This document shows positions 1 to 51,718 of a stretch of DNA of 51,718 bases, one piece after another (the first letter of the stretch is position 1; every line of letters begins with the position of its first letter). Source of the DNA: a virus. The notes beneath the pieces are model-generated. The model was not told where the DNA came from, did no database searches, and worked only from the letters and a program-made list of their open reading frames with translations. A program made the translations under genes and the position numbers. Where the stretch lies: IMG/VR virus record IMGVR_UViG_3300013383_000248; one strand, 5' to 3'.

Positions 1-8443: not shown

Positions 8444-9451
8444 TTAAATCACAGTTTGGACTTGAGGGATTCTGCATTTTTCACATACTCTTTCTTTCTT
8501 ATTATTAGAATAAAATAAATTATAGCAATTTTCACACTGATGAATATTAGGATCAAGTGCCAAACATTCAGGACATACATGGACCTTTACTCCATCAATT
8601 TCAAGGGGAAAATCTTCCCAATCATAATATAGCTGATTACAAAAACTACAATTAATGAGTTTATCATCATCAAAATCATAAGGCATATGATATTTGCTAG
8701 TCAGTGTAATCCACTGAAGATATTCTTTACTAGGAATAAACTTATAATAATCTGCCTTACTAATATCATCAAGCATATTGCATACTTTATTAATGGTATT
8801 ATACAATGTCCTAATATGCAAATCTTCATTCTGAGTATGCTCATGATGATACCCTACTGACAAATTTACTCCGGCAATACCCCACTCCGGCATAATAATA
8901 CTAATATCTGTAAATGACCCAAGTGCTTGTCTAAACCCAAAACTTTCAACATATTCCACGAACGTGAAATTTTCGCACTCATAGAAGACACAATCTCTTT
9001 CTCCTGCTCTATCCAGTTCAATCATATATTTAATATTTGGAGCTACTGGATGTCTTTCTATAAACATATGCGCACCATAGCCACCGACTTCCTCATCTGT
9101 TGTAAAAAGAACATAAGGCCTATACTTCTTACGCAGAATCTGGATAATCGCAAAAACACCTGCTCTATCATCCGCACCAAGGCCTTCCTTGCCTTTATAA
9201 ACAGCTCTTTTTTCATTATAGGTAAATTGCCTAATCGGCTGTCTAAATACGGTATCTACGTGTGCGATAAGCATTACCGGAATATTACCTTCAGCGTATA
9301 CATAATCTTCTGTAATTTCTACATTAGAATATTTATTAGAAACAAAATCACCGAGAGCTTTTAAAAGACCTACTTCACTAATTTTGAATAGCCCCTCCAA
9401 AAGCCCTCTACAATTTTCAGTAAATTCAGGAACTAAAACTTTTTTACCCAT
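8444..9451 (-). CDS. M42/M28-like metallopeptidase domain fused to C-terminal tandem zinc ribbons (335 aa)
   Basis: metal-ligand motifs IAHVDTV, GADDRAGV, TTDEEVGGYGA; C-terminus CSFCNQ..CPEC..CENC..CEKC. Confidence 0.5.
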   Translation of the reverse strand: MGKKVLVPEFTENCRGLLEGLFKISEVGLLKALGDFVSNKYSNVEITEDYVYAEGNIPVMLIAHVDTVFRQPIRQFTYNEKRAVYKGKEGLGADDRAGVFAIIQILRKKYRPYVLFTTDEEVGGYGAHMFIERHPVAPNIKYMIELDRAGERDCVFYECENFTFVEYVESFGFRQALGSFTDISIIMPEWGIAGVNLSVGYHHEHTQNEDLHIRTLYNTINKVCNMLDDISKADYYKFIPSKEYLQWITLTSKYHMPYDFDDDKLINCSFCNQLYYDWEDFPLEIDGVKVHVCPECLALDPNIHQCENCYNLFYSNNKKERVCEKCRIPQVQTVI

Positions 9452-9505
9452 TTCTTATTCCCTTCTATTATTATATAAATATTATATAATAATTTTATTA
9501 AAGAA

Positions 9506-10333
9506 TCAATTAGGGCTTATCTGTTCTTGGTCTTCTTCCTCGTGTTCAGCAATATATTCCTTAGCCCATTGACGTCCTGTGCGCTCAAAGTATAATACTT
9601 TATCACACATATGACAATAGGGCTTTGGCGTTTCGCATACTTGTTTACAATTTAAACGCATTTCGTCAAGACCTTCATATATCAATCTATCATCAATATT
9701 GGTATTAAGACCAAAAATTAATGAATTCATATCATTCGGCCAAGATTTATCTTCAAAATAAATACGATAGAAAGCTCGCTCTTGCGTAGGTCCATCGTTT
9801 TCAAATTCACAAACATCAAAGTATGGTTCATAAATACCAAGTTTTTCTGGACGAACCCAAGTACCGTGCAAACCACTCATTTGCGGGATATGGCCTTGGA
9901 TATATGCACGATTGGGCACAAGTCTTAAAGGAATGTCTATTTTTTTTACTTCATTTAAATCGAAGAAAATAGGCGCGTCAATATAAGCATATGATACACC
10001 TAGCTTCTTTAAATTATATAGCTCATAATATGTTTTTGCCGGTTCGCTATAAAAGAATTTAAAATCATATTTCTCCATCCAGCGTAATGTAAGTAAAGGA
10101 TTTAAATCGTGCAGCCGAATATAGAAGGTATAACCCTGATGCAGGCCGGCCTTACAAGTTGCAATACTTTTCCAATCCATTGGTTTGCCTTTTGGAGCAT
10201 CTATTACAAAATCCTTATCAGGATATTTTTCTACCAAATCAAGAAGCTAATCAATATACGCCCACTTGACTTCTATCTAGTCTGCCTTTTGGAGATATTG
10301 TTCTTCTTGGTTATGTCTTAAACAAACTTTCAT
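9506..10333 (-). CDS. hypothetical protein (275 aa) with two in-frame TAG codons near N-terminus
   Basis: AAAAGGAG RBS then ATG; MKVCLRHNQEEQYLQKAD-TAG-IEVKWAYID-TAG-LLDLVEKYPDKDF... is continuous with the track ORF 9506..10237. Confidence 0.5.
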
Positions 10334-10431
10334 TTCTATCTACTCCTTTTTATATTATTTTACCATATTATTAGCATTTAGTCAAGAAAATTCTTAAACC
10401 TATTTTCTATTTTGAGGTACGGTATAGACGC

Positions 10432-10470
10432 TTGACCTTGGCCGGAGCAGCACCCTTAAAAGGCAAAACA
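10432..10470 (-). terminator. rho-independent terminator (GGGCTGG stem, T-run on minus strand)
   Basis: aaaagggctggtttcccagccctt hairpin, minus strand followed by TTTTGTTTTGCC. Confidence 0.6.
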
Positions 10471-10499
10471 AAAGGGCTGGTTTCCCAGCCCTTCATATA

Positions 10500-10895
10500 T
10501 TAAGCTCTAGCGTAGCACATTGCGTGACGTGTCTTCTCACCTTCACCACCGGGGACCTTCATCTCCTGCTTCTTCACCAGACCATCGCGAACAAGACCTG
10601 CAAGGCGATGGCGAACCTTACCAAGGGTAATCTCTTCATCGCCAACCATATCATGAATCACATCAGCAGTACGGAACTGCTCATCAACTGCGGCAAATAC
10701 CTTCTCGCGTGCAACATCAGGCTCAGCCTTCTTAGCCTCACGCTTCTCGCGGTCCTTGGCATTACGCTGGTCAATACGGTCAATCTCTGCCTGACAAAAA
10801 TCAACCAGAACCTGGGCGTCAACCTCAACCTCTTCACCGCACAGCCGGCCAATCAGAGCATCATACAGCTCACGCTTTGTAAACTTCTTTTCCAT
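10500..10895 (-). CDS. family-B small protein, third diverged copy, on a GC-rich island inside the AT-rich region (131 aa)
   Basis: C-terminus ...GLVRDGLVKK..KTRHAMCYARA parallels B1/B2 ...LVDSG(K/R)V(I/V)KTTEKRRV(Y/F)YTKA; local GC ~50% versus ~30% flanks; own promoter and terminator. Confidence 0.5.
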   Translation of the reverse strand: MEKKFTKRELYDALIGRLCGEEVEVDAQVLVDFCQAEIDRIDQRNAKDREKREAKKAEPDVAREKVFAAVDEQFRTADVIHDMVGDEEITLGKVRHRLAGLVRDGLVKKQEMKVPGGEGEKTRHAMCYARA

Positions 10896-10923
10896 AATTT
10901 AATAACTCCTTTTATTTTTCCTT

Positions 10924-10959
10924 TATTTTATGTATATATTATATTATTTTATTTTTAAA
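10924..10959 (-). promoter_or_regulatory. AT-rich sigma70-type promoter copy
   Basis: tgtatatattatattattttatttttaaattttcaa. Confidence 0.5.
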
Positions 10960-10966
10960 TTTTCAA

Positions 10967-12601
10967 TTAAATTGCAATTGGCGTATTGCCGTTATAAAAA
11001 CGTTCAGGATAATGATTAATATATCTTGTGCTAATCATGTCAGCATAGGGATCATTCCCAATAACTTTTTTAGCTCTCAAATCCAAATCATCTTCTTCAA
11101 TCAGAAGAGCATTTAATCCCCAATAAGGAGCACCATTTAATCCAACTGTCTTAATTCTAATATCATAATTCTCTAACATTTTCGGCAATTCTTTATTAAC
11201 AAGACAATCAGTACAAACATAATGTTCATCATAGTCAGTGTTAATACTTTGATTTTCAATATGTCCAACAAATACTGGAATGAAGTCATCTTCAAAATGA
11301 GCTTCTTCACAGCACATACATCTATGCAAATCATTAAAGCAGTCTTCACAGACTAACTCTCCGTCTACATCAATTGCGTCATATTCACCAATACGTTCAC
11401 CACAACAATAACAATAAGTAGGCGGGTCGCAATCTTCGCAAACAACTGCTTCAGTATCATCAGTCCAATAACCACTCTCACCGCAGCACATACAAATCAT
11501 TGGACCTGAATAATTGATTGATGCCATTCGATTTCTATTATCAGGAGGTTCAACTGAGAAAATACCATAATTATCGCTATTGCCAAAATCATTATACATT
11601 TCATCAGTCTCAAATTCCAATAGGAATGGAATATCCTCTTTATCATCATCCCAAGCTTTAATATAAGAGCTGCTGTCCAAATTCTCCTGTGGCGTATCTC
11701 TATTATAACGCCATTCAGTCTTTTCTTCAACCAAATCAGCAAGCCAATTTACAAGTGCCTTATCAAAAGAAATATTATAATAAGGATAAGATTTAACAGA
11801 ACAAATTGTATAAGGATGAATGATAATCAATTCTCTCCAGCTCTTAGAGGTCCATTCAATCGCTGTATTCGTAGGATAATAAGGCTTGCTTGTAATATAA
11901 GCAACAACAACCATAGGGCTATTCATCATTTCAATAGTGCCCGCACGGTAGCCTCCCGGCCCTTGAGTCCAGTTCATGCAGCTTTCCCACCCATTTGCAT
12001 TATCGCTCATAGTCATATAATCCAAAGGATGAATAGAAAGAGTAAATTTAATTTTACTCTTACGCACTTCAGTAATGCGTGAAATACGATTGCGGAAAAT
12101 TTCAAAGTCAGGTAATTCAAATTCCTTAGCCATCTTCTGAAGAACCTTCATTACTTTGGCGCCTTCTGGAACTTTAATAGTCTTGCCTTCTTTATTACGA
12201 TAACTAAATCCTTTAGAAAGTTTGTTGGTATAAAGCTGCCGACCATTACTCAATCCATTTACAGCAACTCGAACGTCAAAATCATTATCTAAATATTCAG
12301 TGCTTTTGAATACTTTTCTAAGACTATCAAGAAACAAATAACCCGGTGCTTTACAATCAAAGACATAATCATTAATTTCTTTAATCTTTTTATTAGCCCC
12401 GTCTTCAATTTCAATTTCCTTTTCAAGCATCAACTTTCCACCGAAAATATCAAACAAAGTTTGTTTATTTTTATTCCATTCTTTGAGAATATGTTCAAGT
12501 GATGCTTTCAAAGTGAGATTATTTCTAACGCCACCCCACTTCTCAATGTATTCAGTAATATATTTTTTATCTTGCTCAGTTAATACTTCAAAAGGTGTCA
12601 T
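10967..12601 (-). CDS. large Cys-rich paralog P2 (544 aa)
   Basis: core SIHPLDYMTMSDNANGWESC...YRAGTIEMMNSP; C-terminal CMCCGE..CEDC..CYCCGE..CEDC..CMCCEE..CTDC zinc ribbons. Confidence 0.6.
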   Translation of the reverse strand: MTPFEVLTEQDKKYITEYIEKWGGVRNNLTLKASLEHILKEWNKNKQTLFDIFGGKLMLEKEIEIEDGANKKIKEINDYVFDCKAPGYLFLDSLRKVFKSTEYLDNDFDVRVAVNGLSNGRQLYTNKLSKGFSYRNKEGKTIKVPEGAKVMKVLQKMAKEFELPDFEIFRNRISRITEVRKSKIKFTLSIHPLDYMTMSDNANGWESCMNWTQGPGGYRAGTIEMMNSPMVVVAYITSKPYYPTNTAIEWTSKSWRELIIIHPYTICSVKSYPYYNISFDKALVNWLADLVEEKTEWRYNRDTPQENLDSSSYIKAWDDDKEDIPFLLEFETDEMYNDFGNSDNYGIFSVEPPDNRNRMASINYSGPMICMCCGESGYWTDDTEAVVCEDCDPPTYCYCCGERIGEYDAIDVDGELVCEDCFNDLHRCMCCEEAHFEDDFIPVFVGHIENQSINTDYDEHYVCTDCLVNKELPKMLENYDIRIKTVGLNGAPYWGLNALLIEEDDLDLRAKKVIGNDPYADMISTRYINHYPERFYNGNTPIAI

Positions 12602-12658
12602 TGATATTTACTCCCTTTATTTTTTCTATATATATTATATAATATTTTTATAAAAAAA

Positions 12659-12691
12659 TAAAGGGAGGCCTTTTACCAAGGTCTCCCTTTT
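12659..12691 (-). terminator. rho-independent terminator
   Basis: aaagggaggccttttaccaaggtctcccttttt. Confidence 0.6.
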
Positions 12692-13198
12692 TCAGAAATC
12701 AAAAACTTTGTGAATTACTTTATCATCAACATTCGTACAGGATACTTCAACCTCTACTGAAGTCGATAAATCATTTAATACGAATGCCTTTGTAATTGTA
12801 TAACTTTCACCAGGTTTAATAAATTTTAATACGCTATCTAAATCGTATTTACAATCTTTTATTCGATAAACAGCATCGAGTTCTTCATCATTTTGATAAG
12901 CTCGTGTTGTTAAATGTAATTTAAATGATGTGGCATTTGAACTATTATTAGTCCAAGTAATCTTTATTATAATATAATCTTTGCCGTGGCAATTACATAC
13001 AAATGCATCACCGATATCAACTACATAATTGCCAATTACGTAATCAAGGTTGGTCTAATCGCCTACAGAAATAATTTTTCCATGTTCATCATTTGTATGG
13101 TCTTTAACTTGCGGAGTGCTCTTGTGCATATCGAAAAGAGTCAAAATAATCATACAAACAATGGCTAATATAATTATAAAACCAACGTGTTTACTCAT
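12692..13198 (-). CDS. predicted secreted/lipoprotein-like protein (168 aa) with one in-frame TAG (13055-13057); missed by ORF track
   Basis: MSKHVGFIIILAIVCMIILTLF signal-anchor, ...ISVGD-TAG-TNLDYVIGNYVVDIGDAFVCNCHGKDYIIIKITWTNN... continuous to TGA; resembles Gram-positive DUF4352-type lipoproteins. Confidence 0.5.
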
Positions 13199-13223
13199 AC
13201 AAAAGCCTCCTCAATATATTTAA

Positions 13224-13817
13224 TTATTTATAAATAGTTCCTTTTAATAAATCAGGAAGATCATTATTTAATACTTCTTTCCAGCCAATTATATTGCCCT
13301 CGAAGCCTTCAAGATCTTTAAAGTTGCCGGTTGGGCAAGTTTGACTAATCTTACTATCAACTACTAATTCAATTAATTCATTACAGATAATACCATGAAT
13401 TAAATCCCAGTTCTTTGTATGGCGGTCTTGCTTTTCGTCAGCCTTGACTACTTTAATTTCTGAACCATCTTCACAAATAAATATCCATTTTGAACCAATT
13501 TTTCCAAAGTATCGCCCAAGAGCACAAGCAGTAAAGCCATCATCAGTAGCTAAAGTACCATTCTCTTGAACTGTTAAATAGTTATAAATCAAGTCCCATT
13601 GAGGACTATTAGTGTCTGTTATATCAGTCCACCATTCAAAGGGTTTATCGGTATGGTCAATTCCGCAATTACAGTATTCAGCATTTCCGTATTCGTATTT
13701 GATTTCTTTTGGTTGGCCGCCATCCGTGCTCAGGGCTACTGCCGCAGCAGCATTAGCAGGCATCATCATTACAGCAATCATAGCGATTACAAGAATGATA
13801 TTTAAGAATTTTCTCAT
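13224..13817 (-). CDS. secreted protein with signal peptide (197 aa), possible Cys/His hydrolase
   Basis: N-terminal MRKFLNIILVIAMIAVMMMPANAAAA; conserved C (GFTACALG) and H (LIHGIIC). Confidence 0.45.
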   Translation of the reverse strand: MRKFLNIILVIAMIAVMMMPANAAAAVALSTDGGQPKEIKYEYGNAEYCNCGIDHTDKPFEWWTDITDTNSPQWDLIYNYLTVQENGTLATDDGFTACALGRYFGKIGSKWIFICEDGSEIKVVKADEKQDRHTKNWDLIHGIICNELIELVVDSKISQTCPTGNFKDLEGFEGNIIGWKEVLNNDLPDLLKGTIYK

Positions 13818-13907
13818 AGTTAATCTCCTTTGAAAAAATGATTACCTAAATATAATACCACATTATATTTGAAAAATCAAATTTAGAGATTAAAAAAAAA
13901 TGACCGC

Positions 13908-14687
13908 TTAAATGCGGTCAATATTTTTTACTTCATCGCCCATGGTTCGATGCCATAGAAAAATATCTTCAAAGCAATCAATACAATTAAAATAAAAGAT
14001 ATTACTTCTATCTACAAAACGGTCAACATGATGATGGCCGCTAAGCCACACATCATATGTAATCATATCTTTAATAGTCTCAAGCCATTCTTCCATAGAC
14101 TTATCTACATTGCCTTGATCTACAAATGAAAGAAATTTATCAACAGGCCTAAGAGAATAAGGACAAGTGTGTGAAAGCACAAGGTCAAAATGCTTACCGC
14201 TTTGTCGAATAAGTCTTTCTACTTCAGCCTTTTCTGTTTCAGTCAACTGTTCATCTTCCCACCAAGGAAGATTATTCTTAATACGGTAATATTTATCAAT
14301 AGAGTAAGCTCCGCTAATCACCAACGTGCGATACTCGCCAATCTCTGACTTGAGATAATAAATACCGTAATTATCAAAATATCTAATCAAAGGATAAGTT
14401 GGTTCATACCATACATTAGCCTGAACATTATTATCCCAAATGCGTTGCATACCTTCAACGTTCTCAGGACGAACTTCGTGATTGCCACGCACACAATAAA
14501 TAGTATAACCATATTTACTTGCATATTCTTTTTTAATTGTGTCATGTAGAATATTATCAGTATTAAATCCAACATCGCCAAGAATAATAATTCCATAATC
14601 TTTTGGATTTAAGATTTTAAACATATGTGCATTGAGCCATGTGAAATCTCCGTGGCAATCGCCCTTCACGATGTAGTCCTTGAACAT
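13908..14687 (-). CDS. calcineurin-type metallophosphoesterase (259 aa), candidate RNA 2-prime,3-prime end-healing phosphatase
   Basis: motifs GDCHGD, GDVGFN(TD), GNHE, GHHH. Confidence 0.7.
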   Translation of the reverse strand: MFKDYIVKGDCHGDFTWLNAHMFKILNPKDYGIIILGDVGFNTDNILHDTIKKEYASKYGYTIYCVRGNHEVRPENVEGMQRIWDNNVQANVWYEPTYPLIRYFDNYGIYYLKSEIGEYRTLVISGAYSIDKYYRIKNNLPWWEDEQLTETEKAEVERLIRQSGKHFDLVLSHTCPYSLRPVDKFLSFVDQGNVDKSMEEWLETIKDMITYDVWLSGHHHVDRFVDRSNIFYFNCIDCFEDIFLWHRTMGDEVKNIDRI

Positions 14688-14700
14688 TGAAGTTCCCTCC

Positions 14701-14889
14701 TTATGTATTTTCTTCTGCTAGTTCCTTTTTTAGTTCCTCTACTTTTTCAACAACAGCACTAAGTACAACAGCCTGTGCAGCGAAACTAGTAAAATGTTCA
14801 GTCAGCCATTTAGCAAGACTATCAAAATTACTTTCAATTTCTTCAATATCTCGATTATCAATATCGACAGTCATATTATCTTCAAACAT
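14701..14889 (-). CDS. small acidic hypothetical protein (62 aa)
   Basis: ORF between phosphoesterase and nucleotidyltransferase, start/stop overlaps. Confidence 0.3.
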   Translation of the reverse strand: MFEDNMTVDIDNRDIEEIESNFDSLAKWLTEHFTSFAAQAVVLSAVVEKVEELKKELAEENT

Positions 14890-15688
14890 CCAGCATTTCC
14901 TTTACTACTCTTTTTTTCATAATTTTATAAACAACTTTATTCATAAGGTCTTCTACTTCTTTATTACCTTCATCTTTTGTCTTAGCACAATAAGCATCAG
15001 CCATAAGAACAATATTATTAAGGCTAGTCTTTGCAGTATATCTTGCTGTCTCAAGATCATAGCGATAATTCTTTACGTCAAGAAGATAACTAGCCAGTGG
15101 CGCTTGAAGGCAATCGGCATATTTAACGCCTTCAATATAACGTACAAGATACTTTTCAATACGAAGCAAATGGAGTAATTGCTTTGAATCATATTGGTAT
15201 TTATCAATTAAATCAATTTTACTAGGATACCTATGTTCCATTGCATGGAACTTCTCCATAGCGATACCCTTCATAGTCTTAACAGCTTTATAAGGATTAT
15301 AACGTGCAATAGCCTCACGTTCATTAAGCAGTTCCTGCCATTCATTCCAATACTCACTTGATGTAATTTTATAAGGCGTAAAGATACATTCAAGATAAGC
15401 CATATTCTGTTTCTTTAGGCAATTAATAAACAGACGAATATCTTTAAAATCAATGTGTTCATCATTCTTACGAACCAAAGTTTTAGATACAGGTTGCTTA
15501 TTCAACACAATATCTTCAAAAGAAGGAAGAACAATAAGCCGCGTATCTACATCAGAAGCGGCCGTATCAAGACCATAATTCTGACTACCATAAGCCATAA
15601 TAGAAACTCTATCTCTAGAGTCTACCTTAGCATCTTCAATATGATCAAATAGTTTATCCATAACCCATTGATTAGAATGGTAATTCAT
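14882..15688 (-). CDS. Pol-beta superfamily nucleotidyltransferase (268 aa)
   Basis: AYGSQNYGLDTAASDVDTR = GS-x9-DxD minimal NTase signature; adjacent to phosphoesterase. Confidence 0.6.
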   Translation of the reverse strand: MNYHSNQWVMDKLFDHIEDAKVDSRDRVSIMAYGSQNYGLDTAASDVDTRLIVLPSFEDIVLNKQPVSKTLVRKNDEHIDFKDIRLFINCLKKQNMAYLECIFTPYKITSSEYWNEWQELLNEREAIARYNPYKAVKTMKGIAMEKFHAMEHRYPSKIDLIDKYQYDSKQLLHLLRIEKYLVRYIEGVKYADCLQAPLASYLLDVKNYRYDLETARYTAKTSLNNIVLMADAYCAKTKDEGNKEVEDLMNKVVYKIMKKRVVKEMLDV

Positions 15689-15702
15689 AAATTATCAACT
15701 CC

Positions 15703-15987
15703 TTAAATCATAGAAAATTCTTCATCTTCAAAGATTCCTTCATATACAAATCCAATAGTATCAGAATAAACATTATCAATAGCGTCATATTCATTTACAC
15801 GCGAATAGCCCCAGTAATATCTGCTTTCTCCAGCGGCCTTGCGAATAATATCATTTGCATAGTTTGCATCAATCGCCGCGACCAGACTAAATCCATGCCA
15901 ACCCAGTTGCGGCTCAATTAAATATACTTTACATTTATATTCAGTCATCTGTATCTTCCTCCAGCCACCATTCACTACCAGTTTCAT
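15703..15987 (-). CDS. hypothetical protein (94 aa)
   Basis: ORF in operon. Confidence 0.4.
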   Translation of the reverse strand: MKLVVNGGWRKIQMTEYKCKVYLIEPQLGWHGFSLVAAIDANYANDIIRKAAGESRYYWGYSRVNEYDAIDNVYSDTIGFVYEGIFEDEEFSMI

Positions 15988-16079
15988 TAAACACTAAACG
16001 TAAAGGAATTTTTTCTTCATCTTTTTTTAAAAAAATTCTTAAATTTTTTGTTTTAGAAAAAGATTGTCTCCCCATTCTA

Positions 16080-16556
16080 TCATATACTTGAAGCCAAGTC
16101 CGAATCTTTTTCATCAGGAATCTCCTTCACGACCCATCTATCTTTATTTTCTTCAGTAGCATTAATGCAATGAAAATCACTACAATAACCACAATTCTCA
16201 GCAATCATTTGATGGTCGTTATCTTTATGCAAGGCACAACCATAAGGCCCGCCATTTACAATCTGGGTATTTCCATCTTTGTCTTCTGCGAAAAAATAAT
16301 CCTGAATAACATACTTGCAAAAATCGCAGCAGGCAAAGCGGAGACACTCTTCTGAACACGCAATCATTTTATGAATCATTTTTTTCTCCTTTTCATAATA
16401 AGGACATCTTGCACAAGTCCAAGAAAAAATTTCTTTTTTCTTTTCATCCTTTATGCAATAATATTTATAATCAGGATGATCAAATACATCGCTGTGCCAA
16501 GGAGTCGTATCTTCATAACTAAAATAAATACATTCAGCCATATTACTCTTCAACAA
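16080..16556 (-). CDS. Cys-rich hypothetical protein (158 aa; 19 Cys)
   Basis: CARCPYY...ACSEEC...CCDFC...CGYCSDFHC motifs. Confidence 0.4.
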   Translation of the reverse strand: MLKSNMAECIYFSYEDTTPWHSDVFDHPDYKYYCIKDEKKKEIFSWTCARCPYYEKEKKMIHKMIACSEECLRFACCDFCKYVIQDYFFAEDKDGNTQIVNGGPYGCALHKDNDHQMIAENCGYCSDFHCINATEENKDRWVVKEIPDEKDSDLASSI

Positions 16557-17011
16557 AATGAATAATTAAATCATAACCATCATCAGTTTCGACCATTTCG
16601 TAGGGATGCATAGTATTAATTTTATAACCTTCACGCTTTTGAATCTCAACTCCTTGAGAACTACCAAATTTATTGGGAAAAATACGAATCTTGCTAGAAG
16701 TATAATTCCAAGAAGAAATAATAATAGCGGCAACAGCTACTATCAATAAAACTGTAACAATAGCTTTTTTAATCATCTAACATATCCTTCCAAGAACAAG
16801 CATTAAGCCAATATCGTGTTTGATTATTTTCATCTTTAGAACTGCCGGCTAAACCCTGACCAATAAGGCCACGCATTACACCTGATGCACCCTGCGGCGT
16901 AATATCAAAATCAAACTTGCGTTTTGCAAATGCTGAAATCTGCTTTGCAGTAAGAGTGCCACATTCACTAAGAACTTTAATTACAGCCTTTTTCTTTTCC
17001 ATTACATCCAA
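16543..17011 (-). CDS. two small proteins: membrane protein 16543..16776 (77 aa) and hypothetical 16769..17011 (80 aa)
   Basis: overlapping start/stop; first has hydrophobic N-terminal helix. Confidence 0.35.
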
Positions 17012-17460
17012 TCCTCACTTGTTCTATCGTCATCAGGTCTTTCAAGATTTTCCATATCATTAATTCGGATGGGTTCCCAATTATAATGTGCATGATGCAG
17101 CCAGTCTTCCTTATCCCAAGACTCTACTTCTTTTCTAATCTCTTGGATTTGCTGAAGTCTATTACGAGTTTCAACAATTTCTCGTTCACAATGATTAAAA
17201 TTACTCTTAGAAGCTCTTGTACTTAACTGCCCCTGTTTTGGTGCGTGCAAATAAAAATTACAATTCTGAATATATCTATCAAGTTTTTTTTTGTAATCCT
17301 TTTCTGTTTCATTAACGCCTTCAAGATGATTACGCTTATGTTGCTCCATCCATGAGCTATTATAAACAGCATCTAAATATTCAGTCAACTTATCTTCAGT
17401 CAGATAAGCAATATCATATTCATCCCAAGCATTGCCACGGCTTACTTTATAGATAGTCAT
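17002..17460 (-). CDS. hypothetical protein (152 aa)
   Basis: ORF preceded by AT-rich promoter 17477-17514. Confidence 0.4.
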   Translation of the reverse strand: MTIYKVSRGNAWDEYDIAYLTEDKLTEYLDAVYNSSWMEQHKRNHLEGVNETEKDYKKKLDRYIQNCNFYLHAPKQGQLSTRASKSNFNHCEREIVETRNRLQQIQEIRKEVESWDKEDWLHHAHYNWEPIRINDMENLERPDDDRTSEDWM

Positions 17461-17539
17461 ATATCTCCCATCCTTTCTATATATATTATATCAAATTTTT
17501 TATAAATTTTCGAGTTTTTAATTTTGACAAGAGTTTAAA

Positions 17540-19219
17540 CTAAACATAATCGTTAGGGTAAGTTCTCTTTAAATATTCCTTGGCACTAACAATAGGTCCT
17601 TTATCCTGAAGGAAGGGACGCCAGATTTTTTCATCTACCTTATCAACATCAATATATTGATAATCGCCCCATTCATCCACTTCCTTCGGCACATCATCAA
17701 AATCATAATCATCATAGCAATCATCACAAACATCAAAAGGTCCTTTGACATCACGCTGATGCTTACCATTAGGAGTTTTTACTACAAACATATAAGGCAA
17801 ACTCTGCTTCTTAAAATCATAGTCAAGCCATTTACGCTCATCACAGCAGCTGCAGGTCGCCATACGTCCATCTGCACACCAACTGCAATAGGCAGCACCA
17901 GTCCAATTATTGAACCAAGCTTCACTTTCATCAATCCAAGAACCGCACTCATCGCACTGAATCTTGCCTTCGCAGCTTGCACATACAACCTTGTCAGAGT
18001 CAGTAAATGCATCCACATTTCCAGAAGGCTCAACATGGTAACCTTTGCCACAACACATACATTCTGTTTCGCCAGAGTAATTAATTTCTACTTCATCTAC
18101 TGTTGGATTAATATAAGCAGAATGATTATCATAGTAATCATTATACATAGCACCGGTCTTCATACGAATGAATACTTCGCCAAAGTTAGTTGTATTCTTT
18201 TGGTTCTGCCAAACTTCATACATCTTATCATCATAATGCCAGCCCATATTTTCCTCGGCCAGTTTCTTGATTTTATTCATAACAAAATCACGCAGATAAA
18301 TATTGAAATAAGGATACTGCTTTACCTCAGTAATAATATCCTTATTAACAATATACAAACAACGCCAACGCTTATTGCTCCAAGTTCTTTCGGTATCCTG
18401 CCCATAATAGTTAAGAGGATAATAAGGATGGTCAGACTCAACATATGCTTCAAGAACAACAGGCGAGTTCATCATTTCAATAGTGCCAAGACGATAATCG
18501 CCACCGTTATACCAGTTCATGCAACTATCCCAATTGCAATCATTATCACTCATAGTAAGATAATCAAGCGGATGAATGGACAGTACAAGGTCAGCATCAA
18601 TCATTCGGTCATTCAGAACACGGGAATGGAGAATACGGAATTGCTCAAATGCATCTTTATCCAATTCAAACCAATCAACAATCTTAGCCATCATTCGCAT
18701 AAGCTTCATATCAGTCTTAAGCTCAAGCGGCTTAGACCCTTCAGCATGCGGGCCACGATTAAGAACAACAGACTTGGGACCCCAATCAAGCATATACTGA
18801 TTCTTATTAACAACAAGGGATTCAGTATCAAGACAATGCTCAATGATGGCACAACAATACATACGCTCATCTTTGTCAAGAGTTGTATCCATCCAATGAT
18901 AATATGTAGAAGTAATTTGCTCGTAAGCATTAATGAAATCTTTCACTTTTTCCAATTCAGGATTATTATAGATTTCATCATACATTTCATTAATCTTATC
19001 TGCCAAATCATCATTAGAAGCTTCATATCTGATGTGCTTTTTAACCATCAGATTATTGCCGAGAAGCTCAAACAGTTCAGGCTTTTCCGCAGCCCAAAAC
19101 CGCAGCAGGTGATTGATTTCATCTACATCATTACATTCATCAGAATGAAGATACATTTTAATATAATCACTCAAAAGAGTTTTTTCTTCTTCCGGAATAA
19201 GTGTTCTTAAGTCTGTCAT
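17540..19219 (-). CDS. large Cys-rich paralog P3 (559 aa)
   Basis: core SIHPLDYLTMSDNDCNWDSC...YRLGTIEMMNSP, C-terminal CMCCGK..CASC..CDEC..CSWC..CSCC..CDDC ribbons; N-terminus alignable with P2. Confidence 0.6.
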   Translation of the reverse strand: MTDLRTLIPEEEKTLLSDYIKMYLHSDECNDVDEINHLLRFWAAEKPELFELLGNNLMVKKHIRYEASNDDLADKINEMYDEIYNNPELEKVKDFINAYEQITSTYYHWMDTTLDKDERMYCCAIIEHCLDTESLVVNKNQYMLDWGPKSVVLNRGPHAEGSKPLELKTDMKLMRMMAKIVDWFELDKDAFEQFRILHSRVLNDRMIDADLVLSIHPLDYLTMSDNDCNWDSCMNWYNGGDYRLGTIEMMNSPVVLEAYVESDHPYYPLNYYGQDTERTWSNKRWRCLYIVNKDIITEVKQYPYFNIYLRDFVMNKIKKLAEENMGWHYDDKMYEVWQNQKNTTNFGEVFIRMKTGAMYNDYYDNHSAYINPTVDEVEINYSGETECMCCGKGYHVEPSGNVDAFTDSDKVVCASCEGKIQCDECGSWIDESEAWFNNWTGAAYCSWCADGRMATCSCCDERKWLDYDFKKQSLPYMFVVKTPNGKHQRDVKGPFDVCDDCYDDYDFDDVPKEVDEWGDYQYIDVDKVDEKIWRPFLQDKGPIVSAKEYLKRTYPNDYV

Positions 19220-19279
19220 TTTAATTCACCTTTTCCTTTTAATTTATATATATATTTTATAATATTTTTTTATAAAAAG

Positions 19280-19310
19280 AAAATAGACCCCGGAAACCGA
19301 GGTCTATTTT
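19280..19310 (-). terminator. rho-independent terminator
   Basis: aaaatagaccccggaaaccgaggtctatttt. Confidence 0.6.
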
Positions 19311-19364
19311 CTGAGGGAGGCGTTTTTTCAAACTCGCTCTTCAAAAAAACTCTTTATACTAACC

Positions 19365-20984
19365 TTACTTCTTCATATTCATCATAAGAAGAAGAGGAAG
19401 CATACTATCATTATCACCCTTACTATCCTTCATCATAAAGTATAGCATCATAGGGTTCATTGTGCCGCTGGAGTTGCCATTCATCAACATCATCATCGGC
19501 AGCATATCCTTCATAGAGGACGTGTCATCCATCATAGCGAACATCCACATATTGCCGAAAGGATTATCATTAGACGGAGGAGTCATCATATTATCAAAAA
19601 GACTTACAATTTTAGTAATAAAAGTAAAATTGCCGAAAGGAGATTTTGTAGGAAGAATAGTTTTCTTCTCACCAAGTGCAATATCAATTACAATAACATC
19701 ACCCTGCTCCGAAAAACCGAAGACAAAACAAGGTTTTCTATTAAATACAATTAGGTCTCCTGCACCTACTGCGTCAATACCAACCGGCATTTTAAAGAAC
19801 AGATTATCAGCCTTAAAATTGAAAACATCAACATCCATAATCTCGCCATTCTTCTTATCATAGGCCTGATAAGTACCATTAACGTTCTTAACAGCCAGAC
19901 CATACGGCGACATACGGATAGCATCATTATCCTTAATCGAGCCAAAATCAAAATTAAACATCTTCATATTATTTTCCTTACCTTTCACATCATCATTGTT
20001 TGTTTCAAGTTTATTAATTCTTTCTTCCATTGTATCAAGACGGTCTTTAATACCATCATCAATTGAAATAGTAGCTGTAGAACCACCGCCGCCACCATAC
20101 CAAATAGTATTACTAGAAACTGAATCACCTACAATAGGGATAGTCTTAGAAGTAGATGTATCATACTTCCAATCAGTCGAAGCGGTTGCTGTAGAGGCTT
20201 CAGTAGAAATTCGAGAATTTAGCGATTCTTGAATTGCCTGCTGTGCTTCCTCTTCAGTAATTACTCTAGTTGGATTAACTTCAACTTTTGCACAATCTGA
20301 AGCTGAAGTCTTTACTCTATCTATGTCATTGTAAACAGTATTCAACCATTCTTTGTTTTCTTTATAGATATTATAACAATTATTAAGAACCTCAGTAGTC
20401 TTATTAAATTCATAATTAAGATTCTTAATACCGTCTCTCATATTTTCAAAAATCATTTTATCAGTTGTATCCTTTACTGCGGGATTAAGGACCCAATTGA
20501 GAGCACGCCAACCGATACTATCCTCTGGATTATATGTGCCTAAATTATTTAAACCAAATAATCTATAATCTTCTGTCTTTTCATTAGTATCTGTCCAATC
20601 AAAATAATTATAGAATAATATATCGGCTAGATAAGTGCCAAAAGAATAAGTATCTTCAGAAGTATCAAATTTCTTATCAGTACCTACCATTCTGCACTTA
20701 GTAATATCACGATATGGATATTTAAATTCCTGGACATGAGCTATGGTAGGGGCAAGATTAATATCATTAATCTCAAACCATACTACTTTATAATCTCCAT
20801 CCATTAACTGAAGAAGTTTCCAATCAGCATAAGGCAATTTATTATAGGCTCCAATTTTAACATTTTCGTTAAAATCATTTAATAATTTTTCCCAAGTTTT
20901 TTTATTATAAACTTTAGAATCATATACTGGACTATAGGTTCTTTTATTACCTTTAGGCCATGTCTCTTTTAAATAAAATTTCAT
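19365..20984 (-). CDS. hypothetical protein (539 aa) with G5/Ser-Thr-rich linker and extremely Met-rich C-terminal tail
   Basis: last 70 aa contain ~17 Met (MLPMMMLMNGNSSGTMNPMMLYFMM..MLPLLLMMNMKK). Confidence 0.5.
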   Translation of the reverse strand: MKFYLKETWPKGNKRTYSPVYDSKVYNKKTWEKLLNDFNENVKIGAYNKLPYADWKLLQLMDGDYKVVWFEINDINLAPTIAHVQEFKYPYRDITKCRMVGTDKKFDTSEDTYSFGTYLADILFYNYFDWTDTNEKTEDYRLFGLNNLGTYNPEDSIGWRALNWVLNPAVKDTTDKMIFENMRDGIKNLNYEFNKTTEVLNNCYNIYKENKEWLNTVYNDIDRVKTSASDCAKVEVNPTRVITEEEAQQAIQESLNSRISTEASTATASTDWKYDTSTSKTIPIVGDSVSSNTIWYGGGGGSTATISIDDGIKDRLDTMEERINKLETNNDDVKGKENNMKMFNFDFGSIKDNDAIRMSPYGLAVKNVNGTYQAYDKKNGEIMDVDVFNFKADNLFFKMPVGIDAVGAGDLIVFNRKPCFVFGFSEQGDVIVIDIALGEKKTILPTKSPFGNFTFITKIVSLFDNMMTPPSNDNPFGNMWMFAMMDDTSSMKDMLPMMMLMNGNSSGTMNPMMLYFMMKDSKGDNDSMLPLLLMMNMKK

Positions 20985-21205
20985 CCTCGGCTATACATCT
21001 CCCATACCATATCTTCTTCGGCAGGTGTAATATCTTCAATCCCGCACTCTTCACACATAATATCAAAATTCTCCTCAACATACCATCGAGGACTTTCCTG
21101 CATCTTCCGCACAAGAGTATTAATACATCCAGTTCTTGTGTTTACCATTCCAGTTCCTTCTGCTTCATTCATAAAGAGAAAATAGCTATCATCAAAACCA
21201 AACAT
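20981..21205 (-). CDS. small acidic hypothetical protein (74 aa)
   Basis: ORF overlapping downstream start. Confidence 0.4.
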   Translation of the reverse strand: MFGFDDSYFLFMNEAEGTGMVNTRTGCINTLVRKMQESPRWYVEENFDIMCEECGIEDITPAEEDMVWEMYSRG

Positions 21206-21297
21206 ATTAATTACTCCTTATTTTTATTTAATTGAAAATGTAATATTCAATTATTTTCTATAAATATTATATAATATTTTTTTAAATTTTTCAAATT

Positions 21298-21894
21298 TTA
21301 ACTACAAGTAATAGAACCAAAAGGCTTATCAGAAAGAGTCGCTGTTTTAGTCGGCTTCTTAATAATTTCTACAGTGCCATCTTCATTAACTTTGCACATA
21401 TAAATATTATTAAGGTCAGCATCTTCTTCGATAGTTTTCTTAATCAATCGTACACTTTCAACTGTTGCCTTATGAATTGCCTTTTGGCTTTCTTCTTTGA
21501 GCGCCCGGCAATCTTCTTTCATAAGGTCGCAGAATTCAAGACCTTTAAGCAATTCAGCTTCTTGCTTTTCTCTATTTTTTTTATTTTCCCACCATCGAAT
21601 AAATTTACGATATTCTTTATAAGAATCAAAATATACATAAAAATTATTTTCTTCACCATTACGAGTACGTTTGCCAGTCTTATAAGAAATACTATTGCTA
21701 CTGATATTCCATTTGTCAGGCTTAATAACAGAATATTTCATCATTTCATCGAAGGTAAGTTCAACAGTTTTTTCATGCCATTTAGTAACCTCAAATTTAA
21801 AACTTTTATAATTCTCCCAATCTTTAAAATAACTAAATACTAAAAAACAGCCAACAGCAAATACAAAAAAGATACCCAAGATAATCCAAAACAT
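21298..21894 (-). CDS. membrane-anchored hypothetical protein (198 aa)
   Basis: N-terminal TM helix MFWIILGIFFVFAVGCFLVF. Confidence 0.4.
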   Translation of the reverse strand: MFWIILGIFFVFAVGCFLVFSYFKDWENYKSFKFEVTKWHEKTVELTFDEMMKYSVIKPDKWNISSNSISYKTGKRTRNGEENNFYVYFDSYKEYRKFIRWWENKKNREKQEAELLKGLEFCDLMKEDCRALKEESQKAIHKATVESVRLIKKTIEEDADLNNIYMCKVNEDGTVEIIKKPTKTATLSDKPFGSITCS

Positions 21895-22430
21895 TATTCT
21901 TTATCCTCCTTCTTCGGCCGCAAATCGTGGTCTTCTCCATTATAGATTTCACGATACTTAGTAAAGAAAATACCATCATTAAAATGATATTCAATTTTAT
22001 TCCAACCTTTATAATGGTCAGTAAGATTAGGCCAATCTACAATACATGCCTGCCGCTCAAGCTCTTGCTGCGGCACTACTCTATGTCTCTTGGAGTTCCA
22101 TTCTTTTGAATTTTCTACACTAGCAATGATAACAATAAGCTGGTAGTTATCAAAGCCGGGGAAACGGCTTCTGATTTCTTCTCTCTGTCCAAGAGTCAAG
22201 CAGTTAGTATCAATGACAATATCGGCACCATCCATCTCTGCACAATGAACAATCTGATAAAGAGTCTGCCATACTTCAAACTTATGTCTGCGGTCGCATT
22301 CATCGCCATTAAAAACGGCATACAATTCATCAGGATTTACATAGCGGATTGAATTCATTCTTGCGAAGGATTTCGCGTAAGTAGTCTTGCCGTTCGCGCT
22401 CAGTCCGCACATCATATATAGCGTCGCCAT
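21894..22430 (-). CDS. polynucleotide 5-prime kinase domain protein (T4 Pnk kinase-like P-loop kinase)
   Basis: Walker A GLSANGKTT; IVIDTNCLTLGQREEIRSRF aligns with T4 Pnk ISDTNLNPERRLAWETF; AAAGGAG RBS before ATG at ~22430. Confidence 0.65.
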   Translation of the reverse strand: MATLYMMCGLSANGKTTYAKSFARMNSIRYVNPDELYAVFNGDECDRRHKFEVWQTLYQIVHCAEMDGADIVIDTNCLTLGQREEIRSRFPGFDNYQLIVIIASVENSKEWNSKRHRVVPQQELERQACIVDWPNLTDHYKGWNKIEYHFNDGIFFTKYREIYNGEDHDLRPKKEDKE

Positions 22431-23059
22431 CAATTCCGTCTCCTTTCAATTTACTTGCTAATTCGTATTCTACATATATATCTATAGGGTCTTTGCTATC
22501 TACCTTTTCAACGCTATATACTTCACGGCCTTGAAGAATAGCAATATAAATATCATTTTCATATTGAATCAATTTCTTATGCCATCTACTAGACCCACAG
22601 TCCCAAGTATCTTGAAGAATAATCTTGCCTGAATGAAGAAGCATATAATATTTTTCAACTGCATACTCTCGACTGATACGATTCATTAAAAGGTCAAGAT
22701 AACTAAAGATAAAAGGATTGCCTGGGCCGCCTGTGCTAGTTTTCCATATATCACTAGGCTTAATATCTAATAGCTTTTTAGTCTTTTCATCCATTGCTCA
22801 TTTCAATCCTTTTATCATAATTTCTTTTATCAGAAATAGGTTCACAAAAAATGACTACTCCATTGCGCATCCAATCTAAATAAATAATATCATCTACATT
22901 GATAATGCGCAGACGATAATGATTCGGACCTTCACTTGTTTCGTTATCATAAATAACAGTACCATACTTAAGAGCACTAGAATGCTTTTGGTCAATTAAA
23001 TCTTGATAAATTCTATCAGCATATTTATCAGTGATATCCATCCAGTTATCCAATTTCAC
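22330..23059 (-). CDS. two hypothetical proteins 22330..22794 (154 aa) and 22787..23059 (90 aa)
   Basis: ORFs; the first overlaps the kinase gene start by ~100 nt in another frame so its true extent is uncertain. Confidence 0.3.
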
Positions 23060-23756
23060 TACACCTCGTCAAATAAGTAATCTTCTGCTTTTGGTAAGTG
23101 CCGAGAGATTTAATAGTTCCCTTGATAGTAAGCTCTTTACCAATCTCCCAATTCTTTGCTGCTGTGCTCCAGCAATAGAGGTTTTCATCAGCATCAATAA
23201 AGGTCATAATATGATTGACGCCATAATAATTTTCAGTTTCAATATTCTTAATTACTTTTACTTTGCGCTCTATCTTGTCTCCAACTTCACCCTGATAGCA
23301 ACTCTTCCCTTCATCATAGAGAAGATTCTCGACTACCTTATTAATAACTGCTGTATCTTTCAGAGTGCCGTCGTCATTACCTACGAGCTCCCAGGGCAGC
23401 TGCACGGGCGTAATACCCTCCGGCACATCTGCCGGAACTTCTTCTGTAGAAACAACATACCACTTAAACATAGTGTGGAAACGAGCATTAGAACGTTCAA
23501 ACCATTCAAGATTTTCAAATGTATTGCCTTTAAAGATGGTAATATAACCATTATCAAAACCAAGAATATGCTTACGATTGCCGGGCTTAATAACTTTCAC
23601 AGGAGGATAATAGCGGTCATACTCTGACTGAGTATAGCTCTTGACTTTCTTGACCTTGCCATCCTTAGTCCGCACATCACAATAGCGTTTACCATTTTCA
23701 ATGTAGGTATCACGCACGATTTCCAAATCCTGATAAGACTTAGCAACAAGTGCCAT
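23046..23756 (-). CDS. hypothetical protein (236 aa)
   Basis: ORF, no recognized motif. Confidence 0.4.
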   Translation of the reverse strand: MALVAKSYQDLEIVRDTYIENGKRYCDVRTKDGKVKKVKSYTQSEYDRYYPPVKVIKPGNRKHILGFDNGYITIFKGNTFENLEWFERSNARFHTMFKWYVVSTEEVPADVPEGITPVQLPWELVGNDDGTLKDTAVINKVVENLLYDEGKSCYQGEVGDKIERKVKVIKNIETENYYGVNHIMTFIDADENLYCWSTAAKNWEIGKELTIKGTIKSLGTYQKQKITYLTRCSEIG

Positions 23757-24717
23757 TATCTATCACCCTCCTCAAAAAGCTGCTTATAAAGAATATCAAG
23801 AGCCAGGTCGATTTCTTCTGCTTCATCATTGTCAATATACTCATAATTGCTTACGCAGAGATCAACAATCTTATTATAAGCATTAACAACTTCTTCATTC
23901 TTAATCTTGTTCATAATACCGTCTCCTTTAAAATTCTTTATATTTCCCATTTCTTTATATATATATTTTATAATATTTTTTTATAAAAATAAAAGAGAGA
24001 TCTTTTATCAAGATCCCTCTTTATAATCAATTAATTCAATTTCAGACCAGAACGGCTGCTCATACCAACTCGTCCAAGGATTCTTTCTAAAGAATTGATG
24101 AATACGCACTTTTTCATTAAACTCTTTTACTTGGGTATAATACAATTCATTTACACCCACTCTAGAGGTTTCAAGGAAACTATCATGATGTTCTACCTGA
24201 TAAACAATAATATCACGTTCGGCTTCTACGTTAGCACGGTCAGTAGGTTCACTAATTCCTTGACTAATAAATACAATTGTGCTAATGATTACAAAAAGAC
24301 CAAGAAGGCAAGCAACTGTAAATGGAACAACGCTCCAATTATTAAATTTATTACTTAAATAATTAGCTAGAATAGCACCGCCCACACAAATAATAATAGC
24401 AAGCAAATAAAATAACATAATTATTCCTCCACTGTTTTATAACCTTCGACATCTACTTCGGCCATACAGCCAATGTCGAAATCTTCATCATCTTCTGGAA
24501 CATTATAATCTGCTTTTGCAGCTTCAATAAAATCTGCAATAGACCATCCGTAGCCCTGCCAATTGTCAACCCCACCAACTTCTAGTGCCTGTAGCTTTAA
24601 ACTATCATATAATAGGTCAGCTAACTCACTTTTTGGAACAAGACAATAAATCATGTTACCACTTATTCCCCTTTCTATAATTATACCAATAAACGCCACC
24701 AATGATACCAATAGCAA
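23756..24717 (-). CDS. three small proteins: acidic 23756..23950 (64 aa), membrane 24008..24418 (136 aa), acidic 24421..24717 (98 aa)
   Basis: ORFs separated by promoter/terminator at 23951-24007 (aagagagatcttttatcaagatccctcttt). Confidence 0.35.
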
Positions 24718-24743
24718 TGATAAGAATAATTACGGGGTCCATA

Positions 24744-26873
24744 TTAGTTCTCCTTTTTATCTTCAAGATTAAAAATTGTTTTTAATTCTTCTACTTTATC
24801 AAGCTGTTCCCATGGGCTATTACATTCAACGCGACCAAAATGGCCGAAGCAGGCATAAGGAAGGTAGCGTATATGTTTTAGGTCAAACTGATGAATGATA
24901 CTGCGTGGTGCAAAATCAAATGTTTGATTAACTGCATCAAGGATTTCAGCAATAGGCTTCTTCTCTGTGCCGAAACAATTAATATCAATAGACGCCGGTT
25001 CCGTTTGACCAATGATATAGGCCACTTGAATCATGCACTTATCGCATACTCCTGATGCAACAAGATTTTTAGCCACATAACGTGCCATATATGCACCACT
25101 GCGGTCTACCTTACTTGGGTCTTTACCTGAAAAACAATTACCTGTAATGAAAACTCTATTATTATATCTTAATACAAGGTTATGAGAAGACACATTAATA
25201 CAATACATCCACGGGTCATTATCCTCATAATCTTCAATAGTTAAATTTGCGATTGAAGGGCCTGAAGTTCTAAATGGAGTAGAATATTTATATTTACCTT
25301 GTCTTACTTCATAACAGATACTCTTACGAGCATAATTTTCTTTAAATGTTTCATCTACTCTATCATCAATAGAAAAATGAGAAGATGTGCCATATACTGA
25401 CATAAAAATAAATTGTATAAAATCAGCTTCATCTTTATGAGTAGTTCTAAATACACAATCTCTATCTCCATCCCATTTAATTACCTCATCAGCAATTACT
25501 TGGGCCTGATGTAGATTACATTTAGACAAACATTCATTCATTTTTTTATTTACAAAAGAGGGCTTATACCAAAAGATGTTATATTCTTTATCTGTAGTTT
25601 CATTATAATTAAATCCTGTTGAAGCAAATAGTTCCCTTAATGCTTCTTTTTTATATTCTTTTTTAACTCTGATTCTTCCAGTCCATCCTGAATTTTCTTT
25701 TAAAATAGACCCATCTGCACAAAATGCTATTTGCAATCTAATTTCATCATCAGTTAAATTAAGACCAGGATTATCTTTAAAATCATAAGTAAAATAGATA
25801 GGGATTTGAACACTTCTAAAACCGTTATTTTTATAATAATGATCTAGAATTTCTTGGCAAGTTTTCTTTTGATAATTACCTTTAGATGTTCTATACAGGA
25901 CGTTATGATTGTCAGATAATACCATATCTAAAGATTTATTAGTAGCAATATGATACATCTTAGTCTTAGGAAGTCTTATAAATTCACCATTAACAAATGA
26001 AATCTTACCATCATCCCATTGAGCTACTTTATCATCAGAAGAAAATTCAGAAATCTTTTTCCAACCATTAAGAGTTAAAAATTCTGTATCTCCATTTACA
26101 CATCCGCCGCCATGAGGTGCATATCCGCCATACGTATCTACAACAATCTTACGACCGGTCAATCCTGTATCAGCCTTGGGACCGCCTTCTACAAACTTGC
26201 CTGTTGGATTAATATAAAATTTACAATCTTTTTTAATGGCATAACCTTGAAGGGCAATATTACAAATGTTCGTAATATCAGGCGTAATCTCTTTAATACT
26301 ATATTTGTCTTTATGTTGGGCTGATACGACAATTGTATCAATCCCTTCAAAGTTGCCATTATCATCATATTGGACAGTTACTTGGCATTTACCGTCAGGC
26401 AATGCCCAAGGAAGTAAATCATTCTTATACTTGCTGAACATAATGACCGAGATATTATTAGCAAGTTGCTGGGCAATAGGCATATAGTTTTCTGTCTCAT
26501 TAGTTGCATAACCAAACATCATACCTTGGTCGCCCGCACCATCCCTATCAACACCCGCAGCGATGTCAGGAGATTGATTTACTACATTAATAATATATGA
26601 ACAAGTGTCGCAGTTAAATCCTGCTTCATCATTGTCATAACCAATAAATCTAAGAGTCTCTCTTGCAATTTCCTGATAAGGAATAGACTGATTTGTCTTA
26701 GCCGTAATCTCTCCCATAATATGGAAGATACTCGGACTAATAGTACATTCACAAGCTACTCGTGCATCAGGGTCGAGCTGGAGGACATAATCTAGGATAG
26801 CATCACTTACCTAATCACAAACTTTATCTGGATGACCCGCAAAAACACTTTCACTAGTAAATAAATAACTCAT
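24744..26873 (-). CDS. metK: S-adenosylmethionine synthetase (MetK) interrupted by an intein; 709 aa precursor; one TAG codon at 26811-26813 aligning with conserved Gln
   Basis: [30 protein letters not shown] (E. coli HPDKIADQISD); GAGDQGMMFGYA; GGPKADTGLTGRKIVVDTYGGYAPHGGG | intein | CFSGKDPSKVDRSGAYMARY; GGAGG RBS. Confidence 0.85.
25137..26102 (-). mobile_element. intein (322 aa) with LAGLIDADG-type homing endonuclease, inserted in MetK after HGGG
   Basis: starts CVNGDTEFLTLNGW, contains IRLQIAFCADGSIL (LAGLIDADG-like), ends VFITGN followed by +1 Cys of CFSGKD. Confidence 0.7.
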
Positions 26874-26895
26874 ATAAAATATTTCCTCCTTTATT

Positions 26896-26934
26896 TTATA
26901 TAAATATTATATAATATTATTTTTTATTTTTCAA
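26896..26934 (-). promoter_or_regulatory. AT-rich sigma70-type promoter copy
   Basis: ttatataaatattatataatattattttttatttttcaa. Confidence 0.5.
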
Positions 26935-27364
26935 CTTTCTCTATCTTACAATAACAAGCGGCGTAAAAATCTTCTTTATCATCGTATTCATCACGATGTT
27001 CCGGCCACCAGTCAGCTGTTAACTCTTCTTTCATCCAATGCTCAAATTGCTCTACGCTATCTGAGCCATTGGCGACAAGCCAAGTGCTATATTCTCCATA
27101 AGGCGTATAACCTGTAAGCCTAAAACAATCTTCATTCTTTTTTCTACGTGCTTCATCTGTGATTAATGTTTTAGTATAATAACACTGACCTAATGCATCT
27201 GCTACATTAATATATTTATCTTGATGATTTTCATAACATTTAAATGCTACTTCCATTAGCATATCACCAATAATATCATACAAACGTGTTTCGGCGACTG
27301 TTGCACGTATCTGTTCATGATCTCCTTCTGGCGACCAGAATTCATATAAATATTCCTATGACAT
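26924..27364 (-). CDS. hypothetical protein (146 aa) with TAG as codon 3
   Basis: GGAGGATAAT-ATG-TCA-TAG-GAA...: MS-TAG-EYLYEFWSPEGDHEQIRATVAETR continuous with track ORF 26924..27283. Confidence 0.5.
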
Positions 27365-27392
27365 ATTATCCTCCTTTGCCCAAAATGGCTTG

Positions 27393-27421
27393 ACTATAAT
27401 TAAAAATTTTTGTATAATATA
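27393..27421 (+). promoter_or_regulatory. plus-strand TTGACT-N17-TATAAT promoter inside a minus-strand gene block (possible antisense/sRNA promoter)
   Basis: ttgactataattaaaaatttttgtataat perfect spacing; no plus-strand ORF follows. Confidence 0.3.
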
Positions 27422-27559
27422 TTTAGAAAATAGTTTTAAATAAAATTTTATTAATCTTCCAAATGTAAACGCAAATAAATAGCTACTCCTAAAAGGATTA
27501 GACCCGGAATGAGAAACCATAGCGGGTCTATTGTAGAATGAATAATTGCCAACATTAAC

Positions 27560-28018
27560 TTAATGACCAAAATACAACCACCACTTTGCTGTAGATACAC
27601 TAGCCAAGTCAAGTTTACAGTTTTTAATACTTACCAGATATTCATTATAAATTTCCAATTGCCGTCTAACTAGTTCACTACTAGATAGTTCAGGATAAAT
27701 AGAGGCAAAGATAACAGCATTTTCAGGAGTCAGTGCAGCGTATGTATCTTTTTCATGGTTGAGATAATTAGCCACTACATCATTGATTGTCTCTTGGATT
27801 GTCTGCATTTCAGTTTCATATACTTCAATCTGTTTATTATATTCAGGCACCTTGCCAATTACAGATCCGCAAATAATAAGGCCAAGAACAGCAAAAGCAA
27901 TAACAACGCCACCAACAACCTGATATCCATAGCCAGCATCATCATAATGGCTTCTAGCCTTAATAATGCCACCAATAATCATAAGAGCAATGCCAATTAC
28001 AAGAGCTGCAAGAACCAT
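27560..28018 (-). CDS. membrane protein (152 aa, two N-terminal TM helices)
   Basis: MVLAALVIGIALMIIGGII...VVIAFAVLGLIICGSVIG. Confidence 0.45.
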   Translation of the reverse strand: MVLAALVIGIALMIIGGIIKARSHYDDAGYGYQVVGGVVIAFAVLGLIICGSVIGKVPEYNKQIEVYETEMQTIQETINDVVANYLNHEKDTYAALTPENAVIFASIYPELSSSELVRRQLEIYNEYLVSIKNCKLDLASVSTAKWWLYFGH

Positions 28019-29373
28019 TACTTATCCTCCATGTTGCAATCACAAACGAACTTATTTACCCATTCCCAAAAATGATAACCATTAAACATGGTGAAATCAA
28101 GGTCGTCAAATCTATGACTATTAAGCCAATTAGTTTTCTTATCATAAATAGTTAGATATACAGCTGCATAATTGCCGCTGCCATCTGTATAAGTGCCATA
28201 AAAAATATCATCGCAATAGACCACGAATCTGCCTTGCCACAGAGGGTCGTGCTTCAGGTTAATGTTCATATCCTTAATACGCCGCACAATCTTACGTTTC
28301 AGATTCTTTCTACTGTTGGAACTATGGGAGCCTTCCCAATACTTATGTCCTTTATCCATTACTTCTTCCACTCCTTAATTCTATATTGATACATACCCTT
28401 AGAATAATCTGTCGGGTCTTTAACTACTACAAAAATTGCATCATAATAAGGCGGATTATCAATAACAGTATAATCAATATCCTTATGGTACCCACATCTA
28501 TCAAGAGCAATTTTAACTGTCTTAATCATGCCTTCACGCACAATCCAAATGCTATGAGTGTTAGCCAGATTTGCCTGTACCATCATTGCACTATCAGGAA
28601 TAGATTTCAATGCTTTATAAATAACTCTACTTGCGCAGTCCTTCTCGCCGATTACCCCTTCTGCAATCAGCCTATCTTCGTCAGTCTTTACCATTGTTTT
28701 ACATCCTCCACATAAATAAATTCAAGAAATTTGTCTACATAAGACATAAATGCCCACTTACCTTGGCCAAGGAGACAAGATGTTTCATAAAGAAACCACT
28801 GTTCTGCGGCCTCAAGACTCGTCTCATAGATTTGCTTTTGGATATAATAGATAAGTTCATCAGCCACATCTTCCACAACCGTTCGCCGCACTTCTTCAAT
28901 TTCTGCATATGTTTTAATCCAAGGGAGTCTGCGGTCAAGGGTGATAAAATCATATGTATCCATAAAATCATAGTCGCCATTATCAAGCGGCAAATGATTA
29001 ATAACAATAAGTCCACCCATTAATATGCCCTTTCTACAAAGTAAGTACCAAAAATAGGCGGATATTCTCCAAATATTTCATTGAACTTCTCTTCCATCTT
29101 ATGTTCCAAATCTACATTAATGTCAAGATGATTAAGACGCTGGTAATCAAAAGTAGCATCCATATCAATACTGAAAAGACGATAGCCAAAGAAAATATGA
29201 TTCATCCAATCAGTACTAAAGCAATCAGCCACTACATAATCTTCATCTTGAAGCATTTCAAATGCTTCATCAGGATCAATCTTCACTCTTTCACAATATT
29301 CTTTAAACGAAGGAATATTATCTTCGCCAAACATAAAGCCGCGGCCAACGAATGCTTCATAATCAACACTCAT
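28018..29373 (-). CDS. four tightly packed hypothetical proteins: 28018..28371, 28359..28694, 28688..29020, 29020..29373
   Basis: overlapping start/stops (operon), no recognized motifs. Confidence 0.4.
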
Positions 29374-29481
29374 AAGGTTATTGCCTCCTTGTCAATTTTT
29401 TTATTTCTCATTTCTTTATATAAATATTATATAATATTTTTTTATAAAAATAAATAAGCCGATTGGGGCTAACCAACCGAC

Positions 29482-30636
29482 TTATGTAATAGGTTTAGAG
29501 ATTCCAGGAGGAAGTGTAATATATGTTTCATCACTAATGGCATTCCAGAGACATAGCCATTTACGATAATCATTATATTCTTTGTAATGAAGCGTCTTTA
29601 CATTAGGTACTTCATCTTCAGTACATACTTTAATAAATACTGTATTATTATCAAGATTATATGTTTGATAATATCCATTATCCAAAAGGACAACTACAGA
29701 ATTATCTGCACCCCATTGGATATATGTATTTTCAGAGAAGGATTGAAGCTCGTGATAATTTTCTATTTCAACTACTGAGTTCTCTTTGCTATCAGAAACT
29801 TCACAATAAATAATTGATAGGAAACCACTAATGCAAAGAGCTACTGCACACGTGGCAAATAGGGTAAAGAAAACTTCGCTCTTAAACCAATCCCAAATCT
29901 CTGAGAAGCCATAGTATTTAACATATCGATAAATACTATACATAATAGTAATAACAATAGCAATTATAAAGAAAATCATTCTTCTACTTCTCCCCCCCCC
30001 ATAAACTCAATAAAGCTGCGATTTTCAAGAGCATTAATAGTAAAATAATGATGATGAAGATCTGTACTACCAGGAGTTCCTACAATTGCCAGTTCATACC
30101 AATTTTTTTCAATTTTACGAATATACATAATAGGAATAAGTGCAGTGTTAATACGAATAGGATATTTATGGCCCTCAACTTTAACTTTATAAATCATATA
30201 TTAGCTCCACAATTTACACAATAAGTTTTTTCATCAACAATAAGAACTTGGTCATTCTTGAGGATGGCGCCGCACCTGACACAATGCGGTGGATTAGAGC
30301 AGAAGAATTTGCAGCCTGGATCTTCCTCATCGACACGCAAGCCAGAAATGATGCGGCATTGGCCTTGAATGCGGTAGCCGCATCTGCCGCACCTTTGCAA
30401 ACTCACCAAATTACATTCTCCTGAATGACATTAAGAGCTTCAGGACTTACTTCAAGACAATCATCCGGTGAAAATGCTTCTAGCTCTACTTTGTTAATGC
30501 TGTCAAAGTATTTACAAATCTTTTCCATAGCATCAGTATAACCTTCTTCATCAATCTCATTGCCGGCGTACACTAGCCCTGTTTCATCTCTTGGCTTATC
30601 ATCAAAATTCCAATTTACTTTATATCTAAAATACAT
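29482..30636 (-). CDS. four small proteins: TM protein 29482..29979, 29976..30197, Zn-ribbon protein 30194..30409 (CGRCGY..CVRCG..CVNCG), 30403..30636
   Basis: overlapping ORFs downstream of promoter 29405-29450. Confidence 0.4.
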
Positions 30637-30912
30637 TTAATCCTCCAAACTCGGCACTGTTCTAATATAGTAATTATATGCACCGATATATAAGCAGATG
30701 CATTCGTTAGTGCATTTATATTTGTCTAGTTGTTTACGGAATTCTTCAAGCTCTTCTTCAAGCGTGTCACTATCGCCGCAAATGTTAATACCATAGTTAA
30801 ATTCTTCAAAATCTTCTTCTTCGGCTACAGAGAGAATGAATTCTTCTGCTGTAGTTCGACTATCACAAACAATAATGCTACTATTACAAGTATTCCAAAC
30901 TACATATTTCAT
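30637..30912 (-). CDS. acidic small-protein family member 1 of 5 (91 aa)
   Basis: shared motif TTAEEFILSVAEEEDF; head-to-tail with four paralogs. Confidence 0.5.
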   Translation of the reverse strand: MKYVVWNTCNSSIIVCDSRTTAEEFILSVAEEEDFEEFNYGINICGDSDTLEEELEEFRKQLDKYKCTNECICLYIGAYNYYIRTVPSLED

Positions 30913-31199
30913 TAATCAGGCATCTCGCTTTCATAGATTTCACGAAGGAATAGAATAGATGCTTCACTTAACATATAATGTTCAAAACTTTTATGTCGAG
31001 TAATAGCTTTATCTTCCCAATTAGACAGAACATATACGCCACTAGGGACAAGAGCATATGCGATATCGCTATTAAACATATCCAAAGCTTTTTCTTCAGC
31101 ACATGATAGGATAAACTCTTCAGCATCGCCACGAGTTTTAAAGGAATAAACTCCAAGAATCATTTCATAGTCAGCTTCAATAACTGTATAAATTTTCAT
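30912..31199 (-). CDS. acidic small-protein family member 2 of 5 (95 aa)
   Basis: GDAEEFILSCAEEKAL. Confidence 0.5.
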   Translation of the reverse strand: MKIYTVIEADYEMILGVYSFKTRGDAEEFILSCAEEKALDMFNSDIAYALVPSGVYVLSNWEDKAITRHKSFEHYMLSEASILFLREIYESEMPD

Positions 31200-31201
31200 A
31201 G

Positions 31202-31477
31202 TTAATATTCTCCCAATTCTTCAATAATAAATCGGCCGCTCATAAACCAAAGAGCGGTGCCATAATGAGTTCTACATTTTACTTCTGGACGCCTTGATTT
31301 TCTAAATTCAAAACTATTATTAAAAAAATTATCTACACCTTCATACATTGCTTGATAATATACATCTTCTTCAGTTAATGCAAGGATAAGCTCTTCTGCA
31401 TCAGTTCGTGTATTACAAATGTATCGAGGAATTTCACAACAAGCATCATCATCAATTTCAGAGATTAGATATTTCAT
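31202..31477 (-). CDS. acidic small-protein family member 3 of 5 (91 aa)
   Basis: TDAEELILALTEEDVY. Confidence 0.5.
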   Translation of the reverse strand: MKYLISEIDDDACCEIPRYICNTRTDAEELILALTEEDVYYQAMYEGVDNFFNNSFEFRKSRRPEVKCRTHYGTALWFMSGRFIIEELGEY

Positions 31478-31816
31478 TTAATATTCCTCCCCAATAGAAT
31501 AATTATAATAGTCGGCAGCCATAAGAAGAGTCCAAGCATAAAAAGAAATATTATTATCATCGCCAAGCGGAAATCTAGATTTATTATACTCTTTCCATTC
31601 AAGAATTTTATCATTGAGATAAATTTCCATAGGATTTTCACCAGGCTTTACTGTAATTCCTGTTTCATCATAATAATAATCATCAAGGAATGCATTATAT
31701 GCTTCTTCCTCGGCTGCGGCAAGAATCAGTTCCTGTGCATCTGCTTCAGTATCACAAATACCAAGAATACCGGGATAGAAATTATCAAAATAATCATAAA
31801 CTACATATTTCTTCAT
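31478..31816 (-). CDS. acidic small-protein family member 4 of 5 (112 aa)
   Basis: ADAQELILAAAEEEAY. Confidence 0.5.
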   Translation of the reverse strand: MKKYVVYDYFDNFYPGILGICDTEADAQELILAAAEEEAYNAFLDDYYYDETGITVKPGENPMEIYLNDKILEWKEYNKSRFPLGDDNNISFYAWTLLMAADYYNYSIGEEY

Positions 31817-31818
31817 AA

Positions 31819-32112
31819 TTAGAATACCTCCACTTCGTCAATATTATAAGCACTTACGCACATAAGAGAATAACAAGACAACAACATATCCTTTCTATTA
31901 TCATTATCCTTATATTCTTTCCATTTATTAAGAACATCTTCGGCGGTGTTTAGGTCAGCCCAATAATCATCAAAAAGATAATCACAGAACCACTGGAAAT
32001 CTCCTTCTTCAGCACAAGCAAGGACGAATTCTTCTGCATCTGCACGTTCGGCAAATGCGATACCAGTATTTGCGTTATCATAGATATCGAAGATAGCATA
32101 AACTTTCTGCAT
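31819..32112 (-). CDS. acidic small-protein family member 5 of 5 (97 aa)
   Basis: ADAEEFVLACAEEGDF. Confidence 0.5.
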   Translation of the reverse strand: MQKVYAIFDIYDNANTGIAFAERADAEEFVLACAEEGDFQWFCDYLFDDYWADLNTAEDVLNKWKEYKDNDNRKDMLLSCYSLMCVSAYNIDEVEVF

Positions 32113-32114
32113 AA

Positions 32115-32683
32115 TTAATTTTCCTCCAAGACTTTGTTAATAAAATAATTAATAATTCTATTGCCTTTGGGGTCTGTGCCTGTATCTACATAAAGGAGGA
32201 TTTCTTTAGGGTCTTCGGGCATCATCGCAGGAGGGTGGTCGCGCATAAATTGTGCCATTTTCTCAATAGTTTTAATGAGGACTTGAGTTTTTTCCATTCT
32301 TTATTTCCTCCTTTATTTTATATATATATTTTAACAAATTTTTTTATAAAAATAAAAAAAGCTAGATTTCTCTAGCTTCTTTCTTATTTATCTACTTCTT
32401 CAACAATTACAATAGCATTATGAATAACAATACGATGGCCATCATAATCGAAGAATGTTTCATTTTCTGATTCGCTAATATCAATCATTGCCGGGCCGTA
32501 TTCACGCAAAAGATTGCTATTGTAATCATATACAGATACAATACGGTAAAGACCACCGGTGTAATTGCTCTTCCAGCTTTTAAGGGTGCGCTGAAAGCCT
32601 TCACCGCTAAACATAAGAACCAACAGACCAATTACAAGGGCAACAACAATAATAATTGTAATAATACTACTAGTGCTTCTCAT
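32115..32683 (-). CDS. two small proteins: 32115..32297 (60 aa) and membrane protein 32384..32683 (99 aa)
   Basis: ORFs flanking terminator/promoter at 32300-32383 (aaaaaaagctagatttctctagctt). Confidence 0.35.
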
Positions 32684-32684
32684 A

Positions 32685-34055
32685 TCAATTCTCCTCCAAA
32701 GTCATTTCTTCCTCAATTTCTTCCATATCAGGCATTTCGGCATCAACCTTAATTAGGTTCTCTAGTACTTTAAAATTATAAGATTTGTCTTTTGCAACAT
32801 CAAAGCGTGTGCCGTTCATCTTGCGAACAACTATGCCTTCAATAACATGAGAAGAATCAATTGTAGAAGGAATATCCTCATACTTAGCAATTCGTGCAAG
32901 GAAATCCTCTTCAGTAGTATAGATGAAACGTTCCAGTTCAGGTACAGTTTCAAAGCCCATCTGCTCTGCACGCTGCTTAACAAGATCCCAAGGATATTCA
33001 ATTACTACGCCTTCAGGGGTAGTATAAGTCATACGATAAACAAAATAGCGATTAAGAGGCTTATCATCACCAGTAGGAGAACAACCATAAGAAAAGGTGG
33101 TAGTCTTACCATACTGTTTAATAAATGCTTTATCTTTAGTTTTAGTGTTATCGCCCGGCGTCATAATAGGCGCGTTAGATGCATAGAAGCCTGCAATTTC
33201 GCCAAAGCATTCCTCATTCGGCAGAAGTTTACCCTTGAAGCGTTCGCCCCAAGCTCTACGGAAATCATCATTACCATAGAAACCGCCAGTGCTATTGTTA
33301 GTAAGAACAGTGCGGCGAGTGCCAATCAGATAACGCATTTCAGTCTTGGGAGTGAGATGAGACTGTGCGGACATACGCCATTTCTTCGGCAGCCAATTGC
33401 TATGTGCAATAAGCTTGGTAAGGAAGAAACCCTTCTCACCAATAATTGCAGTCTGATAAGCATTACGAGAGCTAGTACCGTGAACCTTTTCGGTCAAACA
33501 GATAATATCACCCGGCTTAAACATATCCATATTAAAACGAAGCTGCGGAGTATCAATATGTTCTGCGAAGAATGGATACTTAATACGACATTTCTTTGCA
33601 GACTTACGGTCGCGTTCGCCGCGTGCAGTAGACTGAGAAGCTCTGGGCTTATGCATCGGCACATACTTCTCGGCAATAACATGACCATTAAAGGTAGATA
33701 CAATATCACCTTCGGCCAAGTTGCTAATGTCGCCAAAAGGAGCAAGACAAGTAAGCGGAAGAACAAGGCCTTCAGACTTATTGCCACGCAGTCGAATTGC
33801 GCCTACATTACGCTTTACAGGGTCAATAAAACCACCTGCCGGATTACCATTTTCATCTTTGCGGCGGAAAAGGTCATTCGCCTTACCAAATTCTTCACTA
33901 ATCTGACCGTCCGTGGGGAAATAGACGTAAAGGTCATTTTCATTTACGGACTTATCAACAATGGTAGTGATACCAAATACTTCACAGGCATTCAGACGGT
34001 CAGCATTCTCCGCAGGTCTAATGTTTTTTACTTTACAAACATATACATTATACAT
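32685..34055 (-). CDS. ATP-dependent RNA ligase (Rnl2/Rnl5-like nucleotidyltransferase; 456 aa)
   Basis: motif I TEKVHGTS (KxHG lysine adenylyltransferase motif as in T4 Rnl2 KIHGTN), N-terminal OB-like domain. Confidence 0.65.
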   Translation of the reverse strand: MYNVYVCKVKNIRPAENADRLNACEVFGITTIVDKSVNENDLYVYFPTDGQISEEFGKANDLFRRKDENGNPAGGFIDPVKRNVGAIRLRGNKSEGLVLPLTCLAPFGDISNLAEGDIVSTFNGHVIAEKYVPMHKPRASQSTARGERDRKSAKKCRIKYPFFAEHIDTPQLRFNMDMFKPGDIICLTEKVHGTSSRNAYQTAIIGEKGFFLTKLIAHSNWLPKKWRMSAQSHLTPKTEMRYLIGTRRTVLTNNSTGGFYGNDDFRRAWGERFKGKLLPNEECFGEIAGFYASNAPIMTPGDNTKTKDKAFIKQYGKTTTFSYGCSPTGDDKPLNRYFVYRMTYTTPEGVVIEYPWDLVKQRAEQMGFETVPELERFIYTTEEDFLARIAKYEDIPSTIDSSHVIEGIVVRKMNGTRFDVAKDKSYNFKVLENLIKVDAEMPDMEEIEEEMTLEEN

Positions 34056-34082
34056 TTACGTCTTTTCCTTTCTTAGTTTTAA

Positions 34083-34235
34083 TTAGTTGTCTACTGGAGA
34101 GAAGAAGTCGAGGCTTTCGGTTAGCCATCTTCCTAGCTCGGTATCAAAGTAAAGGACACGGAAATGTCCACTATCGTCTCGATAAATCTGTGCAATCGTG
34201 TAGGTCTTACCGGAGACATTATTCTTCATCTTCAT
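34083..34235 (-). CDS. small hypothetical protein (50 aa), not in ORF track
   Basis: MKMKNNVSGKTYTIAQIYRDDSGHFRVLYFDTELGRWLTESLDFFSPVDN. Confidence 0.3.
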   Translation of the reverse strand: MKMKNNVSGKTYTIAQIYRDDSGHFRVLYFDTELGRWLTESLDFFSPVDN

Positions 34236-34240
34236 TATTA

Positions 34241-35382
34241 TTAAATCCTTTCGTTATAGGGAATGCGGCTATAGCCCATAATCATAGGCCAAATCATCTT
34301 TACCAAATCTGGATAAGATGTTAGTGTGCTTAGATACTCTATCTTTTTTTCTTCTACTATTGGTGTGTATGCCGGGCGAGAATGTTCTTTTTTGAGTTCT
34401 ACCAAATTTTTTGCCAATTGAACTCTTTCGTCCAAAAGGCGTACTATCTTCTCATCATAAGCAGCAATTTCATTTCGTAGTTCAGTCGCACGGTTAAGAT
34501 ATTCATTTAGGTTCAAGCTTCACGCCACCTCACAATCATAGTATTATCATTGAAATATTGAGTTGTAAAGTTATTAGAATTAAGAATTTCTTGAAGTTTC
34601 TTAACGGTATAATTGCTCGACGATGGAGTATCATCGGGAGAAATAACGATGGTATAAGCGTATGCACCATTGGTTGCTGCCTGTAGCATTCCAGGTGTAT
34701 TATCTGTAATGATTTTCTCGGCCTTTTCAATTGCAATACGTTCCTTAGTTGCTTCTGCTTCAGATGTAAGAGTAGAAAGTTTAGCAAAAAGGTTTTTATC
34801 CATCTTTTATTTCTCCTCTTTTTTATCGGGAAATGTTAATTTCCCGATTTCTTTATATATATATTTTATAATATTTTTATTTATTTTTCAATTAAAACGG
34901 ATATTGAATGTTTCGGCGAAGTCTTTCATATGCGGCGATATAATAGTTTCTATCATCACATTTGTATTTAGCTTTTCTGCCGCTCCAAAAGGTAACATGA
35001 ATAGTATTAGTAGTACTGTCGCCTTTTACGAAGCGAATGTCATTTTTCACTTGATGTTTGCGTTGAAGACCTGTATAAATAGTAATTACCATGGGTCAAC
35101 ATCTCCATAGCTACCATAATATTTCATATTGGTATTATTTCTTTCTTCATTGCGTGCTGCTCTCATAATGACCATCCATGTATCTTGTGCGACTTGCCAT
35201 AATTTTTTGTTTTTAAATATATAAGGGCTAATAGTGTCTAATGCAGTATTTTCTGTTGTTTGGATTTGCATTCTATATTTTTCATTTGAGTCAGTGTAAA
35301 AACTAACGTAGAGAATGGCTGATGTTTTATAACAGCAGAAATTTTTATTATCTGTTGTAAATGTAAAATATGGATTAATCAT
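34241..35382 (-). CDS. four hypothetical proteins: 34241..34516, 34513..34803, 34892..35092, 35086..35382
   Basis: overlapping start/stops; promoter motif at 34850-34890. Confidence 0.4.
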
Positions 35383-35588
35383 AGGTCATTAAATGCGTCT
35401 ATAGCGTCTTGACAGTCTCTTATGTTATCAAATGTAAATGTTTCAATGCCGTTAGATTTAGTTGTAAGTTCCATGGTTAATTCATTGTTTAATTCATTTT
35501 GAGTATAGAATTTTACACTCATAATATCATTAACGGCATAGAAAAATATATTATTATCATCTAAGGCAAACTATATAAACTTTTTCAT
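35379..35588 (-). CDS. small hypothetical protein (69 aa) with TAG at codon 6; missed by ORF track
   Basis: ATG overlaps upstream stop (ATGA); MKKFI-TAG-FALDDNNIFFYAVNDIMSVKFYTQ... ending TGA overlapping next ATG. Confidence 0.35.
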
Positions 35589-36046
35589 GTAAGTGCCTCC
35601 AGATATGCGTCTACTGTTTTTGTATACTTAGAATAGTCGATTTCTGTATTCCAAGAGCGAATCTCTGAGAGAATGTCATCAATTGTCGCGGTTGCATCAG
35701 GGTTTCTAGAATAGTCTACTGCAAGGGCAGGTTCTTTAGGATGTCGCCGCCGCTTTAGCGGGAAGCGTTCACATGCGGCGATATTTTTCTTGAAATTCAC
35801 TTTTCCATAATTGCCCATCGTGCCTAGGCAGTAGAGGTTGTCGGGGTCATTCTTATTAATCATATAAGCATACATACAGTCAGGCAGAAGCTTATGATAG
35901 GGGTCGTATTCTTTAAGGCAGTAGATGGTAGTATAGTCAAGTTGGTTTGCGGCAAGTTTCTTTTGAAATTCACCGCCGCCAAGGACACAGACTTTAAGGT
36001 TGTTGTAGCTACCAACTTCGCCATTTTGCTCACGATAGTTTGGCAT
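35585..36046 (-). CDS. hypothetical protein (153 aa)
   Basis: ORF; last minus-strand gene before the divergent regulatory region. Confidence 0.45.
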   Translation of the reverse strand: MPNYREQNGEVGSYNNLKVCVLGGGEFQKKLAANQLDYTTIYCLKEYDPYHKLLPDCMYAYMINKNDPDNLYCLGTMGNYGKVNFKKNIAACERFPLKRRRHPKEPALAVDYSRNPDATATIDDILSEIRSWNTEIDYSKYTKTVDAYLEALT

Positions 36047-36443
36047 AATGTATTTTTATCTCCTTTTTATTTCTATATATATTTTATCAAATTTTTTTAA
36101 TAAAAGCGATTATTTTTGATAGTTTATATACAAGAGTAAGCTATCAGGAACATTTCAACAAGTTTATCATAAGGTAGGAGAAGATTAGTCTTATGATGAA
36201 TGATATGAGTGTTAACAAAATGTGTTAAAAAAACTCATTCTTAAATAATTTACATAAGATTTTCTAGAATACCCTATTGCAACCGCAGCAATTTTTGGGT
36301 CAAAGTTATCAAGTTGATTAATTGAAAATTGATAAATAATTGAAACTTGAAATAAAACGCTACCCACTCTATATATAGTAAGGTGTGTAGAAAATTATTT
36401 CAAGTTTCATCATAAGATTTTCTAGAAAGGAGGTAATGTAATC
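36047..36443. promoter_or_regulatory. divergent control region: plus-strand TTGAAA-N17-TATATA promoter (~36347-36382), two copies of palindromic operator ATAAGATTTTCTAGAA (36218-36233, 36414-36429), repeated AATTGAAA boxes, 11-codon leader ORF
   Basis: exact 16-nt direct repeat containing palindrome TTCTAGAA, second copy between TSS and RBS of the plus-strand gene. Confidence 0.5.
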
Positions 36444-37115
36444 GTGATTGAAATTGGTAAAACCTATAAATTTAAAGAAGAATTTTGTAGGGAACTAGGT
36501 ATTCCAAATTGTCAAGTGGAACGTAGATTAAATGATTTATTAGATTGGCTAAGTAGCTTCTATGATTTTGATTTCAAAAAAAGTCGTCCATTTCTTATTA
36601 CAGTTAAAGAGATTATTGGTGAGTATAAACCCTTACCTCGTAAACTAACTAAAAGTAATGAACTTACTGAATAGAAGAAAAAAGATTATGCTGAATTTAC
36701 TAAATTTTCTCTAACTCCTGACTATACACCTAATAGTAAATCTAAAGTAGCTCGTGAAGCTATGGCATAGTTTGGTAAAGAAAAATATGGTCATATTAAT
36801 TAGAGATGGGTCATTCGTAATTTTGTTAAAGAACCATTTAATAAGTATGGAGAAACCAATGATGAAAGTGTATGGGTATATTATTCTACTTATAAGCCTC
36901 TTGAACCTGAAGTATGTGAAAAATGGCGTAGTATTTTGAGAGAAGAACATATTGGTGAAGAAGAAGCCAGTAATGCATTCTATCGTCAAGCTGAAGGATA
37001 GGATATTTCAAAAGAATTAGGCTATTTTAAAAAGGCAAGAGATAGATTTATGGAAAAGTATGATGATATTCCTATATTAGTTAAGGAATGGCGTCTGAAG
37101 AAAGACGTTGAATAA
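36444..37115 (+). CDS. plus-strand protein of 223 aa containing four in-frame TAG codons (GTG start, AAGGAGG RBS)
   Basis: frame is open from GTG 36444 through four TAGs to TAA 37113-37115, which is immediately followed by a hairpin/T-run terminator. Confidence 0.55.
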
Positions 37116-37116
37116 A

Positions 37117-37150
37117 AAAATGGAGGCTTATGCCTCCATTTTTGTTTTAT
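37117..37150. terminator. bidirectional rho-independent terminator
   Basis: aaaaaaatggaggcttatgcctccatttttgtttt. Confidence 0.7.
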
Positions 37151-37156
37151 ATAAAC

Positions 37157-37454
37157 AATTATTGAATAGGAGTAGTGTAGATATTGTTTATATAAAAAGA
37201 ATGATTAGGTAAAATTTTTAAAATATATGTAAGTAAAAGGAAGCGGATAGTAGATAGGGATATAAGCAATGTTATAATAAAATAGCATTAAAATTGTAAT
37301 AGATTGAAATTCAATTGTGTTAAATTGAGCCAAATCGTATTAAATTGAGTCAAATTAAGCCAAATTGAGAAGCGGGTGTGGCCCTACTGTACATGCTGTT
37401 GTTCTTGTATCCACTATGGACCGTCATCAAATCTTCTCCAACCTATTCAATAAT
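37157..37454. repeat. ~300-bp AT-rich element bounded by 17-bp inverted repeats AACAATTATTGAATAGG and containing iterons TAAATTGAG(C/T)CAAAT
   Basis: caattattgaatagg at 37157 and its exact reverse complement at 37440; internal direct repeats ttaaattgagccaaat / ttaaattgagtcaaat / aagccaaattgag. Confidence 0.5.
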
Positions 37455-37576
37455 TGTTTTTTTTAATATTATATCATATTTTTTTTAAAAAGTCAAATTA
37501 GAGCATTTTAAAGAGTAAGTATAGGGGCTTGTCCCCTATACTTACGATTGATAGGCCGGCTTGCCCGGACTATCAT

Positions 37577-37981
37577 TTACCACCCCATCAGATCAAGAAA
37601 CTTGTCAATGACTTCATCAGCAGAGCCAGTAAACTTATAGACCTTAGTCTTAGTCTTATCAGTAGGTTCCTTAACCGCCTTACCAAGGTCATCGAAGGCA
37701 CGACCTACCTTACCAGCCACATCAAACACCTTCATCAGGTCTTCCGGTGCAATCTTAATGTCATAAATGTCATAGCCGTAATAATCCTTTGCAAACTTAA
37801 CCAGGCTCTGGCAGATAACCTCTGCATCAGCCTTCTTTACTTCTTCTCTCTTGGACTTTTCAGCCTGAGCCTTCAGTTCCTCATCCCTCTTGGTCTGTGC
37901 CTTATTCAGTTCCTCAGTGATGCTCTTAGCAATATCCTCTGCGGATTCACCCTTCATCAGACGATCATAAAAATCATACAT
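37577..37981 (-). CDS. hypothetical charged helical protein (134 aa)
   Basis: ORF with two tandem promoters at 38020-38140. Confidence 0.45.
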   Translation of the reverse strand: MYDFYDRLMKGESAEDIAKSITEELNKAQTKRDEELKAQAEKSKREEVKKADAEVICQSLVKFAKDYYGYDIYDIKIAPEDLMKVFDVAGKVGRAFDDLGKAVKEPTDKTKTKVYKFTGSADEVIDKFLDLMGW

Positions 37982-38264
37982 ATGTATACTACCTCTTTAT
38001 AAAGATTTCCAGAACTCTTTATTCTGTATATATATTATAACAAAAAATTTTTTGAAAGCAAACTGGAAAAATTTTCCAGCTAATATTTTTTTTATTATTA
38101 TATAATATTTTTTTTAAAAAGTCAACTTTCGGGAAAATCAAGGGCCATATGAAAGTCCGCTAGATTGAGCAAAAAATTGCCATATGGTAGGTTTTTCTAG
38201 AATTCCGGTCATCACCTCCAGTGACGACCGGCTGAAATTACCATCTGTTCCAAATATTTCCTTG

Positions 38265-38318
38265 GTAAAATTTTCCAATTATGAAACCAAAAATTGGAAT
38301 GGGATTTTCTCCCATTCC
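38265..38318 (-). terminator. rho-independent terminator (13-bp perfect stem)
   Basis: aattggaatgggattttctcccattccaatt, minus strand followed by TTTTTGG. Confidence 0.6.
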
Positions 38319-38320
38319 AA

Positions 38321-38683
38321 TTATTTCCTTGGACGTATCAGGGTCAATCGGTATTTAATTCCACTGTAAGTAAATTCCAATTCTCTCTCAGGATTTACCA
38401 CTACAATATTTTCCAAATTTGTATCAAGGTCACAATCAGCATCTTCAAGAGCAACTGCCAAATACTGGATAAGCCATCGCTTATCTTCATCCGGTTTGCG
38501 TTCCCGCTTGACACTTTCCACTTTCTTCCTATCAGCACGTCGTGCCTTTTTAGCACCTGCTTCAAGCTCCGGCGGCAATTCAAACAGTTTTTCGCCCCTA
38601 TCAATTCGCTTGTCCATTTCCAAAACTTGTTTGGCTTCTTCAATAGAGATTTTAAGCGAATTTGCCAATTTTTCAGCGTTCAC
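38321..38683 (-). CDS. family-A small protein, copy 1 (120 aa)
   Basis: paralog of 41285..41731 (shared DK(R/A)IDR(G/N)(E/Q)K and C-terminal Y(R/E)LTLI(R/Q)). Confidence 0.5.
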   Translation of the reverse strand: MNAEKLANSLKISIEEAKQVLEMDKRIDRGEKLFELPPELEAGAKKARRADRKKVESVKRERKPDEDKRWLIQYLAVALEDADCDLDTNLENIVVVNPERELEFTYSGIKYRLTLIRPRK

Positions 38684-38781
38684 AGTGTTCTTTCCACCTT
38701 TTTGAAATTTTGTTCCATAGAGCTAACTAGAGTTAGTTCTAGCTTAGAGGGGCGTTAAGCCCCTCTAGCCTTTTTCGGCGT

Positions 38782-39156
38782 TTATGCCTTGGTGTAATAA
38801 ACACGCCGCTTTTCAGTGGTCTTAATCACCTTACCACTATCTACCAGAGTTTTCAGCAAGTTCGCCATTCTCTGCGTAGACATATCATTTTCATGCTTGG
38901 CATTGAAATCAGCCACAACCGGCAGTTCCTTGAGCAGTTCCGCAATAGAATAAGTCCGGTTCATTTCCATCTGCTGATAAATCTGTTCCACCATCTCCGC
39001 ATTCTCCGCCTGCTGTTCGGTAGTTTTCTTGTCTGCGGACTTCTTAGAAACAGAAGCAAGCAGGGCTTCCAGCTTCTTCCGCACATCATCTGCAAGGACA
39101 ATGTCAGTGTTGTTCAGAACGGTGTTCAGAGCCTGAGCGTAGGTAATCTTTTCCAT
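38782..39156 (-). CDS. family-B small protein, copy 1 (124 aa)
   Basis: paralog of 41728..42153 and 10500..10895; C-terminus LVDSGKVIKTTEKRRVYYTKA. Confidence 0.5.
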   Translation of the reverse strand: MEKITYAQALNTVLNNTDIVLADDVRKKLEALLASVSKKSADKKTTEQQAENAEMVEQIYQQMEMNRTYSIAELLKELPVVADFNAKHENDMSTQRMANLLKTLVDSGKVIKTTEKRRVYYTKA

Positions 39157-39204
39157 GGTATCAATTCCTTTCTAGCGGTAGGTCGCAACCCTTATTTGTT
39201 TTTG

Positions 39205-39256
39205 TGTTCCTCTCTTGGAACAATTATATTGTATCACAAATCTGCTGATTTGTCAA
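39205..39256 (-). promoter_or_regulatory. TTGACA-N17-TACAAT promoter with conserved +1 palindrome TGTTCC-AAGAGA-GGAACA
   Basis: minus read TTGACAAATCAGCAGATTTGTGATACAAT ATAATTGTTCCAAGAGAGGAACA; same palindrome at 40381, 44387, 47850. Confidence 0.55.
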
Positions 39257-39382
39257 TACCTTTTTAATTAAATTTGCCACGATTTTTTTTCGGCTTGACA
39301 TTTTATCGCGGGACGCTGGAAGTATTTGTAGAATCGGCAATTTCAATACCGTAGCTATGAAAATTTTGGAAGGGGTGGGGCT

Positions 39383-40285
39383 TTATTCCAAGCCCCAATC
39401 ATTGTCATATCTTCCCAATTTCTTGAAGGGAAAATATTCAATACCTCTTTCAAACTTGTGCTTGGTCTTTGCACCAATCAGGGCAAACAGCATACTTTCA
39501 ATAATTGTATCTTCAAGGGCAGTATGTGCTTCTTCAAAATCTTCCTGCTGGAAACAATAGGCAAATGCTTTTTCTGCATTAGTCGGGTAATATCTTCCGC
39601 TTGCAGTATGCCAATCATTATTATAACACATCTGCTTATATTCAGGATTATTCAACAGGTGTTCACAAGACAGACCCCAAAGGTCAAACAGCGGATAACA
39701 CTTGCTACGGAGGCGGAACACATCCGGTTCAAACTCTTTCTGCGAATAGGGCTTGCTTCCGCGGGCTAATGCGTCACATCTGTTATTCTGGTAGGCTTCC
39801 CATTCAAAAAAGTCCTGTGAATACAGCTTGGAAATATAAAGCTCTGTGAATGGAATCGCTTTCTTGAAGTCGAACATACTGTTATATGCTCCGACAGCTT
39901 CAACAGCGTCCAAATCTTCAACCAATTCAGCAATAGCCGTGTTCCAATCGGTTAAATGAATTTCTCCGGTTTTCAGACGCTCCAAATAAATCGGACGCTT
40001 ACTTGCATAATATGCAGTATTGAAAACTGCGGGAACGCTGAAAATCTCAGAAATGAGATAAGACGCACGCTTATAGACCTTGCCCTTAATATCCACAATC
40101 TGCCATCCCAAATCATAAATCAGGGGCTTAGCGATTGCGACATTCTTTTTCTGTTCTGCGGTAAATTTTGCCGCATACGGAAGTGTTGCCGTTTCACAAT
40201 CCAGAATCAGGTAATACTTACGACGCTTGTCTAACTTAATCATAGGGAAATCCATCCTTTTAATATAATCAATAGGGCTTGCCAT
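39383..40285 (-). CDS. DEDDh-family 3-prime to 5-prime exonuclease (DnaQ/RNase T-like; 300 aa)
   Basis: Exo I ILDCETATL, Exo II AYNSMFD, Exo III HTALEDTIIE. Confidence 0.7.
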   Translation of the reverse strand: MASPIDYIKRMDFPMIKLDKRRKYYLILDCETATLPYAAKFTAEQKKNVAIAKPLIYDLGWQIVDIKGKVYKRASYLISEIFSVPAVFNTAYYASKRPIYLERLKTGEIHLTDWNTAIAELVEDLDAVEAVGAYNSMFDFKKAIPFTELYISKLYSQDFFEWEAYQNNRCDALARGSKPYSQKEFEPDVFRLRSKCYPLFDLWGLSCEHLLNNPEYKQMCYNNDWHTASGRYYPTNAEKAFAYCFQQEDFEEAHTALEDTIIESMLFALIGAKTKHKFERGIEYFPFKKLGRYDNDWGLE

Positions 40286-40306
40286 CGCTTCCCTTATTGC
40301 TCTTTC

Positions 40307-40335
40307 ATTATATCACACATCAGGCGATTTGTCAA
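40307..40335 (-). promoter_or_regulatory. perfect TTGACA-N17-TATAAT promoter
   Basis: minus read CTTGACAAATCGCCTGATGTGTGATATAATGAAAG; A-tract upstream. Confidence 0.65.
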
Positions 40336-40665
40336 GAGTTTTTTTTATTATTTGAAAATTTCTTTTTGATTGCCTTTCGTGTTTTGTCCTCTCTCTTGGA
40401 ACAATTATAGTTTATCACATCTTGCCCAAAATGTCAAGAAGAATATTTATTCATTTTCAATGAATATTTATGCACGCTTTAACACTTTAATGCACTAAAG
40501 TGGTGCCGCTTTAGGGATTTATCACTTTAGTCAAATGAAGCAGGATTTTGCTGGAAAAATTGGTAAATACTGGAAAAAACGAAAATTCCTCGCGGCTGGG
40601 CCGTGGCCGCGAGGCTCAAATGTCAATAGTCAAAATGCACAAAAATAAAAGGGGCATTTCTGCCC

Positions 40666-41229
40666 CTATACATTCGCCATTACCAAATTGTAATTATTTT
40701 CAAAAACTTGTAAATCTTCAACAGTCGGTTCAAAAGCCTCAAATCTGTCATTCGGGATATACTTATGAGACTTGCGGAAATAATTTCTCATCAGACTTTC
40801 CAGCACCTGAGCCAAATCATCATTCGGCACTTGGTAAGATTTTACAACTTCTACATCAGAGATAACAACGCCATCCCTTTTGTATTCATGGTTAATAAAA
40901 TCACGCATCCGCTTTACAACAATATTAGCTTTTCCAATTTTTGTAAAAACCCAATTGCCTACATCATCGAACATCTTAATCAGATAAGTGTTGCTAACTC
41001 CATCTTCTTTTGGACGCTTCTTAGTGATAAATTCACCAATGGCAAGAATTACCCTGTTTACTTTATCCAGAATATACTTTTTTGCCCAATCCTTACAGGC
41101 ATTAAAAATTTCTTCACAGGCTTCAAACCAATGCGGCTTCCAACGTGCATTAGCATTGTCAAATCTTTCCTTTGCACCCTCAAAATCATTCGAGGAAACA
41201 TAATCAGAATAAGTGGGATTTTTTGCCAT
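40666..41229 (-). CDS. hypothetical protein (~187 aa from ATG at 41229)
   Basis: AGGTGATAAAA-ATG RBS/start (MAKNPTYSDY...); track ORF uses an upstream alternative start. Confidence 0.45.
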   Translation of the reverse strand: MAKNPTYSDYVSSNDFEGAKERFDNANARWKPHWFEACEEIFNACKDWAKKYILDKVNRVILAIGEFITKKRPKEDGVSNTYLIKMFDDVGNWVFTKIGKANIVVKRMRDFINHEYKRDGVVISDVEVVKSYQVPNDDLAQVLESLMRNYFRKSHKYIPNDRFEAFEPTVEDLQVFENNYNLVMANV

Positions 41230-41284
41230 TTTTATCACCTTTTTCAATTTTTTTTGTAGAAAATGGGGAAAATTCCCCATTTTC

Positions 41285-41731
41285 TTATGCTTTTTTAGCT
41301 CTTTTCTGGATAAGTGTCAATTCGTAGCGATTTCCATTACTTGTAAACATAATAGTTCGCTCTTTATTTGTAATTTCTTCATCCAGCACTTCAAATTCTG
41401 CCAATTCTGTCAAAAATTTTGACAAACCGGCGATAATTTCGCCCTTTGTTGCATTAGGCTTACGCGGGCGGTAAACATTGCTTTTGACATTGTGCTCTTT
41501 GACATTAGCCAATTTCATAGCTTGCTTATGTTCTTCTGGAGACAAATCAAAATCAACTTTCTGATTTCTGTCAATAGCTTTGTCGGCGTCCAGAATGTCA
41601 ACAGCTTCATCGATTGAACATTCCAGCTTATCAACAAGATTATCGACTTTTGCCCATTCCTTTTCTGTCAGCTTTCTCATAAATTTCCTTTCAATGAGTG
41701 GGGCGGATTTCTCCGCCCCTTGGTTCATCAC
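41285..41731 (-). CDS. family-A small protein, copy 2 (148 aa)
   Basis: paralog of 38321..38683. Confidence 0.5.
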   Translation of the reverse strand: MMNQGAEKSAPLIERKFMRKLTEKEWAKVDNLVDKLECSIDEAVDILDADKAIDRNQKVDFDLSPEEHKQAMKLANVKEHNVKSNVYRPRKPNATKGEIIAGLSKFLTELAEFEVLDEEITNKERTIMFTSNGNRYELTLIQKRAKKA

Positions 41732-42153
41732 GCCTTAGTGTAGAACACTCTACGCTTCTCCGTGGTCTTGACGACCCTGCCACTATCTACCAGCGGCTTA
41801 ATCAGGCTTGCCATCTTCTGAGAAGAAAGTTCCGTCTCATGCTCTGCATTATATTCAGAGACAACAGGCAGTTCCTTCATCAGGTCTGCGATTGCATACT
41901 TGCGTTCAAACGCCATCTGCTCATAAATATGTTCAGTGTAAGCGGCGTTTTTCTCCTGTTCCTGAGACTGCTTCTTGTTTTCCTTCTTATTGTCCAGCAG
42001 TTCAATCTGGTGATTGATGAAGTCAATCAGAGATTCATCTGCGTCATGCTGGGCGAGGAAGTCAGAAACAGAGGTGAACATTTCCTTGCGGGTGGGAGCC
42101 TTAATCTTATCCATAGTATCAATTCCTTTCTGGTTTTTAAGTGTTTCCCTCAC
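41728..42153 (-). CDS. family-B small protein, copy 2 (141 aa)
   Basis: C-terminus LVDSGRVVKTTEKRRVFYTKA; start/stop overlap with copy-2 A gene. Confidence 0.5.
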   Translation of the reverse strand: MRETLKNQKGIDTMDKIKAPTRKEMFTSVSDFLAQHDADESLIDFINHQIELLDNKKENKKQSQEQEKNAAYTEHIYEQMAFERKYAIADLMKELPVVSEYNAEHETELSSQKMASLIKPLVDSGRVVKTTEKRRVFYTKA

Positions 42154-42164
42154 TTGTTGACTTA

Positions 42165-42194
42165 ATTATATCACATCAGGTGGGGTTTGTCAAG
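42165..42194 (-). promoter_or_regulatory. TTGACA-N17-TATAAT promoter for cassette 2
   Basis: plus ttaattatatcacatcaggtggggtttgtcaag. Confidence 0.55.
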
Positions 42195-42437
42195 ACTTTT
42201 TTTTATTTTTTTTCAACCTTTTTTCTTGACTTCCTTATGCACTCGACAGGGTTTTGTTGCAAGCTTTACCAGCCCCTCCTGACATTATGTAGTATAGCAC
42301 ATTTCAGGAATTTTGTCTATGGGCAAAATGCACAAAATTTGCATGAAAAAATTGTGCAATCTGCACAAAAATTAAAATGCCGCCCGGTGCGCAAGACATC
42401 GGGCGGCTCAAATGAACCGCCCATTTTTTAAGAATTT

Positions 42438-43006
42438 TCATTCCATGCCGCAGGCAATTTCTGTTAAATTTGCAACAGACCGGAAAATTTCAGATGCGTT
42501 CCAGTCATCATCCAGAAAACACCAACAACCGCAATACTCACCCATAATGTTAATAGGATAACAGACCCAATAGGGGAATGGGCAAAACCTCATATTCTTT
42601 TCTTCTGGAATAAACTGGTCAGGAAGGCTTCCGGGTCTATAACTATCAAGCTTAGACCCATCAGCTCCATAGAGTACATAACTAATGTTGTTGTCAGCAA
42701 GCCAAGCATACATAACAGATAAAAAGAAATTCATGTGTTAAAATCCTTCTTCCCATCAAGAATCGCTTCAATTTCTGAAGTGGTCATGCGGCCTACTTTT
42801 TCTTCAATCTCGTGAAGGATATCTCCATCGTCTCCGCAGATTTCATCGGTGATGTTCAGCCATTCATCATAAATGTGAAGCAGGACAAAATCGCCTGATT
42901 CGATTGTTGCACCACAACAGCCGCAGATAATTTCATCTCTGTCTTGATTCCAGATACCCGCCTGAACAGTTCCCTCATTGTCCATGAAAATAACCTGATA
43001 ATTCAT
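42438..43006 (-). CDS. two hypothetical proteins 42438..42734 (98 aa, Cys-rich) and 42731..43006 (91 aa)
   Basis: overlapping ORFs; promoter TTGACA-N17-TATAAT at ~43036-43065. Confidence 0.4.
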
Positions 43007-43061
43007 TGTATCATTTCCTTTCCTTTTGATAAATCAATTATACTACAGGTCAAAGGGCTTG

Positions 43062-43481
43062 TCAAGCCCTTTGATTAAATTTTACTCCAATATCCAAAAT
43101 CTCTTTAAGGATTTCTTCATAATTGCGCCACTCGCCATAACGATATTCAGAGTCATAATACCACAGACCATAGCGCGAAACAATTCCATTTATAATTTTA
43201 ATGGGAACTTCATAGCCCATGTCATCAAAATAATCATTGATAAATTGTGCTTGGGCATAAGAATGAATTTCTACAGCTTCAATTTCATCGCATTGCGGAT
43301 AATTAAACCCCTCAATTTCCTTGCCCTCAAGGTCAAACAGTTTCAAAGGTTCGCAGTTTTCAGATTTACACAAATCTTCGTATCTGCATTTCCATTCATG
43401 ATGAAGACATTCTGCTTCATCGTCGAACACCTGCCCGCAGAAGTCGCATTCATAAGTAGTAATTTCAGTCATTATTATCAT
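43062..43481 (-). CDS. zinc-finger hypothetical protein (139 aa)
   Basis: CDFCGQ..CLHHEWKC..C..C motif; own promoter at ~43503-43533. Confidence 0.4.
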   Translation of the reverse strand: MIIMTEITTYECDFCGQVFDDEAECLHHEWKCRYEDLCKSENCEPLKLFDLEGKEIEGFNYPQCDEIEAVEIHSYAQAQFINDYFDDMGYEVPIKIINGIVSRYGLWYYDSEYRYGEWRNYEEILKEILDIGVKFNQRA

Positions 43482-43580
43482 TTCCTTTCCTTTTGGTACT
43501 ATTATTATATCAAATTTTTTTTAATTTGTCAAGCCGGTTGGGAATTTTTTTTTATAATTTTTTTCCCAACCGGCGGTCGC

Positions 43581-44351
43581 TTAAATGTAAATAATTCCCT
43601 GACCAGCAGCAGGCGGATTCGTACTGTCTACAGTGATTTCTGTTTCCGCGTCCTGCCCTTCTTCATCTTCATATTCAACATGGAAAGTCAAATCTCCAAC
43701 ATTATCCAGATAAGCCTGAATTGCTTTTCTGATTCCATCCATGTATTTTTCTTCTTTCTCTTGGTCAAGTTTGTTAATACGCTTCTTTGCAAGGTCAATC
43801 AGGGTCTGCAATTCTTCCGGAGTCTTTTTATTCACATAATCGTGCAAATCCTGCAAATTCATTGCTTCGACGATAGCACTTTCCATATACATTTTTATCA
43901 ATTCCTTTCTTTTATGGTAGGCTGTTAAGCCTACCATTTATTTCATAATCGGGCACGTGTTCATTCCATTGTCTTTCATCCAGTGAATAAAATCTTCGGC
44001 GGAAAGTTCTTCCGAAAGTCTCTTGAAACTCAAATCATAATCAAGCGGATTGTAAATTGTTTCACGTGAAACAGGGAAGCTAATTTTTTCGGGCTTGTAA
44101 TCTTCGCCTTTCCAATATCTTATATTTTCAAGATGGAATTTTTTGATTCTATTGTTGAAAATGCCGCGTTTGATAGAACCATTGACATAGTGGCGGCTGA
44201 TAGCTACCGCGAAGTCTGTTGCATCTTTGATTGTCATTGTTTCACGATCAGGCGGTTCAGGGCAATAGACAAGCTGAGTAGACCAATTCAGAATAGGCTC
44301 TTGACCATCATTCATTTTCATATAAATGCGTTTCCAATACAGATTCTTCAT
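43581..44351 (-). CDS. two hypothetical proteins 43581..43937 (118 aa) and 43938..44351 (137 aa)
   Basis: ORFs; promoter at ~44398-44426 with +1 palindrome. Confidence 0.4.
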
Positions 44352-44588
44352 AATATATCATTTCCTTTCATTTGGTTATTCTCTCTTGGAACAATTATAG
44401 TATAACTGATTCCGGGAGAAAAGTCAACTGTCATTTTGCACAAAAATTTGGGCAAAAATTTGTGCAAAGTGCTAAAAATCTTAAATTCTGGCTGTGACGC
44501 ACGATCACAGCCAGCTCAAATGTTTTTCCATCTAATTCCAATAGGAAGGAAGAAAATGGGAATCCAAATTCTGGATTCCCATTTTCTT

Positions 44589-44837
44589 TCAAATCGAAAG
44601 ACATTCATTTCCAGCCATTGTTTCAATATAGGAAATTTCTTCATAATCAACGTTAGCTTCATCAAGTGCCGCTTCCACAGCATCTTGAAAATCCCATGAT
44701 TCATCCTCAAACCAATCATCTTGTGCTTCGGTCGTTTCCTCAGCATTTCCATAATCTTCCATGGGTTTCCATTTATCATCTACTTCTACTTCTACAGGAA
44801 CGACTGTCTGAACACGAACATACGCAATAAATTTCAT
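44589..44837 (-). CDS. small highly acidic protein (82 aa)
   Basis: ORF; D/E-rich. Confidence 0.35.
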   Translation of the reverse strand: MKFIAYVRVQTVVPVEVEVDDKWKPMEDYGNAEETTEAQDDWFEDESWDFQDAVEAALDEANVDYEEISYIETMAGNECLSI

Positions 44838-44972
44838 TTTTTACCAATCCTTTCTTTTAACCCAATGCAATCAAAATTCTAATGTCTGTTGCTTCTTCAA
44901 GCAAAATTTCAAGTTGTTCATCATTCATTACTTATTTCTCCTTTTTTATCAGGGGACTTTTGTCCCCTGATT

Positions 44973-45446
44973 TTATTCCAGCCCGTTCAGAATTTCTTTC
45001 AATACTTCAAGAATGTTTGTTGTAGTCGGGTCAATCGCCCCGCCCAAGTCCCAATCACGCCGTACTCTTGCGTCATCATCAAAAATCAGGGCTTCTTCAT
45101 CTGCGGCAAGTCTTGCGGCTTCAACCTTATGTTTCGGCGTTCCATAAGCTACGCACCGCAGACTGTCGAATGGAAAACCATATGATTTCAGCCAAGCACG
45201 TTTTGCTTTTCTTACTTCATCATCATACTGTTTGTTCGGCTCTTTAGAAAGCCAAGTGATAACAGCAACGTTAATTCCGCAATTCTGGAGACTACGAAGC
45301 AGACACCCAAGTTCTGCCATATCTACAAGCGGTTCGGCGGTCTGATAGGGTGTAGGGTCATATGCTCTAAGCATTTCCAACCAGTTAGGAACATTGTATA
45401 AGTCAACCAGAGTTCCATCAAGATCGAAGCAAATTTCCTTAATCAT
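44973..45446 (-). CDS. HAD-superfamily phosphatase (157 aa)
   Basis: motif I FDLDGTLVD at N-terminus (as in T4 Pnk phosphatase domain and 5-prime nucleotidases). Confidence 0.6.
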   Translation of the reverse strand: MIKEICFDLDGTLVDLYNVPNWLEMLRAYDPTPYQTAEPLVDMAELGCLLRSLQNCGINVAVITWLSKEPNKQYDDEVRKAKRAWLKSYGFPFDSLRCVAYGTPKHKVEAARLAADEEALIFDDDARVRRDWDLGGAIDPTTTNILEVLKEILNGLE

Positions 45447-45516
45447 TTTATCATTTCCTTTCTCTTTTGGAGTATCTTTATTATAGCAGGTTCAGCCGGA
45501 TTTGTCAAGTGTTTTT

Positions 45517-45900
45517 TCAAACTAATTTGATATTTTTATAATTTTCAATCACGCGGGCACTTGCGAATGGCATAATTGACATATCCTTTGCTTTAGGGTC
45601 TACACTGATTTGGATATTTTTTCCAAGAGCATAGGCGTATCCGATTTCCCAAGCTGTTCCAGAATCAGAATACAAACCATCATACACAGCAAAAACCATG
45701 TCGCAGTCTTGAATTGCCGCGATATCCATTTTGAAAACTTCACGTGCCCAATTTTCCTGCGACATATCCCAAGCATTCGGGATTGTATGTTCTTGCGGCA
45801 CATATACATCATACCCAAGCCGGCGGAAACCAGCCACATATGAATCAATTCTTTCTTTAGTCTCAGGGCGGAAGAAAGCACCAGCCATATAAATCTTCAT
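45517..45900 (-). CDS. nucleoside 2-deoxyribosyltransferase-like protein (127 aa from ATG)
   Basis: MKIYMAGAFF...DSGTAWEIGYAYALGK signature; upstream TTG start in track lies inside a terminator hairpin, so the ATG at ~45900 is preferred. Confidence 0.55.
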   Translation of the reverse strand: MKIYMAGAFFRPETKERIDSYVAGFRRLGYDVYVPQEHTIPNAWDMSQENWAREVFKMDIAAIQDCDMVFAVYDGLYSDSGTAWEIGYAYALGKNIQISVDPKAKDMSIMPFASARVIENYKNIKLV

Positions 45901-45935
45901 TCCACATTTTCCTTTTCTTTTGGATAGAGGGGATT

Positions 45936-46133
45936 TCAAAATCCCCTCTTGATTTTCTCAAATGCGGGATAGAATCTATCTTCCCACATATCCATCAAAT
46001 CTTGGTCGTTAGTCCGCTGGATTTCCCAGACAAGAGCCCCATATGCGTTATGCTCATACAGCTCAGCCTGCTCAGGGTACTCTCGTGCCCACTCCATCTG
46101 CTGATTGATAAACGACACAATTGTATTTTCCAT
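45936..46133 (-). CDS. small hypothetical protein (65 aa)
   Basis: TTGACT-N17-TATAAT promoter at 46140-46175 and AAGGAAAGGGG RBS. Confidence 0.4.
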   Translation of the reverse strand: MENTIVSFINQQMEWAREYPEQAELYEHNAYGALVWEIQRTNDQDLMDMWEDRFYPAFEKIKRGF

Positions 46134-46427
46134 TTTGTATTCCCCTTTCCTTTTGTACCCTTATTATAGCACAGGGCATACCAGAAGTCAAGCATAAAAT
46201 ATTCGTCAAATTGCACAAAGATTTTGGGAAAAATTTCCAAGAGCTAGATTGGTAGATTTTGGAAAACTTTTTTACGTTAGCACTTTAATTGGCTAAATTC
46301 CGGCCGCATGGGGCGTGTGCGGCCGGACCGAATGCTTTCCCAGATTATGGGACTGTTAAAATTTGCCGCATTTGACTTTTCAACTGGAAAATTATAGAAT
46401 TAAAATAGAAATAAAAAATTATTTTTT

Positions 46428-46505
46428 TTATATAAAAATTATATTATTTTTTTTTATAATTTTCAAATAAGATTTCCTCCCAAAATATTGGGAGGAAATT
46501 CAAAT
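46428..46505 (-). promoter_or_regulatory. AT-rich sigma70-type promoter copy followed (plus coordinates 46475-46505) by hairpin cctcccaaaatattgggagg
   Basis: tatataaaaattatattatttttttttataattttcaa is the only copy of the AT-rich motif found in the GC-richer half. Confidence 0.45.
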
Positions 46506-46510
46506 CATTT

Positions 46511-47868
46511 CTAAAATTTATCGTGTGGAATTTCGGGATAGTCAAGAATTTTTGCGACAAATTCATTATACTTATCGACTATCATATATTTTTCTTCAAG
46601 GCGTTTTTTAATATAATACTCAGCTTCTGAGCGGCACGAAGCATCTACAAAAAACACTCGTGGCCAATTTTCCTCAGCAGGATTAAGATTGATTACTAGA
46701 TATTTCCAAGTTGGATAACCTTTCACATTTACCACTCCTTAACATTTAATGTAGCTTCTACGGTGTAAACTTTTGTATCATCAGGGAAACAATCAAATTC
46801 TCCGGTAGCTAAATCAATAGCATTGATTTCATCGCCTTCATTGTCAAGAGATTCTGTTTTCATGTGAATTGTATCTGTTCTAGGGTCACGGAATACTGTT
46901 CCAATGTCAAGGGAAGCAAAATGCACAAACACTTTTTTTCTGGCTGTACTCAATTTTCATTTTCATTTTTCCTTTCTATTTTCTAACTAGCCTTTTGGCA
47001 ATATTCTTTTGAATTGTATTATATAGGGCTTTCGGCATCTGCATTTGCCCGTTGGCTCTAAAAATGGCGGTTGCTTTATCAAGGTTGACATAGTATAATG
47101 TGATTAGAAATTTCATTTCAATATCTGTAATTAAAATCACTCCTGTGTCTGTAAGGATTTGCCATTTACCTTGATATTTGAATTGAGCCACCGGATTACC
47201 TATGCCGGTATTCATTTGAATTTGAACATATCTGTCTAAGCGGTCATTCTTGATATGTTTGCTAACTTGCAATTTTGTAATATCCATTCTAATTTCCTCC
47301 TTTTGGAAGAGGGCTCTTCAGCCCTCGTTCCTATCATCTTCAATCCAACGATTAAGGAACTGTTCACAAGTTTCTTCTGGATTATCAATAGCTGAATCTT
47401 GACAAGCCATTTGAAAAGGGCAGACATCGCAAGAGGAACGACTGAGCATATCAATCAGCATTTCCTTATCAAGGATATATTTTGCAAATTCAGACATTTT
47501 CATTTTTATTTCCTCCTTAGTCAATATAAGTGGACGTTAAGCAAATCCATTCGCGGTTCTGGTACTTGGGGCTTCTCTCCCTAGCGTCTGCTAGGGAGTA
47601 GCCATATGCAATTTCAGTTTCATTCGTGTTGACGTTGAACATCTCGAATTCCCACATAATGTCAACCCTCCTCGATGCAACCGCAGACTGCGTACCACAG
47701 ACCCATATACTCATCATAGTTGCGGGCATATGTGTTGCAGAAGTTGTTCATGCTCTCAGCACTGAAATCATGGTCATTGTCAATCCATTTGCTCAACAGT
47801 TCGGCGATTTTTTCCATTGTCATTTTTTGTATCCTCGTTTCATTTTTATTTCGTTCCCCTTGGAACAA
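46511..47868 (-). CDS. six small hypothetical proteins: 46511..46735, 46729..46953, 46976..47287, 47318..47524 (CxxC), 47517..47729, 47662..47868
   Basis: compact minus-strand ORFs with overlapping ends; driven by promoter 47873-47901. Confidence 0.35.
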
Positions 47869-47872
47869 TTAT

Positions 47873-47958
47873 ATTCTAGCATACCCTATAGCAAATGTCA
47901 ATAGGAAAGTCAAATTTTTTTATTCGTCAATATGCACAAAGATTTTGGTAATATTTGG
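47873..47958 (-). promoter_or_regulatory. TTGACA-N17-TAGAAT promoter with +1 palindrome (47850-47867) and upstream ATTCGTCAATATGCACAAAGATTTTGG box
   Basis: same three-part architecture as 44387-44473 and 46140-46228. Confidence 0.5.
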
Positions 47959-47959
47959 T

Positions 47960-48130
47960 ATGGAAATATATACCATAAGTGGTAGATTATGGGAAATGGA
48001 ACATAATGTCAAATATGGAAGAATTTGGCTGGAAATATGTGGAAATGGTATTAAATGGAAAATGCGGGGCGTGGCGAGCCTGCTGTGGATATAGCAATTT
48101 CGCCACGCCCCGCCCAGGCAAATTCATTTG
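47960..48130. repeat. GGAAAT/ATGGAA iteron cluster followed by long GC-rich hairpin GCGGGGCGTGGCGA...TCGCCACGCCCCGC
   Basis: six or more (T)GGAAAT repeats in 80 nt, then 14-bp GC stem with 21-nt loop. Confidence 0.45.
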
Positions 48131-48214
48131 ATTAAAGTGATGATGAAGTAAAGAAGATGATTTGAAAAGTGGGCTGGAAACTGTTTCCAATTTCCAGCCC
48201 TTGGGATTTCAGGA

Positions 48215-50168
48215 TTAAACCGCCTGATGTGCCAGATTCTGCCATTCATAGATGATGTTCTGGCCTACTTCATTTGCAATTTCTCTAGCCTGACGTCTGG
48301 TGTAGGCGTGTTTTGTGCTACTGATGTAATATTTTCCATTTTTGAATTGAATACTGCAACCACCATCTAAAGTATTAAGCATTTTCACTGCAAAGATTGC
48401 CATTTCAGGAATATCAACATCATAAGTTTTTACATTCACCTGAAAACCGCCCTTGTACTTTTTGATTTTCCCATTCTTGATGTTCAGGGTATCGCCGTCC
48501 TGCATTTTCTTGATAGTTCTTACGTTAATCATTTTCAATATTTCCTTTCTGATTTTTAATTTGGTTTGTTGTTTTATGAGAGGGCTTTCCGCCCTCTCAT
48601 TTTACTCGTCCATCATGACGAAGAAATTCCAGCTTGAATACTCAGGTCTGCCGTCAGCAGGGTTATTGTGGCGGACCACCTGACAGAATGAAATAGAAAT
48701 CCAGAGCATAATAATGATTCCGGATAGGGTCAGTGCAAGTTTGATATTTTTCATTTCAAATTTTTCCTTTCGACTTTTGGATTCAGGTGCTCGATTGTGC
48801 AGTTTGAAAGCGGTAGAAGGACCTTAGAGGTCCTTCACTACTAGCGTCAGATGGTCGGCAGTATGTTCGATTGCCTGCACCACCTGATATGTTGTAAAAT
48901 GATAAGTAGTCAGTAGACCAGAAGTAAAGACCGCAGACCTACTGCCGAAGCCCACGATTTCAAGCTCTTGCATAATATAGAGCTTTTCTTCCAGTTCGCG
49001 ATAAAAGGCGTTCTGCCAAGGGCAGTTGAATGTGCAGGGCAAATGCCATTTGCAATATTCAGTCTGAACATTGTTTTTGTCCAGAAAGCGGATTTCAACA
49101 TAGGGATTGAGATTGTTAAGTTCCATATTATTCCATCCTTTCTATTGGAAGCCAAGGGTTTTAACCCTTGGCTCTATAGGTCTCAGTGCCATTAGAATAC
49201 TGTGCCATGACTTCGCCGGTTTCCATGTCAATGACATCACGTTCGTTCCGTGCCCACAGGCTGTAGGCTCGTGCCATGTGCCGTGCCGCACTCAGGCTCT
49301 TGTAAAGAATGCCATACTTGCCAGTGCTCAGATTATAGATTTTGTACATGATGTTGCTCCTTTCCTGTATCTGGTTGGCTTAGTCAGCCAACCAGATATT
49401 GCGACTATTTGCGATACACCAGCCGCGGCAATTCTTAGACAGCCGCTCGATATCCTCAGCCAGATACATAGAATAGCCATAGGCATCAGTCAGCTTTTTC
49501 ACCTTACCCTGAATGCTGTTGGTAAGCAGGCTATAGTACCTAGCCCAGTAGATAGTATAGCTAGCCTCAGCGATCTGCTGAGCAAGGTATTCACGCTGAG
49601 CGTTCATCTCTTTACGCTTGGGGTCGGAATAACCCAGTTCCTTAGTGGCACTGTTCAGACGCACAATAGTCTTCTGCATGGCGTTCAGGCGAGCACTTCT
49701 TCTGTTGATACGATTCATAATAATCCTCCTAATAAATGTTAGTTGGTTGGTAGGTGAAGAAGCTTATGCTTCTTCACCATATAACAGAGTGTACAGGTTG
49801 TCAAAGAAGTCCTCAAGCATATGCTCAAAGACATCTGCCCATTCTTCGGCCTCATCCTGCAAGTCTCTCAGTCTCTGGTAGATTGCATCATATTCGGGGC
49901 ACGGACAGCCGGTTTCCATGTCCATATTGTAGTCTGTGTGTTCAAGGTCATATTCTGCACTGTCAATAGCCCATGTCAGACTATCCCATGCGTCAATGTT
50001 CTGTGCCGCATAACAATGGTATTCTTCTACCATATGCTCCCAGTCGAAGCTATCGCCAAGCATATGGTACTGCTTGACATATGTCAAGATATCTTCTGCC
50101 TGCTCTACGAGTTCTTCTTTGATTGCCTTTTCCTTGGTTTCCTTGCTAGTGATTATTGTATGTACCAT
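48215..50168 (-). CDS. five hypothetical proteins: 48215..48538, 48824..49126, 49161..49349, 49380..49718, 49764..50168 (acidic)
   Basis: minus-strand ORFs, none with recognized motifs. Confidence 0.4.
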
Positions 50169-50413
50169 ATTGTACCAATCCTTTTCATATTATTTGACTG
50201 TTAGTTGTCAACTGTCCGTGAGTCTATGTGCCGCAGGCGTTGGACTGCCCTACAGCTTGCACCGCACTTTCCATGTTCTACCATTACGTCCGCTATGCGG
50301 TGCAGACGTTCGGCTTAAATCCAGTTTTCAAGGTTCAGGCGGTTCGGTGCTATCCGCGTCATGCCGGTCATTTTACTACACTGTCAAGGACTTGCGTGGT
50401 TTGTTGTTGTCCT

Positions 50414-50458
50414 CTTGACATTTTGAATTGTACCACACTTTGCTTTGTTTGTCAAGCG
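50414..50458 (-). promoter_or_regulatory. TTGACA-N17-TACAAT promoter followed by ~230-nt GC-rich structured leader (50170-50400)
   Basis: minus read GCTTGACAAACAAAGCAAAGTGTGGTACAAT. Confidence 0.45.
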
Positions 50459-50654
50459 TTTTTTTCAAGTTTTTTTTGAAAACTTTCTTGACTGTTTTTC
50501 GTTGTTCCATGGGGTCAATTTCTGATTATGATTATAGCAGATTGCAAGGAAAAGTCAATACTAAAAAATGGAAAATCAATAAATTTTTTAGATTTTTTTT
50601 CGGGGCTTGTTTTTGCCAGATCCTACCAATTTTCTTGGAGGGTGCGAACGTACT

Positions 50655-50915
50655 TTACCTCTTTACTCAGATGAAGAAAGACTATAGACTTTACCTCTTT
50701 AATCAAATGAAGTTGGAAGAAACTGGGGGGGGTGCGTTTCGGGCTGGATTTTTTTGGGAATGGAAGAAAATGGTTTTCCTGGAAAATTAATTTCTAAACT
50801 TATTTTTAATTTCAGAATACGGAATTAATTTCTAAAACCTTTTTCAAATTCAAAACACGGAAATAATTCCTAAACTCAATTTTAATTTTAGAAAACGGAA
50901 ATAAAAAAATAGGCG
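50655..50915. repeat. direct repeats: 2x ACTTTACCTCTTTA(C/A)TCA(G/A)ATGAAG (50655-50715) and 3x ~38-nt imperfect tandem GGAAnTAATTyCTAAAy...AATTTyAGAAnAC (50790-50915)
   Basis: tandem imperfect repeats without spacers, immediately downstream of the AbrB-like gene terminator. Confidence 0.45.
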
Positions 50916-50962
50916 AGAATTTAATTCTCGCCTTAATCATCTTTAATTACTCGATAACCATT

Positions 50963-51172
50963 CTATTCCAATGTCTCTTTTGCAAGAGCTACAGCATCGC
51001 TTGCTTCAGGGCATTCGATGCACAAAAAAGTCTTTCCATCTACTTCATCAATATAAAATTCATAATTATGACCATTTACCATATGTAGTTCATCACGAAG
51101 CTTAGAAGGAATCATTAAACGTCCAACTGTATCGAGTTTTCTCGTATATGCTGTCTTAAGCATTCTACTCAC
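50963..51172 (-). CDS. AbrB/SpoVT/MazE-family swapped-hairpin DNA-binding regulator (69 aa)
   Basis: RKLDTVGRLMIPSKLRDEL...EFYIDEVDGKTFLCIE resembles the AbrB N-terminal domain (DELGRVVIPIELRRTL..). Confidence 0.55.
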   Translation of the reverse strand: MSRMLKTAYTRKLDTVGRLMIPSKLRDELHMVNGHNYEFYIDEVDGKTFLCIECPEASDAVALAKETLE

Positions 51173-51281
51173 TCCTTTCTATGTCTGGGAGAGTATGAGC
51201 CATCCCTTGATTTTTTATAATTTATTTTACAAAATTTTTTGTCCTTTGTCAAAATTTTTCTTAACAAAATCTTAACAATAA

Positions 51282-51718
51282 TTAGTCAAAAGGAACAAGA
51301 CCATCATTTGGGTCAATTACTCCTCGTTCTTGATGGAAGCGATAATTGGTAAATCCATTTTTAAATTGATAAACTTCTACTTCAGGTATAATATATTGAT
51401 CTTCCTTATCTACGATTTTAGAACCAAGAGTAATACCAATTGGATCACCCTCTTCTTCATATTTAGATAAATCAATTGCCATTGAGTCTCTCTGACTCTT
51501 TATAACATGAACAATACCCGGCCCAATATATTTGCTCTCTAATCCCCAATTAAGTTCAATATATTTTTTATCATCCTTAAAATTCAAAAAATCATCAAGG
51601 GCTTTATTAAATTCTTTATAATACTTTGCTTTAACAATTTTGCTATAAATAAATCGTGCCGCACAACCTAATCCAATAGCTGCACTACTACCTAAAAGAA
51701 GCCCGTGGACAAACTTCA
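51282..51718 (-). CDS. hypothetical protein, N-terminus beyond window end (partial)
   Basis: reading frame of track ORF 51282..51587 stays open to the window edge (...VHGLLLGSSAAIGLGCAARFIYSK...). Confidence 0.4.
   Translation of the reverse strand, partial: KFVHGLLLGSSAAIGLGCAARFIYSKIVKAKYYKEFNKALDDFLNFKDDKKYIELNWGLESKYIGPGIVHVIKSQRDSMAIDLSKYEEEGDPIGITLGSKIVDKEDQYIIPEVEVYQFKNGFTNYRFHQERGVIDPNDGLVPFD

Follow-up and report, generated by a model that had tools for sequence, protein, structure and literature searches.

An RNA ligase, a 5′ kinase, RlaP and a phosphoesterase probably serve the repair of cut RNA in a large uncultivated phage

In phage T4, tRNA repair by Pnkp and Rnl1 counters the anticodon nuclease PrrC. 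HD-Pnk from Runella slithyformis is an end-healing fusion of a kinase and an HD domain; the phage fusions, in which the kinase is N-terminal and the HD domain C-terminal, have the reverse domain order. In phages and bacteria, systems for RNA repair that are associated with RlaP were described by Burroughs and Aravind (2016; cited in PMC12776372 and PMC7824862); further sources are Iyer et al. 2021 and, for RlaP biochemistry, Carruthers, Fatma and Huang 2025. NrdC.11 of T4 is likewise an RlaP (PMC12776372). The literature already covers phage RNA repair that involves RlaP, kinases and phosphatases of the calcineurin or HD type: the combination of ligase, PNK, phosphoesterase, RlaP and tRNAs in phages has been described as RNA repair, and calcineurin-like and HD-like phosphatases are named in that role (PMC7824862).

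Here, we analyzed a window of 51,718 nucleotides (IMG/VR record IMGVR_UViG_3300013383_000248) from an uncultivated, low-GC tailed phage of ~190 kb. An initial annotation had proposed a dispersed RNA end-healing and sealing toolkit of five genes. ORF and profile searches recovered all five on the minus strand, at the positions and in the superfamilies proposed. The features discussed below are as follows:

538..6632, minus strand: five or six tRNA genes (ARAGORN, Rfam), interspersed with other genes; context only
13901..13920, minus strand: intrinsic-terminator-like hairpin and T-run at the MPE1 stop codon, a consensus match only
13908..14687, minus strand: MPE1, a binuclear metallophosphoesterase that stands alone and is coupled to RlaP; proposed healer of RNA 3′ ends
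14701..14889, minus strand: 62-aa ORF located between the RlaP and MPE1 genes, with an 8-nt overlap of its start and the RlaP stop
14882..15688, minus strand: RlaP-family Pol-beta nucleotidyltransferase (PF10127, 30.9 bits; phrog_388, 5e-19)
21894..22430, minus strand: stand-alone P-loop kinase of the polynucleotide 5′-kinase clade, 178 aa, without an HD domain
32685..34055, minus strand: ATP-dependent RNA ligase of Rnl5-like architecture, N-terminal OB (about aa 1-130) plus nucleotidyltransferase domain
44973..45446, minus strand: weakly HAD-like ORF with D8-L-D10-G-T, outside the 13908-34055 range

The window shares with the RlaP-associated systems a 5′-phosphate RNA ligase, a polynucleotide kinase, a phosphoesterase, RlaP and phage tRNA genes. 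However, the characterised RlaPs reside in Pseudomonas RtcB-RtcA operons, whereas the ligase partner here is Rnl5-like; moreover, the RlaP gene is coupled to that of a distinct metallophosphoesterase, which stands alone, and the set is spread over 20 kb. [quoted passage not shown] The suggested match to the bacterial Pnkp/Hen1 domain set proved to be a loose analogy. Among solved structures, the kinase family profile best matches Clostridium thermocellum Pnkp (CthPnkp kinase, 4gp7, 1.6e-16), followed by Pnkp1 of the Capnocytophaga Pnkp1-Rnl-Hen1 system (4xrp, 1.7e-10) and T4 Pnk (1ly1, 1.6e-8), and a metallophosphoesterase is again the proposed 3′ healer; but MPE1 is not of the Pnkp type, and no Hen1-like methyltransferase was found in Pfam scans of the 93 window ORFs, in which the sole methyltransferase is a C5 DNA methylase (5070-5981). 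We consider it fairly probable that the ligase, the kinase, RlaP and MPE1 form a four-enzyme repair pathway for broken RNA, most plausibly for tRNAs cut by host ribotoxins, and that the HAD protein lies outside this pathway.

The grouping of these genes was examined in a comparative scan of 83 RlaP loci from related phages, covering 10 kb on each side. Of the 83 loci, 48 have a ligase homolog no more than 10 kb from RlaP, and 60 have a kinase homolog in that range. MPE1 directly followed RlaP in 39 loci and a kinase-HD fusion (Pnk-HD) was present in 34, but no locus contained both (Fisher p=1e-14, with kinship ignored); because the loci are phylogenetically related, the counts overstate independence. 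The MPE1 and Pnk-HD types are interleaved on a neighbour-joining tree of RlaP, and therefore repeated swaps seem to have occurred. It appears from this pattern that MPE1 and the HD domain substitute for one another. The ligase lies immediately beside RlaP in several loci (L036, L074, L082, L087 and Lysinibacillus phage LC76P1); the ligase, RlaP and Pnk-HD are consecutive in LC76P1, and in Bacillus phage Thrax1 the ligase is directly followed by Pnk-HD. Across 20 kb of contig, L002 and L004 share only the ligase, RlaP and the kinase with the window. Judging from gene order, the compact clusters of the relatives fall into two main types, RlaP-MPE1-ligase...kinase and ligase-RlaP-(kinase-HD fusion), and the window set is a rearranged version of such a cluster, with genes now about 6 and 10 kb apart and with RlaP 17 kb from the ligase rather than adjacent to it.

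The five genes could, on the other hand, be auxiliary genes with no relation to one another that occur together in a large phage by coincidence, as the 6-10 kb spacing and the many intervening unrelated ORFs might suggest, and the HAD gene does appear to be unrelated. Yet dozens of related phage contigs, as well as cultured phages of Bacillus and Lysinibacillus, have homologs of four of these genes side by side, and the grouping of these four is therefore not due to chance. Coincidence, which is contradicted for the four genes, strikes us as very improbable. The notion of a dispersed toolkit thus holds for the ligase, kinase, nucleotidyltransferase and metallophosphoesterase, which are contiguous in relatives, but not for the HAD phosphatase.

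The RlaP protein scores above the curated PF10127 cut-off of 23 bits (E=2.9e-7), and its Pol-beta signature (G34-S35, D46-V-D48 and D80/D83) does not vary among 6 homologs that are 33-79% identical. The motif and superfamily of the nucleotidyltransferase had been recognized correctly, although the spacer is GS-x10-DxD instead of x9. Its role had been left between CCA or other 3′-end repair and cyclic nucleotide synthesis; the RlaP family fits better than a CCA-adding or cGAS-like enzyme. RlaP members add 1-2 NMP to RNA 3′-OH ends and favour damaged RNA, knowledge that comes solely from the Pseudomonas enzymes (PMC12776372), and by analogy the addition of 1-2 nucleotides to an RNA 3′-OH end is predicted for the window enzyme.

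MPE1 matches Metallophos (PF00149, E=4e-13) and phrog_1649 (6e-23). Its binuclear motifs (D10-x-H12, G37-D38, G68-N69-H70-E71, H173 and H218-x-H220) are invariant, and all metal ligands (D10, H12, D38, N69, H70, H173, H218 and H220) are conserved without exception in 25 homologs, in agreement with the earlier assignment to the calcineurin-type phosphoesterases. A lambda-phosphatase/Pnkp-type enzyme was rejected, as neither the GDxxDRG motif nor a lambda-phosphatase-like fold was found. The fold is closest to those of CWF19L1 and Dbr1, within a set of matches to generic phosphodiesterases that differ little in Z. RlaP, the 62-aa ORF and MPE1 overlap or are tightly packed and are closed by the terminator-like hairpin, which supports their reading as one putative terminator-ended unit; the 62-aa ORF is kept in L001 and L018-L020 with 59-81% identity.

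Alternatively, MPE1 might be a phosphodiesterase for small-molecule signals or ADP-ribose/NAD products, or might serve another early function, and be merely co-transcribed with RlaP; 3′ healing would then fall to something outside the window or to a host enzyme. The MPE1 family is wider than RNA repair, since homologs with 40-45% identity occur in unrelated contexts without RlaP (L011, with DNA ligase/UvrD; L012, with SprT; and an Oscillospirales phage). In addition, the RlaP-MPE1 pair of L013 lies amid cREC_REC and NAD-salvage genes, a NADAR gene is located inside the L023 cluster, and the degradation of immune signals has been suggested as a role for calcineurin-like phosphodiesterases of phages (PMC7824862). 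Two extra metallophosphoesterases, one lambda-phosphatase-like and one Metallophos_2, usually flank the kinase in MPE1-type relatives and in those with neither phosphoesterase; both are absent from the window, and one or the other could be the real 3′-healing enzyme. What speaks against a separate function is that MPE1 and the Pnk-HD type of HD domain exclude each other without exception over 73 loci and that the RlaP tree shows repeated switches between them, that the RlaP-MPE1 gap is ≤12 nt in 14 loci, often with overlap, and that RlaP requires a 3′-OH substrate (PMC12776372), which a 3′-phosphoesterase would supply. We regard the separate function as unlikely, albeit with some chance of being right, and retain MPE1 as the proposed 3′-end healer.

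The kinase matches AAA_33 (2.2e-12) and phrog_505 'polynucleotide kinase' (2e-7) and aligns to positions 3-159 of 314 in the Pnk-HD profile (E=1.5e-18). This alignment, together with the CthPnkp and T4 Pnk matches of its family profile, bears out the proposed Pnk-type P-loop 5′-kinase; the family profile also scores PSTK at 1e-15, whereas the window protein by itself gives only a weak PSTK match (0.16). By homology, it corresponds to the kinase half of a Pnk-HD fusion minus the HD domain. In the 34 fusion loci, and likewise in cultured phages of Bacillus and Lysinibacillus, its homologs carry an HD phosphohydrolase and so resemble Runella HD-Pnk, from which the window kinase differs by the missing HD domain. 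Residues G9..G14-K15-T, D34 and R115 are conserved and align with the Pnk-HD fusions; from T4 Pnk studies, we take these to be the P-loop, the downstream Asp general base and the lid Arg. Three residues past the catalytic Asp, the equivalent of T4 R38, an Arg reportedly essential in T4 Pnk mutagenesis, is replaced by Tyr (Y37, D-E-L-Y) in the window kinase and its close relative L007, while D-x-[IL]-R is present in the four aligned Pnk-HD proteins. The Tyr for Arg counts against the 5′-kinase reading.

The ligase exceeds the RNA_ligase cut-off (PF09414, 30.8 bits versus 27) and matches phrog_968 'RNA ligase' at 4e-54. The KVHG motif noted previously is motif I (K190-V-H-G), and motifs I, Ia, III, IV and V (K190-x-H-G, T246-R-R, E286, E406-G..R411 and K422-x-K424) are invariant among 24 homologs. 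An N-terminal OB domain is fused to a C-terminal adenylyltransferase domain, as in the Rnl5 ligases (Deinococcus DraRnl, Naegleria NgrRnl), and NgrRnl is the top sequence-profile and fold match, the latter with a structure model of moderate confidence (pLDDT 65). The curated Rnl5 thresholds are missed (TIGR02306, 45.6 bits versus 151; PHA02142 N-terminal OB, PF21189, 24.9 bits versus 27, E=2.8e-5). With insertions in the nucleotidyltransferase domain and a length of 456 aa compared with about 340 aa, the protein is best described as a putative divergent, longer Rnl5 relative. Its gene context is RNA repair, whereas DraRnl is encoded in a Deinococcus radiation-response operon.

Rnl5 ligases seal duplex nicks and need only the 3′-OH strand to be RNA, DraRnl is tied to post-irradiation DNA repair, its loss delays DNA reassembly, and the authors call the physiological roles of Rnl5 and Rnl2 unresolved (PMC5397189). 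The duplex-nick sealing and the DNA repair tie count against an RNA repair reading. The Rnl5-like ligase and the kinase might thus repair nicks at DNA or RNA-DNA junctions (for example, ribonucleotide-containing nicks or replication and recombination intermediates) instead of tRNAs, as DraRnl does in genome reassembly after irradiation. We find this quite unlikely, given that the ligase is tightly linked to RlaP (the 48 loci above) and to Pnk-HD, that RlaP, among E. coli macromolecules, acted on RNA only (PMC12776372), that the HD domain of the fusion is most like that of CCA-adding tRNA enzymes, and that the annotation of Thrax1 includes a separate DNA ligase, which lies downstream of the RNA ligase and PNK at a distance of three genes.

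The HAD ORF contains the DxDxT nucleophile motif (F-D8-L-D10-G-T), and D8, D10, T64, K82 and D123-D124 are invariant. Its proposed place in the repair set did not hold up: it lies 22.5 kb from the kinase, and homologs are essentially absent near the repair loci (1 of 83). PF00702 is below the cut-off (E=0.019), the top PHROG is phrog_2643 '5′-3′ deoxyribonucleotidase' (1e-6), and the profile gave no HAD or Pnk match in the PDB at E≤1. A T4 Pnkp-type 3′-phosphatase was rejected on account of this distance and the lack of detectable similarity to the T4 Pnk phosphatase. The ORF adjoins a nucleoside 2-deoxyribosyltransferase (PF05014, 3e-23), a proximity that recurs in a 54%-identical relative, and the two proteins probably act together on (deoxy)nucleotides.

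Overall, we propose a putative mechanism in which the four enzymes act one after another as follows. MPE1 would strip the 2′,3′-cyclic or 3′-phosphate left by a metal-independent RNase and yield a 3′-OH; RlaP, following the biochemistry of its family, may restore one or two nucleotides if the nuclease has trimmed the 3′ end. The kinase would phosphorylate the 5′-OH, and the ligase would join the 3′-OH/5′-PO4 break in a base-paired context, as their homologies suggest. Catalytic residues are intact in the ligase, RlaP and MPE1, as are the P-loop, D34 and R115 of the kinase. We infer these activities, as well as anticodon nucleases as the target of the repair set, and the literature makes a counter-defence against such nucleases a reasonable inference. 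This large uncultivated phage probably encodes four genes for the repair of cut RNA, which constitute a new example of an already known kind of phage system.

The initial annotation had read five open reading frames (ORFs) in the window as a dispersed RNA end-healing and sealing toolkit similar to those of bacterial Pnkp/Hen1 and T4. All five are present as described and that interpretation proved largely correct: the ligase, kinase, RlaP and MPE1 genes are linked in related phages, whereas the HAD-like gene was removed from the system and no Hen1 was found among the window ORFs. The features concerned are as follows.

538-6632: five or six tRNA genes
13908-14687 (-): MPE1, a stand-alone metallophosphoesterase (PF00149, 4e-13; phrog_1649, 6e-23)
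14882-15688 (-): RlaP, a nucleotidyltransferase (PF10127, "RNA ligase-associating Pol-beta", 30.9 bits against a curated cut-off of 23)
21894-22430 (-): Pnk-clade kinase (AAA_33, 2e-12; a PHROG named polynucleotide kinase)
32685-34055 (-): Rnl5-like ligase (PF09414; PHA02142 N-terminal OB domain; phrog_968 "RNA ligase", 4e-54)
44973-45446 (-): weakly HAD-like protein (DxDGT motif; sub-threshold Pfam match; best PHROG 5'-3' deoxyribonucleotidase, 1e-6)

The window (51.7 kb, GC about 34%) carries nearly all of its genes on the minus strand. No deposited phage matched it closely by Megablast (22 kb queried); metagenomic viral contigs of 137-195 kb encode its proteins at 77-100% identity, and among cultured phages the ligase has its nearest relatives in Bacillus and Lysinibacillus phages (about 165 kb; 39-43% identity). 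The tRNA calls at 3847-3917, 6561-6632 and 1465-1519 (-) are odd. ARAGORN reported a tRNA-Phe whose anticodon is AAA and another tRNA whose "anticodon" has two bases, as well as a tRNA-Leu (3987-4071) that is missing from the Rfam matches, and Rfam added a short 55-nt tRNA-like match that ARAGORN did not call. Between the tRNA genes and the repair genes lie a C5 cytosine DNA methyltransferase (5070-5981 (-); PF00145, 8e-35) and an M28/M42-like peptidase (8444-9451 (-); phrog_34186, 7e-42). A DAHP/KDO8P-synthase-family gene (1934-2638 (-); PF00793, 7e-65) sits amid the tRNA genes, and one small ORF encodes a type II chorismate mutase (PF01817, 1.3e-13), probably the 91-aa ORF at 34241-34516 (-) directly upstream of the ligase (phmmer E=1e-5 with an approximate E. 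coli PheA query). Both may have an auxiliary function in the synthesis of aromatic amino acids.

Single-sequence searches of the PDB returned only marginal matches for MPE1, RlaP, the kinase and the ligase, and profile searches succeeded for the ligase, in which KVHG is motif I, and for the kinase. A kinase family profile, built by aligning the window kinase, one close relative and four fusions of the kinase to an HD phosphohydrolase domain (kinase-HD), matched the Clostridium thermocellum Pnkp kinase domain (1.6e-16), Pnkp1 of the Pnkp1-Rnl-Hen1 complex (1.7e-10) and T4 Pnk (1.6e-8), and also the tRNA kinase PSTK (1e-15). The window kinase retains the P-loop, the Asp general base D34 and the lid Arg; three residues past the Asp it has Tyr, in contrast to Arg in the fusions. 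It matches positions 3-159 of the 314 in the profile of kinase-HD fusions that adjoin the ligase or RlaP in relatives (E=1.5e-18), and the HD domain is missing.

Two neighbours of the kinase were considered and rejected. The ORF directly downstream (21298-21894) shows no HD similarity and has a hydrophobic N-terminal stretch, which rules it out as a detached HD domain; the ORF at 23046-23756 was ruled out as a diverged version of the metallophosphoesterases that flank the kinase in relatives, no similarity having been found. Upstream, the ORF at 22330-22794 (-) shares about 100 nt with the kinase coding region, read in a different frame; L005, L007 and L008, three close relatives of the window, retain this overlap, and the ORF is about 50% identical compared with about 90% for its neighbours. 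Farther along, the gene for the S-adenosylmethionine synthetase MetK (24744-26717 (-)) bears an intein-like insert of about 322 aa (aa 206-527), which begins with Cys (CVNGDT...), ends in ...ITGN followed by Cys, and splits the conserved GGG/AFSGKD motif; the allele of L005 and L007 is uninterrupted (...APHGGGAFSGKD). The insert matches PhoH-like and terminase P-loop PHROGs. Directly downstream of MetK, the ORF at 24421-24717 (-) resembles the T7 gp5.9 RecBCD inhibitor (PF25708 matches a small window ORF at 2.9e-10, which was located by tblastn with the homolog in L013, a related contig, at 1e-11).

RlaP retains the GS and DxD motifs and the third Asp, and its profile found no useful match in the PDB. 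Its stop codon is overlapped by the start of a 62-aa ORF, a GGAGG ribosome-binding site precedes MPE1, and a hairpin with a T-run lies at the MPE1 stop codon. The metal-ligand motifs of MPE1 are all invariant in 25 homologs. The MPE1 profile gave just a weak PP2A match in the PDB; AF2 models it with confidence (pLDDT 92.6), and the fold matches of the model are phosphodiesterases of a generic kind, with Z values of 15.8 for CWF19L1, 14.9 for aq_1956, 14.0 for Dbr1, 13.9 for purple acid phosphatase and about 12 for Mre11/SbcD. The family counts over 1,500 members in metagenomes, some of them in unrelated contexts without RlaP, and is rare in deposited phages (18 matching records, the best from human faecal samples). 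The RlaP-MPE1 unit lies among three paralogous large ORFs of 403-559 aa that flank it (7152-8363, 10967-12601 and 17540-19219 (-)) and match no Pfam family; in the relatives L003 and L013, a major-vault-protein shoulder domain is present in the large ORF that precedes RlaP.

The linkage of the genes is clearest in relatives. In L002 and L004, the ligase, RlaP and kinase-HD genes are contiguous, with RlaP 49% and the ligase about 43% identical to those of the window, and no other gene of these 20-kb loci has a window homolog. The same three genes are consecutive in Lysinibacillus phage LC76P1, and in Bacillus phage Thrax1 an annotated RNA ligase is directly followed by a polynucleotide kinase with an HD domain. 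L004 also has a GIY-YIG homing-endonuclease-like ORF (9036-9734) between the ligase and RlaP, an insertion that the near-identical L002 lacks; mobile elements may contribute to the break-up of the cluster. To survey this context, 80 RlaP-centred viral loci were fetched with 10 kb on either side and scanned with custom HMMs along with the other loci of the study. The ligase was found within 10 kb in 48 of the 83 RlaP loci and the kinase in 60. MPE1 lies just downstream of RlaP in 39 of 83 (gap -6 to about 1,300 nt; 12 nt or less in 14). In L013, too, MPE1 has an RlaP just upstream, one that is unannotated. An earlier view from three MPE-seeded contexts, that this adjacency is limited to the window's lineage, was dropped after the RlaP-seeded survey.

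The kinase-HD fusion occurs in 34 of 83 loci and follows closely on RlaP in 30. No locus of the 83 has both MPE1 and kinase-HD, and 10 have neither (Fisher p=1e-14 for exclusivity, with independence overstated by the kinship of the loci). On a neighbour-joining tree of RlaP the two types interleave, with MPE1-type L093 and L075 among HD-type loci and HD-type L041 among MPE1-type ones; therefore, the swap occurred more than once. Where the kinase has lost its HD domain, a metallophosphoesterase adjoins RlaP, as would be expected if MPE1 and HD share one job. The window is of the MPE1 type. The dispersal claimed for it is real, and relatives usually have a compact order: RlaP, MPE1, ligase, with the kinase about 4-5 kb beyond. 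Along transcription, the window instead has the ligase, 10 kb, the kinase, 6 kb, RlaP, the 62-aa ORF and MPE1, an order common to its close relatives L005-L008 and L018-L020. This dispersal is a derived rearrangement.

In MPE1-type relatives and in those with neither gene, the stand-alone kinase is usually flanked by a lambda-phosphatase-like metallophosphoesterase and Metallophos_2, often with a NADAR gene (inside the cluster in 16 loci); homologs of all three are absent from the window. Examples of these kinase-flanking genes, a lambda-phosphatase/ApaH-like metallophosphoesterase with Metallophos_2 after the kinase, are as follows.

L023: 15668-17100 and 19213-19758
L022: 15279-16537

The HAD-like gene was taken out of the repair set because the gene next to it on the upstream side encodes a nucleoside 2-deoxyribosyltransferase (PF05014, 3e-23), just 1 of 83 loci has a homolog within 10 kb of RlaP, and its family profile matched no solved HAD or Pnk phosphatase in the PDB. 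A 54%-identical relative again has the two genes close together, though in reversed order, and another relative does not; the gene lies outside the range over which the toolkit was said to extend. We tentatively place it in nucleotide metabolism. The Hen1 partner of Pnkp/Hen1 systems was not found in the window: among 93 scanned ORFs, we found neither Hen1 nor another recognised repair family (RtcB, 2H, cRec, Macro/NADAR, Thg1 or CCA-adding enzymes).

Phage RNA repair is a recognised counter-defence. In the putative mechanism, a host RNase would leave a 2',3'-cyclic phosphate and a 5'-OH; MPE1 would then yield a 3'-OH, RlaP would refill a trimmed end with one or two nucleotides, the kinase would create the 5'-phosphate, and the Rnl5-like ligase would seal the break within the tRNA stem-loop. 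RloC-type nucleases trim, and RlaP, which is also encoded by T4, has been proposed as an antidote to them (PMC12776372). The 3'-healing enzyme is the weakest link of this model because the fold matches of MPE1 are generic, its family is found without RlaP, and other metallophosphoesterases, absent here, flank the kinase in relatives. It is conceivable, if somewhat less than probable, that RlaP and MPE1 form a dedicated two-enzyme RNA 3'-end-remodelling unit, in which MPE1, which in fold most resembles the RNA-lariat enzymes CWF19L1 and Dbr1, clears or trims the damaged end for RlaP to refill, and that across a large group of uncultivated phages (about 100-200 kb) the unit has repeatedly taken the place of the HD domain in kinase-HD fusions.

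A system of this kind has been described before: the genomes of large phages bring tRNAs together with RNA ligases, polynucleotide kinases, RlaP and phosphatases, the phosphatase in a few phages being calcineurin-like or HD-like (Iyer et al. 2021, PMC7824862). What is modestly new is that the partner ligase is Rnl5-like, that RlaP is gene-coupled to a particular stand-alone metallophosphoesterase alternating with kinase-HD, and that this MPE1 is seldom met in deposited phages. The system offers candidates for testing rather than a new principle. To our knowledge, few phage RNA-repair systems beyond that of T4 have been tested. MPE1 is a candidate partner for RlaP, whose upstream 3'-end-clearing step is left undefined by the sole biochemical study, and the three interchangeable layouts (RlaP-MPE1, kinase-HD, and kinase with Metallophos_2) amount to a natural experiment on 3'-end-healing substitutes. 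The gene context argues for an RNA-repair role of Rnl5-type ligases, a family whose physiological role is still described as uncharted; the remodelling unit, if real, would give these ligases a clear one in RNA repair.

Follow-up and report, generated by a model that had tools for sequence, protein, structure and literature searches.

A TAG-rich opposite-strand gene in a code-15 gut phage as a candidate code-gated regulator

The window analysed here is a 51,718-nucleotide stretch of a viral genome (IMG/VR record IMGVR_UViG_3300013383_000248). Its genes run leftward on the minus strand, and the one convincing exception, at 36444-37115, contains four in-frame TAG codons and is preceded by a 397-bp non-coding region. 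The question raised by this locus is whether the gene and the DNA in front of it form a switch that is tied to the recoding of TAG. The original prediction was of an early/late or lifestyle switch of this kind, with a duplicated palindromic operator controlling the only plus-strand gene. The features discussed below are listed in Table 1. Relatives are given by label (L001 and so on) where they have to be told apart.

Table 1 Coordinates of features at the plus-strand gene and in the flanking DNA
Feature	Position	Strand	Description
Flanking TTCTAGAA site, TTTCTAGAAT	35704-35711		Inside the upstream minus-strand gene
Control region IG1	36047-36443		397 bp, 25% GC; between the start of minus-strand gene 35585-36046 and gene 36444-37115
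Candidate extended -10, TGATAAAAT	36081-36089	-	Putative leftward-gene promoter, read from the sequence
Module-1 copy of (A)CAAGTTTATCATAAG	36163-36178	+	Orphan 'right arm' without a partner arm
17-nt repeat copy 1, CATAAGATTTTCTAGAA	36253-36269	+	
Family-wide box, TTTTTGGGTCAAAG	36292-36305	+	Dyad symmetry TTTTG-N2-3-CAAAr
Candidate extended -10, TGATAAATAAT	36330-36340	+	Putative promoter element of 36444-37115, from alignment
Long bulged hairpin	36341-36409	+	13-bp outer stem, 4x4 internal loop, 9-12-bp inner stem
Promoter-like TTGAAA-17-TACTAT	36375-36403	-	Leftward, in hairpin right arm and loop; consensus match only, 9/12
17-nt repeat copy 2, CATAAGATTTTCTAGAA	36411-36427	+	Adjoins the Shine-Dalgarno
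Shine-Dalgarno AGGAGG	36429-36434	+	9 nt before the start codon
Plus-strand gene (CDS)	36444-37115	+	223 codons, GTG start, TAA stop
Bidirectional intrinsic terminator	37116-37143		12-bp stem between an A-run and a T-run
Adjacent unit IG2	37144-37496	-	Predicted non-coding transcript of ~320 nt, z = -6.0
Flanking TTCTAGAA site, TTTTCTAGAAT	38195-38202		1.08 kb downstream of gene 36444-37115

Coding status and product of the plus-strand gene

The reading frame of 36444-37115 is uninterrupted except at four TAGs, all of which were located in frame (36672-74, 36768-70, 36801-03 and 36999-37001; codons 77, 109, 120 and 186). Its codon-usage score, from a model trained on the long minus-strand ORFs of the window, was +0.27 bits per codon. 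Two other plus-strand ORFs passed the score cut-off, both short (30248-30424, 59 amino acids; 41808-42017, 70 amino acids) and both taken as spurious; the second is nested in a minus-strand ORF. Further long ORFs on the plus strand (45735-46403 and 48692-49210 among them, some containing TAGs) had hydrophobic, low-complexity translations and were rejected as antisense shadows. On codon-usage score and inspection of the translations, 36444-37115 is the sole convincing plus-strand gene, as originally proposed.

A word-indexed search gave 89 homologues of the protein, and an exhaustive HMM search gave about 200 homologue clusters (50% identity). They are stand-alone proteins of about 220 amino acids, on gut-phage contigs of 130-170 kb, and in relatives too the homologue is an island on the opposite strand. 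The Shine-Dalgarno and start position are kept there, with GTG, TTG or ATG as the start codon. Third codon positions hold 22 of the 36 nucleotide differences from a 95%-identical relative, and the gene is under purifying selection. Its GC content is 30.5%, against 43% in the flanking genes. Under the standard code the four TAGs would be read as stops, which speaks for a pseudogene, or for non-coding DNA open by chance. This explanation is already refuted and retains next to no probability, given the roughly 200 homologue clusters, the bias of substitutions to third positions, a confident fold prediction, the conserved start codon and Shine-Dalgarno, and the proof, obtained independently from the SAM synthetase described below, that TAG is read as glutamine.

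On a confident fold prediction the product begins with a winged helix, and it is predicted to be a DNA-binding protein. Profile searches of Pfam, NCBIfam, PHROG and PDB returned no match, and the C-terminal 160-residue part was without a structural neighbour. The protein has the winged-helix fold of PadR/MarR-type repressors and differs from them in that no family-profile membership was found for it in these collections. It is a new, unannotated protein family; standard-code gene callers fragment the members of the approximately 200 clusters that newly define it. A predicted DNA-binding product suits a regulatory role, in which the protein would bind DNA at local sites.

Decoding and distribution of TAG

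An in-frame TAG of the window's SAM synthetase aligns with the invariant glutamine of GHPDKxCDQxSDA. TAG in 36444-37115 aligns with Q or E in homologues, and 95%-identical relatives carry CAG, CAA or GAG in its place. From these three observations the phage is shown to decode TAG as Gln (code 15). Experimental support for code 15 is published (PMC9523058), and the phAss-1 group (PMC10607447) is among the closest known systems. With four in-frame TAGs in a real, conserved gene, the full-length product requires that TAG be decoded, and this part of the original prediction was borne out. Searches of a phage collection of 50,697 records at the DNA and protein levels gave no match, either to phAss-1 or to any other record.

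An amber-suppressor tRNA (anticodon CUA) was found neither in the window, by ARAGORN and Rfam over the 51 kb available from a roughly 130-170 kb genome, nor in the fetched loci of relatives. Three tRNAs were considered as suppressors and rejected: an oddly shaped one at 6561-6632, with a 6-nt anticodon loop GTTAGT that lacks CTA, an extra Rfam tRNA at 1095-1167 with anticodon CAU, and an Rfam tRNA at 210-296 with anticodon UGA (Ser).

The gene is unusually rich in TAG, which accounts for 4 of its 6 Gln codons as opposed to 10 of the 297 in 59 minus-strand genes (Fisher p = 4e-5). The interval from 27.5 to 46 kb is otherwise free of TAG save for one ambiguous codon near a 3' end. Four ORFs (17486-19219, 40630-41280, 46505-46735 and 50933-51172) have a TAG within their last 2-18 codons, where a true stop and read-through are each possible. 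The leftward neighbours, read as being driven by host promoters, avoid TAG almost completely, and 36444-37115 writes most of its glutamines as TAG. In L001, L003, L013, L014, L015, L017 and L018 the number of TAGs in the homologue is 1-5, and in nearly all scored neighbour ORFs it is zero. Across natural relatives the count in the homologue ranges from 0 to 7. Homologues in L007-L010, L016 and L020 are without TAG; the function of the protein is therefore independent of recoding, and recoding is an overlay on this family, not part of its function.

TAG richness may also have nothing to do with regulation. Under code 15 TAG is one more synonymous codon for Gln, and by neutral drift it could build up in AT-rich, weakly expressed or recently acquired genes, of which 36444-37115 would be one that encodes a real DNA-binding protein. 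Among 95%-identical relatives TAG is freely exchanged with CAG and CAA, and its positions vary between lineages. The second TAG-rich ORF of the window, an intron-borne HNH endonuclease, has a GC content of 26%, and CAG is absent from both it and 36444-37115. Since the gene is AT-rich and the HNH ORF is TAG-rich as well, composition or relaxed selection could account for the enrichment. Against this, TAG is rare in the left part of the window, which is similarly AT-rich (31-35% GC), and in every TAG-using relative examined the TAG-free neighbours are CAG-heavy while the homologue has TAGs, which points to a consistent difference in constraint. Drift is regarded as a possible but doubtful explanation, and it recurs below in connection with the repeats.

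The control region and its conserved elements

The operator proposed originally was a repeat present in two exact copies. ATAAGATTTTCTAGAA was found exactly twice in the window (36254-36269 and 36412-36427), and the full exact repeat is the 17-nt CATAAGATTTTCTAGAA. Its placement is as described: the GTG at 36444 follows copy 1 at a distance of 175-190 nt, and copy 2, which ends 2 nt before AGGAGG, is plausibly within the 5' UTR. The duplication stands, but the operator role is supported only in part: several close relatives lack copy 2, and exact identity of the two copies is a trait of this lineage. Copy 2 is conserved in the window phage, L013, L004 and the L022 group and is without TTCTAGAA in L002, L014 and L015; in 95%-identical relatives the left half of copy 1 differs. 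The ATTTTCT of copy 2 pairs with AGGAGGT in the predicted RNA fold. Both 17-mers are the core of a colinear duplicated module of about 50 nt; common descent therefore explains their identity, and an operator is unnecessary. This agrees with the account by drift, which makes the repeat the remnant of a duplicated promoter/leader module and no operator.

Over the full window the TTCTAGAA core is not over-represented (4 copies, with 1.85 expected). Against drift, all four copies (35704, 36262, 36420 and 38195) are clustered around the gene, within 2.5 kb. The upstream flanking site is kept at the same place in the L022 group, which coding constraint could equally explain, and the downstream one is conserved in L001 and not in L022. 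The right half of copy 1 runs on as TTCTAGAATACCC, half of the 18-bp palindrome GGGTATTCTAGAATACCC, which is perfect in L013 and L031. Candidate palindromes at the control region are TTCTAGAA, extended to 18 bp in those two relatives, and TTTTG-N2-3-CAAAA.

The latter type of symmetry belongs to a box, TTTTTGGGyAAAg, which precedes the homologue, in plus orientation, in most relatives, distant ones among them (L004, L005, L007, L008, L010, L016 and L018). In L003/L004 it is duplicated upstream of an inserted second plus-strand ORF. Elsewhere in the window a similar box lies in the spacer of a TTGACA-17-TAAACT promoter (40395-40431), and similar boxes adjoin promoters at 44.4 and 27.4 kb. Five to six of nine box hits are intergenic, a modest enrichment. 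A phage-wide promoter role for TTTTGGGyAAA was rejected, the box being present at a few intergenic sites and not upstream of most genes.

Promoter-like matches in the region are no commoner than chance: nine sigma-70-like matches were found and 9.4 were expected in shuffled sequence, so that all promoter assignments are tentative and the consensus scan was set aside as uninformative in such AT-rich DNA. A TTGATAwAtAAT motif at 36330-36340, missed by that scan, is conserved in the window phage, L013, L014, L002 and L004. IG1 also has to serve the leftward genes. Their candidate -10 element at 36081-36089 is of an AT-rich 'TTTTTATAAAAATATTATAAT' type common to many intergenic regions; AT-rich palindromic blocks that likewise resemble promoters occur at 12613-12664, 29410-29451, 26861-26912 and 37454-37495. 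IG1 as a whole is modular and indel-prone among relatives, with 3-4 tandem modules in L002.

Between the candidate plus-strand promoter and copy 2 lies a long hairpin with the loop CTATATATAGTAAG and a predicted RNA folding energy of -29.4 kcal/mol (z = -4.2). Compensatory double changes affect 13 of its 25 pairs, and 92.5% of cells were paired, against about 42% in slid controls; none of 500 shuffles reached the observed values. It thus has the helix of at least 20 bp and the compensatory changes expected of a structured 5' leader. Rfam gave nothing credible over 35900-37700, the terminator-like matches there being far below threshold. The cis elements conserved family-wide are the TTTTTGGGyAAAg box and this covarying hairpin, not the 17-nt repeat; the bidirectional terminator, too, is better conserved than the repeat.

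The hairpin might also work as a palindrome in DNA, with outer arms that contain -35-like TTGnnn hexamers and a loop that contains the -10; a flip of the inner 40 bp would then change the strand that has the better -10 and turn 36444-37115 on or off. Compared with L002, the window and L013, the inner segment and loop have the opposite orientation in L014 and L015, and L009 has two perfectly inverted copies of the 70-nt element flanking about 165 bp; TTGAAA-17-TACTAT is on the minus strand in the window and TTGAAA-17-TATTAT is on the plus strand in the L022 group. An invertible or bidirectional promoter switch is nevertheless considered very improbable. Ten near-identical contigs from different samples all have one orientation, so both orientations were not found in one population, and no recombinase gene was seen nearby or called in the fetched loci. 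Forty base pairs are too short for recombinase-mediated inversion, and in distant relatives the spacing of the hairpin is unfit for -35/-10 geometry. On the plus strand G-U pairs outnumber A-C pairs, which favours a structure in RNA.

Downstream of the gene, relatives retain the bidirectional terminator, in which one pair has changed in a compensatory way (GGCT/TGCC to GGTT/TACC or the reverse); it is predicted to insulate the gene from leftward transcription. The neighbouring unit IG2 has a near-consensus promoter (TTGACT-17-TATAAT with TG, 37496-37468), and its predicted transcript runs to the shared terminator, with an inverted repeat of 25 nt (37146-37170 and 37442-37466) to close it. Within IG2 there are 'TGAGCCAAAT' repeats of 10-11 nt, and a unit of about 27 nt occurs three times, spaced by 20 and 10 nt.

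Such repeats could belong to a replication or partition module, in which the protein binds an origin or centromere. The CAAGTTTATCATAAG repeats of IG1, the TGAGCCAAAT repeats of IG2 and the AT-rich DNA would then be the origin or par site, and the strong IG2 promoter would provide transcriptional activation or a primer. In line with this, (A)CAAGTTTATCATAAG is conserved in all close relatives and present in L002 in seven copies in both orientations, the short repeats of IG2 are phased downstream of a consensus promoter, the protein shares an N-terminal winged helix with many initiators, and breaks in several contigs fall a short way upstream of the gene. The evidence on the other side makes this reading rather unlikely. 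No similarity to the Rep, DnaD, lambda-O or ParB families was found for the protein, and so it is no known Rep/O/DnaD initiator of an iteron origin. GC skew keeps its sign at the locus, and AT-richness is common to all intergenic regions of the window. The inner arms of the IG1 hairpin vary yet stay complementary, unlike protein-recognised iterons. A genome terminus near the gene was also considered, four long contigs starting 0.1-1.5 kb upstream, and rejected: the L008 contig does not start at a physical end, since its two ends overlap by 55 bp, as is typical when a circular assembly is broken at a repeat.

A code-gated regulator and its known counterparts

The reading favoured here, tentatively and with somewhat less than even confidence, is that 36444-37115 encodes a delayed, 'code-gated' transcription regulator that is not made in full until amber suppression is under way. 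The locus, which is conserved across a family of human-gut tailed phages of 130-170 kb, would be a self-contained opposite-strand transcription unit. Standard decoding would stop after residue 76, leaving the winged helix and a linker, and the full-length protein would appear only with an active amber-suppressor tRNA-Gln. It would bind its own control region, at the TTTTTGGGyAAAg box and/or the TTCTAGAA palindromes, and may also bind the similar boxes at strong early promoters, which would reset transcription after the code switch. The covarying hairpin upstream of the ribosome-binding site would act on the mRNA, through stability, processing or translation, and the terminator would shield the gene from antisense transcription. 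We infer the timing, the binding to the named sites, the identity of the promoters and the regulatory role.

A more elaborate version, judged improbable, makes the gene both sensor and effector of the phage's code switch. The standard code would halt just past the winged helix (at codon 77, or in many relatives at the conserved Gln codon 62) and yield a bare DNA-binding domain, and an active amber suppressor would yield the full-length protein. The two products would differ in their effect on the shared control region and on the TTTTGGGCAA-box early promoters, and the transcription programme would in this way change with the state of the genetic code.

Switches built on divergent or face-to-face promoters, with an opposed repressor gene, are known from lambda (cI, PRM-PR) and from P2 and 186, where CI has flanking operators. 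The code-gated regulator proposed here would resemble them in that a single gene, predicted to encode a DNA-binding protein, is opposed to the bulk of the genes, a compact control region serves both directions, and palindromes at that region have further copies a few hundred bp to 1 kb on either side. The orientation of the gene against all others agrees with such a switch; the promoter-like matches occur at chance frequency. It differs in that CI, Cro and Apl are unrelated to the protein in sequence, or in fold beyond a generic helix-turn-helix type domain, and in that leftward genes resume on both sides of the island. Integrase and excisionase genes, or a lysogeny module, and CI or Cro homologues had no PHROG match in scans of the family members, of the four genes next to the island and of the window's ten largest genes, which cover few of its small ORFs and part of the genome.

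Long bulged 5' hairpins of phage mRNAs include the RNase III processing sites of T7 and the lambda N leader. The putative leader hairpin in IG1 is like these in having a helix of about 22 bp with an internal loop just upstream of the ribosome-binding site, and a structure kept by compensatory changes. It is unlike them in that it also occurs inverted and in several copies in relatives, as a small palindromic repeat element would.

In the published framework for recoded phages, early genes can be read with the standard code and recoded stops are the mark of late genes, with a bias to structural and lysis genes (Borges et al., bioRxiv 10.1101/2021.08.26.457843). The early/late or lifestyle switch first suggested for this locus fits that published hypothesis. 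The idea of recoding as a timer is widely cited and untested, and rests on the statistics of structural and lysis genes, none of which was found in the window. The present phage is like the code-15 phages of that proposal in being a gut phage with TAG for Gln, in that many standard-compatible genes accompany a TAG-bearing subset, and in that code use varies between close relatives. It is unlike them in that no suppressor tRNA was seen in the 51-kb window and in that the TAG-laden gene is a lone, opposite-strand gene for a predicted DNA-binding protein within an otherwise TAG-free block. If the protein regulates transcription, the code switch would be linked to the transcription programme. With one conserved gene that has TAGs amid genes that avoid them, and with relatives of 0 to 7 TAGs as built-in natural controls, the locus is a compact, experimentally tractable and good test case for the idea of phage timing by genetic-code switching.

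A plus-strand gene with four in-frame TAG codons

Essentially all genes of the window, which has a GC content of about 35% and a strongly negative GC skew, lie on the minus strand by codon-usage score, and the identifiable ones encode accessory or early-type phage functions. Its relatives are contigs of 130-170 kb from human-gut metagenomes and viromes; the annotated phage collection held no record matching it at the DNA or protein level. By the same score, and in agreement with the original prediction, no plus-strand open reading frame (ORF) other than that at 36444-37115 has a coding signal that convinces, and the remaining long plus-strand ORFs of the window were rejected as antisense shadows. 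AGGAGG precedes the start codon of 36444-37115 by 9 nt. The predicted four in-frame TAG codons were found at codons 77, 109, 120 and 186, so that a full-length product requires TAG decoding.

A word-indexed search returned 89 homologues and an exhaustive HMM search about 200 clusters at 50% identity, all of them stand-alone proteins of ~220 amino acids or pieces of such proteins. Many fragments start or end at profile position 60-63, where in several fetched relatives TAG encodes the conserved Gln in the motif GEYQPLPRK. Against a 95%-identical relative, 22 of 36 nucleotide differences fall on third codon positions, and the TAGs of the window gene correspond to GAG, CAG, CAA and TAG; across the protein family they align with Q or E. 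The window's SAM synthetase contains one TAG, and this codon coincides with the invariant Gln in the motif GHPDKxCDQxSDA. Together, the homologue clusters, the substitution pattern, the alignment of TAG with Gln and the SAM synthetase codon exclude a pseudogene, a reading whose probability we put at virtually nil, and establish by sequence comparison that the phage uses code 15 (TAG read as Gln). No suppressor tRNA for TAG was found in the window, which covers part of the genome only.

Four of the six Gln codons in this gene are TAG and none is CAG, versus 10 TAG and 287 CAA or CAG in 59 scored minus-strand genes (Fisher p = 4e-5), which bears out the claim that the gene is unusually TAG-rich. 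Between 27.5 and 46 kb, internal TAGs occur only in this gene, apart from one ambiguous codon close to a 3' end. The same contrast is seen in relatives: in L001, L003, L013, L014, L015, L017 and L018 (loci of related gut-phage contigs) the homologue has 1-5 TAGs, while nearly all scored minus-strand neighbours are TAG-free and use CAG freely. The homologues of L007-L010, L016 and L020 are TAG-free, so recoding is superimposed on the protein and no inherent part of it. Since the gene is AT-rich (30.5% GC versus 43% in its immediate neighbours), a purely compositional explanation is still alive; neutral drift behind the TAG richness is a reading we consider possible, if rather unlikely.

The sole other TAG-rich ORF of the window encodes an HNH endonuclease (2766-3395; TAG at 8 of 13 Gln codons) and lies inside a 735-nt intron that splits the anticodon loop of a tRNA-Gln(UUG) at 2701-3511 (-), where Rfam called no group I intron. 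Three ARAGORN tRNAs at 1422-1557, 4268-4403 and 6331-6470 (all -; anticodons UCA, GUG and UCC) contain 58-65-nt "introns". A T-arm-like hairpin, ATAAGTTCAAATCTTAT, recurs in the first two inserts and where the Gln intron ends, and the insert at 1465-1519 is scored by Rfam as a tRNA without an anticodon arm; the inserts look like tRNA-like mini-elements nested in tRNA genes. In a well-scoring tRNA at 6561-6632 (-; Rfam 45 bits) the anticodon loop comprises 6 nt, GTTAGT, which leaves the anticodon unassignable; this tRNA was rejected as a CUA suppressor. A YrlA (Y RNA-like) match at 1170-1285 (-; 43.8 bits, E = 4e-8, under the gathering score of 69) directly adjoins a tRNA(CAU) at 1095-1167 that ARAGORN missed. 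Three large paralogous proteins (7032-8477, 10967-12601 and 17486-19219, all -) have a common motif, SIHPLDY(L/M)(T/S)(M/L)S(D/E)N, and C-termini rich in Cys; L001 has a related gene with Pfam PcfJ.

Features of the window
Feature	Position	Strand	Remarks
Plus-strand CDS	36444-37115	+	GTG start, TAA stop
Hairpin	36341-36409	+	25 pairs
Bidirectional terminator	37116-37143		12-bp; conserved, one compensatory change
Near-consensus leftward promoter	37496-37468	-	Beyond terminator
Box-like site	40395-40431	-	TTTTGGGCAAG, inside spacer of strong TTGACA-17-TAAACT promoter, to which the coordinates refer; promoter conserved in L001, L013, L015
Box-like site	44.4 kb		Adjoining promoter at ~44390-44420 (-)
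Box-like site	27.37 kb		
SAM synthetase	24744-26873	-	Intein-like insert of ~330 aa, its middle matching a PhoH-like PHROG
RNA ligase			
Peptidase			
Nucleotidyltransferase			
Phosphoesterase			
tRNA cluster	0.2-6.7 kb		

Architecture of the flanking regions

The control region upstream of the gene (IG1, 36047-36443) contains the claimed repeat in two exact copies; the repeat measures 17 nt, CATAAGATTTTCTAGAA, and its copies are at 36253-36269 and 36411-36427. Its core, TTCTAGAA, is not enriched over the window as a whole (four sites versus 1.85 expected), but the four sites are confined to a 2.5-kb stretch around the gene. A TTGACT-17-TATAAT promoter of the AT-rich family (38100-38129, -) lies 66-72 nt off the flanking core site at 38195. 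Alignment of close relatives indicated a modular architecture. The left edge is highly conserved, resembles AT-rich promoter blocks in many of the phage's intergenic regions and probably drives the leftward gene; the rest is built of modules in the order variable arm, tttcTACAAGTTTATCATAAG, 4-5 nt, TTCTAGAA. The window has an orphan module (~36140-36269), which an insertion of 79 nt interrupts, and a complete one (36341-36427), and L002 has three to four. On this alignment, the 17-mers are the best-preserved core of a module duplication. At copy 1, 95%-identical relatives have CATAAGGCTGTTCTAGAA or a similar sequence, and L013 and L031 have a perfect 18-bp palindrome, GGGTATTCTAGAATACCC; copy 2 lacks TTCTAGAA in L002, L014 and L015. 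Of the proposed duplicated palindromic operator, a protein site at copy 1 is plausible, but the identical pair is not a conserved feature. That the region is an origin or partition module is unlikely.

The box and the hairpin are better conserved than the exact duplication. In seven relatives, 13 of the 25 hairpin pairs show compensatory double changes, and 92.5% of cells are paired versus ~42% with partners slid; no shuffle attains these values. Shuffled sequences fold far less stably than the RNA containing the hairpin (z = -4.2), in whose predicted fold the Shine-Dalgarno sequence pairs with ATTTTCT of copy 2. G-U pairs are commoner than A-C pairs on the plus strand, and this speaks for a structure formed by plus-strand RNA. 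L014 and L015, however, have the inner segment and loop in inverted orientation, and in L009 (~1130-1440) two perfectly inverted 70-nt copies flank ~165 bp upstream of the homologue in an inverton-like layout; the element therefore also behaves as a small palindromic repeat, and inversion or template switching may lie behind part of the covariation. It is very improbable that the region is a miniature invertible or bidirectional promoter.

The box, TTTTTGG(G/A)yMAAr with the dyad TTTTG-N2-3-CAAAA, lies upstream of the homologue and always has the orientation of the gene; its distance to the start codon is ~150 nt in close relatives and ranges over 75-245 nt in distant ones. One lineage (L003 164-769, L004 3716-4321, +) has a second plus-strand ORF inserted just upstream of the homologue, with 201 amino acids, seven TAGs, a GIY-YIG-like motif (GIYAIY...YIGST) and its own preceding box copy (TTTTGGryAAAAG); a third, downstream in L003 (1956-2357), has no TAG. 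The strong consensus promoters at 40395-40431 and ~44390-44420 have a common conserved leader, TA(A/T)ACTATAATTGTTCCAAGAGAGA.

Beyond the terminator, IG2 holds a candidate non-coding RNA (37144-37496, -) of ~320 nt, highly structured (z = -6.0), with a 25-nt closing inverted repeat and internal 10-11-nt TGAGCCAAAT repeats. The leftward promoter would drive it, promoter assignments being subject to a consensus scan of the region that was no better than chance. The unit, which has a possible 25-codon ORF, is kept in relatives. In this layout, the gene sits between its own control region and a terminator that it shares with a convergent non-coding unit.

A putative regulator with proposed gating by recoding

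An AlphaFold2 model of homologue P0001 (77% identical), from an input alignment of 60 sequences, was called confident (pLDDT 86, pTM 0.77), and its N-terminus forms a strand-helix-helix-helix-strand-strand unit, i.e. a winged helix. Foldseek against PDB and BFVD gave nothing significant, and Pfam, NCBIfam, PHROG and PDB sequence profiles gave zero matches. From the model, the protein is predicted to be a DNA-binding member of a new family outside any named one.

These analyses show a conserved opposite-strand gene for a winged-helix protein that can be made at full length only if TAG is decoded as Gln, amid neighbours that shun TAG. At the neighbours, host polymerase would start from strong consensus promoters and translation would follow the host code, and the product of the plus-strand gene would build up only once a suppressor acts. 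It might then bind its own control region, and possibly also the box-carrying early promoters. We propose such code-gated accumulation of a putative regulator tentatively, its chances falling slightly short of even. The timer hypothesis holds that recoding times phage gene expression (bioRxiv 10.1101/2021.08.26.457843); the mechanism proposed here matches it, but is applied to a putative regulator.

What the first reader, a model, noticed from the sequence alone, without database searches (positions are those of the whole stretch)
39205..47958. Regulon-like promoter architecture in the GC-richer half: TGCACAAA box, TTGACA-N17-TATAAT, and a GTTCC-N-GGAAC palindrome at +1
- At least four operons (start sites near 39222, 40398, 44404 and 47867) carry the same palindrome, ATAATTGTTCCAAGAGAGGAACA, straddling the -10/+1 region. 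This is the classic position for a repressor operator.
- Five intergenic regions carry one to three copies of (ATTCGTCAA)TGCACAAA(G/A)ATTTTGG, some as inverted pairs, 50-90 bp upstream of promoters. This is the position for an activator site.
- The arrangement implies coordinated control by one or two DNA-binding proteins, possibly the AbrB-like regulator or the A/B family proteins.
Basis: seen in the sequence. Interest (0 to 1): 0.6.

Follow-up and report, generated by a model that had tools for sequence, protein, structure and literature searches.

The report
Reiterated phage early-promoter cassettes
This stretch is the early-gene region of an uncultured gut or rumen phage of Clostridia, built from repeated control cassettes whose two shared motifs are real and occur in many other phages, but the "palindrome" is most likely the start of the transcript, not a repressor site.

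Summary
Both motifs are real and non-random. All genes and promoters here lie on the minus strand.

**Motif 1.** ATAATTGTTCCAAG occurs exactly four times, each directly after the -10 hexamer of a sigma-A-type promoter. The predicted +1 is the G of GTTCC.
- Only two copies are true palindromes, with 6-nt and 4-nt spacers. One is imperfect and one has no second arm.
- About 70 uncultured phage contigs carry the same 15-mer at the same promoter position.
- A complementary arm is present in 43-49% of cases, with loops of 3-15 nt.
- This fits a promoter-fused 5' RNA hairpin or purine tract, not a fixed-spacing operator.

**Motif 2.** TGCACAAA is enriched: 10 copies against 2.6 expected.
- It forms a dyad, TGCACAAA-N14-TTTGTGCA.
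- The proximal half lies exactly 9 nt upstream of the -35 hexamer, or 20 or 31 nt in other copies. The dyad centre is at about -59.5.
- This geometry recurs in large phages, in phi29-like 13-kb phages and in gut and rumen metagenomes, often next to a weak TAGACA -35. That is the layout expected of an activator site.
- The binding protein is unknown. An AbrB/MazE-like phage protein co-occurs weakly with the box; a host factor is equally possible.

The cassettes also mark the breakpoints of gene gain and loss. I rate this a new variant of a known kind.

The parts
39205..39256 (-). Class-A promoter P39256. -35 TTGACA 39256-39251; -10 TACAAT 39233-39228; ATAATT 39227-39222; predicted +1 G at 39221. 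5' hairpin GTTCC (39221-39217) / GGAAC (39210-39206). Drives the 124-aa 'A-family' gene 38782-39156.
   Evidence: RNA fold -6.6 kcal/mol, z -2.0. Promoter and leader are 91% conserved in L085 and L065.
40386..40437 (-). Class-A promoter P40437. -35 TTGACA 40437-40432; -10 TAAACT 40414-40409; +1 G at 40402. The hairpin is imperfect (GTTCC...GGAC). It is the upstream member of a tandem pair.
   Evidence: Compared with L085, the +1 element and the downstream promoter form a roughly 100-bp insertion between a -10 and its leader.
40307..40335 (-). Class-B consensus promoter P40335 (TTGACA-N17-TATAAT with TG extension) for the 300-aa exonuclease-like gene 39383-40285.
40588..40667 (-). Cassette remnant, read 5'->3' on the minus strand. 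It runs: intrinsic terminator 40667-40650; box TTTGTGCA 40643-40636; TTGACT-a-TTGACA; TTTGAG; then a GC hairpin 40614-40588 followed by AATTTTCG. No -10 is present.
   Evidence: The intact version (box, strong promoter, immediate GC hairpin) is seen in L047, L054, L056 and L137. L085 lacks the 23-bp box segment. The breakpoint for presence or absence of gene 40666-41230 in L257 lies at this box.
42283..42369 (-). Box-linked promoter P42319. Distal third box 42369-42362; dyad TGCACAAT (42358-42351)-N14-TTTGTGCA (42336-42329); 9 nt; weak -35 TAGACA 42319-42314; TG-extended -10 TATACT 42296-42291; then ACATAATGTCAGGAGGGG.
   Evidence: The dyad, -35, -10 and +1 are fully conserved in L085, while the leader beyond is not.
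42165..42193 (-). Class-B consensus promoter P42193. It is the downstream member of a tandem pair and drives the A/B gene pair 41728-42114 and 41285-41680.
   Evidence: The promoter and the whole leader are conserved in L085.
44385..44466 (-). Promoter P44427, which carries both motifs. Dyad TGCACAAA (44466-44459)-N14-TTTGTGCA (44444-44437); 9 nt; -35 TTGACT 44427-44422; -10 TATACT 44404-44399; ATAATTGTTCCAAG 44398-44385; +1 G at 44392. The dyad centre is at -59.5. No 3' hairpin arm.
   Evidence: In L085 the proximal box and core promoter are kept, but the distal half and the +1 element are not.
46163..46227 (-). Promoter P46191 (TTGACT-N17-TATAAT, TG-extended). The extended box CCAAAATC-TTTGTGCA-at-TTGACGAAT has its TTTGTGCA at 46219-46212, 20 nt upstream of the -35.
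47853..47947 (-). Class-A promoter P47901. Extended box with TTTGTGCA at 47940-47933, 31 nt upstream of the -35. -35 TTGACA 47901-47896; -10 TAGAAT 47878-47873; +1 G at 47866. 5' hairpin GTTCC-AAGG-GGAAC spans 47866-47853.
   Evidence: RNA fold -6.3 kcal/mol, z -2.5.
43037..43065 (-). Class-B consensus promoter P43065. P43532 (43504-43532) and P45508 (45480-45508) are of the same type. Each is TTGACA-N17-TATAAT followed by a short leader ending AAAAGGAAAGGAAATGA.
42379..42415 (-). GC-rich hairpin with flanking CATTTGAG and a U-rich tail, acting as a second terminator or insulator. Equivalent units lie at 44488-44522, 46300-46334 and 48064-48113.
   Evidence: The stem differs in each copy but stays paired. 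Between the window and L085 the stem carries paired changes.

Best explanation
The region 37-51.7 kb is an early-gene module of a large phage of Clostridia. It holds many one- to three-gene operons on the minus strand, each bounded by a reiterated regulatory cassette. The cassette parts are intrinsic terminators, an optional upstream protein-binding box, a near-consensus host sigma-A promoter, and a transcript-start module.

**(1) The 'palindrome' (inferred).** The element is the discriminator plus the first 9-16 transcribed bases of one discrete promoter class.
- Transcription is predicted to start at the G of GTTCC.
- The RNA then begins with either a 5'-terminal stem-loop (GUUCC-loop-GGAAC) or a purine-rich, Shine-Dalgarno-like tract (AAGGRG).
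- Both are known ways of shielding a 5' end from RppH and RNase J in Firmicutes.
- This class goes with long leaders, which lack early ribosome protection.
- An additional role of the invariant GTTCCAAGG in initiation or promoter escape is possible.

**(2) The TGCACAAA box (geometry shown, function inferred).** It is a half-site of a dyad, TGCACAAA-N14-TTTGTGCA.
- A DNA-binding protein is proposed to sit there on the same helical face as RNA polymerase, centred near -59.5, or one or two turns further upstream.
- It most likely helps polymerase at promoters with a weak -35, as a class-I-type activator does.

**(3) Cassettes as recombination joints (shown by comparison).** The cassettes are the points at which genes and promoters are gained, lost and duplicated.
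For: **Promoters**
- There are 12 or more sites with 11-12 of 12 consensus matches, all on the minus strand and all ahead of ORFs with ribosome-binding sites.

**Class-A element**
- Of 130 exact 15-mer hits in viral contigs, 68 sit at the same place in a TTGAC-N17-(TRTG)TATAMT promoter.
- Among 636 promoters in those loci, the mismatch count to the element is bimodal. There are 47 at 0 and 20 at 1, a trough at 2-4, and the bulk at 8-11.
- Variants keep GTTCCAAGG more strictly than ATAATT.
- GGAAC lies within +9 to +30 in 36% of class-A promoters against 3% of others. GAAC does so in 53% against 9%.
- A complementary arm is present in 49 of 113, with loops of 3-15 nt. The arm variant GTCCC is matched by GGGAC or GGGAU in 2 of 4 cases.
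- Median leader length is 66 nt against 28 nt. Class A is the upstream member of a tandem promoter pair in 38% against 10%.
- The motif with its -35 is found in only 21 contigs of 185,579 species genomes. All are metagenome-assembled contigs, mostly Clostridia/Oscillospirales, so it is not a general host promoter feature.

**Box**
- The distance from the end of TTTGTGCA to the -10 is exactly 32 nt in 24 of 44 cases, 31-33 nt in 29, and 42-43 nt in 6. The opposite half peaks at 54 nt.
- All 9 promoters with a TAGACA -35, out of 866, carry the box at the fixed place. Only 11 of 465 TTGACA promoters do.
- The dyad is fully conserved between the window and L085, while the flanking leader is not.
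- In metagenome contigs, 35 of 121 dyads have a -10 at the fixed place, and five have divergent promoters on both sides.

**Shuffling**
- A roughly 100-bp tandem-promoter insertion is present relative to L085.
- Near-identical strains differ in gene content between cassettes.
- One such breakpoint lies at the box.
Against: - No transcription start site, RNA half-life or protein binding was measured. The +1 is assigned only by the rule of 7 nt after the -10.
- Half of the class-A promoters have no hairpin, including window copy 44385-44398. The hairpin therefore cannot explain why GTTCCAAGG itself is invariant.
- Covariation rests on only two compensated variants, and 8 of 8 GTACC variants are uncompensated.
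- Several box-linked promoters have perfect -35 and -10 elements and should not need an activator.
- A site at -45 to -74 could equally block alpha-subunit contacts and so repress.
- In most phi29-like genomes the box lies about 50 bp from the DNA ends without a correctly placed -10. This points to a role beyond transcription.
Confidence: 0.55

Rival explanations
1. The GTTCC-N-GGAAC palindrome at -10/+1 is the operator of a dimeric repressor that shuts off these operons together.
For: - The element overlaps -6 to +16, the classic repressor position.
- The sequence is more conserved than a generic hairpin needs to be. The 5' half is invariant across phages whose proteins are under 50% identical.
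- A monomer or half-site binder of TTGTTCCAAGG is not excluded.
Against: - Symmetry is absent or imperfect in 2 of 4 window copies and in about half of 113 related copies.
- Arm spacing varies from 3 to 15 nt, which a fixed dimer cannot accommodate.
- The element is lost from orthologous promoters in L085 while the genes and core promoters are kept.
- No candidate repressor co-varies with it.
Confidence: 0.12
2. The motifs have no function beyond the promoter itself. They are shared because whole promoter cassettes are copied and exchanged among phages by recombination, as with T4 promoter-early-stem-loop cassettes, or because they are simply the optimum for host polymerase, as with the downstream region of T5 early promoters.
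For: - Cassette-bounded gene gain and loss and a promoter duplication are seen.
- Presence of the element differs between orthologous promoters.
- Generic promoters in these phages share ATAnTTGT plus a purine run.
Against: - Within the window and across phages, the spacer and upstream flanks of class-A promoters differ completely while the 15-mer is exact. That indicates selection on the element, not recent copying of larger blocks.
- The bimodal mismatch distribution argues for a discrete class, not a graded optimum.
- The 3' arm is enriched about 10-fold.
Confidence: 0.2
3. The TGCACAAA dyad is bound by a host protein that reports host state, as phi29 uses Spo0A. A host AbrB-type transition-state regulator, which the phage AbrB-like protein would mimic, is one candidate. 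The site may repress or anchor DNA and need not activate.
For: - The same composite, TTTGTGCA-N3-TGTCAATAGACA, occurs in unrelated phages. These are large myovirus-like contigs and 38 phi29-like contigs of about 13 kb, where it lies about 50 bp from both inverted terminal repeats or forms the terminal early promoter.
- No protein is shared between the window and those small phages.
- The first promoters of a 13-kb phage must work with host factors only.
- The phi29-like genome L166 also carries a perfect parS and 0A-box-like repeats.
- AbrB/MazE-like genes are enriched in box-rich loci: 4 of 13 against 4 of 127, p = 0.0026.
Against:
- The co-occurrence statistic is not corrected for relatedness of the loci.
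- The box does not match any consensus I could recall (Spo0A TGNCGAA, CcpA cre, Rex, LexA, DnaA).
- Only 51.7 kb of the large phage was compared with the small phages.
Confidence: 0.3
4. The class-A element is a degenerate parS site for host ParB/Spo0J, used for genome segregation or spore entrapment. TGTTCCAAGGGGAACA resembles TGTTNCACGTGNAACA.
For: - The N4 version matches 13-14 of 16 positions of parS (sequence comparison; the parS consensus is from memory).
- Phi29-like phages from the same data set carry a perfect parS.
Against: - The central CACGTG core is missing.
- Arm spacing is variable, and half the copies lack the second arm.
- The position is locked to promoters.
Confidence: 0.03

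Closest known systems
Host-takeover module of Bacillus phage SPO1 (Herelleviridae): a cluster of small early genes in many short operons, each with a strong sigma-A promoter and terminator
   Same: - Many short operons of small genes of unknown function, each with a near-consensus TTGACA-N17-TATAAT promoter with TG extension, a strong ribosome-binding site and a terminator.
- The few cultured-phage protein relatives are large Enterococcus phages of about 140 kb.
   Different: - No protein homology to SPO1 takeover genes was found.
- Whether the region lies in a terminal redundancy is unknown.
- To my knowledge, SPO1 early promoters are not described with a conserved +1 hairpin module or an upstream dyad.
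Downstream (+1 to +20) conserved region of phage T5 early promoters such as PN25, and 5' mRNA stabilisers of Firmicutes (aprE and ermC 5' stem-loops, SP82 polypurine stabiliser, cry3A STAB-SD)
   Same: - Conservation extends into the initial transcribed region and is followed by a purine-rich GAGAGG-type tract.
- A hairpin starts at the first nucleotide, or an SD-like tract lies near the 5' end without a start codon.
   Different: - Here one exact 9-mer, GUUCCAAGG, is shared across dozens of diverged phages, which generic stabilisers do not require.
- No stability or promoter-escape data exist.
Activator-dependent phage promoters with an upstream dyad: P2 Ogr / P4 Delta (TGT-N12-ACA at about -55), phi29 p4 (8-bp arms, 15-bp spacer, at -82), and CAP class I (-61.5)
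   Same: - Inverted 8-bp arms separated by 14 bp, centred at -59.5.
- Alternative positions one or two helical turns further out.
- Association with a weak -35.
   Different: - The sequence is unrelated to those sites.
- The binder is unknown.
- Some linked promoters are already consensus.
- The same site sits at the genome ends of phi29-like phages.
Promoter-early-stem-loop (PeSL) cassettes of T4-type phages that mediate modular shuffling of early genes
   Same: Repeated promoter-plus-stem-loop units flank small ORFs. Gene presence or absence and promoter duplication have breakpoints inside the units.
   Different: - The host and phage lineage are different.
- The cassettes here carry two extra conserved modules.
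- Circular intermediates were not tested.

Membership tests
Sigma-70/sigma-A housekeeping promoter | -35 TTGACA, 17±1 bp spacer, -10 TATAAT, often a TG or TRTG extension, located upstream of a gene | tested here: met
   12 or more minus-strand sites score 11-12 of 12, most with TG, and each lies ahead of an ORF with a ribosome-binding site. The same logo is recovered from 68 related promoters.
Sigma-70/sigma-A housekeeping promoter | Mapped transcription start 6-8 nt after the -10 | not testable with these tools
   The +1 (G of GTTCC) is inferred from spacing only.
Dimeric repressor operator overlapping -10/+1 | Dyad symmetry with fixed half-site spacing in all regulated copies | tested here: not met
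   Only 2 of 4 window copies are symmetric, with N6 and N4 spacers. In relatives, 49 of 113 have a second arm, at spacings of 3-15 nt.
Dimeric repressor operator overlapping -10/+1 | A cognate DNA-binding protein encoded with or co-varying with the sites | tested here: inconclusive
   No family tracks the class-A element. The AbrB-like gene tracks the other motif weakly.
5'-terminal stem-loop mRNA stabiliser (Firmicutes; blocks RppH and RNase J1) | Hairpin beginning within 0-1 nt of the 5' end | tested here: inconclusive
   Met for 39221 and 47866 and for 43-49% of relatives, against 7% of other promoters. Not met for the rest. It also depends on the inferred +1.
5'-terminal stem-loop mRNA stabiliser (Firmicutes; blocks RppH and RNase J1) | Pairing maintained by compensatory change | tested here: inconclusive
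   GTCCC is paired with GGGAC or GGGAU in 2 of 4 cases, and GTTCCG with CGGAAC in 2 loci. GTACC is uncompensated in 8 of 8.
5'-terminal stem-loop mRNA stabiliser (Firmicutes; blocks RppH and RNase J1) | Increases transcript half-life | not testable with these tools
   Needs reporter or rifampicin-chase experiments.
STAB-SD / polypurine 5' stabiliser | SD-like purine tract near the 5' end that is not followed by a start codon | tested here: inconclusive
   AAGG followed by G at +10 (79%) and +11 (91%), then purine-rich sequence. The real ribosome-binding site lies further on, with a median leader of 66 nt. Pairing to the host 16S 3' end was not tested.
Class-I-type activator-dependent promoter | Factor site upstream of the -35, on the polymerase face, at helically phased positions | tested here: met
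   The gap from box to -35 is 9, 20 or 31 nt in the window. In relatives, 29 of 44 lie at 31-33 nt from the -10 and 6 at 42-43 nt. The dyad centre is at -59.5.
Class-I-type activator-dependent promoter | Core promoter defective, usually in the -35 | tested here: inconclusive
   TAGACA promoters carry the box in 9 of 9 cases. Only about 30-46% of box-linked promoters have TTGACA or TTGACT, against 74% overall. However, several are perfect consensus.
Class-I-type activator-dependent promoter | Identified activator that contacts polymerase | not testable with these tools
   The binder is unknown. Only co-occurrence with the AbrB/MazE-like protein is available.
Mobile promoter/stem-loop cassettes (T4 PeSL type) | Repeated promoter-plus-hairpin units flanking small ORFs, with rearrangement breakpoints inside the units | tested here: met
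parS (ParB/Spo0J site) | 16-bp palindrome TGTTNCACGTGNAACA with a CACGTG core | tested here: not met
   The core is AAGG or a variable loop, and the spacing is variable.
Spo0A 0A box (TGNCGAA) | 7-mer TGNCGAA near the promoter, often in tandem about 10 bp apart | tested here: inconclusive
   TGACGAA follows the box in 46203-46211 and 47924-47932 and in several relatives. The main box, TGTGCAA, has GC where CG is required. The start-to-start spacing is 9 bp. The 7-mer also reads as a -35-like TTGACG.

The most novel reading that the evidence does not exclude
The TGCACAAA-N14-TTTGTGCA dyad is the operator of a single conserved regulator. The regulator would be either a host transition-state-type factor or a phage AbrB-like mimic of it. 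Unrelated phage families of gut and rumen Clostridia (large SPO1-like phages and 13-kb phi29-like phages) would have independently wired it into their first promoters and genome ends. These phages would then read host physiological state through one shared site, a much broader counterpart of the phi29-Spo0A circuit. Separately, the invariant 5'-GUUCCAAGG leader may be recognised by a specific factor and may be more than a generic stabiliser.
Probability: 0.15. Interest if true: 0.7.

Novelty: new variant of a known kind. Interest (0 to 1): 0.45.

Why it matters
- Almost nothing is known about transcription control in the abundant uncultured phages of gut and rumen Clostridia.
- These two short motifs give a practical handle. 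They mark early promoters and operon boundaries in hundreds of metagenomic phage contigs, predict transcript 5' ends, and define a candidate regulon whose regulator can be fished out with a 30-bp DNA bait.
- If the dyad is read by a host factor shared by unrelated phages, it would show how such phages sense host state.
- The compact promoter-plus-5'-hairpin module could also serve as an expression part for Clostridia.
- If neither holds, this is an ordinary strong-promoter array.

Tried and rejected
- **Whole-region similarity.** Comparison to GenBank phages gave no match. A consensus class-A promoter has no significant match in GenBank phages either (best E 0.4).
- **Rfam.** Only tRNAs were found in the window.
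- **Literature.** A search for the motif strings found nothing relevant. One search failed on syntax.
- **Pfam, PHROGs and PDB sequence searches** of the A and B families and of gene 48215 gave no informative hits.
- **AlphaFold model of the A-family protein.** Mean pLDDT was 64.8 with a disordered C-terminus. It was too poor for a fold search, so none was run.
- **Methylation or restriction-site idea for CCAAGG.** CCWWGG is not avoided or otherwise unusual in the window.
- **parS reading of the class-A element.** Rejected for the missing core and the variable spacing.
- **Second TATAAT as the real -10.** The TATAAT within TATACT-ATAATT would lie 22 bp from the -35 and has no TG extension, so this was rejected.
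- **The box as the -35 of an alternative sigma factor.** The spacing to any -10-like element does not fit.
- **Comparison of the box from memory** with Spo0A, CcpA cre, Rex, LexA, DnaA, NtrC and sigma-54 consensus sites gave no convincing match.
- **Within-class permutation test for the hairpin** was uninformative, because all the arms are identical.

Full report
**What the region is**

All long ORFs, the tRNAs and the GC skew show that the window is transcribed on the minus strand. Recognisable genes point to a large phage: a split SAM-synthetase-like gene, an RNA ligase, a C5 methylase and five tRNAs.

From about 37 kb onwards the genes are short. Most are preceded by near-consensus sigma-A-type promoters on the minus strand, 12 or more with 11-12 of 12 matches and most with a TG extension. 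Most are followed by intrinsic terminators.

There is no nucleotide match in GenBank phages. The few protein relatives among cultured phages are Enterococcus phages of about 140 kb, at 29% identity. The exact A-family protein is encoded on many gut-type metagenome contigs.

**Checking motif 1**

ATAATTGTTCCAAG occurs exactly four times, all on the minus strand. Each copy directly follows a -10 hexamer (TACAAT, TAAACT, TATACT or TAGAAT) that lies 17 nt from TTGACA or TTGACT. By the usual spacing rule, the +1 is the G of GTTCC, at 39221, 40402, 44392 and 47866. This is inferred, not measured.

- Copy 47866-47853 has a 4-nt spacer instead of 6.
- Copy 40402-40386 is imperfect.
- Copy 44392 has no second arm.

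As RNA, the two good copies fold from nucleotide 1 at -6.6 and -6.3 kcal/mol (z -2.0 and -2.5). The other two do not fold.

**Motif 1 in other sequences**

Of 130 hits, 68 lie at the same place in the same promoter, TTGAC[AT]-N17-TATAMT with a Firmicute-type TRTG extension. The rest look like chance hits inside genes.

I then searched those loci with a promoter pattern that ignores the element.
- This gave 636 promoters whose mismatch count to the element is bimodal, so it is a discrete class.
- The near-variants keep GTTCCAAGG better than the ATAATT in front of it. The constraint is therefore on the transcribed part.

A complementary 3' arm is strongly enriched.
- GGAAC is present in 36% of class-A promoters against 3% of others. 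GAAC is present in 53% against 9%.
- Even so, an arm is present in only 49 of 113, with loops from 3 to 15 nt.
- Two of four GTCCC variants are compensated, by GGGAC or GGGAU. All eight GTACC variants are uncompensated.

Class-A promoters have longer leaders, with a median of 66 nt against 28 nt. They are more often the upstream member of a tandem pair, 38% against 10%.

With its -35, the motif occurs in only 21 contigs among 185,579 species genomes. All are metagenome-assembled contigs, mostly Clostridia/Oscillospirales, and look like phage DNA binned with hosts. It is absent from GenBank phages and from the searched literature.

**Reading of motif 1**

Variable spacing and frequent absence of the second arm do not fit a dimeric operator.

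The pattern fits a promoter-fused transcript-start module.
- The module is either a 5'-terminal hairpin or a purine, SD-like tract.
- Both are established 5' protection devices in Firmicutes. This rests on background knowledge of RppH/RNase J1, the aprE and ermC leaders, the SP82 polypurine stabiliser and STAB-SD.
- They are used where the ribosome-binding site is far from the 5' end.

The hairpin does not explain why the 9-mer itself is invariant. A role in initiation or escape, as in the T5 downstream region, or recognition by a factor, remains open.

The element is modular. The close relative L085 (75-94% protein identity) keeps the core promoters at the 44.4-kb and 40.4-kb positions but lacks the element there.

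**Checking motif 2**

TGCACAAA occurs 10 times against 2.6 expected. Seven copies lie in five intergenic regions.

Read in the direction of transcription, the promoter-proximal copy is TTTGTGCA.
- At P44427 and P42319 it ends 9 nt before the -35. It pairs with an inverted copy 14 nt further up, which is TGCACAAT at 42358-42351. The dyad centre is at -59.5.
- At P46191 and P47901 the gap to the -35 is 20 and 31 nt, one and two helical turns more. There the box is extended to TTTGTGCA-nn-TTGACGAAT.

**Motif 2 in other sequences**

Across all fetched loci, the distance from the box to an extended -10 is exactly 32 nt in 24 of 44 cases, 31-33 nt in 29, and 42-43 nt in 6. The opposite half peaks at 54 nt.

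The box goes with weaker -35 hexamers.
- All nine promoters with the weak -35 TAGACA, among 866, have the box at the fixed place. Only 11 of 465 TTGACA promoters do.
- Between the window and L085, the dyad, TAGACA, the -10 and the +1 of P42319 are identical, while the leader beyond has diverged completely.

The dyad is also found more widely. A metagenome scan for the exact dyad gave 121 distinct sites, many from human gut and rumen. Of these, 35 have a -10 at the fixed place and five have divergent promoters on both sides. Many of the remainder are probably chance matches, given the size of the database.

The box and the class-A element are independent modules.
- One of 73 class-A promoters carries the fixed box.
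- Two of 207 promoters in box-selected loci are class A.

**An unexpected link**

A scan for TTTGTGCA-N9-TAGACA returned about 30 further promoters in large phage contigs. It also returned 38 contigs of about 13 kb that carry the composite TTGCACAAA...TTTGTGCA-AAA-TGTCAATAGACA about 50 bp from both ends, in inverted orientation.

These contigs are phi29-like phages. They encode a protein-primed type-B polymerase, a Gp16 ATPase, a phi29-type capsid protein and a connector.

In one subgroup (L166, L173, L183) the full dyad-N9-TAGACA-N17-TATACT promoter lies about 150 bp from the end and faces inward. L166 also has a perfect parS and 0A-box-like repeats.

No protein of the window resembles anything in these small phages. 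A site shared by unrelated phages raises the possibility of a host-encoded binder.

**Who binds the box**

The only recognisable DNA-binding protein in the window's early region is a 69-aa AbrB/MraZ/MazE-type protein at 50963-51172. The same family is the only recognisable DNA binder in the two most box-rich loci, L047 and L121.

Among loci L001-L140, box-rich loci encode this family in 4 of 13 cases against 4 of 127 for the rest (Fisher p = 0.0026). This is suggestive, but it is not corrected for relatedness, and each locus is only a fragment of a genome.

For the other named candidates:
- Box-linked promoters drive A/B operons, homologues of gene 48215 and AbrB-like operons in different phages. 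These genes are therefore targets.
- The A-family model was too poor to use.

**Cassettes as recombination joints**

- Relative to L085, the window carries a roughly 100-bp insertion between a -10 and its leader. The insertion brings in the class-A +1 element and a second full promoter, and the junction lies in the repeated -10 region.
- The window also has a 23-bp box segment that L085 lacks.
- Near-identical strains differ in which small genes lie between cassettes.
- In L257 the loss of gene 40666-41230 ends exactly where TTTTGTGCA resumes.
- This matches the behaviour described for T4 promoter-early-stem-loop cassettes (background knowledge).

**Verdict**

The regulon idea is reasonable for the upstream box and is not supported for the +1 palindrome as an operator.

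The arrangement is a new variant of known kinds: an SPO1-style early module, T5-style extended promoters, 5' stabilisers, and Ogr/p4/CAP-style upstream sites.

The mechanistic steps (start site, stabilisation, activation, identity of the binder) are all inferred. Only sequence geometry, conservation and co-occurrence are shown.

Noticed in passing
window 47946-48060 (+ strand motif; upstream of P47901): An array of 11 TGG[ATG]A pentamers lies within about 115 bp, 73 per kb against 2.4 per kb in the whole window, often 10 bp apart. Smaller groups lie at 46225-46264 and 40552-40575. AbrB and MraZ family proteins are reported to bind TGGNA/TGGGN repeats (from memory), and an AbrB/MraZ-like gene sits at 50963-51172.
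   Followed up: partly
L151, L161, L169, L181, L189, L204, L213, L221, L239 and about 30 more loci (whole contigs of about 13-14 kb): A family of phi29-like phages with inverted terminal repeats carries the TTGCACAAA...TTTGTGCA-AAA-TGTCAATAGACA composite about 50 bp from each end. Several contig ends retain Illumina adapter sequence, so the true DNA ends are close.
   Followed up: partly
L166 about 300-380: The phi29-like phage carries a perfect parS (TGTTTCACGTGAAACA) flanked by inverted GTCGAA/TTCGAC repeats that resemble Spo0A boxes. This recalls the spore-entrapment sites of phi29.
   Followed up: no
L047 (minus strand, indices 4072 and 7967), L054 3514-3600, L056 6406-6500, L137; remnant in window 40588-40643: A unit recurs that consists of a terminator, the box, a perfect sigma-A promoter and then an immediate GC-rich hairpin followed by GA(A/G)TTT(T). 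It would make only a roughly 35-40-nt hairpin RNA, or act as a promoter-proximal terminator of the kind antiterminators read through. In the window only decayed copies remain, as CATTTGAG plus a hairpin without a -10.
   Followed up: partly
window 39157-39204, and L052, L011, L067, L068, L101: The leader of the A-family gene contains a conserved small hairpin motif, GGGTTGCGACCTACCGC. Relatives have GGTGGCGACCGACGCC or GTAGCGACCAACGCC, which keeps the pairing. It is possibly a gene-specific translational operator.
   Followed up: no
window 42115-42164, and many loci (L003, L070, L082, L083, L092, L100, L114): A second conserved leader type...GAAGGAMAnnCTnnAAAAACCAGAAAGGAATTGATA-ATG, lies in front of diverse genes. 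It is fully conserved between the window and L085.
   Followed up: no
window 38321-39156 and 41285-42114: There are two paralogous gene pairs: A of 124/128 aa and B of 120/131 aa. The A proteins end in the invariant KTTEKRRVYYTKA. The families are widespread in these phages, but their function is unknown. The AlphaFold model of A was poor.
   Followed up: partly
window 24744-26717: The SAM-synthetase-like ORF is 657 aa. The central domain matches residues 59-175 and the C-terminal domain residues 517-638. An insertion of about 340 aa therefore splits the enzyme, possibly an intein or an inserted domain.
   Followed up: no
window 538-6632: The cluster of five tRNA genes includes one that ARAGORN reports with an abnormal 2-base anticodon (6561-6632) and a tRNA-Phe with anticodon AAA (3847-3917). 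Rfam also calls a short tRNA-like hit at 1465-1519.
   Followed up: no
L256-L259 (strain variants of window 39-45 kb): Near-identical strains differ by whole small genes between cassettes. Examples are an extra 137-aa DUF7448 gene in L259, 49+111 aa in place of 98 aa in L257 and L258, and loss of the 187-199-aa gene in L257.
   Followed up: partly
L085 2308-2433: The close relative carries an extra AbrB-like ORF downstream of its box-linked promoter, at a position where the window has none.
   Followed up: no
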